From Rhizaria sp. SCN 62-66 (Eukaryota): 52,738 bases of DNA. Shown here in pieces: positions 1 through 52,738 of the stretch (positions are counted from its first letter, which is position 1; each line of letters starts with the position of its first letter). The stretch spans positions 1-52,738 of the forward strand of contig MEDY01000201.1 of the NCBI GenBank assembly GCA_001724265.1. The letters run 5' to 3'. The notes under the pieces are model-generated. The model worked only from the letters and a program-made list of their open reading frames with translations. It ran no database searches and was not told where the DNA came from. The translations under genes and the position numbers were made by a program.

Positions 1-1129
1 GTTATTGCTAGCGCTGGAAGGGTACAGCCAGGAGCGGGCGGTGGCAGTCCAGGAGTTTTGGTACTCAACGACGTCGGGGTGGTTCTTGACGGCTAGCCAT
101 TGTTCCTCAGTGGGGGTATTAACGTTAAACGACACCGCGGCCTGGTGAAACAGCGAACGTGCGCGCGTCGGGGCCGTGCGCAACGTGACTGAGACAAGGC
201 CCGTCACGGAGTCGGTCAATGTAACAATAAGGTCGTCGCGCCCACGGCTCGAGTGTTCGCTTTCATGGTCAGGCACACGGCTGAGAACGCGGCGGTAGAA
301 GCCGTGCTCACTCACAGTGGTCTCGACGCTGGTGCCCGTGCCAACTCCTGTCTCGCTCGTGGTGTCAGCGGTGACCGCAACGATGTCGTCACCGGTACCA
401 GTGCGGATCTTGTGCGCGCGCTCGTACTTGCGGTCGGCCGCGTCGGCCTCGTCCGTGGTAACCGAGATCTCGTCGTTGCACCCAACGGCATCTGCGCTCG
501 GGGCGTGCAGGAACGCGTTCCTGAGAAGACCAAACTCGCGAGCAAACGCAGCGCCGTCGGTACCGGCCGCAAGCCCAGCAAAGGTGACGGTGTCCCGTGT
601 GCACGAGATAAGGGGCACGGTGAGCGGATCGAATCCGTCAAGGCGGATAGCATTGGCGCGCATCAGAGCGCGGTAGGCGTAGTCCGTCGTGAGGCCGGTG
701 TCGACGTCAATGTATGAGACGCTATAGTTGTACTGGCGCGTGCCATCGGGGTGAATAATGGTCGGCTCGGGGTCGTAAGTGATTGGCGACCTCGCCGGGG
801 AGCGCGATGAGGCGGGCTTGACGCCGAGCTACGAGTGAAAACAAAGCAAAGTTGTAGAAACAGTGGATATCGGACATAAGAGGATGCTTTTACTGAAACT
901 ACAATTAATGTAGGTAGAAGTTGTGCTTTTCACGTTGATGTGTGTTTCTTTTTGATGAAAACCCGCAATGTGCATCGTAAACATTAATTATCCAAACAAA
1001 GGAGGCTCATTGAAGTTTACTTACGAAGACGCCGATGAGCACGCCAGCGGTCACCAAAGCTATGCCCAAGAACACCGCAACGCCAATCAAAACCCGACAA
1101 CACGTTGTTTTTGCTCCACACTTTGTCAT
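1..1129 (-). CDS. Unknown type II (N-anchored) membrane protein, 3'-partial; exons 1129-1025 and 828-<1
   Basis: ATG at 1129 gives MTKCGAKTTCCRVLIGVAVFLGIALVTAGVLIGVF, a hydrophobic TM segment. A GTAAGT donor at 1024 and a pyrimidine tract with TAG acceptor ending at 829 give a phase-0 join. Exon 2 (LGVKPASSRSPARSPITYDPEP...WLYPSSASNN) stays open for 276 codons to the window edge. No family recognised. Confidence 0.75.
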
Positions 1130-2003
1130 CTGCGATAGAAAGTGAAGGGTGAGAATACAGTCGGAAAAGAAAAGTGCAGGATCAGACGAATCCAGAAAAA
1201 GTTTTAGCAAATGTCTCACGCGTCAACGCGTCAAATACATCGATGAACGCACTAGGCATTTTTGAAATGAAATTATAATAGCAAAGTTTGTCACAGTAAA
1301 TCGCTAGATATCTTGTTGCACAGCACGTTCAAGCAAAGTAGCTGTTTAAAGATGACGCCCAAACTGCGCACTGGACTCCGGAAGTAGCAACAGCAGGACC
1401 GATAAAGTAGTCTGGCTAACCTGTACACCAATATTACATTTATTTAGCCGGTGCTAGTCTCGAGCATGTACAGAGCAGATCATTGTTTGTTTGTTGTGCA
1501 AAAATACATTTCGCGCGCGTAATATTTATTTTTGTTCTACTCGTAGGATACAACAACTGTTCTGTCATTTCTCCTTATATTGAGATTATGCGATTATGTT
1601 CTACAGCACTGTAAATTTCAAACGTCACGTTACCTAAAGTGAGGCTTAGCCCCCTTCGACATTCCCTTTTCGAAAAGATAAAACAGTAAAATTACGGGTT
1701 AAGCGACAAAAGGATAAAAATCAAATGAATCAATTTAAGAGAAACAACATACAAGATAATTGTTAAACCTAAATCTTACTTTATATCATAGAACGACACA
1801 CAGTATGATAAATCGCACGTAGTAAATGACCGAGATTGACTGAATGAAAAGAACAAAGAGACAATGCTGTGTATTGATTATGACAATAAAAGACTGCGTG
1901 CGACGGAAACAGTCTGCCGCCGCGCGCACCATATTATTCTTATGTAGTACTGCTGAGCGCCACGCGCACCGCAAAAAAAGAGGCACGGGACTCGGTCAGT
2001 GAG

Positions 2004-2049
2004 TGTTGTGCTGCGTCGTGCTGCGTCGTGAATGTTGTGCTGCGTCGTG
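2004..2049. repeat. Short direct repeat (TGTTGTGCTGCGTCGTG x2 with an extra CTGCGTCGTG unit) in the PDI 3' flank
   Basis: Read directly at 2004-2020, 2021-2030 and 2033-2049; an imperfect (GA)n tract follows at about 2128-2155. Confidence 0.8.
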
Positions 2050-2179
2050 CGAGGCTGAGACTGCTGTGGTTATGTTACAAAAAAAGCAGTCTCACCCATC
2101 CACGGGCACTCGCGCGTTCATCACAAACAGAGAGGGAGAGAGATAGAGAGAGAGAACGTGTGTGTGGGGGGCGAGTTTC

Positions 2180-3610
2180 TTAGAGCTCGTCCTTGCCGGC
2201 CTCGGCAGCGATGTCGCCCTTGGTCTTGATGTTGTACGAGTTCTCCTTGACGAACTTGACAAGGGCATCGACGGAGCGCTCGGAGTTGTACTGTACGGGG
2301 TTGGCCTTGTCGTTAGCGGGGAAGAAGTAGAGCGTGGGGAAGCCCTGGACCTCGACGGGGGTGTCGTTCTCGGTGGAATCAACCTTGGCGATGACGATAC
2401 TGGGGTTAGCAGCGAAGAAAGCACCGACCTCATCCCACTTGGGGGAGAGCTGCTTGCAGTGGCCGCACCAGGGGGCGTGGAACATGACGAAGACGTCCTT
2501 GTCGTTGTTGACGACAATGTCATCGTAGGTCTTGCCGACGACGATCTTGACGTTGCCGTCGTTCTCCGCGGGGGGCTCCTGCGAGCGGACGTTGGCGACA
2601 AGCTCACCCTTGGTGTATTGCTCGATGAACTTGGCGACGTTGGCCGCGGTCAGCTCCTGGTCGGCGGGGAAGACGTAGTTCTTGCGCACCTTGCGGTCCT
2701 CGATGGCGAGGCCGGGGGTGGCGGACGCGAGGCCAAAGGTCTTGGCGTGCTCGCCCCAGCGGTTGCCGTCGAGCTTGGCGAAGATGACCTTGGCCTTGTT
2801 GTCCTTGGCAACGGACGCGAGGGCGGCGGGGATCTTGCCCTGCTCGTCGTTGGTGTAGTCGACGAAGAGCCACGCGAGGGGGAGGTCCTTCTCGACGTAC
2901 TTCTGGAAGTTCTCGGGGCCGATCTCGCCGACGAGGGGCAGGGACTCGCTCTTGACGAAGTCAACGATGGCCTTGGCGGAGACCTCGCCGGTGAACGCAA
3001 CCTCAGTCTCGTCGAAGTTGCGGTACAGGGTGATCTTGCCGTCAGTGGCACCGGTGAAGATGCAGGTGTCGACGTCCTTGCGGAGGGTCGCGCCAGCCTT
3101 CTTGACCTCGGCGGCCTCGGCGGAGTCCGCGGCGGCGTTGACGACGAGGCGGAGACCGGTGGTGGAGGTCTTGAAGGCCTCGAGAGCGGCGGCGTCGGCG
3201 GCGACGACGTAGGCAGGCTGGGAGTTCTTGATCACAGCCTTGACGACGGCATCGGCCTTGCGGGCGTCCTCGTACTCGGTGGTGGAGCCATCCTTGTGGA
3301 TGAACTTGACGGTAGGGAAGCCCTTGACGCCGTAGGTGGAGCAGAGGTCGCGGTGCTCAGTGCAGTCAACCTTGGCGATCTTGTGCTTGCCAGCGAGCTG
3401 CTCAGCGGCCTTGTCAAACTCGGGCGCAAAGGTCTTGCAGTGGCCGCACCAGGGGGCGTAGAACTTGACGAGGACGGAGTCGTCCTTCTGCTCCTGGAGG
3501 AAGGAATCGAAGTTCTCAGCGGTGAGGGCAGCAACCTTGCCGTCCTCGAAGGCCGAGGCGACGAAAGGAGCGATAGCCAGGACGGCCATGAGAGTAACAA
3601 GGAAACGCAT
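2180..3610 (-). CDS. PDI: Protein disulfide-isomerase (a-b-b'-a' type), 476 aa, intronless
   Basis: Signal peptide MRFLVTLMAVLAIAPFVASA; two thioredoxin active sites (FYAPWCGHCK, FHAPWCGHCK); GFPT cis-Pro motifs; C-terminal KDEL; TAA stop. Confidence 0.97.
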   Translation of the reverse strand: MRFLVTLMAVLAIAPFVASAFEDGKVAALTAENFDSFLQEQKDDSVLVKFYAPWCGHCKTFAPEFDKAAEQLAGKHKIAKVDCTEHRDLCSTYGVKGFPTVKFIHKDGSTTEYEDARKADAVVKAVIKNSQPAYVVAADAAALEAFKTSTTGLRLVVNAAADSAEAAEVKKAGATLRKDVDTCIFTGATDGKITLYRNFDETEVAFTGEVSAKAIVDFVKSESLPLVGEIGPENFQKYVEKDLPLAWLFVDYTNDEQGKIPAALASVAKDNKAKVIFAKLDGNRWGEHAKTFGLASATPGLAIEDRKVRKNYVFPADQELTAANVAKFIEQYTKGELVANVRSQEPPAENDGNVKIVVGKTYDDIVVNNDKDVFVMFHAPWCGHCKQLSPKWDEVGAFFAANPSIVIAKVDSTENDTPVEVQGFPTLYFFPANDKANPVQYNSERSVDALVKFVKENSYNIKTKGDIAAEAGKDEL

Positions 3611-4316
3611 AGTCCCGATGCTATCAACAGCGAAGACGAGGGGCGATTAAATAGGGCGGGGAATAGAGAGAAGACATCAATGTGAGATGAGAAAGAGGTC
3701 GGGCGAGCGCTGATGGAAGTTTAGACGATCGGATGTGTGCGACAGGGTTGATGGGTGGGCAAGGCGTCAGAGATCCGAAACCGAGCATATCTTCGACAAA
3801 CACCCACTCAACATGCGGCCGACGCGATGGGAAACTAGGCCAGCATACACGGGCGTAGATTGGTTCCGAAGATACGGTGCTTGAAGGGCGGGCGCGCAAG
3901 CAAGAACGTGGATCCTATTCCGGGAAGGAGACAGGGCGGCTCTTGGCGAGAGCTGCCTGGCTCTCAATCTTGAGCAGCCACTTTCACGCCCCTCCACGCT
4001 CGCAGCGCGACTCCAGTAATTAAATATAATCACTTCACCGATAATAAGCGTTATTCACGCATGTTTTTCATCACGGCAAGCGCTAGGCAGAGCTGATGGA
4101 TCGGTTTTGTTTTTGCTCGTCAGCCAAAATGGAGCACCGCGACTTAACTTTGCGGGGTCGAGTCATCAATCGAACTCGTTTGGGTGGTCTGGGTCCGTAC
4201 CGAAAAAACTGTTATGACCACACGCCAAAGCAGGCGATTTGCAACCTTAATAACACTTCGAAGGCTCCGTCAAATAGTATATAACTGCTGTTTCCGGTAA
4301 TCCTGTGACGTATACT

Positions 4317-5830
4317 ATGCTGCGCCGAGTTTGTGCGTTCTCCAAGCGCGGTCTTGCCCTTCAGTTCCGGTTAATTGGAAATGCCATAGTCAAAGCTTCA
4401 TCTGCAGCTTTTTCGACTGCTGCGGCGACACACCAACACGCTCCAACAACTGTGCCCTCGACAGTGACGGTTAATGGTACCACGTTTGACCTGCCTGCGC
4501 CCGGCGAGCACTTTATTGTTGCAAGCATCGATGGCATGTCCCAGGTACGTCCCGCCCTATTCTAGCAATCAAACTTGTTCTCTTCGAAGTTCACTACAAT
4601 TGCACTGTATCGCGATACATACTGACATTGTTATCATCGATAACTAATTTCTGTGCTCTTTATCCTCTACATAATCTATATAACAGGAATACATTGACGA
4701 CGCGGCCTCCCGCGGCCTCATGCCCACCTGGATGTCCCTACTCGACAGTGCCCCTGTCCCCCACACTGACACGGGGGCAAACACACAGGACTCCGCGTCT
4801 GACTCTGCTCCTGCGTTCCGGTTCGACTTTTTCGACCGCCAGGCCGCGCACGGACTTGTGAGCTCTGCGTTCCCCACTCTCAGCACCGTCAACAACGTCT
4901 GCATCGCCGCAAACGCGGCTCCCAACGTCACCGGTCTCGCCAGCGACCTAATCCCGCTCTCCGCCGCGAATACAGCCACCGTAACTCACGCCAGCACTAC
5001 GGTGCCCGCTGCTGCGGTGCCCGAGGCTGTGGCGGCGTCGGCAGCGCTGTCGCTGCCGTCCGGCGCCACGGTCGTCGCCGCGTTGAGTTCTCCAGAACTC
5101 GTGCGCAGCGGTACTGTGCTCGCCGCCCTGTGCGCCGCGGGGGTCGACGTCACGGTGGTGACGCCGCACGATGCGCTGTTGGCACTGCTTGCAAAGGATC
5201 TGGCACGCGCGGCACGTGTGGTGCTCACGGTCACTGGCGGCCGCGCAACGCTCAGCTCTTCTCGCTCTGACTCGGACCCTGCCTCCGATATCGGCCAGGC
5301 TACCAATGCGAGTAGGGCGAGTGCGAGTCGCGGTAAGGCTGGGAGGGCGACGCTGGTGTCGCTTGACTCGCTGGCGCAGGTCATGGCGGCTGAAGAAGCT
5401 GCGACGACTGAGACTGCTGGGACTGAGACTGGCACTGAGGCTGAGGCGGAGAGGCAAGGCCGGGCTGCGGCCGTGGCTCTGGTCCGCACTGCGCTGGCTT
5501 CAATGAACAACAGTAGTTTCAACAACAACAACAACAGCAATAACAACAATAGCGTCAGCAACGGCAACAGCGCAGGAGAGATCACTTCCGTGCCGTCGCC
5601 ACATAGCACCGCGGCCGCTGGCTTCAGCCTCGCGCTCGCCGACGCAGTCGTTGCGACCGCTGAGAACACTGTCGAGCAGAACCGCAGCAGTGGCTCTGCT
5701 CATGCAATGTCTTCGTCTTCGTTTGCGCTGCTCACAGTCGCCGACTACCCGTTGCACTACGCACCGGCGCCCGCTGCACCCGCAGTCTTCGGAGCTTCTT
5801 CCTCTGGGCCTGCGTCTGCATCCTCCTCGC

Positions 5831-5875
<45 letters not shown>

Positions 5876-7293
5876 TTTTTGCTGACTTGGCCCGCTACGA
5901 GAGCGCAAATCACGCGGGCAGTAGCAGTATCAGCAGCAGTTCGAGCAGCAGTAGCAGGCGCGGCGGCGGCTCGCGTGCTGAAGCTGCCGCCGCAGCTTTA
6001 GCTCTGCTCACCAACAACAACAGCAACGCGAATCGCCCTAACAATGCCAACAACAACAACAGCAACAACAACAGTAGTTTGAGTGGTGTGAGCGGGCTGA
6101 TGGCTGGACGGGGCGCTGGTAAACTCGTCCGCCGCCCCTCGTCTTTCACCTCCACCTCCGACACTACTGCGAATCACAGGGGGAGTGACCGTGGGAGTGA
6201 CCGTGGGAGTGACAGCAATGCGAGGGCTAATGCGACGGCTAATGCGACTGCTAATGCGAGTGCAGCAGTGGGTGCGGACGCGGTGTGGAGCGGGCTCGAC
6301 GCGGCGCTGGCACAGCTCCACGCCCGCGGTCGCTGTGTCGCCGTCACCGCGGCCCACGGAATGAGCCCGAAGGCCGGATTCCACCACAAAACGACCCAGC
6401 TCCACGCCAACGGCAACGGCAGTCAGAGTCACGGCTACCAAAGGAGCGCAAGTGGCAGTGATGGGACGGCGCGCGTGGTGTGGTTAGAAGACGAACTCGC
6501 ACACGCAAAGGCGATGGCTGCGTGCGATGTCACCGCGGTTGAGACCGCTCCTGTCAGCCCCTCTTCCTGTGCCGAGAGCAGCTCGAGTAGTCATGTCGGC
6601 AGCGGGAGTCAGAGCGCGGCAGAGCGTGGGGACGCTGTGTTTGGCCGTGTCGCAGTCATCCCAACTCTCGCCCCCGGCCACGGCCACGGCCACGGCCACG
6701 GTGACAGCCACGGCCACATCAGCAGTCCGAACCCGAATGGCGGTGACGGCGGCGATGGCACCGCGGCGCCCGCGATCGTGCTGGGCGGCAGCGCGTTCCT
6801 GCACTGTGTCGACGGCGGCGGCGGCTCTTCCTCCGCCGCCGCCGCAGCAGCGCTGCTGCCTGTCGTTGCCCGCTTGCGCGCGCTAGACGGGATCTACGCT
6901 GTGGTGGGCCGGTCGGACGCCGCGACCGCGTTTGACTTGCCTGCGGACAGGATTGGCGACTATCTCGTCATTGCGGACCACAACACTGTGTTGGGCGGAG
7001 CGAAACCGAAGCCGCGGCAGGTGGATGGCGGCGGCGGCGGCAGTGACAGTCAAATGCAAGGTCAAAACGCCGGTCTGGGCGGTCTCGAGAGCGAGAGCGT
7101 GGCGGTGGCGGTGGCGGTTATGAGTCATGGGTCGCTGGATGAGGCCAAGGTGCCGCTGTGGGTCAACCGTCCGCTGCGGCAGGCCGTGCGCGACCAACTT
7201 CACAAGGGGAAGCTGCGCAATTACCACGCTATTCAGGTGCTGCTCAACGGGGCGCTACGCGCGCGCGGGCCTAAGGGCGAGGGCAGTGACTGA
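4317..7293 (+). CDS. phnA-like: Phosphonoacetate hydrolase-like protein (alkaline phosphatase superfamily) with mitochondrial-type presequence and low-complexity insertions; exons 4317-4544 and 4687-7293, about 944 aa
   Basis: PhnA motifs occur in order: VTVNG..IVASIDG|EYIDDA, PTLSTVNN, VRSGTVLAALCAAGVDVTVVT, ADYPLHYAP, LDAALAQL..VAVTAAHGM, RLRALDGIYAV..FDLPADRIGD, SHGSLDEAKVPL, LRNYHA. A phase-0 GTACGT..CAG intron at 4545-4686 joins the motifs. TGA stop. Confidence 0.85.
5845..5874 (+). repeat. (TCG)10 coding microsatellite, poly-Ser
   Basis: Read directly within a PhnA-like insertion. Confidence 0.9.
6181..6213 (+). repeat. 12-nt tandem repeat GGGAGTGACCGT x~3 (RGSD repeats)
   Basis: gggagtgaccgt gggagtgaccgt gggagtgac. 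Confidence 0.85.
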
Positions 7294-7838
7294 GGGGCAG
7301 GGGTAACACTTCAGTGCGATGTTACATAGATATCGTCGGTTCGATAGATTATTTATTATTATTTGAAAAATAAACGTTTGATTATACGCCATTTTAAGTT
7401 CTTATTTGAATCTGCGTTTCTTAAGCGCTTCTGCGGACTTGCAGAGGGACACGCCAGAAGGTGACGGCGACCAGACAGATAGGTCTCCACGGGAGTTGAT
7501 GTTGTGCTCACAGTCACTTGAATGTGGGGGAGAGGGCCATTTAAAGTGGTCAATAAGGGGCCCTAACACGCGCTTATAGCCTAGTGATTTCATTCACAGA
7601 GAGTAAAAACATTTTAATACCTATATTGCACTTTGCTGTTTCCCAAATCGCTGTTTATCCCGCGCATTTTTCTTTGCATGAACGCGTCGATGCACGCACC
7701 CAGAGCATCCCGAATCCACCGGTTGTACCCCCATTTGCATGGCTCCCATGAACTCACTGAGCGTTTACATCTCTTTTCTTTGACCATAGAACCCCTCCCC
7801 CTCTCTCAAGGACCTGCCCGCTTTGCGCTGCGAACACC

Positions 7839-10800
7839 ATGTTCGGCGTAGGGTCGTCTTTGTTTCTCCGGGTGGCGTCCGAGATCGGCTCTGTTCTGGC
7901 CGCTCGCGACCGGCTCCCGGACCCCTCCCCGGACCCCGGCGCGTCCCCCACATCCGGCGTGCAGCCCTCACAGCCTTCCCGTGCGCTTGACGGCTTTTCT
8001 GCGTTTCCTGCACCTCTGCTCGAGGTCGCAGAGCACATGGCCGGTCTCCGCGGCCCGCCCCTCACTTCGCTGCCGCTGTGCCCCGTGCCCCAGAGCGCGT
8101 TCGCCGCCACGGCCTCCGCGTCCGCCGGCGCCGTCGCCGCCGCGGGGGGCGCCAACGCGGGCATCTCCCCGGCGCTTATTGCTGCTGTATCCGCGACGCC
8201 CGGCTCCCCCACCAACGCGTCCATGCGCCTCTCAATGCGCGCCGCCGCCAACAACAACAACAACAACAACAGCGGCGGCGGCGGCAGCTCTTCGTCCTCC
8301 GCCTCCGCGGCTTCCGGTGCGATGTCCTCGTCCTCCACCTCCGCGGCGGCGTTGTCCGCGTCCCAACGCGCCGCGACCCTTGGCCTGAGCGACCACGTGC
8401 TGCTCAGCGCGTCCCCGCAGACCGCAGCCACCGGACTCACCGCCGCCGCCGACTGCGTCGCCTTCTCGGGCCGCCTTTTCGTGACGTGGGCCGTGCTGCA
8501 GGGCCACGCGGACTCGGTGTCCGACGCAGTGCTGCTCGGCCGCAGGCTCATGGAGGCCGGGTATATCACACTCGCGGCCAAACTGTCCCCCGCCGTCGCC
8601 GCCGCGCTCGCTGTCGCCAACAATAGTAATCATTCCAGTAACATTAACAAAGACTCCGCGCGAGACTCTTTCGGCTCCTCCACGAACGGCAGCGGCGGCG
8701 GCTCGAGCGGTGGTTTGGCCTTCACCAACTCAGCGACTCTATACCGCCTCTCGCCCTCCTCGCCCGCACTGCCCGTGTCTGCGTGGGCCGCCGTTGCCCC
8801 CGCGGGCACCGACGCTGACTGCACGCGGCTTAACTTTACCACCGCGGACCTGTGCTCTATCGCGTCGGCCGTCACGCACGCGCCGGCGCGCGTGATCACA
8901 CTGTTCCCGCGCCCGCCCATGCCTGGCGCCATGCCCTTCGCTGACGGCAGTAGCAGCAGCTCGAGTAGTAGCTCTAGCGGTAGCAGCAAGCGTAAGAGCA
9001 GCAAGGGCGGCGACAAGAACTCGGCGCACTCGCACTCGAACGCTGCCGCCGACGCCGCCGGTGCCGCTGGCTCTGGCTCTGGCTCGGGGGCTGCGGCGGC
9101 GACCGGCAACACAGGCAAGGGAGACTCTGTTCCCGGTCTCACCGCGTCGACCCCTAGCCGCGCTAACAGCAACGGTAGCGCCAGCTCTGGCTCCGGCGCT
9201 GGCGCTGGCCGCAGCCCTGGCGTGCGCGAGCGGTCTCTGTCGATGTCGATGGCGCCCCTCGCGTCCTCGGCCTCGGCGACCGTGTGCGTGACCGGCGCGG
9301 ACCTCGTGTCGTACCTACTGCGCAACAATACCGTCTCGTGCACGCGCGACGCCGTCATCGTTGGTTTGCTGCTTGTTGCGTCTGGACTTATCCGCCACGT
9401 TCCCTCGCAGGCCGACTTGCCCGCCGCGCTCCAGACCGCTCCAATCCCAGTCAACTCCACATCCGCCTCGAGCGCGGTCACTGGAGCTGCGCCGGCCGCG
9501 CGCGCGCTGCTGTCGGCGCTTGTGTTCCACCAGAACTGCCTGCTGCACGCACCTTTCGCCGCCGCAGACTACCCGTTTCTTGCCGCAGCCGCCGCGCCCG
9601 CCGCAGCCGCCGCAGCCGCCGCGGTGGCCAGTAACAGTGCAACTGCGTCCGGCGGCGTGGTCGTGACCGGCGCGGCGGCCGCGGCGGCGCAGGCCCAGGC
9701 CGCCGCTGCGATGGCGCAGGTGTTTGGCCCGCCAGACGCGCCGCTGGAGCCGGTGTGCTTTGGTCCGGCCCCACCGCCCTCAGCCGCACTCTCACAGCCT
9801 ACCTCACCACTCAGCGTGTCTTCTAGCTCTGCGTCCTCGTCATCGTCCTCGTCCTCAGCGTCGGCGTCGGCGTCGGCGTCAGGCTCGGCGTTCTCATTCC
9901 CCGCCTCTGACCATACTAGCAACAAGGGCGCGAAGACTGTCGGTGTGACGCTACACTTGACTGCGCGCCGCCGCGCCGCACTGCATCCGTACAACGCCTT
10001 CGTCCCCGCTGCCGCTGCCGCTGCCGCCGCCGCCGCCGCCGCTTCCGCCTCAGGCTCCAGAGGCTCCGGCTCAAGAGGCGGCGCCAGAGGAGGCGGCAGT
10101 TCATCCTCCCCATCAGCGGCAGCGATATCCCGGTCTGCAGCGTCGCAGTCTGCGCTGGTCTCGGCCTCAGCCTCAGCGCCGTCGCAGTCGCCGTACGGTG
10201 CACTGGCGGCGTCGCTGGGCGCGCTCGCGGGGGCCACGTTCCCGTTACATCCGCTCGAGTTCTCCAACAGCGCCGTGCTCTACACCGTTGCGCTCGACGC
10301 CGCGGCCGCCGCGGCGGCCGCCGCCGCCGCCGCGCTGCGCCTCGGCGGCGGCGTCGCGCTGGCCTCAGCCGTCGGTCTGTCGTGCGCGCTGCCCCCTGGG
10401 GTGTTTCCGCTGCCCGCGCCCGTCCGCGTCGCGCTGCCCCCGCCGTCGCCCGCGCTCGTCCCGCAGTCATCTGCCGCGTCTGCCGCCCCTTCGCCGGTGA
10501 CGCCGCTCGCGCCGCCGCTGGCGCTGCTGGCGGGACTCGCCGTCGCCGCCGGGTCGCCCAACGCGGACCCCTTCGCCTCTAGCCCGGGCTCTAACGCCAG
10601 CCCCGGCTCCGGGACTGGCACCGGACCAGGATCGTCTCCGGGCACGCCCCGCGGCGGCGGCTCGAACAGCTCGAGCTCTGGCGCGGGCTCCGGGAGCGCG
10701 GCGGGCAAGTCCTCTGGCTCGGCCTCAGCGTCGCAAGCGCACTCCCAGCAAGATAAGTTGACTGCGGCGGCCTCGAGCGCCGCGCAGACCAAGTCTTCTT

Positions 10801-10936
10801 CTGCTGCTGCTGACAGCAAGGCTTCTAGCTCTGGCTCTAGCTCTGCTGGCACTGCGGCTGCGGCGGCAAATAGCGCGGCGGACCGGATGTCGCAGTTGCG
10901 CAAGGCCGACTCCTCCGGCAACCTTAACAACAACAA

Positions 10937-10980
<44 letters not shown>

Positions 10981-13900
10981 CCACCGCCGCGAACGCCAAC
11001 GGCCACAGCCCCACCAGCGGCGGCAGCAGCAATGCGGGCATCACCGGCAGCGTCGCGGCGCTTGGCGCGCCCACGCTGGCTTTCGACCGCACGCTGTCTG
11101 CGGACTCGAGCGACGAGGACATCCAAAACCCTAATAACCTCAACAGCGGCGACGGGGCTTTGCTCGCGCTCCCGCTGCCGTCAGGCCTCGCCGCCTCCGC
11201 CGCCGCCGCCGCCTCTGGCGCGGCCGGCTCCGACGCCGAGTCTCCGTTCCTCCTGCGTTCGGTCGCCGGCTCCCCCGCCGGGCTGGGTCTCGTCACGCCC
11301 TCTGCGCTCGGCGGCTCCCACAGCAGCAGCGGGTACCTGTCTGGCTCGCCGTCGCTGGTCGACGCCGACGGGATGGTGTTGTTGCCGTCAGACCCGGCCG
11401 CCGCCGCCGCCGCCGCCGCCGCGCTTGACGACGCCGCGCTGGCAGACGCACTCGAGCTCCTCGCGGCCGCCGCGGCGCATTACCCTCTGCACGGCGAAGA
11501 CCTTGCGCGCGCATTCTCCGCCGCCGCGGCCGCCGAGGAGGACGCCGCGCTCGCGCATATAGCAGCCACAGAAGCCGCGGCCGCCGCAGCCGCGTCCCCA
11601 CATCTCGCCGCGTCTGCGTCGTCGTCCTCGTCGGCGTCCGTGTCGTCGGCGTCGTTTTCTGCGGTGCGCGCCGGCGTGACGTCGCCAAGCCTGGGCGGGC
11701 AGAGCGGGTTCATGACGCGCTCCCTTACAACCGGCGCGGCGGGCACCGCGACCACGGTCACCTTGGGCGCCGCGTCGCCCACAGTGTCCGCGTCCGGCAA
11801 GTCGGCGGGCGCGAGCGGCGTGCGGTCACCGGGGCTGGGACCGCGGAAGACTTCTGGTGCGCGGTCAAGCGGCCGTGTCGCCGCGACGCCGCAGGGCCTC
11901 TCGTCCGTCGCGGCCTCAGCGTCCACAGCAGTTGCGACTTCCGCTGAAAACGAGAGCGGTGCATCGGCGCCGTCGCCGTCCCAGTCTCCGTCCCCGTCGC
12001 CGTCGCCGTCGCTCGGCGCCACACGCGGTGGGCGGGCCAAGCGCGGCGGCCGCGCCAAGGCGGGTGCTGCTGGCGGTGGGAAGAAGCGTGCGTCGGGTGC
12101 GCTGGGCGCGGCGGTGGGCACGGACCAAGTCGTGCTGTGCATCGACGGAGCGCCCGCAAACACGGGCGACGATGAGGAGGACGATACCACTGGCGACGAC
12201 CTCTCTGTGACCATCTCGCCTCTCTGCGGGCCTGCGCTGTCTGCGTCGGCTGCCATCCCTTCTCTGTCACCCTCGCAGTCGCCGTCACCGGAGCTGTCCA
12301 TCTCGGCCTCGCCGTCACCAGAACTGCTTCTGCCCACGGTCACGATTACGCCTAACACGAGCTCCGCCGATGAGCACACCGGAACTGGCGGCTCCGCCTC
12401 AGCCTCGCACAGTGCCGCCGACGCCGACGCAGAGGCCGACGCTTACGCTGACGTCGCTGACCCTGGCGGCGCGGGCGCTGGTTCGGGCCCCACTGGCGGG
12501 AAGCGTGGCGCGCGCAAGTCGTCCGCCGTGTCGGGCATTTCCGATTCCGGCGCGCACTCGCTGTGCCCGTCGACGCAGCCTGGCAGCTCCGCGACGGACG
12601 CCGACTCGTCCACGCTCGGAGACGGCGCCGCGGCGCACGAGCGCGCCCTCGGCGATATCGACATCAATGACGACGACGACGGCGACGACTGCGTGGACCG
12701 CAGTGGCGACAACGGCGGCAACATCGGCGACGGCGACGACGAGCTCGACTGCGACGATGTCTGCGACGCCGAGCCCAAGAAGCGTCCTCCCGCGGGCACG
12801 CGCGCTCGCAAGGGCGGCGCGGGCGCGGGCGGCAGCAGCGGAACGCTTCCGCGCACTTCCCGGTCTGCCCGTCCCACGGCCACGGCCACGGCGGCCGCAC
12901 TGTCCACCGCGCTCGCCAGCAACGAGAAGAACAACATCCACAACGTGAGCGCAGGCGTGAACGCGTCGATGACGATCAACGTCGGCGCGTCCCCTCTGGC
13001 CGGCGCGGGCGGCGGCTCGTCGCCCAACTCGGTCGGCGACGGTGGGTTCTCGCTAGGGCCGCGCGCGTCGAGTCCGCCGGTGTCACCGGGCGCCAACTCG
13101 CGCGGCCGCAGGCTCGGGTCCCCCGGCGGTACCATGACTGCCGCCGACTCCGCCTCCGCCACCGCCACCGCTGCTGCTGGCGCTGCTGTTGCTACTGCTG
13201 CTGGCTCTGCGACTGCTACGGCTGAGGCGACAACTGCGCCGTCGCCGACATCGTCCAACTCGTCTCTGTCCTCGCTGGCGCTGCCTCCGGGCGCGGCCGA
13301 TGACGATGACGACGACAATGACGACAATGACGACTGTGGTGACTGTGGTGACGTGCTCGACACGACCCCCATCCCGGCGCGCTCCCCGCGCGGCGGCCGC
13401 GGCTCCACGGGCTCCATGCCCTCGTCGTCCTCGGGCTCGGCCGCAAACCCTGCGGTCTTGGGCTCAGGCGCGGGCTCAGGCCCCGCACACAGCGCCGGCG
13501 ACGCCGCGTCCTCGGGAAATGCCAGCGGCAGTGGCAGCAGCGGTGCAGCGGGTCGGTCGCCGCAAGGGAAGCCGCGGCGCACGCTCACGGGCTCGGGCCC
13601 CGGGGCATTCTCGCTCAGCACCGAGTCGCCGGCACTAGGCGCGCTTTCATCGCCGTTCGCGCCCTCGCCGTCCAACGCAAAGACGCCTACCAAGCCCGCG
13701 ACCGGCAAGCGCGGCGCCGCCGGCGCCACTGCTGGCTCGAACGGGCCCGGGACGCTGACGCGGGCGACGTCGTCAGGCCTGCCTCCGCCGGCGCCCGTGC
13801 TGACCGCTTCGCTGTCTTCCGCGGCGTCCACCGCGGCCGCCGCATCGCACTCGCACTCGCACTCGCATGGCGCGACCCCTTCGCTGGCGCCGTCAACCCC

Positions 13901-15880
13901 GCTCGTCGGCGCGGCCGCGGGCACGGTGCTCACGCTCGGCCTTATGGCCGACTCGCAGCGCCGCCGCACCGAGTGGACCGCGTCGTCCGTCGCCGCGCCC
14001 GGGATCGTGGCCACAGTTCCGCCGCAACTGCCCTCGGCGCCGCTGCCCGCCGCCGCCGCGCTGCCGCAGGGCGAGCTCGACTGGCGCTTTGTCGAGTGCT
14101 TTGGCGCCGATGACCCAGCCGCGGCCGCCGCTGCAGCCGCCGCGGCGGCCGGTGGGGGTGGCGCCGCTGCCGCTGCGGCCGCGGCGGCCGCGGGCGGACT
14201 CGTGAACCAGCCCGCGGACCAGATCACCGCTGTGGAGTTCAACGAGACAGGCGAGTTCCTCGCCATCGCCGACCGCGCAGGGCGCGTCTCGGTCGTGCAG
14301 GAGCTCAACGTGCAGAGGTACTCTGAGCAGTCGCGCAAGTCGGCCCTCGCGGCAGAGCGCGCTGACTCCATCACGGCCACGCCCGACGCCTCCGCGCGCG
14401 GGGTCGGGCTGGCGAGCAACCCCGGTGTGAGTGAGTTCCTCACTGCGCAGACCGAGTTCCGGTTCTACACCGAGTTCGCGTCGCACTCTGTGGCGATCGA
14501 CTCGCTCAAGTCCCAGGTGATTGAGCCGAAGATCAACGCCGTGCAGTGGTGGCCGCAGTTGCCGGGCCACCGCGCGCTGCGGCTGCTGGCCACGAACGAC
14601 AAGGTCGTCAAGCTTTGGTCGTTGACCGAAGCCACGGCCGAGACATCCGCCGCCGTCAACGCAGGCACGCAGCCCACTGGCGCGTTCGTCAAGCCCTCGC
14701 TGTCGGAGTATGTCGCGCGCCGCAAGCAGGGCGCGTATGGCGGGCCCCCCTCGTTCCCGGCGGCGCCGTCGCCTCTCACTCCGCTGGCGCGCGGCGCATC
14801 GGGCGCGACGCCGGCGTCCCCGAGCAGCGGCGCGCTTAACGGCAGCAGTGCGACCGGCGCCGGCGGTGGTGTGTCCGCCAAGGGCACGCGCACGGGCCGG
14901 TCGCAGTCCGCGGCCGTGGCGCCGCTGTCACCGCGCATCATCGGCGGCGGGCCTGGCGCGGACTTCTACACCTCCGTGCTCACCGGCAGCGCGAGCAACG
15001 TCGGGTACAGCAATGTGTACTGCAACGGCCGCGCGTTCCACCGCAACCCGCTGATCCGCCCACACGCCGGGTTTATCCCGCGGCACGGCGCGACGCAGAG
15101 CGAGGAAGTCCTCGCGCGCGCTCTGCACCAGGGGATCACGCCGCCCGACGTGCAGTCGCCGCCGCCCGTGGTTGTGCCGTCGTGCCGCCGCGAGTTCAAG
15201 AACGCCCACACTTACCACATCCACTCGCTCGCCATCTGCGCCGACCAGGCATCGTTCATGTCGGCCGACGACGTGCGCGTGAACCTGTGGGACGTCGAAG
15301 TGGACCACACGACCTTTACGGTGACCTCGTACCGCGGCGACTCGGATGCCGGCGAGCACGATGACCTCATCACAGCGCTCGCGGCGCACCCCATCGCGGG
15401 CAACCAGTTCGCCATCGGGTCCTCCATGGGCGCAGTCCGCGTCTGCGACACCCGTGCGGGCGCGCTGCATGACCGTGGCACGCCCCAGGGCTCGGTGCTG
15501 TACATCCCGACCCCGCCCGCGCCCGGGTCAATGCCGTATCCAGACGATATCCACATCTTCATCGCGTCGATCCAGGATATCAAGTTCTCCAAGGACGGCC
15601 AGTTCATGGTCACGCGTGACTACATGAATCTGCGCATTTGGGATCTGCGTAACCCGAGCAAGTGCGTGTCTGAGTTCCCGATGCACGGCCACGTCAGCCA
15701 CGACATCTCGCTGCTGTGCTCGTCGCCGGCGATCTTTGACCCGTTCCAGTGCGCCGTGTCGCCCGACATGCGCTACATCTGCACGGGGTCCTACTACAAC
15801 ACGTTCTGCATGGTCGAGACGGACTTTGTACGCCCCAACCCCACGGCCTACTCCGCCGCGCCCGCCGCTGCTGCTGCCGC

Positions 15881-15919
<39 letters not shown>

Positions 15920-18836
15920 TGGTTCAACCGGCGCAGGCTCGACCCCGCCGATGCCGCACTTGGACTCTCCGCTCTACGGCGGCTCCTCGCTTCTCCCGCG
16001 CCCCGTCACCGCCGGCGCTGCCTCCGCCAGCGGCTTCGCGACGCCCCCGCTGACTCCCGCCGCGTCCGGCGCCTCCGCATCAGGCTTCACGGCCTCTGGC
16101 GTCCCCGGCACCGGCGCGGGCGGTGCGTCGCTATCGCTCATGGCGTCCGCGTCTGCGGCGGCGGCGGCGACGGGGGTGTCTCTGGCGCAGCTGCCGATGC
16201 GCAGCAGCGGGAGTTTCTGCCTGGGCCCCGGCGCCGCGCCCGGCTCGCCGTCGCTCAGCCCGCACTTGGCGACCTTCACGGCCTCCACGGCGGGCTGCTC
16301 CTCGGCCGCGGCCGCCGCCGCCGCAGCCGCCGCAGCCGCCGCCGCGTCGACCTCGCTGGGCCCGCGCGCAGCGCCCGGCTCCACGCCGGGCCCGCTGTCG
16401 CTGCCGCCCGCGCTGTCGGCCGCAGCCGCCGCGGCCGCCGCGCCGGTGCCGAACCCCAACAGCGCGCCTGTGGGCGTGTTTATGACTGCGCGGGACGACC
16501 TCCGCGCCATCGTCAAGGTCGCCGCGCTGTACCCTGCCGGACACTGCGCGCCCGCCACCGCCGCAGCCGCTGCGAGTAGCGGTGCTGGGGCTAATAGTGG
16601 GACCAACTCGCCACTAGTCGCGACGGCCGCGCCGACGCCGCCGACCGCGGGCCGCTCGACGGCCGCAGGGGGCGGGAGCCGCAAGGGTTCGCTGAGCTCT
16701 GCCTCTGACGGCGACGGCGCCAGTGCGGCCGCTGACGACGCCGTGTCGGACGCGGACGCGCTCGCGGGCTCCCCGGCGTCGGCGGCTGCGGCGTCGCCAC
16801 TGAGCAACACCGCCGGTGGTCACGGTGCATCTGCTGCTGACGGTGGCTGCGGCTCGCAAAAGGCGGCGACGCCGACGGCGGCGCTGACGGGATTGCACCG
16901 CGACGCACTGACGTTGCCGGCACCCGGCGAGTACTTCCGGCACATCCCGCGCACTTACGACGACCGCATGCTGAAAATGTCGTGGCACCCGCGCTCGCAC
17001 GTCGTCGCCGCGGCCGGTGTGTACAAGCTCTTCCTGCTCCAGGGCGTTCCCACCGAGGCGACGCGCAGGGACATGGAGGCGCAGACGCGTGCGCGCCGCA
17101 ACACGCTGCAGTCGGGCTCGTTGCAGGCGCTCGAACTTCTCCGCGCGTCGGCGCTGCGTGCGGCGCACACGCACACGCTCTACGGCGGCGGCGCGCCGCT
17201 CTCGCCCTCGGCTTCCGCGGCGACCACGCCCGCGCCCAAGGGACGCCGCCCCGGCGCGGCCCGCGGGGCAGCGCGCGCGCGCGCCGCGGGCTCGGGCGCC
17301 GCCGCGGACACTGACGCCTCGGTCGCCGCAGCCGCTGCTGCTGCTGCTGCTGCTGCGGCCGGCGCGGCGGGTGCGGCCGGTGCGACGAATGCGACGGGCG
17401 CGGGCGCGGACGGGACGCTGCTGCCACTGCCGCTGTCACTGCCGTTGCACGGAGGCGCGACCGCGCTGTACGGACCCTCGGCCACTGCGGGCGGCGCGCA
17501 CCGCGGCAACGCGCCCGCGCTCACGCTGCAGGGCTTCCCCGGCGCCTTCTCGCCGCCCCTCGGCGCGACGCAGAAGAAGACGATCTCGCTCGCGCCGCCC
17601 GCTGTGGTCAACGCGCCCGGCTCTGCTGCTGCGGCGTCGTCCTCTGCGACCGCCGCCTCGGCTGCTGTCGGTGCTGCTGCTGCTGCTGCTGCTGCGGTTG
17701 TGGGCACTGGCCCATCGGCGAGTCCCACAGCTGGTAGCGGCAGTGGCGCTAAGGGCAAGGGCACCGGCAGCCGGGTCAAGGCGCGCAAGAGCGGCAAGCT
17801 CGTGACGTCCGCTGCTGCTTCGCCCACGGCCGCGACTGCAGCTGGGGCTGCGGCTGCGGCGGACGGCGACGTCGTCAGAGGCAGAAAGCTGCACTTTGGC
17901 GACGGCGACGACGACGGCACTACGAACAACGACTACGCCATCAACAACAGCGGTGGCGGCGATGAGAACGCGAACGAGACCGACAGTGACCCCGACGGCA
18001 CGACGGCGTCGACGTCGACGTCGGTATCCGCCGGCGACGTGACCCTGACGCTGCCGCCGCCCTCCGCGCGCGTGCTCGTCTCGCCCGTTGACCGTGAAAG
18101 CGAGGATGACCCCAACAGCGTGGGCTTCGCCGTCGCGCTGTCTCCGCTGTCGTCTGACGGCGGCAACAACCCGCTCTCCCCCCTCAACACGGGCTTCTCC
18201 GTCACCAGCGCCAGCGCCAGCAGCGGCGGCGGCAGCGGCAGCAGCAGCGCGGCCAGCTCCACGGGCCCCTCGCCGACCGCCGCCAGCGCGGCGTCCGCCA
18301 AGGCTTCCAAGGCCGCCGCCACCGCTGCGGTAGCGCGCGGCCGGGGCTCGCCGAACGACGGCAGTGGCGGCCGGTCGGGTCGGGTCGTGCCGCCGCTGAC
18401 GCCGCCAGCTTCTAAGTCGCCCACGCTCGTGGCCGCCGCCGCCGCGGCCTCCGCAGCCAACACCCCCGGTGGCGGCGCCGACACACTCAGCCTCGGCGCA
18501 TCGGCTGCCTCTGCCTCTGCCTCGTCGCCTGAGGGGAGCGCCAATGGCGCGTCGAGCAGCGGCAAGAGCGCCTCGGGCCGCCGCGGCGGGAGTCGGTTCA
18601 TGTTCAACGGCGACCAGGCCGCTGCGCTGTCGCTCGTCGCGGCTGAAGCAAGCACCGCGGTCGTTGGCGGCAGCACACCGACCACCAGCACCACCACCAT
18701 CACCAGCAGCAGCAGCAGCAGCAGCACTAGCAGCGCTGACTCGGCTGCGGCGGGCACGATTGTGTCGCCGCTTTCGGGCAAGAAGGTCGTAGCGCGCCGT
18801 GGGAGCGTCGTCAAGGGTTCACTCCCCAGCATGTGA
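7839..18836 (+). CDS. PPP2R2-like: Giant PP2A B55/PR55 (Cdc55-type) regulatory subunit with two N-terminal DEP-like domains, 3665 aa
   Basis: B55 WD40 motifs at 14073-17043: DWRFVECFG, DQITAVEFNETGEFLAIADRAGRV, FYTEFASH..DSLKSQVIEPKINAVQW, LLATNDKVVKLW, RREFKNAHTYHIHSL..FMSADDVRVNLW, IQDIKFSKDGQFMVTRDYMNLRIWD, IFDPF, TGSYYN, SWHP. DEP-like segments lie at about 8451-8750 and 9282-10290. TGA stop. A possible acceptor ending at 7789 leaves the true 5' end uncertain. Confidence 0.88.
10926..10979 (+). repeat. (AAC)5(AGC)13 compound coding microsatellite (poly-N, poly-S)
   Basis: Read directly. Confidence 0.9.
15864..15920 (+). repeat. GCT/GCC trinucleotide run encoding poly-Ala (one of many in the window)
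   Basis: Read directly, within the B55 propeller region before the last blade. Confidence 0.85.
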
Positions 18837-19264
18837 GAAACGCCAGACTCCCACTGCGGACTCCACATCAGTATAATTACCAATTATTTCACTCAGAACA
18901 GTCACCCATACTCCCTCGTTAGCGCCCATTCAAATCGCTCACAGCAAGCGAGCGAACGAACGAAAGTATGCGTTGTCGGGAGCAATCAATCATGATTCAT
19001 AACGCACAACACTTGCACTTTGGATATCTACGTTGTACATAACATCTACTCGTCAAGTTTATGAGCCTTCTTTTTATTTTTTTAATGCCTTTATTATCCC
19101 GCGACTACATGCGCAATTGTCCACTCGCCAATGCGCTTCGAATTTTTCTTAAAATATCTTAACAATCACACTCGGTGAGAGGTTAGCGCATGTTAATATT
19201 GTGTGCAACTCAGATTTATATGCCCACATATTCATGTACGTGAATTGGAATACATATAACCACA

Positions 19265-19622
19265 TTAACACGAAACTTTCACCCTGGTGAGTAAGTTCGC
19301 ATATGGATCACATGCCTTTAGACAAGTTAGGGTATAGTATACAGTACGTAAATCAGTCCATGCACGATTACACGTGCGCTGAAAGAAAAAGACAAAACAA
19401 CAACAATAATTTGACATTGATATCACGCCTTCACATATACACGCGTCTTTGTCCACTGCCACACCCACCAGCAACCCGTCGATGTACTCAGCAAACTTCG
19501 TCGGCTCACCAGCCTTCTCCCAGGTAAACACCCCGTGCTTGCGCCCATGTACCCACGAGCTTTGCACGACTGAACCGTCGTCGCACAGCAGCGTGCCGTA
19601 GCCGTGCCGCTTGCCTCGACGA
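19265..19622 (-). CDS. MORN-repeat coding segment; upstream exon structure unresolved (possibly extends to about 20000, possibly degenerate)
   Basis: RRGKRHGYGTLLCDDGSVVQSSWVHGRKHGVFTWEKAGEPTKFAEYIDG fits MORN repeats and follows a TTCCAG acceptor (19624-19623). Candidate upstream introns at 19948-19885 (GTATGT..TAG) and 19708-19623 do not give a convincing protein. Confidence 0.5.
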
Positions 19623-20243
19623 CTGGAACGGAACACCAAAGAAAATATCGCGCGAGAACGCACCCATTGCCATCACGCGCACCACACAATTAATCTTTGG
19701 ACACAGACTTGCCATCAGAGTACGCAATCTGAGCATGTGATACGCGAAAAGCGCGTCACTGCGTTCATGTCTGCGAGCCTGCGCGTCAGCTTCGCCACCT
19801 GCCGCAACACGCGCCGCATCGAGAAGCGTCCACTTGTAGCTTTGTTGTTTTCAGGCCCTCGGACTTCGCAGGTCCGTCGTGCAACTATTGATAACAAACA
19901 GAAGATACGAAAGAAAGAAAATTGAAAAAATTACGGCTTAACACATACATGAAGCAACTGCGCATACACGCAGCTTCCATCCTGTGTACACCGTCATATT
20001 TGATCGGCAGCTCCGTCTCGGCTCACCATGGTCACTCCAAATGTTGACTTTAGGTGAATGAGTACCTTACTGCGTGCATTCGTTTTATCGTCCAACGCCC
20101 CGAGCGCGATACATATAAGTTTATGTCATTTTGTATACTTGCATCTTTAATTATATCCTACTGAACGATCTTCGTCACTCAATTTATAGCGTTAAAGACA
20201 CACAGCCGGTCCGTTTCTTTCTCAGCAAGTGCTTGTGTCACGG

Positions 20244-23200
20244 ATGTCGGCAACTCCGCTGCGGTCTGGCTCCGTCCCGGGCTCAGTCCGCTCCGCAGCG
20301 CACATCAAGCCCGTAACATGGCCGGCACCGAGCGCTATGCACACGGTCAATCGTGCCGGTCCCATGCCGACCCTGCCAGGCTCGTCCCCACAGCATCCCC
20401 GCAGTGGGCTAAGTCTGCCCCGGACCGCGCAACAACCATTGCTGCCCTTCGAACTTGCTCCTCCGTTCCCCGGCCCCGGCATTGGCCCCGCACGCGCGCC
20501 CGCACCGCTTCCCCCCGCGCTGCTGCCCCCGCTGCTGCCGACGACCTCGTCCTCGGCCTCCTCCGCTGACCCGGCCGTCCTGACTCCCCTCGCGGCCTAC
20601 AAAGCCTTCTGCTCGTCCCTCAGCGTCCCCGCGCGCCCTTTTATCTGCTCTCAGCTTGAGCGATGCTCTTTCCCCTCGCCAGGACTCCCCACGCCTCGCG
20701 ATGCACTCGAGTGGTCCCTCACCGCGCCCGTTACGCCCGCCTCCGCGTCCCGCACCGCAGGCCCCAGCGCCGCGTGCGTCGCCGCCGTGGTGTCCCGGCG
20801 CGAGCTCACCGCGCTCCTGCGCACCGCGCAGCTGAACCCGGCGCTCGCCACACTGCGGCTCACGCGCCTCGCGCTTGCCCCGCAGGACGCCGCGCTCGTC
20901 GCGCACGCGCTCCGCGTCATGCCCGCCGTCGCCGCGCTCGACCTCACGGGGTCGCCGTTACTGACCGGCGTCACACTCGCGCCCGCGCTCGCCGCGCTGC
21001 CGCACGTGCGCGTGTATACCGACGCCGGCGTTCTCACCGCACCACGCACTGCTGCCGGGGGTCCGTCGCAGTATCACGCGCCGGCGCCGGTGCTTGCGGG
21101 GGTCCTCAGCAGTGCGGCGCCGGCGCAGTCTCTGACGCTCTCGCGCGGGCCACCGCTGGCCAGCGCCGGCGCCGCGGGCGGGCTTGTCGTTGCGGGCGGC
21201 GGGTACTTCAGCGCGCGCGAGGCCGCACTCGCTTTGGCAGCCCCGTTTGCAGCGACGCGCAGCGAGCCCGCCGCGCTGCCAGGCATCTTGCCTGACTCTG
21301 CGTCCCTTGCGCCGTCCTCTGCCGCACCAGCCGTGTCGTCGTTTGCGGCGACGAGCGTGACGCGCGCGCGCGAGGCGATCGTGAGCGCATAGTCCGCCGC
21401 ATTGCGGGCCGCGCACCCGCGCGTGGTATTGCGCCACGGGACCGGCGCCACGGACCACGCCACGCTGGCGGCTGCCGACGCAGTCGCCGCCGCCGCTGCG
21501 TCGCTTCACCACGCGGGCCCGGCGTCCGCTCGCTTCAGCGACGCCGCTGCTGTTGCTGCTGCTAGTGTTGTTGATGAGAGTGAAGACTCGCGGTATCTTC
21601 TGTCGCTGTTAGCGCAACCGCCGCAGAGCGCTGATGCGTTGTTCCCGCCATCTGCGCGTATGCAGACTCTGCTTGACGATGCCGGGCTCTCTGCCAACGC
21701 CACCGTGTCCTTAAACGCGACAGTAGCTGACACATCTTCATCGCTGACAGCGCCGCTCCCAGCGACGTTTGACACCACGAACGCGGCCGCTCCCGTCTCA
21801 ATCTCCGCATCCGCGGCCGCCGCGACCGCTCTCATGGCCTCCGCGCCGGCTTTCGCGCAGCCCGCGCTGGCGCAGTCGCTGGACCGCAGCGCGCCCGCGC
21901 CGGCGGCGTGGCTTGCCGCGCTGGCGGATCCCGCGGCGCCGGGCGCGGAACGCGTGCTGAGCCACGCAGCACGCTTCCGCGAGCTCGACGACGACGCCTG
22001 CGAGCTGCTCTGGCGCCTCGGCATCGGCCGCGGGGCCGCGCACAAGATCGGCTACACAGGCCGCGGCGAGCGCGTGATTGTCTTTGCCGACACGGGGCGG
22101 CCTGTGCGGCGCAAGGCGCGCGTTGCTGCAGTGCGCGCGGCCGTCGCGGCGGCCGCTCTGGCCACAGCGTCGACCGCGAGCGCCACGCCCGCGGCCGCCA
22201 TGCCGGCGTCTGCGCGCTCTCAGCGGCCGCACGTGTTCGCGTCGACGGCCGCTGCACTGGCGGCCGCGGCCGCGCACAGCGCAGCAGCGTCGCACGCGGC
22301 CGCTGCGGCTGCCGAAGAAGAGGCCGCGGAAGACGAAGACGAGGACGAAGACGACGACTGGCTACCGATACCGGCGCCGGAAGACCTTTCCGCAGCGACT
22401 GTTGGCGGCGTCCACGGCCACGGCGCACACAACGCGCTGGCGGCGTTTTTCGCGCTTGACCCTTCGTTTGCGGGCGCCGCGGACGCCACGGCCGCGCTCT
22501 CAGCGCTCGCGCGGACGCGCAGGCTGCTCATGATGACTGGCGCCGCCGCGAACGCTACCAAGCCCGTGACTGAGAGCGCCGCCGCCGCCGCTGCTGACGA
22601 GGATGTCACTGCTGGTGCGGCGTCCGCGGGGCACAAGAGCGGCGCCCCGACCCCGCGCGCGCTCACGGGCGCGATTGCAGCCGCAGCAGCCGCGCCCGTG
22701 GGCACGTTTTCCGCGATGGCGTACCGGCGCCAGCGCGAGATCGAGCGCGGTCTGGTTGCGTCTGACGGTACGCGTATCGACGCCACGCCCGCGAGCGCAG
22801 CTGCGGCGGCTGAGACGGAGCGCAGTGTGAATCCGCTGCAGCATCTGGGCGTGCTGTTCACCGCGACACTGGAGGATACTGCTGCACACACAGCGCGCGC
22901 GCAAGCACTTCGGGCAGCACAGGCGCAGGCGCGGAGCTCTGCGACGGCCGAGTCGAAGGCGCACCCGCTCGTCAACGCGGACGGGACGGAAAAGAAGCCT
23001 GTGCCCGTGTTTGTGACGCGCGCGGAGGCCGATGCTATGGCTGCCGCTGAGCTTGCAGCCGCCGCAGCAGCAGCCGTGGCAGCGGCGGAGGAGGAAGCTG
23101 CGGCAGCTGCTGGCTCTGGCTCTGTCGCCGTGCCTGTACCTGGGAAGATGGGAGCCGCGCAGGCGGCCGCTGTGGCCGTTGCTGCTGCGACACTCAGGCG

Positions 23201-26200
23201 CACACGCGAACATGCAGAGGCTACTGCAGCTGCGATCGCGGAAGCTGACGCTGAAATAGCCGTCGCCGAGGCGGCTGCCGCTAAAGCAGCTGCAGCCGAG
23301 GCTGCTGCGTCTGCAGAGGCGGCTGCAAAGGCCGCGGACGTCATCGCTGCTGCCGACGCCGCCATGGCCCTAATCGCAGAGGATCAATCCATCAAGGACG
23401 TTGACACTGTGCCAGCATTTAGCAGCAATATCGATGAAAAGAAAGATATCGTTGAAGGCAAGAGCACTACTAAGAGTCCTAGTACACCCACAGTCATTGT
23501 TCCACCGACGCTGCCTAGCACCTATCCCTCAGAGGCTGATTCCGCCCCTGATAATGCTGGCCCTGCTGCTGCCCCTGACATTATCACGCCTCTCTCTACT
23601 GTCCACGACGCCCTGCCTTTGTTTTCTTCTGTTCCACACTACCGCATTGGAGCAGAGTGCCTGTGGCATTTGCCAAGCTCTCTGTCCCGCGGCGTCGGAG
23701 CGTCATTCGCAGTTGCGTTGGCACAATCTATTGTTTCGCACGGCGCTGGCTTCAACAAGCTTTCTCCCGACGACGTCGCGCGCATTGTCACGTCCGCGCC
23801 CGTTGCAACGGCTAAGGGCGCCTCGTCGCCACGCGCGTCCGCGCTTCACCCACGGCTCCGCCCGTTGTTCGCTGCGCACCGTTGGTTTGCGCACACGTCC
23901 CCGCTAACACTTACGCGCGTCACCGAGGCACTGGTGCGTCTTAACGCTTTTTCGCTTGCCCGCGAGCTTTTAGCCGTCGCAGGCGCCTGGACTGTCGCTG
24001 TCGATGCTGCCGCAGACTCTGGCGCCATTACAAAGGTGATGCTCAAGAGCGCTAGCAATGCCGCCGCAGGCAAGAGCGCAAAGATCACGTCCCCGAAGCG
24101 TCGTGGCTCAGACGTTTCCGACTCGCGTGTGCGGGTGCTATGGCGCGATGAGCTGCCCGTTCTCTCCGCCGCTGTACTCACTCACGAGTTTCTATACGAC
24201 AGCGCTCTCCAGGCTTGCGACCCCGTGCCAGCGAGCCGCACAGACGGCAGTGGGACGTCAGTGCATGCAGCATTGCGCACACGCGCCAGTTTCACCCGAC
24301 TCCAGGCAATTCTCACAACGCTCGTTGGTGATACGAGCGCCGCGGCTCCAGAGGGCGCGATCGTGCAGCGGCCGGGACTGCGCGGTGTGGTATTCGCGCT
24401 GATGGCCCGTCTGCGCCACGTGCTGCTGAACCGCGCACTCGCACGGAAGCACGCGCGCGCCATCGCCACTGCTGATGCGCTGACGGCACTAGACGCTCTA
24501 TTTGCGCAGTCCCCGGCCAACCGCGCAATGACTGACAGCTCCGGTATTGTTACGCGTGTCACAGGCGGCGAAAGCGTGCCAGAGCCGGAAGCTCCGACGT
24601 ACTCTGTGGGCCTCTCGCTTGAGAACTATACGACTTTGCGCGCGCAATTGACACAGCGTTTGCGCCAGCTTCTGCTTCCGCTGCACCGGGACCGTCGGCT
24701 GCGCACGCAAGCAACCGACTGCGCTGCGCTGTACATGTCTGCGTTCGAGCTCACAGGAAAGGTCCACACAGCCGCTGCCGCTGCAGTGTTGCACTCGGTT
24801 GCCGAAAAGGACCGCACGCTGCCGCCGATGCTGGCGCGCGCACTGTTGGCGCGTGCGTCGACCGTGATGTACCGTGCCGCGAAACCTGCACAATCAGACG
24901 AGAGTTTTCTCAGCACACACCACAAGGATGTTTGCGCCGCTGCGCTTGTTGCAACAGAGAAGGATACGCTCTCACAAGACGATCATTTTTTCGTTGATCC
25001 GATTTTCAAAGTTGGATCAGCGCGCGCTACCGATGAACCCCTTTCGTTCGCTCTTGAGCTTCCTCTCTTTTCACCCGCGGCCAAAGACACGCCGATTGAC
25101 GGGTCACCAACTAGCACCGTACCTGATGCCACCGTTCAGGCTGCACTTGATGCTGCTGGGGCTGCAGCTGCACGCGATTCAGTGGCGGAAGCGTCACTGG
25201 CTGCGGCTGTTGCAAGTCTCGTGCTTGCCTCTGTGAAGACAGTCTCTGCGCCTCCCGCGCGTCTTGGTCGTATCGCATCCGTACTTTCCCCCATGAGCCC
25301 CATGAGTCCCATGAGTCCCTTAAGTCCCATTGGAGCCTCCGCGAACTCAGATACTGCGCTTGCGATGCAGAGTCCCGCAGTTCAATGGACAGCGAGCGCT
25401 GTAGCGCTCATCTCTGACTCTGGGGTAGCGCCCGGCGAGGCAAGCGCAGACGCCGGCCAAGCTGCCGGGGCGGCATTATCTTTACAGGTGGCTGAGTCTG
25501 TTGCCGTCATGGTTGATGCAGCTAAAACTGTTCTGCTCGCCAATTCACTCATCACACTGGCGGCGTCCACCGCGATGCCCTCCGTTGCACCAATGGCCGC
25601 TGCTATAGACAATGACAACTTTGCTGCGAGCCCCGCTCAGTACGATTCGTGGGGATATCCCGAAGACACTATGCAGTCCTCATCGACTGCAAGTGAGATC
25701 GCGGCCACCGCCCGTGCTATGGCGCCACACTGCGCGGCCATGCTGCATACGCTTTCCGCGGCGGGAGCTGCTGCGGCGTCCGTTGTTCCGCCGGCTGTGA
25801 TACTGCTCTCGACAGCGCGTAGTGTCGACTTCTTTGGCGCCGTCCCGAGCAGCACTCCCGCAGATGTGCTGCTGTCTAAGGACGAGGAGTTTGCCGCAGC
25901 GGGCGCGTTTGATCTTGCACTGCGCTCCGCTTTGGCTTCACACGTTTCACCGTCAGTCACGGATACTCTCACGAAGCAGGTGGACACTTTGATGGAGCGC
26001 GCACAATCGTTGCACAAGGATGTTATGCCGACGGAGCCATACGATATTAGTCTAAGCAATACCGTAGGCGAATCCATCAGCAGCGAGGCAGAGCTGCAGC
26101 CTGACCAGCGTCGTGCACTCACGCGCCAGTTCCGGTCTCTGTTTGCTTCTATCTCTAACGCCGGCCTTTCTGACCGCACAAAACACAGCTCATCTGGGAG

Positions 26201-29200
26201 CAAGTCTGTTGCTTTTGTTTTCGATAACGAAGAGGATGAGGAGGCCAGTGAGGCCAGTGATCGCGACGAGGACGCCGATGACCAGACACGTGAGAGGTCT
26301 CACAAGATGGGGCATCTTTCACCAATGATTATTGTCGTTGTGCTTGCTGGCCCGCTCGATATCATATTCGCCGAGCAGTCTCTCGCGTGTGGTGTCGCTG
26401 TGCACTCCATTCTACCAATGCCATTGCCGCAATTCCCGCCACTCGCGTCGGCCGCGCTGGGCTGGCTCGCGCGCGCTGCTGCAGTTGCCGCCGCCTCGAG
26501 CACCGTCACTGTTGCAGTCGACTCACTTCCCAGTACTTCCGACGAGGCGAGCGCTGCGTTGGAGCTGGCGCAGGTGCTTGCTCGCTCGGTCGCTGCTTCC
26601 CTTGCTGCGACCGCACACCGCACGGCGTCTGCGCTTTTCTGTCAGCTGGATCCCACCGATTCACTGTCGGCGCACGTTGCGATTGTTTCACGGGAGTTGT
26701 CCCCATTGCTGACTGTTCCACTTGTACTTTCCGCCGTGTCGCACGGAGCAGAACCTACTGTACCCACGGATTGGCCTGTGGCGACAGTCGTGTTGTCCCG
26801 TGCTTTACACCACGCCACTGCCTCAGGTGCGCTGTCGCTTGCCATCTCTGACGCGAACGTTGAGCGCTCGCGCACCCAACTCCCCGGCGGTAAGGCCCCA
26901 CCTGTCCCTTCATCGCGGTCTCTCTTGCGCGACCTTTACGGTACTCGCGTTGAAAACGCACCCAAGAAACCTATCGTGCTTCAATTAGCGCCGATCTTTG
27001 CTGCTGTGCCACTATCTCTGCTCAAAGCCACTGCGACCGCAGATGGTGATGCCACGCTTACGCAAAAGCAGCGCAACGAAACGAGCGTGACGGCTCCCGG
27101 TGCTGTGCTAACAGTCGCCATTCCTGCCGCTTTGCCATCGGCGGCTCTTGCGATTGTTGTTGACACACTGTCAATGCTGCAGCCTATCAACGCAATTGCT
27201 GCCCAACATGGGAATGCGAACACTGTTACTTATATCTTCCTCTCCGTGGCACATGCGGTGCGCCACGCACTCGCGCTCGCCCGCGCTTTTGCTGCACCGA
27301 ATGATCCTGCAGCAGATCCCGCATCGCCGGCAGTGCCACTTCCTGCATCCTCTGCGAACACCTCTTTGGCCGACTTCCGCGTCAACACACGACCGTCTTC
27401 CACTCTGGGTGACGAGCTTGCTGCGGTTCCTCAACCTGCACAGGTGCAACCTCTGCAGCTCTCGCGTCAATCCTCACTTGTGGATCTGCCGCAGCCGAAC
27501 TTCGGCCCGCTGCCCGCTGTGGCGATCGCACTTTCTCTCGGCGCGGTCACGCTGACACGTAGTACCTCCGGTGTTGCTGGCGCCTTTGTGCCCACTTTCA
27601 GTGAGCTCTCTCGTGGCGAGTGCGTTCGCTTCACAGGTTCGCCTGTTACTGAAGCTGCTGCACTGGCTGTGATGGCATCCCGGCTTGCAGCTGAACATAC
27701 AGCGGGTACGTTTATGACAACGATCATCACTGCCACCCGCACCTTTTCGCTTGCGCTGCATGCTTTTGCTCATGCGAGCTGCACGGGTTTGTCTCAACTG
27801 TCAGCAAGCTCGGTATCTGTGGTTGATGCCAACGATGCTTGGATGTTTTTGTTGCAAGCTGACACACGCCGACTTGCGCAGAAGGGTTCTCAACACGCAG
27901 CCACGGATGCTACTCGACGTGCAAGCATGGGCTCTGGATTCGCTGTAGCAGAGTCCTCTGGACGTTCGAACCATAACCATTTTTTCTTGACCGGCTCCGA
28001 GCGTCTGCTCACGTTATTAAAAAAGAAGATCGATCATCACGCCACTATTATCGCGAGAACGGCTGGTTTTTCGGATTCACAACAGTTTGTGCGCACGCAG
28101 TGGCAGTCACAGCGCGTTGTTGCTCTTGGATTCCATTCACAGGAGCTGCTGTTGCAGCAGCAGTACGGCGGTGATGCCGGCTCTGGTGGCGTTCTGAAAG
28201 TCACAATTTCCCCGGAGGACAGTGGGTACGCACAAAGCTCACCACTTTCGTCGCCATCTGCAGTCGATATGAGCCAAAAGCTGCTTTCTGTCGGTTCAAT
28301 CTCTGGCCCTGTCAGTGCCACCGCGTTCGTGCGTTACTTGACACTTGCCGGGCTTGGTGGGAGCCGTTGTCTTGCTGCCGTGGCACAGCCTTCCCCAGAT
28401 ACCGTGGTCGTGCAACTGTTGCCCACCACTGGCGCTGTGCGACTCAGTCCTCTGGATGAACCCGGTTTGTTGGACCGTTTACAACGTCCTGCGGAGTCCA
28501 ACACATTGTCGAATGTCAAGGTTGACCCACAAGGAAGCGCATCAGCAGTTCTTGCGCTCGCAATGACATCTGCCGCTGGCTCTTCGCTTCTTCCTCCGCG
28601 TCTCATGGCATACGTTGCAGACTGCCTTGTGGCATATCTTGAGGCTCACGACCGTGCGCACCGCTTTGGCTACAAGGCTATTTACGCCGCACCGATTGCG
28701 ATGGCGAAGTCGCTCACACGATCTGCGGCGTGGACTGCAGATGCGACCTTTTTGCGCTCTGCCGTCGTTGCAATCCACTCGCTGCTTATGAGGCCGCCGC
28801 GGACATTACATGATCGCCCAGTCAAGTCGAACGCGGCTGAAGCTTTTTTGCACAGTTTTGTGAGTTTACTGCCGCTACCAGTGCCTGATCATCAAGAACA
28901 CGAGTCCGATGACGGCCAGGTCGAGCCCTCCGGCAAGGAACCAACTGCTCTAAGCGCCGGCCGGCCGCTGCCCGCTCGCGTGGATGATGATTACGACTAC
29001 TCTCCACATGCAGGACTTCCCGCGATGGCGTATACTCTCGTCTCTGCTGCTGCACTTGCCGCGCTACCACCCGCGCATCCACTGGCCATTCTGGCCGTGT
29101 TCGCGCCTGACCCACCGCTGATGGCGAGCACCGCGGTCGCTCACTCTGCCTTTACCACGGGTCTGCGCTTGTTTGTTCCAGACGGCTACAACACTCCCCG

Positions 29201-32200
29201 CTACGCACCTCCCGCCTCTTTGCTTGCGGTGTTGCTGCGCAGGCCGATGTTACCACGTCTCCGGCCCTGGCTTTCACTTGCTGCAACCCCAGCACTGTCA
29301 GCCCGTGCACGTATGACTGCAACTGCTTTAACAGTGATTGACAAGCTCATGCTGATTTCGCCTTCTGGCGCCCCCAGCAGTGCTGCTGGAAACTCCTGTG
29401 ATGTGCTTGACGAACCGATCAACGGTCACAACGCGATGCGCGCGCTCACGATTCTCTCCACTCTGAGCGCGAGCGGTCATGCCACTGCTGATGACAACCC
29501 CATCGCTGACAGCAAGGGCGACGATTTCCGTGCGGCAGTGCTCCGGGCCGAGATCCTCTGGCGTCTTGGTGCGCACAAGTCTGGCGAGAGCGGTGCTGGG
29601 CCTGGTACAGCTTCGTTCCGCGCCCGTGTTCGGGCAATGGCCCGCACGCTCATTACAACACTGCGCGAGCGTGCTGCCGAGGCGGGGATTTTGACTCGGG
29701 CAGCGGTTGAAAACGCCCGCAGTTGCTTGGCGCGTTATTGGGTTGCGTTAGCGCGCAGCGAGCTTGCTAAGACACTCCTACTACGTGCTGTGGAGACGTC
29801 CGAGGCTGCCGGCGCTGACTCGGGCATGAGCCTAGTGGCGACACTCCGGCAAAAGTGGCTGTCTGCGGACTCAGAGCGGCGTCTTTCCCAGTCGCGGCTT
29901 ATGGCTGCGCTTGCCTCATTGTCTTCTGCGAGCTTGCTTCCTGCGCTTGAAGCAGAAGTGCTGAATATTTCGCCCGCGCCTACGCCCGATATGGATGTGA
30001 ACGAGGACGCAGTGTCAGCAGCCACGCATCTGCGTCACTCGGCAGCGTTTTTGCCTGCCGCTGGCTTGGCGGGCTCTGGCCGCGCTCCTGCACTGGCACA
30101 GCTGGCATTTGCACCCGCTGATAACGACTCATCAGGCTTTCAAGACCCGCTACCGCTGCAGTATGCATTTGAGTCCGCTGCATTTGCAACTCCCCAAGAC
30201 AGCACCTGGCACCATGCTGCGACTCTTACTGCGGCTGGATTTGTTCCTTCCGCTCTATCATACTCTACTGCTACCAACGCTACAACAAGTGTTGCGCCAG
30301 CTGTTACTGCAGCGCGTGGACGCGACGCAACCGGCATGCTCTTTGCTCGTGTGCGCGTTGACGCGGAGGTGATTCTCACTCATGTTCAAGCTGAGCCCCC
30401 GTTACCGGGTGAGGCTGTTCGTTTACCCTTTTCGTTTGCAGGCTTCTCCGATCTCACACCTGATCCGGCGACTGACTCCTCCCGAGTAGGCAGTAGGTTT
30501 GATTCGCAATCAGGGTTAGACATGGGACCGCTTCTTCCTGGCGACTGGCGCAACGCGGCTAGTTGCTGCTTCTTGTTTCGGCCGAACGCGACCATGGCGG
30601 CGCTTGACGCGAGCCGCCGTGCGCTGTGGCAAGCGCGGCGTGCCGTTGAAGACCGCTGGCAGGCGCGGCTGTACGCACTGTGCGCCGCGGTGGCCGACGC
30701 TGACCTTTCAGCCGCCGAGTCGGAACCTACTACTCCGTGCTCTGATCTGGCTGCAGCCGCAACGGCGTCTGCCCGCGCGCACTTCCGCGCGTACCAGCTT
30801 GACTCGTCGCGTTTGCCTGCGCTCACGTCTGCTGGCCGAGCCGCAAGTGTCGCTGCGGCCGCTCTCGCTCGTCCCTTGTACTCGACACGCGCAGGGCTGT
30901 CTGCTGAAGCGGAGACTCCCGCCGCTGTCGCTGCGTGCCGTGCAGCTTTGACGCTGCAAGGAGAGCTGCTGTACGCGGCCCGTGTGGCCGTGGCATGGCG
31001 CACGACTGCGCTGACTGGCGCGCCTTATCCCGTCGGTGCCGCCGTGCCTGCAGGCTCTCAGGAGCCCGGTCGCGAGCTCTTAGCTGCGCTTGGCGGCCCG
31101 CAGCGCGGCGTGCTGGAGCGCTGGCAGCTGGTCCAAGAACTCAAGGGTGTGCTGACCCGGCTGAAGACAGAGCACGGAATGCTGTACGCGCGTGCCGCCG
31201 CTGCAAATGCCGCTAGTACAGCCACTTTTAACAGCGCGGCTGCGCATGCGGCGGCGCTGGCGACACGGCCTGACACGACTGCAGTGCTTGTGGCGAGCCC
31301 TCAACACAGGCGTGTCAACTCTAGCATGTACCTCAACGACATCCTTGCCTCACCGCAGTCAGTGGTGCATCCCGCGACGCCGTCGCGAGCGCCACCGCCT
31401 GCGACTGGCCGGCACAAACGCGTCTTCAGTTTTGGCGCGGACCTGGGTTCCTCTTCAGCTGCTGCTGTTCGTCCGACTGACCTGATGTTGTCACCGACTG
31501 CAGCGGGTGCTGGAAACAGTGGCAACGCGGCTGAGGCGGCGCGGGCGCTTGTACCGCGCATTCAAGCTGCTGAAGCTGAGCTTACACGAGCACGTACAGG
31601 TTTGAAGGCTGCGATGTTAGTGCTATCATCTGCACGTATCGCTGCCGAGCGCGCCCGTAGGGATGCTGCTCCCGTTGAGGCTCTCACAAGCCGTGTGTTG
31701 GCCCGTATCAATAGCGCGAATGCATCTCGCGAGACGGCATCTATTATGTCCTCATTCTCAAATTCTGTTCGTGAGAGCTTGACAACACGCGACCTCCCGT
31801 CACTTGCTGCTATTGCCGCTGCGACGACAGAGTCAACAGGTGCTATCACACACTGCGACCCCGCGGTGGCGTGGTTTAGCAAGCCTCTTGATTCGGGGTC
31901 TTACCACGGTGATTTTATCTGGGACTCTCCCCTGGCACTAACGTATCTGCCGGAGTGCGTCGCGCAGCCACTGCCCGCTCTCACACACGTGCTTTGGCCT
32001 GTACAGTCCTTGCCCGAGACTGCTGTTGCCCCCACACAGGCCCTACAAAGCACTGGCTCTCGCCGTGGATCCTTGTCAGGCGTCGCAGCGACACCCAGTT
32101 CCAATGGATCGGCACCACTGGTCTCCCCTTTCCGCCCTGTGGCCACGCCGAATACACCCGTCAAGACGCCATTGAAGCATGCTCGCACAGGATCTATGAC

Positions 32201-35200
32201 TGGGCTGCTTCTTCCCGGTGCGCTTGCTGAAGATGCCGCTGAAGAGGCTGAATCTGATCCCGACTTAGTGCCTTCAGAGCCACACTTCCCCATTGGCACA
32301 AATGCATTCGCTGCTCTCATACGTACTGCGAGCGGCGTTGGTGGTGTGACATCTTTGGTCGGCCACTCACGCCGCGGCTCCGTTGCAGGCGTGCCTGTTC
32401 TTGGAACATCCGTAACGGCGGTTGCGCCAACTGTCTCGCATGACGGTTTCGACGATGGCGCTGTTCGCGACAGCCTGCGTCGTCCGCCTGCCGCCGCTCG
32501 TTACCGCGCGCGGCTGCGTGAGCTTTCACTGCTCTGCGCGCTGACAGCGGAGCTCGCTGTGCTGACTGCGCACCACACACTCGCCATGGCTGAGATCTCG
32601 CCCGCCGGGACTGCTGTAGGCGCGCCCGAGGTTCCTGGTCTAGCGCCACTTAAGCTGCGCAAGAAAGACGCCGCAGCTGCGGCTGCCGCCGCGGCAGCGC
32701 GCCCCCGCGTGCCTGCCGTGGCGTCGGACGATGCTTTGGCGTCTGCAAGGTTGGCTCTCACTGGCGCCCGCTGGTGGCATAGTCAGAGTGGAGCGCTGCT
32801 TGCGGCAGCCACGCTGCCGGCGCTCGGCTTTGACTGGGGCTCTACCTCTATTGTGGCTTCTTCCACGGCTTCTGCAGCGCCCCCGCTGGCATCTCCCCAC
32901 CATGCTGGTACCGCGCCGACAAATCCGTTCGCGGTCGCTCCGCAGCTTGCTCGCCGCGGTAGCTTACCGTCGTTGCTTCGCGCCTCCTCCACAGGCCCTC
33001 AGTTTGATCCCGCAAGTACCGCACTTTTATCGCCATCGTCTGCTGCCGCTGTTGCGACCGCTGTTCATTCGCACTACATGCAGTCGCAACGTACATTGCG
33101 TGCACCGCTGGCGACAGCCCTTGCGCTGTCTTCAGATCGCGGGTTGGACGTGTTCCCATCTCTTGCCACATTATCTCTTGCGCGTACACTTGCGATGCGT
33201 GGTGCCAAGCTGTTAGGATCTCTTACGTCTAGTGCACTTGCGATGACGTTTGTTTCTGCCGATGACGATGAGAATCCTCCAAATATAAGGGCTTGTGCTA
33301 TTGAGATTGCCCGCGAAATTCTTCCTATGAGTGCAAGCGCGCCCCCGCTGTTTAACATGCCAAGTGACGCTGCTTCTTCTTTGACAACTGCCGTTGTTTT
33401 TGCTGGCCATTCGCTCTCCGCGCTTGTGCTTTGCTCCGCTGTCGCGACTGCGGTTGGCTCTGCAACTGAGACTGTGCCACTCGCCGCACAACTCAACTCA
33501 GCGCTCCGCGATCACCACCCGCGCGTGCGAGTGGCAGGACTGGCCTTACGGGCTGCATTGTGCGAGCGACTTGCAGCCCGCCGGCCCAGCTCCGCCCATG
33601 TTGCACTGCTGACTGATACTGACCTTACGTTTGCAGAAGCTGTCATTTCTGAACAAGCGACGCGTCGCTGCGAGCTCCACGTCATGTTGCCCGCTTCAAT
33701 TGTTGATGTTCTTGCTCAAGCTCCACAGCGGATGTTGGGCTTGGCCTTGCCTAACCCCTCCACAAGACGCCGCCGCAGCCTCGCCACTGTTCCTGCCGTA
33801 GTCGTGCGGACTGAGAACCGCAGTGTGCCCGTACGTGGGCTGAAACTGCAACTCGACTCTTTCTTTCCTTCGCCCACGCGCACTACGACTGTGCAAACTA
33901 TTGAGGCTGTGCCGACACCAACAGCGAGTAATACTAAGTTTACTCCGTCGTATGTGAGCAGCAGCGTGCCTGATGGTGATGACGACGAAGAGCTTAGTGA
34001 CGCTGATGACGATGAGGACGATCCGTGCTATAACCCCGCACTCGCGGCCGACGCTCCGGATACTGCCCTCTCCAGCATTATCACCCTTGCCTCAGCACAG
34101 CTGCACTGCGGCTTCTGCCCGCAGTCTGGGCGTTACCGACCCCGGCGAAGTCGCGGCGCCCGCAGCGCTGCAGCTGCCGAGGCTCAAGCTGTGCGCGTAC
34201 GGTTGCAACGCGTTCTTGCTGCCGCCGACTCTGTCACTGTAGTGCCGGGTGACCCAGCTGCCGCGGATGGTGTGAGCGTGGCACATGCCAGCCACATGCG
34301 CGAATGCCTGCTTGGCGCTGCTCGGCTGCGTGTGCGTGCGATGTGTCCTGTCCTTGCAGCAGGCGAGGAAATGGCCCGCGTCGCTGTCTGGGGCGCGCTT
34401 GCAGGTGGAGCAAGCGACGCAGCTACTGCGGCAGCTGTTGCACGTGTTTGTCATGACGGTGACTTCAGTGCGGCTGCCGCTCTCGCGCACTCGCTTCGTG
34501 ATGCTATCGCTGCAAATTTCAGCGCAAACGGAGGTGACACTGCTGCGAACCCCGCTTTTTCTGCCGCCCGCGCTGTGGCAAATGAAGCTGCCGCTGCTGC
34601 TGCTGCCGCCGCTGCTGCATCTGGGTCACCGCCCGCCGTCGCGGATGCGGTCAGCTCTCTCACACTTGCCGGTCCGGGTGACGGCTTAAGCGCCGTCGAT
34701 CCTGCTCTATTACGCGCGCACACTCGGCTGTTACGGCTGCGTCGCCTTTGCTCTATAATCCCACGTCGTGGTGGGTTCTTGTCCTCGGCACTCGTCACGG
34801 CAGTTACGAGTCAGAGTGCAGATTCTCGCGACCCACTTGCTCTGTGGGTGTTGACTCAGGGGCTGAATAGCTCCAAGGCGGAGTCCAACTCTGTTGTTTG
34901 CCGGCTTCTGTGTGGACGCACTCTTCTCAGTGTTGCGCGCGTCTTGAACCAAGCTGCGACGCTTGCTCGTCGTCCTTCGCAACCAGTTGATTCTTCATCT
35001 TCATCCGGCAAATCGACGCCAATCGAAGATCATGTGGACGATGCTCACCCCGAGACGACTGATGACGCTCCCGCAGCCGATACGGCGGCAGCACCTTCCT
35101 CTGATGCCAGTATTACCGCGGCAGTGTCTGCTGCCCAATGGGCGAGTGCGGTCTCATCCGGTCTGTGCAACGCATACGTGCCGTTGCCAACAACTGCGCG

Positions 35201-37688
35201 CGCCGCCCATGGCTTGCTTTCCCTGCGGGCCGGCGACTCTAAGCTCTCTGTGCGTTCTCGTGGGCACGCACGCAGCCGCTCAGTGGTATCAGCTGCAGGC
35301 GTTGTCAAGCGTGTTACAGCAAATGAGAGTGGTGAAAGTGATGACGACGATAATGGAGCGGAAGACACCGCTGATCCCGAGTGCATGGATGCTAATGAGA
35401 CGAAGAGTATTGGCAGCACGTACACATTCGACCTCACAACGTTGCTGCCACCACTATTTCCGACATCTGCAGCATCATTTGTCGCAACTTCTGCTAGCGC
35501 AACTGCGTCTCAAACCTTCCGTGGTCGCACAGCCTCTGCTGGCTCTGGAATCGGCCGTGCTGCGACAGTCTTAATGCTGGTGCGCGCGGTAGCGCTCGAA
35601 ACGAGGTCGAAATGCGCTGACAAGGGCACTCCCACTGTTCCGTCGGAGACGCTCTTGGATGCAATTATGCTGAATACGGGTAAGCTTGGCGAGAGCGATG
35701 ATAACGAAGAGCATAGTGACCATGACGAAGTGAGCCATTCAGACTCGACTCTTGGCGACCACAGCAGCGACCATGTTCAGCATGATAATAAACGCGCAGC
35801 GTGGATCCTGGACGCAGAGTCCGTGTTGCCTCTGATACCCAATGTGAGTCAAGTGAATGGTTTGCCTGGTGCTCTTATTCCTCTACCTGGGACAATGGCT
35901 CTTCCGACTACAAATGCCAAACCAGCTGTTTCTGCGACAAAAGAGTCTCCAACGGATGTCACACCGCTACAGGTGTGCGCACTTGTGCCTGAGTGTGGTG
36001 AGCTCACAGCCCATCGCACTCTCCAAGGTGCAACTACAAGTGACGTTGCTTCGGTCACAATTCACGCCCCTGTTAATAACGCCTGTTCATTGCCCAATGG
36101 CAAGATCTCCGGCACATTCCACGCTGTTTGCTTTACTCTTGCTCCCCGCAGTGTTTCTGTGATGACTCCTGCAACTAACGATGACGTGCTCTCTATCATC
36201 ACGCAGCTTCTCATTCGTTGCAACAGCGTTGTTTTCCAACAGCCGGAAATCCTCGAGTTATTCACTGTGGCTGCACACTCCGAAGTTTCACCAGTCGCAG
36301 ACGTTGCAACGGATTCCACTGCTGTTGCTGGTGCCCCTGCATGCGCACTATACTTTTCAGACCCTCGCTCCGCTGCTGTCTTTGCACTCGCTGCGTCTCG
36401 CCTCGGTCAGCTCTCCACCTTCGGAAAGCGCTCGAGCAAAAGGAGTGCGGTTGCCACGCTCTTGGGCAATTACTCACTTGCCGTCGCATTGCATTCTGGC
36501 TCGGCGACGGTTGGCTTTGCAACCGTGAGCCCTGCTGACACGAAACAACAGGCCGTTAGCGACTCGACGGTTGCTTCTGCCGCCGCTGCTTCTCCAAGTC
36601 GTCCCGCCGCCGCGGGACCACGTGCGGCGCGCCTGGCTGCTACTGCCGGCCTCGACGCGGCGATTCCGAGTGATAACGCGCATCATCAGTCTGTGTCGAT
36701 GCTTCCTGCGATTGCAGCACTGCCGCTGTTTTGCAGTGCTGGTTTGTCAGATACAGGCAAGTCCGTTGTCACCGATGCATCTCTCGCACCCAAAATCACA
36801 AGCACATTTATTTCATTGCTCCCAATTTCTTCACCCAACAACAGTGTATCACACTGCACCCGTTTTGAGCTCAGGTATGTTTCAAAGACCGTGTCTGGCC
36901 CGCTCACATCTGACGTGCGGTCAATTTTCTCCGAGTTCACTCTCTTGCCAAGCTTGTCTCACAGCCTGGCGCCGGACGCAGACTCCGAGAGCGAGTCGTC
37001 GGTGAGCAGCGCAGCGCAGCCTGCGTGCTCTCGTGTGATGTTCACGTTGCCGTTCCTGCTGCGCCTTTCCTCATCCCCGGCACAGCAACTCAACATCACG
37101 ACTGCAGCCGATCTTGTTGCCGACCTGTTGGAGGCGGGTGAGCTTCTTGCCGCCCACCTCCGCCCCGCGTTCCTGGCTGCCCGCGCTTTCCCTGTCCCGC
37201 AGACGCTCTACGCCTTGGCGCGGCCGCACCGCGTGCTCTCTGCTCCGGGCCTTGCGCGCGCGCTGCGGGCGATCCGCGCCGGTCTAGTGCTTCCGGCCAC
37301 TGCACTTAGCGCTGCGAAGACCGGTGGCAACAACAACATTACCGCGCAGGCGGCGGGCGCGTCGCCCACAGCGCTTGTGGTGGCTCCGCCCACAGTCGCT
37401 GCAACAGTCGCGCTCGCCGCTTCGCTTGTGTTCCCGCCAGCAGCTGCTTCAAACGACGCTCCTGTGCAGCGCGGGCGTGCGCGGGCTATGCGTGCGCTGG
37501 TGCGTGCGGCCGAGAGCGCGTTGGAAGAGCGCGGCGTTCTTGCGTGGGGCGTGCGAAACGCAAATGTGGCCGGAACAGTTGAGGCGGACTGTGAGTTGCT
37601 GCTCTCAGAGGAAGCTGCGAAGACAAACAAGGCTGTGTCCAGTGCGTGGGAAGATCCACAGGATGCGGAGCTTGATGCATTTATCTAA
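20244..37688 (+). CDS. Giant Ala-rich multidomain protein, about 5814 aa if the in-frame TAG at 21390 is read as sense: N-terminal LRR-like region, helical-repeat-like region, two SLOG-like plus degenerate class III cyclase-like units
   Basis: ORFs 20229-21392 and 21402-37688 share one frame and are separated only by TAG plus 9 GC-rich nt. LRR-like LATLRLTRLAL..VAALDLTGSP lies at about 20600-21010. SLOG-like LDIIFAEQSLACGVAVHSILP (26325-26424) and VVFAGH..DLTFAEAV..ELHVMLP (33384-33693). Cyclase-like YIFLSVAHAVRHAL..IALSLGAV..FTGSPVTEAA (27222-27760) and LYFSDPRSAAVFAL..VALHSG (36339-36515). TAA stop. Domain names are by eye. Confidence 0.65.
21390..21392 (+). other. In-frame TAG, putative sense codon
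   Basis: GTG AGC GCA TAG TCC GCC GCA TTG; the frame stays open for over 5400 further codons. Confidence 0.7.
25287..25331 (+). repeat. 9-nt coding repeat encoding SPMSPMSPMSPLSPI
   Basis: tcc ccc atg agc ccc atg agt ccc atg agt ccc tta agt ccc att. Confidence 0.8.
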
Positions 37689-38186
37689 CACGCTTATTTG
37701 ATACTTATTTCTTGCTTAATTAGTACGCGTTGTCGGCGTACCACAACTTTACTCCATGTTTTCTAACGACCGATTCTCGTGTCTATACATATAGTTTACC
37801 CTCTTTCACCTCGGTGATTTATGATTTGTGCATGATCGTGCATTAAAATGGAATTTTTCACTCCTAAACACGAATCATGCGCGAGATATTAATTGATGTT
37901 TAACGAATACCACGCCACATGTATCGGGGACTGTGGCCCGAAAAAATTATCGGCCAGTTGGACAGCAGCACTTCGGAGTTGAGCGCAAGTCTCAAAATGT
38001 CGCACTATATTCCGATACCGAATGTTGCGGGATACATATATGCTTTGAACTACAGATTAGTATATTGTTGCTTATTAAAACCTCAAAAATCCTTGCTTTG
38101 CCTTCACAACAGATTGCCCCAGAGCGAGACTCTTGACCGTTCGGTAACGAGACACGAGGCCCTCTCTCTGACCTTGCCGTAACACC

Positions 38187-39525
38187 ATGTTGAGCTCATT
38201 CCGTGCAGGTTCTGCCCTCCGCACTGCAGTGCGTGCTACTACGCATGCTTCTACCTCTGCATATGTCATCTCCTCGCCCCTGCGCGGCATGGAAGCAAGT
38301 GCGGTCTTTGGAGCTGGCAACTTTATGCAACCCTCTGTCAACAAAGCGTATGTCGCTGCAGCTTCACCATCATTTCTAGATGAATCATAACCGTATTTTT
38401 CATTATCAAACACATCTCATGTGCACATATTCGTTTGTTGATCCGCTATATCTCCCCGATCACAGAAGCATTGCCCGCGTGTTCGCACACGTCAACACCG
38501 AGGAGAACCGAGCCCAGTGGGACTACGATGCCTTCGTGCCGGACATGGGCAGCCAGGACGCGTACGAGATCGTCTCCAAGCTGGGCCGCGGCAAGTACTC
38601 TGAGGTTTTTGCAGGCATCCATCTGCCGACAGACGACCCCGTGGTGATCAAGATCCTCAAGCCGGTCAAGACTCGCAAGATCAACCGCGAGACTCTCATT
38701 CTCTCGCGCCTCGCACAGGGCCCCAACATCGCGCGCTTGCGCGAGACGGTGCAGGATCCTGTGTCCAAGACGACTTCGCTCGTGCTCGACTACACAGACG
38801 GCGCCGACTTCAAGACGCTCTACCCGACGCTCAAAGACGCCGATGTGCGGTTCTACCTCTACCAGCTGCTGCGCGCGCTCGCACACGCACACTCGCACGG
38901 CATCATGCACCGCGATGTCAAGCCGCACAACGTGATGATCGACCCCAAGCGCCGCACGCTCACGCTTATCGACTGGGGCCTGGCCGAGTTTTACCACGCC
39001 GGCTACGAGTACAACGTGCGCGTCGCGTCGCGCTACTTCAAGGGACCCGAACTGCTGGTCAACATGAAGGACTACGACTACTCGCTCGACCTCTGGTCCT
39101 TCGGCTGCGTCATGGCTGAGATGGTGTTCCTTGTGCACCCGCTGTTTCAAGGCAAGGATAACGACGACCAGCTCGTCAAGATCACAAAGGTCCTCGGCAC
39201 GCCCGCGCTGCGCCGTTATTTGGAGCGCTACCGCGTTTCGCTTGAGCCGCGTCTCGAGGCGCTGATCGGTGAGTACGCGCCGCGCCCGTGGACGCGCTTT
39301 GTCACCGACGCGAACCGCCACCTCGCGCACGCCGACGCGCTCGACCTGCTGTCGAAGGTGCTTGTGATGGACCACCAGCAACGGCTGTCGGCCGCCGAGG
39401 CGCTCGCGCACCCGTACTTCGACGCCGTGCGCGCGGCTGAAGCGGAGCGCCAGGGCAAGGCCGCCGCGGAAGCGGTCTCGCGGGAGATGGCGGCGGCGAA
39501 CAACGCGACCGCGAAGATAGTCTGA
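38187..39525 (+). CDS. CK2A (CSNK2A-like): Casein kinase II alpha catalytic subunit with N-terminal presequence-like extension; exons 38187-38347 and 38466-39525, about 406 aa
   Basis: SIARVFAHVN..WDY, LGRGKYSEVF, VIKILKPVK, HGIMHRDVKPHNVMID, LIDWGLAEFYH..YNVRVASRYFKGPELL, YDYSLDLWSFGC. A GTATGT..CAG intron at 38348-38465 joins in frame (GC|A). TGA stop. Confidence 0.93.
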
Positions 39526-39855
39526 GCTCAGCACTGCAAATGCACACATGCTTGCACACTCTGCATTGGTACCCTTATAATCACTGACTTGTGATACTCA
39601 TGAGATGTAATCGAGCGATTTGGATGTTGTGCATGCTAATCTATAACGTATTTAGATCCGAACAACTGCGTTCGACGACGGGCCACATACTGGATACAAA
39701 ATTGCAAGTTTATTTAACCTTCTTCATCATCTGTGAAGGTATGCAGCTTGAACTATATTGTGAGCTATGGTCGATATCTCTCTGTACAAAATTGTATTTT
39801 TGACATGACATCTGCTTGCCAAACTCTAAATAACCTGATATGCGCCGGAAAGTCC

Positions 39856-42800
39856 TCAATTGCCAACATCGTTGTTGGCGTCACCCTCCCAATATCCAGT
39901 GTCACCATCTTCACCTTCTCCGTAACCATCGGCCTCTTCACCCTCGTAGTAGTAATAATAATCCCCTTCACCCCAATCGCCTTCACCGTCGCTGTCCACA
40001 TCACCCGTCGAGTCAACGTGCGTCTCATCAACATGATCACCGTAATTCACCCGAGCCTCAGCTGTGGATCCACTCCCATGGTTGGGCGCGGCTGATTCTT
40101 GCTTCACGGCTGTACGACGGGCAGCGCCGGTCCGCGCAGCGACAACAGATTCGACTGACATCCCGTCTTCTACTCCGTCGCCTTCAGCAGCAGCTGCTGA
40201 AGCGCTGCCTGCTGCGCTACTGTGCGGATGTTGCTGATGCTCGTGCTTGACTGTGGCTGATCCATGTGCAGCCGCATTGCGCGTGCTAGCAGAGTTGGCA
40301 ATAGAAGAACCGACACCAAGGTTATTATCCTCGTTCGTCTTTACGTCGGTGTCTGCTTTGCTATCATCGTGCATTGCAAAAACGTTGTTATTATGTAGCT
40401 CATGGCTCGGTTCGTGCGTGCCGTCTAGCTCTTCTTCTTCACTCTCATCTTCGTGGTACTGTTCACGTTCAGCGATAGAGCCAAGCAAGAGCTTTCGAAG
40501 CTGCGTAATAAGCACACTCTCGACAGCCTCAGCAGAGACTGCGGAAGCTGTGTGACCCGTGCCGGGCTCTGCCTTTACGTGCGGCAGTGTGGCGCCATCA
40601 GTCGAGCTGCTCAACGCACTCGCAGGGGTGGCGCCGGCTAGAGCCGCCGCAATCCTACGCTTAAACGCGCCTGACGCACTATGCCGCACAATGTCTCCGA
40701 TTGACGCTGCGATTGCAGGCGCCACCGTCTAGTGCTGATACACACTGCGCCGCTCGCGCCGCGACAACACACCCGGCAGACGCGCCTTTGCTGCGACAAT
40801 AGCGCGCGCCGCGCAGACGGTGACAGCGCGCGCTCGTGCACGCGTCAGCGCTACTGAGACCTTGTGTAAAGACTTGTACGGTATGGGTGGTGCACGAGCT
40901 CGGTTGGCCGCTGCCGCACCAATTGCAGACGGCTCGCCTTCGGCTGCACCAGTGTCAAAGTTGATTAGCATGCATATTCGGGTCACACGCGGCGCCGCCA
41001 CTGCATCCGCAAGCACGTCCCTTCGCCCACCTTCGCTCGCGCCGCCACCAGCATCTACAGCAGCGCCCGATGAGATATCACTGCTAGCGTCGGTGGGACG
41101 AAGCCATTGCGTTTGGCAATATGCCCACGCACTAGCCTCCGGTGGCGGCGGCAGCGTGAATATCTCCATATCGGCGTCAGCCTTATCGACGTCTCTGCGC
41201 TGGAAGTGTGGCCAGCTAGTGTCTGTGCGCAACCGGTCTGCAGCTGCGGTAGGTGCGCGCGCAGTTGTGGCAGGTACCGCCTCAAGTCCCAGTAGCGCAA
41301 CTGCAGACTTCAGCATAGCTTGATCAATTACGGACACTGCCTTTGCTAAGTCACAGTCTCCTGCAGTGGCTTGGGGCAGAAGTGAAGATGAGGCAACGGA
41401 GCGGTAACAGTGAAAGGGAATTAGACTATGTAAATATGCGGGGCTAGCATCTGATTCTTCGGTGTTCCCAGTGGGAGAATCTTCTCCATCGCTCGTGCTG
41501 CTCTTTTCGCACGTTGCGCGCGATGATGATAAACCAGCACCATAGTCGTTCATAGTATCTGTTTCAACCAATAACACGCAGTGAAAACAATCGCCGCGCG
41601 CCAGCGACTGAGCCAGCGATGCGCGTGTTTGTAATCGCTTGTACTGGGTTGCGTGGAATAAACGTTCTCCAGCGGTGGGCGGCGGTAGGAACGTCGTAAT
41701 TGCAGCGTGTACGCGAGTTTCTTCTTCTTGCACAGTCATGGTATTGGTTGCATCAGTTACAGTTGGCTGCTGCTCTACTGTTGTGTTTGCGGGGGCGGCT
41801 CTAACAACGTGGGAACGATCAGCTCCATGCACATGGCTAGAGCCTGCTGTGCTCTCCGACTTTACGAATGTGTCAATAGGCGGCTTAGATGCGGAAATGC
41901 TCTGATCACGATTTGTTGTTGGGAGCAGATCGTTGCGGTGTGATAGCCATGGGACCAGCGGCATGATGCTGCGTAACGTAGTCTCTAATGCGCTTGAAGT
42001 AGCACCAGCGTCCAAGTTAGATGTGCCGACCTGATCAGTAGCTAACTCATCAGCAGGCGCAGTCGCTGAAGGCTCAGATACATTCTCCACATTGCTTGCG
42101 GCTACATCATGCGTTTCCGTTTTGACGGGGGTGCTCAATGTTTCGGCATTAGTTGCGTTTCTTATTGCGGCACCGTTGCCTGTATTTGCCTAATGATCGG
42201 AACGGGCGTCTGCAAGTGAATCGTTGTCAGTGCTGACATCCCCGTGCGACTGCTGTTGCGTGGGTTGATGTTGCTGGTGAAGCATGCGTGAGCGCTTTCC
42301 AACCGGGAGAATTGTTGGAAAAGATGGCACGTGTGCACTTGTGTTTGCGACCTGTAGCACGCTTGGCCGCTGACGGCGCACACGCACACGGACACGCGTG
42401 CGCTTGGTCTGGGCAACAGCAATATTAGTCGATTGATTGAATTGATCCGGCAGGTAACTCGAGTTTTTATCCGCTGCTTGTGCTGCAGTGATGCGAGCTG
42501 GAATGCGCAGTGATGCCAAGTTACGTACGCTTGCGTGGCTTACAGTTGTCGCAACAATGCACATTCCAGCCGCAGGACCTGCGCCATTGAATTCACTTTG
42601 CCCATCATTGAGAACAGATAACCCAAACTGTGGCAGGCGTGCGCGATGGCGGGAGTACACTGCCCAAAGCGCGAGACAGCCGTGCACTAAACGGGGCAGT
42701 GCTGCCTGCGCAGTGCCACCAGCTGCCAACGCTGCGCCCGGTAGCCATGGCAACGGAGCAAGTGATGCCGGTGAGCCTGTTGTTAAACCGCCTTCGCAAG

Positions 42801-45617
42801 GAGAGTCCGCGCTTGCAAAAGCGAGGATACGCGATGCTGCTGCAGAGTTGATTACTGGCAGCGCAACAACGGTAACTGGGCGGTCCCGCTAAACGTTTTC
42901 AAGGGGGGGTGGCAAATCATCCTCATTACCAGTGTTAACGTTTGCAGAAGCATCGCCTAACTCCTCATCACGCGTAGGGCGTGTTTCGTCAGCTGATGAA
43001 ATATGTTCTGAATCTGCTGCTGAGAACGTCTTGTAAAAAGCTGGAAGGATGTGCATAACGTTGACCCCGCAGAGCTTGCGCACAAGTAAGCGTGCTGTGT
43101 CAGTAATGCCGGCGTGTTTCTCAGGCAACCGATGCGGTTGTTCGATATAGTCAACATGCCGACGGCCTGACGTCCATATTTTTGACTCAGTTGGCTCTCG
43201 TTGAAGCGCAGTGACCGCAGCAACCGTGCCTACCCAGCTGCTTAAATAACTCCGCATACCATTGTATACTGCAGGCAATGGTGCCGTGTAGAGACGCAAC
43301 GCATCATGATAGTTAACACAAAAGTTAGCCGGACCTGGTTCATCGTACCAGCACTCCCGGCCACCGCTGTCCGGTTTATCATTAGCTTCGCTGTTCGTTG
43401 TTTTGTCTTGAAGTGTCGCATTTGCTATTTGCTCAATCACGCTTGGCGATGACAGAACAAAGATGGGCCGACGTGTCTCGCCTGTCCGATTCTGAGCGTC
43501 AACTGAAAACACAGCAGCTCCACTCGACGCTTTAAGCAAGGTCTCGAGTTGCAGCGGCGGCGCCAGCAGATCAACGCCAGGCTGGATAGACTTCAACAGT
43601 GACATGAGCACAGGTGCGACTGGGGCACGCGCATTGGATACCTGCGACGGAACAGCTGTGAGAGCTGCTGCAAAGGCCGATGTGGCAGCCGAGTCAAGCG
43701 CTGCAGCATGCGGTGGTCGCCATAGGCTGTAGGGCTCCTCCGGGACCAGAAGTGCAATCTCATCCATCTGCCAGGTGGCAGCTGCATTGGGTACGTGTGT
43801 TGACGCATTAGGAACTTCTACAGCTGCTGTTGAAAGAGCGCCCGGGCGCGTCGCTGCAAGTCGGAGCAGGCCTGCTGCAGTGGCTTCAGGGCACAGTGCA
43901 AGCCGCAGATGGGGACCATTTGGCGTTGCGGTACAGACGGCGTCAACACGCGCGCACGTAAGAGATGGCAACGGCAGTGCACGTTGCGCGGCAACAGCCC
44001 CAGCGTGGGCTGCCACGTCTTGCGTCTGAACAGCGGGCTGTGGCCAAACAAAAGCGCCCGACGGTGAGGCCGGAAAGGCCCACTTACAGACAAGCCGGAC
44101 ACGCACACTTTGAGTGTCTGCGACGGAAGGAACAAGTCCCAGCAAAGGCTGCGATGCCACATATGCTAGGATTGCGCGTGCACATGCGCCCTCAGCTGCA
44201 GGGTCAGCCGGCGCCACGAGTGCAAGCGTCACGCGCGTACCCTGGGACTGGGCTCGTCGCTGCCCCGCTCCACATGCTACGGATACCGCTGCGTGATCTC
44301 GTGTGTTTGCCAGCACATGAACTGGCTTAGCACGGGCGCGCACAACGCGCACTGCAGTGTCACCCGAGATTGCACCCACAGTCACTTCGTGCATCTCGCC
44401 CATTTTAGATGCGGTACCGCCCAAACTAGATGCTGCGTTTGATGCGCTTGCGTTTAGACTCACAGACGCATTGGCCCTGGAACTTGTGCTTGTGTTCATG
44501 GACGCACTCAAAGTTGAAGCTGATAACGGAGGATCAGAACGTTCAGAACCGCTATCGGTGACTGTCAGCACAGTGACTGTACCTGGACCCCATGGTCGTA
44601 ACTTTGAAGCATACAGCACAACGCCCTTAAAACCGACGCCAAATGTGCCGACGGTGCCACCAGTTTCCGCAGGACCTTCTCCACTTGCACTGGCAGACGA
44701 TGTGTCCACATCAGAGCGATCACCAATACCGGCGAGCGTCGTCGGCGCTGCTGCAGCATTAGAACCATCATCGTCGCCACCCTTAGAAGATGCAAAAAGC
44801 GACGTCATCAGCCGGGCGCGCGCAGGATCCGTGGCTAGCCCCGCAATGCCTGAGCCCGAGTCCTGCGCAGTAACGGTGTAGCGCACCAGGAAACGTCCCG
44901 GGGCTCCGGCCCCGCGGCCAGACTGCAGGTCAGCTACTGAGGCAAGCGGTGTCGCTGTGCTCCCCCCCGTGGCTAATGCAGAGTTGGGGGCAGACAATAG
45001 CGCGTCGGCGGTGTCAGCGGCTGCTGCAGCCGCGGCGGATGCTGCTGCTGAAGTTGCAGCGGCAGTGCCGCCACCCGCGACAGCAAACGTTGCTGGTGCG
45101 GTAACAAGGGGCTGCCAGTTACGGTGCGTGCGCGAGATGTACTCGCGCTGTGGAGGACGCACTGGGGCAGATGCATTGTCAGCAAAGCATGAGCCTGGAG
45201 GGGGCGGCCACTCATAAGCACTCGCTGAGCTTGTGGCGCACGCCGACCGCAGCCAGGCAAGCTCTGATCCTGATTCAAGCGCCGCAGCGTAAAATGACTG
45301 CGCGGGTGCCGCAGCCCAGGTGTCAATGATGTGGCTGGCGTGGATGGTCATTGTGATGTTATGTTGTGTGGTGGCAGAGAGGGGGGAGCTGAGTTGACGA
45401 TCGCGGATTGCATCAAGAGCATTGTCAAATAGCTCCTTGACCGTCTGGAATACCGCCGACTCAGGTGAAAACCCGAGGAGTGCAAGATCTACAAGGGAAA
45501 TACATATGCACGCTGTGAATTAAGATATATTGTTCGATATAATGTGGGACTGGAGTTAGACAGGTGAACAGACGTACTTTTGCCAAAGAAACGAGCAGCA
45601 CTCGGCTCGGAAGACAT
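39856..45617 (-). CDS. TOP6B-like: DNA topoisomerase VI subunit B-like protein (GHKL plus transducer); exons 45617-45578 and 45488-39856, about 1890 aa with three in-frame TAG codons
   Basis: The spliced N-terminus MSSEPSAARFFGK|NLALLGFSPESAVFQTVKELFDNALDA matches the Top6B start and Bergerat motif I. QDSGSGI (about 44845-44865), GTFGVGFKGVVLY (44611-44649), GTRV (44230-44241), transducer IPYKSLHK (40861-40884) and VAPAIAASIGDIVRHS follow. Four listed ORFs share one frame, joined by TAG at 42889, 42190 and 40729. Final stop is TGA. Confidence 0.85.
40729..40731 (-). other. In-frame TAG within the conserved transducer end of TopoVIB-like
   Basis: RRSVYQH*TVAPAIAASIGDIV. Confidence 0.8.
42190..42192 (-). 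other. In-frame TAG in TopoVIB-like
   Basis: DARSDH*ANTGNGAAIRNATNAETLSTPVK. Confidence 0.75.
42889..42891 (-). other. In-frame TAG in TopoVIB-like
   Basis: PPPLENV*RDRPVTVVALPVINS. Confidence 0.75.
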
Positions 45618-46049
45618 TAAGACCTCAGGAGAGAACCCCTGAAGAATATATGCTAGGTTAGTCAAATTGAAACTTGAATTAATTAATACCAACTCAATGT
45701 GTCAACCGAAAACGGAGTATTGTTTCATAATAGAAAGCAGGTCTTCAAGTCACATCCGAAAATGCGTATGTGGTGGGCCGGTAGGTGACCGTGGGCAGCC
45801 ATCGGGCGATGCAACAGTCTTCCCGCGCTTCGCTCAGCTTTCTCTGCCGCTTTTGCTTGGCATGGACTGTCCGTGTTTGCGTCTCTAAGTCTCTATTCAA
45901 GTGTTCATTTCTAACGATCTAACATCTATTTTGACCGTTTTCTTCCACTAAATAGGCTTCTTTCAAACTCGATCTTCTTTAAGACTGCCCTCGTGAACAG
46001 CTCGAACACCCACCGCTAACGCTAAAACTTCCCCGACTAGAGCTACAAG
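45618..46049. promoter_or_regulatory. Putative bidirectional promoter/5'UTRs between TOP6B-like and RAD21/REC8
   Basis: Only 432 nt separate the two divergent start codons. Confidence 0.55.
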
Positions 46050-48806
46050 AGTACGTTAATTCGAGATATATTAGATATACATACCATTATCGTACTGTTT
46101 CATATATTATATGTCTGCCATTTTCCCATCACGTTCATGTGTTGTCTTGGTCAACCTCCGTCTCACTTTCGCGCCCTTTGCTTGCTTGCTTTTCCCGCCT
46201 TCAGTGTTCTTCGGCCAAGTTCTCTTTAACAAGGGCGCTGACAGCCTCGGCCTTGCTCCCAGTACGTATCAGCTCTTTCTTTGCTCCTTCGGAGCTGTAT
46301 TTGCCCGCTCAAGCTTCATTCGTATTACAATCGCTCACCATTTTCGTTTCCCGCCTTTTTTTCCTTACGCTCCCTCCTAACCTTTCAACTCTCTTCCTCC
46401 CGCGCACCCCTAGTCTGGCTTGCGGCTCACTGGCCGAACAAGCTCAAGAAGGAGATGGTTCTTCGCATCGTGATCGAGTCGTACGTGGACCGCATCATGA
46501 ACCCTCAGACGCCGCTGGCACTGCGCCTGCGCTCGCACCTGCTGTGCGGTGTCGTGCGCATCTACCAGCGCAAGATGGCATATCTCACCGAGGACGCCCA
46601 CCGCGCCCGTAAGGACGGCTTTCTCGCGCGCATCAAGCAGCACCTCGCTGCCGCTTCGCTCGCCGCCGACGGATCCGTCGACGCCACTCACAACGGGTCG
46701 ATCGTCGACGCCAGCAGTGCCGGTGGCGCCAACGCGAGCCGCGCCGCCGTCGACGTTGACGCCGCTCTTGACCCTCTGCTGTCGCACGCGATGGCCGCGC
46801 AGGACCTCTCGTTTGGGCTCGACGACGATGCGCTGATGTCGCACCTTGACGCGTCGATGAACTTGGTCGAGGCGCGTCTCAACGCGCAGGCGGCACAAGC
46901 ACTAAACACGCCCGGCGGCGCTGCTGCCGCTGCCGCCGCCGCCGCCGCCGCCGCTGCGGGCGGCGCGTTCGCCGGTCTGGGCGGTGGTTACGAAGGCGCG
47001 GACGCGTTTTCGCTCGAGAACCTTGGGTTCGACATGGTTGAAGGCTTTGACGGCTTTGACGGCGCGCAGTTCGCCGGCGCCGACGGCCAGTTCGGCGGCG
47101 CACACAACATGAGTACAACGTCCTTTGCGGGCGTTGAGGCGGCCCGTGCAGGCACCGCGCCTGGTTCCCCCGCGGGCCCCGAGCTCGGCCTGGGCATGGG
47201 CAACATCAGCTTCGGCGCATCGCCCTCGCCCGCGCGCGCCGCCGGGGTCAACACCAGCGGTCTGCACCCTACGCGTCTCTCGTTCGGCGCTGCTGAGGTT
47301 GCCCGCGACGAGCGCCGCCGTCTCTCCACCGCGTTCGCCGCGGGCGGCCCGCTCGGTCTGGGTGACTTGTCGGCCCTGTTTGACAGCGAGAAGGCTCTCG
47401 CGCTCTCCGACCTCGCGACTGCGGGTGAGGCGTTCGGTTTGCCCGCCTTCGACGCCCGCGCACCGGATGCCGGCGCGTTCACCGCGGAGGATATGGCGTC
47501 GCTGCTCACGCTCAAGCAGGGCGCAGACGCCGTGCCCTCGCCCTCGCGCACGCGCCGTAATGCCGCGTCCCCCCCGGGCTCGCCTGAACGCGCCTCCCCC
47601 CGCCGACCCTCGGCCGCTGCCGACCTTGCTGCCGGCGCCGACGCCGCCGCCGCGCCCGGCAGCGCGCCCGGTTCGCCCGCGGCCGTAAACGCGCTCAAGC
47701 GCCGCCGCGAGCTCCCTACCGACTCCGCCGTCGAGCTGTCTTCGGCCGTCATGAACGGCTGGTTCCGCTCTGCTGACGAGCTGATGCACGTCAAGCGTCC
47801 CTGCATCGCGTCTGCGTATGAGTACGCGCGCGTGGGCGCAGACGGCCGCGCGTCCGAGTCAACCGTTAGCACGGCGACCGCGGCGGCGCTGGCGCTGCGC
47901 GTGCAGTGCGCGCCCGCCGCCGTGCTCCGCGAGGGCGCTCTTGAGGGCACGCGTCTGCCGTTCCCTGCCTCCGGGGGCGGGCTCGCGAGCGCTGCGGCCG
48001 GCGCGCTGATGAACTACGCGCCCTCCGCCGACGTCGCTGCCCTTGTGCGAGCGGCTGATGAAGAGCTGTACCTCTCTGACGCTGCCGCGCTCAACGCCAG
48101 CGGCGCTCATGGCAGCGGCGGCCACGGAAGTCTGTCGGCGTCGTTCGCGTCGTCGGGTCTGCCCAGTGACGAGTCGCTGCTCTCGGTTGATGGGCTCGTC
48201 CACGAGGCGTCGCGCGCGCTTGACAACACCGGGCTGGACGCGGCGGGCGTCGAGGACGGCTACAACGCCGACTACAACGGTCTCGACGAGCTTGACGTCT
48301 CGCTGCTGCCCGCCGGCGTCTCTGTCGCGGAAAACAGCGCTGCTAAGTACAGTCTCCACGCGTTTGGCACCAGCGGCGGCGCAGACGCGGTCGCGCAGCC
48401 GGAGTCCTCGGGCGCTGCTGCTGCCGCCGCCGCCGCCGCGGAAACAGTGGTATCGACGATGCGTCCACCTAAGTGGCTCGCTGGCGTCCGCAAGCCCGCG
48501 TCGTTCGCCGGTCTGATCGAGCGCGAGGTGGCCGCTGCCGACGCAGTTGCGCGCCGCAGCGAGTCCCGCCGCAGCAGCCGCGGCATGGGCGGCGACGACG
48601 ATGACGATGACGAGGAAGACGAGGATGAGGAGAGCGGAAAGCAGGTCGCCGTCGCCAAGAAGGAGGCTGCCGAGGCCAAGGCGGCGCAGGCGCGCGCACG
48701 CACGGCAGCGGTGGCGTTCTGCACGATGCTGCACCTCGCTGCGGCGCAGAAAGTTACCGTCAGTCAGAGCGAGGCCTTCGGTGACATCAAGGTCAACCTG
48801 GTCTAA
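46050..48806 (+). CDS. RAD21/REC8: Cohesin alpha-kleisin (RAD21/REC8 family); exons 46050, 46205-46261 and 46414-48806, about 816 aa
   Basis: Spliced MFFGQVLFNKGADSLGLAPIWLAAHW..ALRLRSHLLCGVVRIYQRKMAYL is the kleisin N domain, and TAAVAFCTMLHLAAAQKVTVSQSEAFGDI is the C-terminal winged helix. Introns GTACGT..CAG (46051-46204) and GTACGT..TAG (46262-46413). TAA stop. Confidence 0.92.
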
Positions 48807-48948
48807 GAAACTACAGTGCAACCTTGCTTGCTTGCTACATAGTCGTTTGTCCCTTCTGAAGTGACGTTAGTTCACAACAATTGATCTCTCTGTTTCATCA
48901 ATACACCACAATTCAATGTTTAATTCAACACTACATGCACGTTCCTAA

Positions 48949-50094
48949 TCATTTTGTATTGGTATCATTTGATGCGATCACATGGATGGGATACCACTGA
49001 CCTTGAAACATAAAGCCATGTACCGTCTTCTCAGTGTCTCTCTCTCTCTGCGTCGCTTCTGTAGCTGTGATGGCATCACTGTGGGAGCTCGATACAGCTC
49101 CAAACTCACCGCGCACAAGCCTCTGCACAAGCGCACTGGATATGAGCCCGTTTCGCCAACGCCACGCACTGCCCAGCTCTGAAGAAACATCGCCGTGACT
49201 CAACCGTTCAGGACCGGCATGTGCGGCAGCGTCGGCGTTGCCTGTGATCCCTTTCGTAACAATAACTTCTTCCAACGCTTCATGCGCCGTAGAGACAGTG
49301 GATGCAGAGTTTCTGCGTGCGCTGTGTCCTGGGGAGCCAGTGGGAGTGTCAGCGACTGTCACAGTGGTATCGACAGCGAGGGGCGATTGCAGCGGGTGCC
49401 ATACGCGGCCCACAGCGTCCATGCACACAGCTGTGGGGTCAAACCGTGACGTTAGGCCGCCCGCAAACTGCAGCTCCCATGGTAGTGCTCTTGGGGATGA
49501 CACCGCGGTCCCGGAGACTGCAGAGGCGGCTGATGCACTTGAGGAGTCAGTAACGGGTTTGAGGTCGGTGAAGACGATGGGCGCGGTGTAGACCGAAACC
49601 CAGTTGAGTTCGGTACCACACACGCTCACGTACGGGTAGCGCGCGAAGTAGGTGTCGAGCTCTGCCGGGAGCTCGTTGAGAGCAGGGGCGACAGGAGAGG
49701 GCTTAAGCTTGGCAGCTCCGCGCGCGAGACGACGCTGCCACCAGACTCGAGAAGGCAGCAGCCGGGTGAAGAAAAAGTCGAGGAACTTGGTGTCTTTGAA
49801 CGCAGTGGCAATGGTGCGACGCGGAGTTAGCTCGGAGTACAGCCGGCCGTTGTCATCCACCACAAAGCGGTAATGGCGCTCAGTATCGGGGCCCGACAAA
49901 AGCAATGTCGATGGCAGTGATGAAGTGTCGCACGACAAAGGGTGGCCAGTGTGCGTTGTAGTGAAGCGTCTAGCATGTGGCATTGAACCATATAATACAG
50001 TGCTACGTGTTCGTGCTAGAAAACATGTTAATGACAACATTATACCTTGGAAACTTGATGATAACCGTCTGAATAATTCTGACCACAAATTCAT
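48949..50094 (-). CDS. UPF0598 / C8orf82-like protein; start may be the ATG at 50040
   Basis: RHYRFVVDDNGRLY..TAFKDTKFLDFFFTRL, YPYVSVCGTELNWV..PIVFTDL, FDP..GRVWHP, GLISSAL and FMFQGQWY match the family pattern. The N-terminus is Arg/Ser-rich. TGA stop. Confidence 0.85.
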   Translation of the reverse strand: MNLWSELFRRLSSSFQGIMLSLTCFLARTRSTVLYGSMPHARRFTTTHTGHPLSCDTSSLPSTLLLSGPDTERHYRFVVDDNGRLYSELTPRRTIATAFKDTKFLDFFFTRLLPSRVWWQRRLARGAAKLKPSPVAPALNELPAELDTYFARYPYVSVCGTELNWVSVYTAPIVFTDLKPVTDSSSASAASAVSGTAVSSPRALPWELQFAGGLTSRFDPTAVCMDAVGRVWHPLQSPLAVDTTVTVADTPTGSPGHSARRNSASTVSTAHEALEEVIVTKGITGNADAAAHAGPERLSHGDVSSELGSAWRWRNGLISSALVQRLVRGEFGAVSSSHSDAITATEATQRERDTEKTVHGFMFQGQWYPIHVIASNDTNTK

Positions 50095-50347
50095 CTGTCA
50101 GACGATTTGACCTCGTAGACCTTGATTGCATATTTTTTCCGATGTGTCAACGCAATAACTTATCCGACAAACGCATTTTCAGCATGCTTTATGAATGTTA
50201 GACCCGATTTAAAATATAATGTGAATGTAAAACCTGATAAAATTCATATGTAGTGCTTATATAAACCTCCGAGCGCAAACTCACCCCCTCCTCGCTTGCC
50301 CCCCTTCGTAATGCATTCGTTAAACAGCAGCAGCTCGACTTAAAGTC

Positions 50348-50863
50348 ATGAGCAGCTCTCGCAACACGCACCCCGGCCTGGCGGAGCTTCGCGCCAAGGT
50401 GGACGCCACGCTGCAGGCGCCTGATGTGCGTTCTGACGACGCGCAGCTGTGTCGTTTCCTCCGCGCGCGCGAGGGTGACGTTGCTGCTGCGTTTGCTATG
50501 TGGTCCAAGTGGGTCTCCTGGCGGGCCGCCGAGGGGCTCGACGGACTTGTGTACGACGACATTTGCGACGAATACGAGTGGGGCCGCGCGTTCTGGCACG
50601 GCCGAGACAAGGCCGGTCGTCTGTGCGTTGTCGCGCAGCCGCGGTTCCACTATCCCGCCTATTCGCGCTCGCAGAGTTTCGTGCGTTTCGGCATTTACAT
50701 CATGGAACAGGCCACGCGCATGTTTGCCGGCGGGCCAAAGGAGTTGCTCTCTGCAGAGCACCGCGACGACGACGCCGGCGTTGGCTCCAGTGCCCGCAGC
50801 GGTGTTGATAGTAACAGCAACGCCATGAACAGTGCGAGCTCCCTCAACTCCAACAGCAACAGC

Positions 50864-50933
<70 letters not shown>

Positions 50934-52463
50934 GTAGCGAAGCCAACAAGCACGCCGCCCCCGCCTACTCAGAGGCACTTGCACAGACTGCTATCGAGGG
51001 CGCGGCATCCAAGGACGCCGTCACGTCACCTCTAGAAGTTGTCGCGGAGGCAAACGCTGAGACTGACGACAACAGCAGCGTTGAACTGCAGGACCCCACT
51101 TCGCCAGCCGTGGTAGACTCAACATCCGACTTGTTCTCACCGCTGCCGCCGCCTGCGTACGCTGACGAGTTCCCCGAGTCCACGGCGTCCCCCAGCTCTG
51201 GGTCCGAGGCTGAGGACGGCGAGCCCGCGGTGAAGCAGATTTGCCTGATTTACGACCGTCTAGGCATGGTGACGAGCAACATGGACACGTCGCTAATGTC
51301 CACGATGCGCGACCTCACCGTCCTTATGCAAGACTGCTACGCAGAGTTCCTCGGCAAGGTATACTTTCTCAACGCATCCACGGCATTCTGGGTCATTTAT
51401 AAGATCATCTCGCCGTTTCTGTCGCAGAAGACCAAGGATAAGTTCATCTTTTGCCGCTCTGTGGCTGAATTGCGCAACCACTTCGATGTTGCTCAGCTGC
51501 TTCCTGTGCATGGGGGCGCGTCTTGCTACACCTTCCCGCACCGCCGCGTACGTTCACTGTGAAAATGATTCCTGTGTAGATTATCATCCTCTTCCTTTCT
51601 TTTTCACTTCTTGCCTGCGGCATGTGTTGCTCTTCAGTGTTTTGCTAATCTATAATATCTGTTGTTGTGTTTCTTTGCATCTGCGCACGCAGCCGCCGAC
51701 CGAGGCGAAGAGCTCATTCCCGCTCCTGGGGCCCGGCGCGGGGCAGCTGATCAACTGCGACATGTTCATGACGCCGGAGACTGCGGACGCCATCGATTTC
51801 CCCGTGCTCACGGCCTCCGCAGGCAACGCCGCCACTGCAGTGCTACCGGTCCCCATCCCTGTTGGCGATAACAGCCCCGATGGAGACGACGTTGACGACG
51901 CCAACGACACCTCCTCTGCGCCCGGTGCGAGCGCAAAGAAGGGCCGGTGCGTCGCGTTGTATCTGCGCGGCGCCAGCTCCGGCGCGGGCGTGTGCTCCGG
52001 TCTGACGGCGACGTGGCACCCTCTGCCGCTCTGCCCGCTGCAGGGCGGCGCCGCGCCCTCGCCCTTCACCGGCACAGTCGCCGGCGTCGCGGCGCTGCCG
52101 GTGCCGGATACCTTCGCGGCTGTGGCCGCTGCCGCGGCCGCCGCGACGGGCGCGCCCGCGGCGGGGTCGGGCTCCGCGGTGTACGCGGCGTCGCCCTGGG
52201 AGCGCCGCTGGGCGGGCGCGGAGGGCGCGGGCGACGCGGCGTACCACCGCGCGCTCCGGGGCGTCGAGGCCACCGAGACGCTCTCGGCAACTGAGCCCAC
52301 GGTCGTATATGACAGCGCGAACCGCACGAAGGAGGACTGCGAGCGCGTGGTTTTCCGCGTCCCGGGCCCGGGGACGCTGGCGATCTGCATCGATAACGCC
52401 GGCTCGTGGATTCGCGGCAAAACCGCGCGTTACTACGTTCGCGTGGCGCCCGCCGACGTGTGA
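50348..52463 (+). CDS. Sec14/CRAL-TRIO lipid-binding protein with C-terminal GOLD-like domain; exons 50348-51547 and 51693-52463, about 656 aa
   Basis: DDAQLCRFLRAREGDV..W..WR, GRDKAGR, QDCYAEFLGKVYFLNA..YKIISPFLSQKTKDKF, LLPVHGG. A phase-0 GTACGT..CAG intron lies at 51548-51692. The GOLD-type end reads GTLAICIDNAGSWIRGKTARY. TGA stop. Confidence 0.9.
50864..50932 (+). repeat. (AAC)23 perfect coding microsatellite (poly-Asn)
   Basis: Read directly inside the CRAL-TRIO domain insertion. Confidence 0.95.
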
Positions 52464-52738
52464 GTGGGAAACTACTTTCACAGCGCGCAAAATGCGTCGA
52501 TGTGAGCATTTGTTCTTTCATATCATGATGTAAATATAAGTTGGTCGTTTCAATAGTCGTGATCCCAGATGCTGACTTTATCGTTGTCAGTTCTCCTTTG
52601 AAAGGCCAGTTAAACGACTTAGGGGAGCGTTTAATACATCATACATGTAACCCCTATGTAGCGTCAACTAAAAAACGCCAAAAACGCAGTTTTCGGCAGG
52701 TAACTTCCACAATAGAAATCTCTGTGAAATAATCGTCA

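Follow-up and report, generated by a model that had tools for sequence, protein, structure and literature searches.

UAG is probably read as an amino acid, for which a tRNA(CUA) would be the simplest means, with UAA and UGA staying as terminators, in the organism from which a stretch of 52,738 nucleotides (the window, at its full length) has been analyzed. Translation through the three TAG codons of a minus-strand gene is well supported by sequence comparisons, and translation through a fourth TAG, located in a plus-strand gene (TAG 0), is plausible. The extension of this reading to a genome-wide UAG-only code is likely, with four codons and nine gene ends behind it.

In-frame TAG codons and frame structure

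The plus-strand gene is a giant orphan (giant gene 2, 20244..37688, + strand, 5814 codons and a TAA stop) for which no family was found in a Pfam search, and TAG 0 (21390..21392, + strand) is its codon 383, the ATG at 20244 being codon 1. The minus-strand gene (39856..45617), referred to as GHKL/TopoVI-B-like, ends in TGA and carries three TAGs, seen as CTA on the + strand: TAG 1 (42889..42891), TAG 2 (42190..42192) and TAG 3 (40729..40731), which correspond to X877, X1110 and X1597 in the translated protein P0002. The predicted gene consists of exon 1 with an ATG (45617-45578), an intron of 89 nt (45577-45489) with a GTACGT donor and an AG acceptor, and exon 2 (45488-39856), the frame being kept across the junction. 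TAG 2 is polymorphic, as it is replaced by GAG (Glu) in a strain diverged by about 1% (X4), and TAG 3 is inside a block conserved with the homologous protein P0132. All four TAGs reported by the first-pass annotation were located at these coordinates and on these strands.

The frame 20196-37688 (+) has a single TAG (21390-92) and amounts to 5830 codons if TAG is read through, and the frame 39856-45519 (-) has the three other TAGs and amounts to 1887 codons if they are read through. When TAG is taken as a stop, the first frame is split into 398 + 5431 codons and the second one into 876 + 232 + 486 + 290 codons. Both frames together, about 23.1 kb, include no internal TAA, no TGA and no frameshift, in agreement with the earlier claim of about 23 kb otherwise unbroken in two genes.

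The count of in-frame stops over 10 genes and 14,935 codons gave four TAG, with TAA and TGA both absent. In the two genes with TAG codons, TAG was found 4 times in frame versus 85 times off frame, and TAA plus TGA were found 0 times in frame versus 432 times off frame (Fisher one-sided P=0.0008). TAG usage was 0.27 per 1000 codons, about 10 times lower than that of off-frame TAG and 4-5 times lower than that of AGA, the rarest standard codon (1.14 per 1000). The TAGs were confined to two genes with weak codon bias (GC3 0.50-0.56), the GC3 of the PDI and CK2 genes being 0.83-0.89, and none was present in the well-conserved genes coding for PDI, CK2, kleisin, Sec14 and the DUF4505 protein, so that evidence from hyperconserved columns is not provided by these genes. 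With four codons in 2 of 10 genes, the initial caveat that four sites are a small sample is upheld.

Gene ends, gene content and host

The nine defined gene ends of the window were TAA (3 genes) or TGA (6 genes), with TAG at none of them, and the tally of the first-pass annotation (TAA in PDI, giant gene 2 and kleisin, TGA in the other six genes) holds. The TAA of the PDI gene (2180..2182, - strand) directly follows a C-terminal KDEL and illustrates a genuine terminator of the UAA type; a KDEL or HDEL terminus was present in 8 of 13 aligned PDI sequences. The C-terminal domain of the kleisin reaches residue 853 of 854, and TAA comes next. The end of the Sec14 gene had been correctly assigned to the TGA type, but the TGA 51560-62 that closes its open reading frame is probably intronic. 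The gene, probably spliced, would continue through an intron (51548-51692) with GTACGT donor, AG acceptor and frame continuity up to a final TGA at 52461..52463 (+ strand), and the stop tally is unchanged because its end is moved from one TGA to another. A PDB search with the probable second exon of Sec14 gave a chance-level match only (E=0.34). The labels 'PhnA-like' and 'B55', previously given to two of the TGA-ended genes, were left without Pfam support.

Two open reading frames ended by TAG were considered and rejected as gene ends. One of 82 codons (4317-4565) is an exon 1 running into an intron, and another of 246 codons (51650-52390, - strand) is antisense to the probable second exon of Sec14. 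Terminal stop usage, which had been proposed as a check of the code, was run on the genes of the window, and the absence of TAG from nine ends agrees with a reassignment, although it is weak when taken alone, since its probability by the standard code is P=0.02-0.23 with assumed TAG shares of 15-35%. UAA and UGA keep their role as terminators and are absent in frame.

The window is eukaryotic, judging from a predicted gene set that comprises a PDI of four domains with a KDEL terminus, a CK2-type kinase, a kleisin (Rad21/Rec8), a Sec14 protein (CRAL-TRIO), a DUF4505 protein and a DEP/WD40 protein of 3665 codons. Genes are on both strands, with a GC content of 0.55-0.75 in the coding blocks and about 0.41-0.53 in the spacers. 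Three introns were predicted, at 4545-4686 (+, 142 nt), 51548-51692 (+, 145 nt) and 45577-45489 (-, 89 nt), all of them with a GTACGT donor, an AG acceptor and the reading frame kept. The tRNA scan of the window gave no tRNA gene, the Rfam search gave no match, and eRF1 is not among the proteins encoded there.

The PDI relatives at 77%, 60% and 54% identity were metagenome proteins, and the nearest named PDI sequences, from a foraminiferan, a euglenid and a fungus, were all at 36-45% identity. A scan of genome contigs with the PDI relative P0104 retrieved 21 loci of bacterial thioredoxins, without eukaryotic contigs among them. Sainouroid or fornicate affinity has been considered and was without support. 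Three shortened PDI relatives (P0123, P0104 and P0098) were considered as broken by TAG and were found to run into introns instead, because the break is followed by Val-Arg, as expected from GTACG. The public runs that contain the stretch were bioreactor, wastewater and activated-sludge metagenomes, and the host, a microbial eukaryote rich in GC and poor in introns, has been seen in bioreactor and wastewater metagenomes only.

TAG sites in other assemblies

Two contigs of the assembly X3 (39198-41288 and 41352-43773), which cover all three minus-strand TAGs, showed no differences with the window. A metagenome scan matched one locus (L001), which was identical to the window over 41352-43628. 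TAG 1 was identical in the X3 contigs and L001, and TAG 2 was found as TAG in X3, L001 and the database fragment P0131. Database open reading frames from contigs of 50962, 52873, 7871 and 2093 bp stop or restart at the TAG sites; the fragments P0128 and P0133 end at TAG 3 and P0134 restarts just past it. The independence of X2 and X3 is limited, because they could belong to a single data set and to the campaign that also gave the source of the window, and the strain X4, from another study (2025) and about 0.9% diverged from the window, is clearly independent. Assembly error and allelic variation had been named by the first-pass annotation as findings that would speak against a sense UAG. The recurrence of the same sequence in several assemblies, with no differences in X3 and L001, speaks against the former, and the latter is seen at TAG 2, which is GAG in X4.

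The TAGs are in coding-like DNA and not in AT-rich introns. The GC content of the 180 nt around each TAG was 0.52-0.75, compared with 0.39 in the recognized intron and about 0.41-0.53 in the spacers, and an AT-rich island, looked for by GC inside the minus-strand gene, was not found. Removal of the TAGs by short introns was also considered and rejected: close to TAG 1 there is a single donor-like site, and the intron starting from it would be of 41 nt and out of frame. The flanks of TAG 0 had a local GC of 0.70-0.77 on either side, without an intergenic-like dip, and GC by codon position was 0.73/0.67/0.80 before TAG 0 and 0.75/0.64/0.76 in the next 500 codons, two matching profiles that differ from the spacers. 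The first ATG past TAG 0 comes 95 codons further on, so that this site does not mark the border between two genes. In a polyA metatranscriptome run (X5) no contigs were found over any TAG, and its contig 45347-45780 spans the intron 45489-45577 in unspliced form, so that this 'RNA' contig may be DNA.

Selection downstream of the TAGs and conservation of the C-terminus

The X4 contig 41377-43789 has 22 differences with the window, 19 of which were listed and used for the counts given here, and X4 also has 13 differences over 39078-41151, the segment with TAG 3. Among the differences listed, those located after TAG 1 were 7 synonymous versus 2 non-synonymous (P=0.0019, the synonymous share expected at random being 0.264), in addition to the change from TAG to GAG at TAG 2 (42192 A>C on the + strand), and 8 of these 10 differences were at codon position 3. 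Between TAG 2 and TAG 3, the differences listed were 6 synonymous versus 1 non-synonymous (P=0.0016). Just upstream of TAG 1 they were 4 synonymous versus 5 non-synonymous (P=0.18), so that the gene with TAG 1 is only moderately constrained. The data support that the frame behind TAG 1 stayed under purifying selection since the strain split. None of the 19 listed differences (of 22) hit TAG 1, which thus probably predates the split. The chance that at least one of the three TAG codons is mutated at the divergence of X4 was about 0.08.

A HMMER search with the last 1200 residues of the protein with three TAGs against 1.84 billion representatives retrieved 5 proteins, four of them fragments of the same gene and the fifth being P0132 (306 aa, 45% identity), the sole non-self match. 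The alignment with P0132 is gapless across TAG 3, with 31 residues before and 85 after it, and at TAG 3 the window has QH-TAG-TVAP where P0132 has QH-D-VVAP, with Asp in the column, within the best-conserved block. P0132 is encoded on a JGI contig of 14,092 bp, and its open reading frame begins within this block. Both proteins also have in common an acidic, aromatic C-terminal tail. The match and the common tail indicate that what follows all three TAGs belongs to the conserved portion of the protein. A word-index search for relatives of the gene gave no matches at near lengths and only the four self fragments at shorter lengths.

The assignment of this gene to the GHKL/TopoVI-B family is weak. 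Its N-terminal motif presumably resembles GHKL/TopoVI-B, no Pfam family and no PDB sequence match were found, and with a fragment of the protein as query the Atlas feature matches to HATPase_c_3 clusters scored 0.87-0.88 and the structure rows for TopoVI-B reached a TM of only 0.22-0.28, on a model with pLDDT of 0.34.

Candidate residues for UAG

Two comparisons were informative about the residue, Glu (GAG in X4) at TAG 2 and Asp (P0132) at TAG 3. They hint at a polar or acidic residue as the best candidate, with Glu or Gln fitting about equally and Gln not favored over Glu, and Leu, Tyr and Trp appear to fit poorly. Leu is unlikely because the aligned residues are acidic. The proposal that the contexts (VSA*SAA, ENV*RDR, SDH*ANT and YQH*TVA) fit Gln best is not borne out, as the aligned residues are Glu and Asp. 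With Glu as the reading of UAG, the TAG/GAG difference would join the synonymous ones, which are the majority in that stretch. The codons for Glu and Gln are both one step away from TAG.

Discussion

Cytoplasmic translation would read UAG as an amino acid by means of a tRNA with anticodon CUA, and UAG would have been largely abandoned as terminator in the whole genome, with UAA and UGA kept. A codon so rare, and present in two long genes of weak bias, would correspond to an early or inefficiently decoded stage. Efficient decoding would be needed at each UAG, because three of them are in series before a conserved C-terminus. The core proposal of the first-pass annotation, UAG as a rarely used sense codon, is supported by selection, by P0132, by recurrence, by the non-intronic setting and by nine gene ends free of TAG; concerning its genome-wide extent, four codons and nine ends are all that stands behind a change of the code.

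It is unlikely that UAG, through a natural suppressor or weak recognition by eRF1, is a leaky terminator with a dual meaning set by position or context, and that it still ends some genes elsewhere. The low in-frame use (0.27 per 1000 codons, limited to two low-GC3 genes) and the change of TAG 2 between strains would agree with a leaky stop, and the use of TAG as a stop could have escaped a sample of nine gene ends, but three UAGs in series would demand high efficiency at each one, hard to conciliate with a role as stop, and TAG is at 0 of the 9 ends. In addition, each of the four TAGs is followed by a different base (T, C, G and A), and no feature common to the codons behind them was seen by eye; the lack of a common downstream context argues against context-driven readthrough. 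The three sites in one gene, with no common motif by eye, do not correspond to programmed stop-codon readthrough, which relies on a common stimulatory sequence or structure past the stop and is usually limited to one site in a gene. We consider it quite improbable that the TAGs are true premature stops, with which the strain of the window would carry truncated or decaying alleles of genes that it can do without (a TopoVI-B-like gene of meiosis type in a population that grows clonally would be one such gene). The 23 kb are free of frameshifts, TAA and TGA, whereas four neutral nonsense changes should be accompanied by many substitutions and several indels, and the synonymous excess past TAG 1 and TAG 2 (P about 0.002 among the differences listed), the apparent presence of TAG 1 in both strains and the C-terminus after TAG 3, kept in P0132, are also contrary to decay. 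On the side of premature stops, GAG in X4 at TAG 2 would also be expected of a recent nonsense mutation, codon bias is weak in both genes (GC3 0.50-0.56), and the differences listed just before TAG 1 are 4 synonymous versus 5 non-synonymous. TAG is also the commonest one-step nonsense target (39-50%), and the probability of four TAGs among four random nonsense changes (P=0.03) is not negligible. The frameshifts, mixed stops and neutral pattern that characterize a pseudogene were not observed.

An artefact or a removal at the RNA level, by assembly error, short in-frame introns or editing, is very improbable. The identical sequence in several assemblies is contrary to an artefact, and the sites of the TAGs are GC-rich and coding-like, in contrast to the AT-rich introns of 89-145 nt with GTACGT donors. 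The one-to-one alignment of P0132 over TAG 3 is a further point against this reading. Introns, as predicted from the sequence, do exist in this host, and the RNA contigs cover 0 of the 4 TAG sites, which leaves room for editing. Decoding of UAG as an amino acid is preferred to all these alternatives, at the strength given above.

The known codes in which UAG is reassigned apart from UAA are compared here as described in extracts of the published reports. In the fornicate Iotanema spirale, UAG codes for Gln and UAA and UGA are stops, with 204 UAGs in 126 genes, at conserved Gln columns, and UAA as stop in 104 of 119 cases (PMC5304391). The window is similar to this case in that UAG alone is found in frame and UAA or UGA close the genes of a non-ciliate protist, and it differs in that UAG is common in Iotanema and is found 4 times in 14,935 codons here, in that UAA is the dominant stop there and TGA is commoner here (6 of 9), and in that the conserved columns are Gln there and the aligned residues are Glu and Asp here (PMC5304391). 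According to the extract of another report, UAG is still a stop in a close relative of Iotanema, where it is rarely used (7 of 170 genes) (PMC9161772). In Rhizaria sp. exLh (Sainouroidea), UAG codes for Leu; 384 UAGs were counted in 71 genes, in columns where Leu is conserved, and the codon is rarest in highly expressed genes (PMC5304391). As far as this extract goes, the likeness consists of a UAG-only reassignment and of the absence of UAG from high-GC3 genes in the window, and the difference is the residue, Leu in exLh and unlikely to be Leu here, where the aligned residues are acidic (PMC5304391). A search of the full-text literature, without supplements, has found no lineages with UAG separated from UAA beyond one rhizarian, one fornicate and some ciliates.

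Ciliate genomes are usually AT-rich. In the portion of the report that deals with phyllopharyngean ciliates, UAG codes for Leu or Gln, UAA is the preferred stop, sense UAG is widely used and suppressor tRNAs were found (PMC11687900). As in the window, UAG is uncoupled from UAA, and these cases were likewise mined from metagenomic and genomic data, but UAG is widespread there and very rare here, where the coding GC is 55-75% (PMC11687900). In Oligohymenophorea sp. PL0344, also described in extract, UAA codes for Lys and UAG for Glu, and only UGA terminates (PMC10553269). It is a precedent for UAG as Glu decoded apart from UAA, although UAA is a sense codon there and in the window TAA ends 3 of 9 genes, including PDI after KDEL (PMC10553269). 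The earlier claim that the uncoupling of UAG and UAA is rare agrees with these few cases in a rhizarian, a fornicate and ciliates, as far as the extracts describe them (PMC5304391, PMC11687900, PMC10553269). From its sequence, the case of the window would set itself apart from the known UAG-only codes by a far lower use of UAG, GC-rich coding DNA and TGA-dominant stops, and it would be a further case of this known rare kind if the genome-wide reassignment is true.

As a tentative proposal, possible and still some way from probable, the window would record an incipient reassignment of UAG to Glu (or Gln) near the stage of codon capture, in an unsampled, GC-rich and intron-poor wastewater lineage. 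UAG would already have been dropped as terminator and would be coming back, in genes of weak expression, as a very rare sense codon (0.27 per 1000) that is still subject to turnover between strains (TAG/GAG). Standard gene callers cut the genes of this host at TAG, as seen in the fragmented open reading frames of the databases. If true, this organism would be a natural example of an early phase of stop-codon reassignment in a non-ciliate, GC-rich genome with an extremely low use of UAG, and the codon-capture and ambiguous-intermediate models would become testable.

Base composition and read depth

Coding and non-coding sequence contrast sharply in GC content across the whole window (0.55-0.75 versus about 0.41-0.53, respectively). 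GC3 is widely spread between genes, with high values in the genes encoding PDI (0.89) and CK2 (0.83), and low values in the TopoVI-B-like gene (0.50), giant gene 2 and the DUF4505 gene (0.56 in both). This low-GC3 class includes the two genes that carry in-frame TAG codons, giant gene 2 (20244-37688, +) and the TopoVI-B-like gene (39856-45617, -). Giant gene 1 (7839-18836, +), which encodes a protein with DEP and weak WD40 matches, has a GC3 of 0.83 and zero in-frame TAG in 3665 codons.

Read depth was 5-30 fold higher at 48095-48759 and 52085-52738 in every run compared, and numerous loose ends and false joints among the run contigs were found in both stretches. They are of low complexity, with acidic GAC/GAG repeats and GCC-rich runs, and draw in contigs from other organisms.

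Predicted introns and gene models

Three short AT-rich introns, with a GTACGT donor, an AG acceptor and the frame kept, were predicted at 4545-4686 (+, 142 nt), 45489-45577 (-, 89 nt) and 51548-51692 (+, 145 nt). In the TopoVI-B-like ORF, a GHKL N-box-like motif is located upstream of the first ATG, and the protein N-terminus would be restored by a predicted 13-codon exon 1 (45578-45617, -) with its ATG at 45617. This intron could also end at a second acceptor that keeps the frame, located some 24 nt upstream of the one used here.

The Sec14 (CRAL-TRIO) ORF (50324-51562, +), which contains an Asn run of about 24 residues, seems to be joined by splicing to a second exon (51693-52463, +), so that the TGA at 51560 would be intronic. 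The last 40 or so residues of this exon resemble a GOLD domain, for which Pfam and PDB searches gave no confirmation.

The ORF of P0132, a homologue of the C-terminal part of the TopoVI-B-like protein, starts with Val within a conserved block despite its long JGI contig (14,092 bp), which suggests that a stop codon or an intron interrupts the sequence just upstream. The PDI ORFs of the metagenomic relatives break at conserved positions with Val-Arg, matching translation into the same GTACGT donor. Taken together, these PDI ORF breaks and the three predicted introns argue for an intron-poor organism that nevertheless has some introns, rather than an intronless one.

Follow-up and report, generated by a model that had tools for sequence, protein, structure and literature searches.

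Is the UAG codon translated in this organism, or does the locus described here hold a gene that has been broken three times? The question is raised by a long reading frame (Table 1) in a 52.7-kb stretch of DNA, which was analysed as a whole and is called the window below. The focal gene is 5.5 kb long and is interrupted by three TAG codons. Throughout its 1831 codons there is no in-frame TAA, and no in-frame TGA before the terminal one. The segments share a single frame, with offsets of 3213 and 1413 nt, both multiples of 3. A preliminary description had placed TAGs at 42890, 42191 and 40730, and these positions correspond to the three in-frame TAGs.

Table 1. Coordinates of the features discussed, numbered from the first nucleotide of the window.
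Feature	Position	Strand	Remarks
Focal reading frame	45351..39856	minus	1831 codons; ATG 45349-45351; terminal TGA 39856-39858
TAG1, in frame	42889..42891	minus	codon 821; context AAC GTT TAG CGG GAC
TAG2, in frame	42190..42192	minus	codon 1054; context GAT CAT TAG GCA AAT
TAG3, in frame	40729..40731	minus	codon 1541; context CAG CAC TAG ACG GTG
Fourth in-frame TAG	21390..21392	plus	codon 383; gene of 5814 codons at 20244..37688, ending in TAA
Candidate intron ending at TAG2	GTACGT 42528 to TAG2	minus	339 nt; GC 0.54; phase 0
G1-box-like motif YTVTAQDSGSGI	44845..44880	minus	residues 158-169; 19.0 bits; 0/1000 shuffles as good
G2-box-like motif VGTFGVGFKGVVLYA	44608..44652	minus	residues 234-248; 17.1 bits; 0/1000 shuffles as good
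GT motif QGTRVTLALV	44215..44244	minus	residues 370-379; 15.3 bits; 3/1000 shuffles as good
Possible switch-lysine motif PPIPYKSLHKVSVA	40849..40890	minus	residues 1488-1501; marginal

The frame is continuous and carries a coding signal across every TAG, and features of introns or spacers are absent. Frame 0 scored highest in each of the four focal segments, and was the best frame in all 60 of the 60 sliding windows across the gene. Mononucleotide shuffles of the four segments were free of in-frame TAA and TGA in 0, 22, 0 and 2 of 5000 cases, respectively. The codon score is 0.13 upstream of TAG1, and 0.10, 0.10 and 0.23 in the segments downstream. Inside the frame the GC content is 0.47-0.68, and it drops to 0.38-0.44 only in the spacers past both ends. 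None of the TAG flanks resembles intronic, UTR or intergenic spacer sequence; in particular, no AT-rich spacer follows any of the focal TAGs, the real intergenic regions being at least about 330 nt long with GC near 0.4. No internal repeat spanning a TAG was found in the focal gene, and local RNA structure at TAG1 was not significant.

The stop codons of the window point in the same direction. TAG terminates none of its ten genes (TGA 7/10, TAA 3/10), although this is a small sample: TAG typically makes up about 20% of stops, and on that share 0/10 has a probability of about 0.1. The PDI gene in the window ends KDEL-TAA, which indicates that TAA is a true stop. A fourth in-frame TAG is found in another long gene, which remains intact for 5431 more codons. 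In that gene frame 0 is best on both sides of the TAG; its GC content rises from 0.41 to 0.69 at the ATG (20244), stays at 0.59-0.78 thereafter and is 0.68-0.75 around the TAG, where there is no AT-rich spacer. Over the 14888 codons of the ten genes, the in-frame counts are TAG 4, TAA 0 and TGA 0. Position-specific base frequencies predict 130.2 in-frame TAGs, so that the codon is about 30-fold rarer than expected; eight of the ten genes have none, including a gene of 3665 codons with 30.9 expected. Such rarity implies a rare or leaky codon rather than an ordinary sense codon, and speaks against a full, long-standing reassignment. No tRNA gene was found within the window, and eRF1 is not among its genes.

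That the organism translates UAG, or reads through it, has in our estimate a probability of about 0.5. In support of this reading, we note the fourth in-frame TAG in a second long gene, together with the absence of TAG among the ten terminators. Against it, three of the four in-frame TAGs of the window fall in one gene, whose GC3 (0.50) is the lowest in the window, and a decaying gene would look alike. The best explanation of the locus is a single gene, encoding a protein of about 1831 residues with much low-complexity sequence and with an N-terminal GHKL ATPase-like domain. We infer that the ribosome decodes or reads through the three in-frame UAGs instead of ending the protein there, which would call for a tRNA that reads UAG and an amino acid assigned to it. 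UAG would appear to have lost its routine role as a terminator in this GC-rich eukaryote, and may persist as a rare sense codon, probably recently captured or ambiguous, that would be tolerated mainly in long genes of weak codon bias. The preliminary description singled out the locus as a test for recoding, and it is indeed a fair test case. It also held that all three TAGs need to be decoded. This is borne out in that the frame runs through all three and the evidence from the window favours decoding; the argument that decoding is required, with GHKL domain and transducer having to be one polypeptide, is not established, the transducer motif chain not being significant (99/1000 shuffles as good).

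The main rival is a pseudogene or truncated allele, in which a nonsense mutation (e.g. CAG to TAG) cuts the protein off at or after residue 820, the decaying downstream frame having gained two further TAGs. We regard this as unlikely, although several observations fit it: the focal gene combines the lowest GC3 with weak codon scores (0.10-0.23), it has no detectable homologue in the databases searched, and TAG is otherwise strongly avoided in frame. All of the GHKL motifs precede TAG1, so that a product of 820 residues might suffice, and with C-to-T bias the fraction of nonsense mutations that give TAG rises to 0.43. Even so, the probability that all three stops are TAG under random nonsense mutation is just 0.06-0.08. 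The 1010 codons past TAG1 contain no frameshift, TAA or TGA, frame 0 is best throughout them, and by the codon scores given above they are as coding as the sequence upstream. Roughly 3% of substitutions create stops, and three stops therefore imply roughly 100 substitutions; with about 0.1 indels per substitution, these should have been accompanied by several frameshifts. Nor would a pseudogene explain why the 5814-codon gene, intact in other respects, has a TAG, or why TAG is lacking among the terminators.

Removal of one or more TAGs by splicing is improbable. The organism does have spliceosomal introns, three of which were modelled in the window (118-196 nt, GC 0.36-0.49, GTA[ACT]GT...YAG); their 3' ends are pyrimidine-rich where measured, and two of the three end in TAG. 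Only for TAG2, as a 3' acceptor, is an in-phase intron conceivable: GTACGT at 42528 and GTAAGC at 42543 both lie in phase 0 before it, at distances of 339 and 354 nt that are multiples of 3, and in the enclosed stretch frame 0 scores lowest (-0.06) and stops are few in all frames. However, the candidate intron (339 nt) is longer than the modelled ones and richer in GC (0.54), its 3' pyrimidine content is 0.60 compared to 0.73 and 0.83 in two introns of the window, and within it no frame scores better than frame 0. TAG1 and TAG3 are not preceded by any in-phase 5' splice site of the intron type, the nearest GT sites being in phase 1, and the 30 nt upstream of TAG1 again have a pyrimidine content of 0.60. 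All three modelled introns sit at the 5' ends of genes.

An alternative proposed in the preliminary description was stage-specific A-to-I editing, converting UAG to UIG (Trp) as in filamentous ascomycetes. To our knowledge, restorative editing of this kind is restricted to fungi. Only TAG occurs among the in-frame stops, the edited A would always have U at -1 and G at +1, and the divergent neighbour of the focal gene is a Rad21/Rec8-type kleisin gene. In the published accounts as far as available to us, the A edited in fungi preferably has U at -1 and lies in a hairpin loop, and genes of the sexual stage have their premature stops corrected in this way (PMC11156358, PMC10776026). The proposal nevertheless finds no support here and is very improbable: for the four 61-nt stretches that surround the TAGs, folding is no stronger than that of shuffled sequences (z -0.96 to +0.86) and no hairpin is common to them, and the host is not ascomycete-like, the best named relatives of the CK2 from the window being those of plants and green algae (about 57-62% identity). 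Trp also suits the TAG contexts poorly, as the same description had pointed out. Just as doubtful is a protein of 820 residues that truly ends at TAG1, followed by ORFs that are separate genes or chance frames: public ORF sets do contain the pieces individually, with 820, 187 and 453 residues, and the first of these has an acidic, disordered-looking C-terminal tail, but the stored ORFs begin with codons other than ATG, such as TTG, which is what automatic ORF calling of the bacterial kind would give, none of the TAGs is followed by a spacer, all of the segments lie in one frame, and after TAG1 and TAG3 about 100 or more codons pass before the first in-frame ATG.

A Top6B motif profile was made from our own set of 58 prokaryotic sequences, and 12 motifs were tested with 1000 shuffles each. 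The G1, G2 and GT motifs are all found upstream of the three TAGs, as had been noted before (Table 1). Taken in order, this GHKL chain scores 39.4 bits, against -1.2 +/- 5.0 in shuffles (0/1000 as good). The G1-box stretch gave an hhalign P of 0.002 and was the sole stretch found by hmmsearch with our own Top6B HMM (-3.7 bits); the G1 box, with the consensus DxGxG, is common to all GHKL ATPases and is therefore not specific for TopoVIB. The stretch taken as the G2 box, whose consensus is GxxGxG ... LY, gave an hhalign P of 0.024, and the GT motif corresponds to the end of the GHKL sheet in the profile. The only match in NCBIfam, a weak one, is to a sacsin N-terminal ATP-binding-like domain at residues 228-250, with E of 0.025-0.088, below the cut-off of that model.

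The N box (ExxxNSLDA) has a best placement of -1.0 bits (754/1000 shuffles as good), and -14.3 bits inside the ordered chain. For the two H2TH-region blocks, 851/1000 and 790/1000 shuffles were as good; the transducer WKxY has a best placement of 5.3 bits (721/1000), the RFANR block was not found in the focal protein, and a free chain of 21 Top6B blocks was not significant (127/1000). The sequence IPYKSLHK (residues 1490-1497) does follow two TAGs, lying between TAG2 and TAG3; as a switch lysine, PPIPYKSLHKVSVA scores 11.9 bits (11/1000 shuffles as good, one among 12 motifs; hhalign P=0.34). The description had further proposed that TAG3 splits a conserved motif, with VAPAIAASIGDIVRHS directly after it. 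This sequence does lie downstream of TAG3 but starts one residue later, with a Thr intervening. A split motif is not confirmed, since the databases searched have no homologue to define conservation and the stretch after TAG3 gives no signal with the Top6B profile (for block 'YI', 210/1000 shuffles did as well and the best placement lies elsewhere). The motifs suggest an N-terminal GHKL (Bergerat-fold) ATPase-like domain, and the label TopoVIB-like is only partly backed: it has the significant G1, G2 and GT motifs on its side, with the N box, H2TH and WKxY absent and the switch lysine marginal.

Searches for relatives of the focal protein returned little. No homologue was found in 5.8 billion clustered proteins nor in 1.84 billion representatives, Pfam gave no match at E up to 10 (HATPase_c and Topo-VIb_trans included), and no NCBIfam Top6B model matched. 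In the PDB, phmmer matched no chain with the 820-residue piece, and with the C-terminal piece one unrelated chain at E 1.1, with no GHKL or TopoVIB chain. The AF2 model has a pLDDT of 34, too poor for a structure search. The feature neighbours in the Atlas carry HATPase_c_3 or SACS, with scores of 0.86-0.88, and in the Atlas structure comparison Top6B clusters ranked first, with TM of just 0.22-0.28. A Pfam scan of the larger ORFs of the window gave no match to TopoVIA/SPO11, the partner that C-terminal helices of TopoVIB and TOPOVIBL bind.

Tentatively, and at somewhat less than even odds, the host may be a GC-rich, intron-poor, possibly green-lineage eukaryote in which UAG alone has left termination, in an early or ambiguous capture, and the focal GHKL protein, highly divergent, may be its meiotic TopoVIB-like subunit. 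If this is true, UAG would still be avoided about 30-fold and yet tolerated in long, weakly expressed genes, and a putative meiotic TopoVIB-like gene and a Rad21/Rec8 kleisin gene would be arranged head to head.

It remains to compare the locus with known systems. In common with the editing targets of ascomycetes, in so far as the accounts available describe them, the gene is interrupted by UAG only and is intact in other respects, and its locus may have to do with meiosis; it differs from them in having no hairpin at the TAGs and a host that is apparently not fungal. Sacsin, MORC and Hsp90-type GHKL ATPases (Pfam HATPase_c_3) are also very long proteins. The sacsin-type library match and the SACS and HATPase_c_3 neighbours in the Atlas resemble this class, although all of the matches are below threshold and the structure comparison put Top6B clusters first. 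The G2 box fits a sacsin-type domain about as well as Top6B. With Top6B, TOPOVIBL and MTOPVIB the focal protein shares G1, G2 and GT in the right order and at plausible spacing, and with Top6B a marginal downstream match to the switch-lysine pattern [IV]P[YF]xSxxK. Unlike Top6B, it has no N box, H2TH, RFANR or WKxY blocks, it is about three times longer (the Top6B set is mostly 510-850 residues), and its putative switch lysine lies about 1100 residues past the GHKL motifs. The H2TH domain belongs to TopoVIB alone, a linker taking its place in TOPOVIBL. The parts of the TOPOVIBL literature at hand describe extreme divergence in that family, with loss of the N box, N-strap and H2TH, the N box being lost in many TOPOVIBL proteins (PMC9665070).

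The UAG-only nuclear codes described in the sources available are those of the rhizarian exLh (UAG=Leu), Iotanema spirale (UAG=Gln) and some ciliates; we found no report, in the literature covered, of such a code among green algae or other algae rich in GC. The available sections of one study record 384 UAGs in 71 genes and 204 in 126 genes in UAG-reassigned lineages, where UAA and UGA are kept as stops and UAG is rarest in highly expressed genes (PMC5304391). By these published figures, the density of UAG is far lower here (4 in 10 genes, or 14888 codons). Also unlike those systems, the host is GC-rich, the window has no tRNA(CUA), and there is no conserved alignment position for the UAG residue. 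What the locus shares with them, as far as those accounts go, is that the in-frame stops are UAG only, that termination is by UAA and UGA and is not seen at UAG, and that genes of weak codon bias have UAG more often (PMC5304391).

Read through its TAG codons, the minus-strand gene that carries the GHKL motifs forms a single frame of 1831 codons with no internal in-frame TAA or TGA, interrupted only by three TAGs. The spacings of its ORF pieces are 3213 and 1413 nt, each a multiple of three. Re-reading the frame confirmed where the preliminary description had placed the TAGs and in what order it gave the sequence landmarks.

Coordinates of the GHKL gene, its in-frame TAGs and the introns modelled in the window
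Feature	Position	Strand	Description
GHKL gene, start	ATG 45349-45351	minus	opens 1831-codon frame
TAG1	42889-42891	minus	codon 821
TAG2	42190-42192	minus	codon 1054
TAG3	40729-40731	minus	codon 1541
GHKL gene, end	TGA 39856-39858	minus	terminal stop of 1831-codon frame
Intron, small membrane-protein gene	1024..829	minus	196 nt, GTAAGT...TAG, GC 0.36
Intron, Rad21-like gene	46262..46413	plus	152 nt, GTACGT...CTAG, GC 0.49
Intron, CK2 alpha	38348..38465	plus	118 nt, GTATGT...CACAG, GC 0.40

A codon table trained on the other genes of the window was used to score the four segments of this gene in six frames. The frame-0 scores are all positive (0.13, 0.10, 0.10 and 0.23) and those of the other five frames negative. 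Mononucleotide shuffles free of in-frame TAA and TGA numbered 0/5000, 22/5000, 0/5000 and 2/5000 for the respective segments. Scored against the local background, frame 0 beats the other two sense-strand frames in all 60 of the 60 sliding windows of 60 codons. GC is 0.47-0.68 in every 150-nt window within the gene, and falls to 0.38-0.44 only in the spacers past the ATG and past the terminal TGA. The intact frame interrupted by TAGs is real and not a product of chance. It is worth adding that over the whole window GC sets coding sequence (0.55-0.78) clearly apart from spacers and introns (0.36-0.49); in this genome it serves as a practical marker of gene boundaries.

When TAG is read as X, two other ORFs fuse into a gene of 5814 codons (20244..37688, plus strand), which ends in TAA and has a sole in-frame TAG at 21390-21392 (codon 383). 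The product is alanine-rich, has no Pfam domain, and is intact for 5431 codons past its TAG. GC steps from 0.41 to 0.69 exactly at the ATG and remains at 0.59-0.78 across the TAG and past it (0.68-0.75 near it), frame 0 scores highest on both sides, and the flank has no intron-like features. The ten gene ends visible in the window use TGA (seven) and TAA (three), and never TAG. The disulfide-isomerase gene terminates in ...KDEL-TAA, and TAA is therefore a true stop, which excludes the ulvophycean (TAR=Gln) and ciliate-type TAR reassignments. Counted in frame across 14888 codons, TAG occurs 4 times, and TAA and TGA not at all. From position-specific base frequencies, 130 TAGs would be expected as against the 4 observed, with none in 8 of the 10 genes, and in-frame TAG is therefore strongly avoided. 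A DEP domain and weak WD40 signals mark one long gene (7839-18836, plus strand; 3665 codons, GC3 0.83), in which in-frame TAG is absent where base composition predicts 31.

Of the explanations considered, translation through UAG fits the GHKL gene best, with a probability of about 0.5; UAG would then be a rare or ambiguous codon and not a normal sense codon. Next in rank, and unlikely, is that the gene is decaying. Against read-through, three of the four TAGs of the window lie in the one gene: the probability of at least three of four in this gene is ~0.007 if TAGs are evenly spread over codons, and ~0.08 if the roughly threefold enrichment of this gene in rare A/T-ending codons is allowed for. 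The overall TAG density is also much lower than in the known UAG-reassigned protists (PMC5304391). Against decay, random substitutions in the gene's own codons create a stop in 2.6-3.7% of cases, and TAG makes up 39-43% of those stops, giving a probability of 0.06-0.08 that all three would be TAG. Three stops also imply of the order of 100 substitutions; at a general indel-to-substitution ratio of ~0.1, several frameshifts should be present, and none is found. Finally, decay leaves the TAG of the 5814-codon gene to be explained by an independent accident.

Removal of the TAGs by splicing agrees poorly with the introns of this window. Three could be modelled, all near the 5' ends of genes and each restoring a sensible protein; the Rad21-like junction joins ...LGLAP to IWLAAHW. 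The 30 nt upstream of the TAGs of the GHKL gene are 0.43-0.60 pyrimidine, compared to 0.73 and 0.83 in the membrane-protein and Rad21-like introns, and the flanking GC is 0.47-0.68. No in-phase GTA[ACT]GT was found upstream of TAG1 or TAG3. TAG2 alone has a conceivable in-phase intron of 339 nt, from GTACGT at 42528, which exceeds the modelled introns in length and GC (0.54) and within which frame 0 still scores highest. A GT/GC-rich repeat, CGTGTCCGTGTGCGTGTGCGCCGT (42387-42400), encoding TRVRVRVRRQRP (residues 985-996), sits within this stretch. Mini-introns of 6, 12, 14 or 15 nt ending at the TAGs were dismissed, being too short as well as inconsistent. Two further TAGs were rejected as coding: that at 829-831 is the splice acceptor of the 196-nt intron, and that at 38376-38378, upstream of CK2, lies inside the 118-nt intron. 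The small gene to which the former belongs (829-1129, minus strand) has its ATG at 1129-1127 and a hydrophobic exon of 35 codons before the AT-rich intron, and continues past the start of the window.

Nothing points to a read-through signal that depends on RNA structure. Folding of the 61 nt surrounding each of the four TAGs does not surpass that of shuffles (z -0.96 to +0.86), no hairpin common to them was found, and the base 3' of the TAG differs in each (C, G, A, T). Rfam matched no family in the window. The preliminary description had raised A-to-I editing of the ascomycete type; such editing favours hairpin loops (PMC11156358), and is likewise unsupported, the TAG surroundings having no hairpin signal. 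No internal repeats able to reveal the residue at a TAG were found, only low-complexity matches. Separate genes downstream of the TAGs are excluded, since coding is continuous, no UTR-like sequence follows any TAG in 150-nt GC windows, and long stretches 3' of TAG1 and of TAG3 have no in-frame ATG.

The identity of the protein was sought by several routes. Searches of 5.8 billion clustered proteins with the full length (TAG as X) and with residues 1201-1831, and an exhaustive scan of 1.84 billion representative proteins with residues 1-1200, returned only the ORFs of the locus itself. Pfam (E up to 10; whole pieces and fragments of 51-126 residues) and the NCBIfam Top6B models gave no match, and the sole sub-threshold NCBIfam match, which covers the G2 box, is to a sacsin-type ATP-binding domain. 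Among PDB sequences there was no GHKL/TopoVIB chain: the 820-residue piece had no match, the C-terminal piece had one unrelated chain (E 1.1), and fragments gave spurious antibody matches only. Single-sequence AF2 of the 820-residue piece reached a pLDDT of 34, too low for fold matches to carry meaning. In a protein atlas the N-terminal piece had weak pointers to GHKL, with neighbours carrying HATPase_c_3 or SACS, and the third segment had none.

A Top6B profile was built from 58 aligned prokaryotic Top6B genes fetched by motif pattern; only profile results are counted as tests, and not the strings first matched to Top6B by eye. Hmmsearch and hhalign align the G1 box only (-3.7 bits; P=0.002), and secondarily G2 (P=0.024), and a free collinear chain of 21 automatically defined conserved blocks, in which expected positions were not used, was not significant. 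The Bergerat-fold boxes chosen a priori, taken in order, score 39.4 bits (shuffles -1.2 +/- 5.0; 0/1000 as good), compared to at most 14.3 in the other nine proteins of the window, some of them longer. Singly, G1 scores 19.0 bits (0/1000), G2 17.1 (0/1000) and GT 15.3 (3/1000). The putative switch-lysine stretch IPYKSLHK scores 11.9 bits (11/1000 shuffles as good, in a set of 12 tests). Taken whole, the transducer chain falls short of significance (99/1000 shuffles as good), and with the profile no N box, H2TH, RFANR or WKxY block and no post-lysine helices were found. A GHKL-type domain is therefore well supported on motif evidence, and the original label of TopoVIB-like is possible, since TOPOVIBL proteins lose exactly the boxes absent here (PMC9665070), but unproven. 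It had been argued that a functional protein requires the decoding of all three TAGs, GHKL and transducer being one polypeptide; frame and context make their decoding the best reading, which does not follow from that domain argument.

The genes of the window switch strands and have few introns. The closest relative of CK2 alpha (38187-39525, plus strand) is 75% identical. Land plants and green algae predominate among the named relatives of CK2 alpha (47-62%), which also include a chytrid-like fungus, and chloroplast CK2 alpha-4 proteins of plants are among the matches. The upstream CK2 alpha exon, from ATG 38187, encodes ~54 Ala/Arg/Ser-rich residues before the intron, and to us looks like an organelle transit peptide. 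The lineage is possibly green. Trypanosomatid and fungal sources and the ulvophycean TAR=Gln code were rejected on the alternating strands, the KDEL-TAA end and the unfitting CK2 relatives. The GHKL gene is divergent from a Rad21/Rec8-type kleisin gene (plus strand) across a 1.1-kb AT-rich spacer (45352-46455), a pairing that is suggestive if both genes are meiotic. The conserved N-terminus of the kleisin (46150-46455; ...FFGQVLFNKGADSLGLAP/IWLAAHW) is interrupted by the 152-nt intron and lacks the expected initiator Met (CAG/TG TTC TTC); another splice upstream may complete an ATG, or the start may be GTG. An ORF at 51486..52463 (plus strand) shares its first 77 nt (51486-51562) with the 3' end of the SEC14-like gene (50348..51562), and probably has its real start farther downstream or a spliced one.

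If the GHKL gene is a pseudogene, the finding is an ordinary one. Public protein sets store it as separate ORFs of 820, 187 and 453 residues with bacterial-style start codons; automatic ORF calling thus split the gene, and such genomes are mis-annotated. Very few lineages are known in which the nuclear code has changed at UAG alone, and in the parts of the literature searched no description was found of such a code in a GC-rich, possibly green-lineage eukaryote. Lineages in which a captured stop codon is still rare could show how capture happens. Here, UAG appears to be gone from gene ends yet sparsely present inside long genes. If translation through UAG is correct, this would be a natural intermediate as predicted by the codon-capture and ambiguous-intermediate models, in a GC-rich genome as opposed to the usual AT-rich ones.
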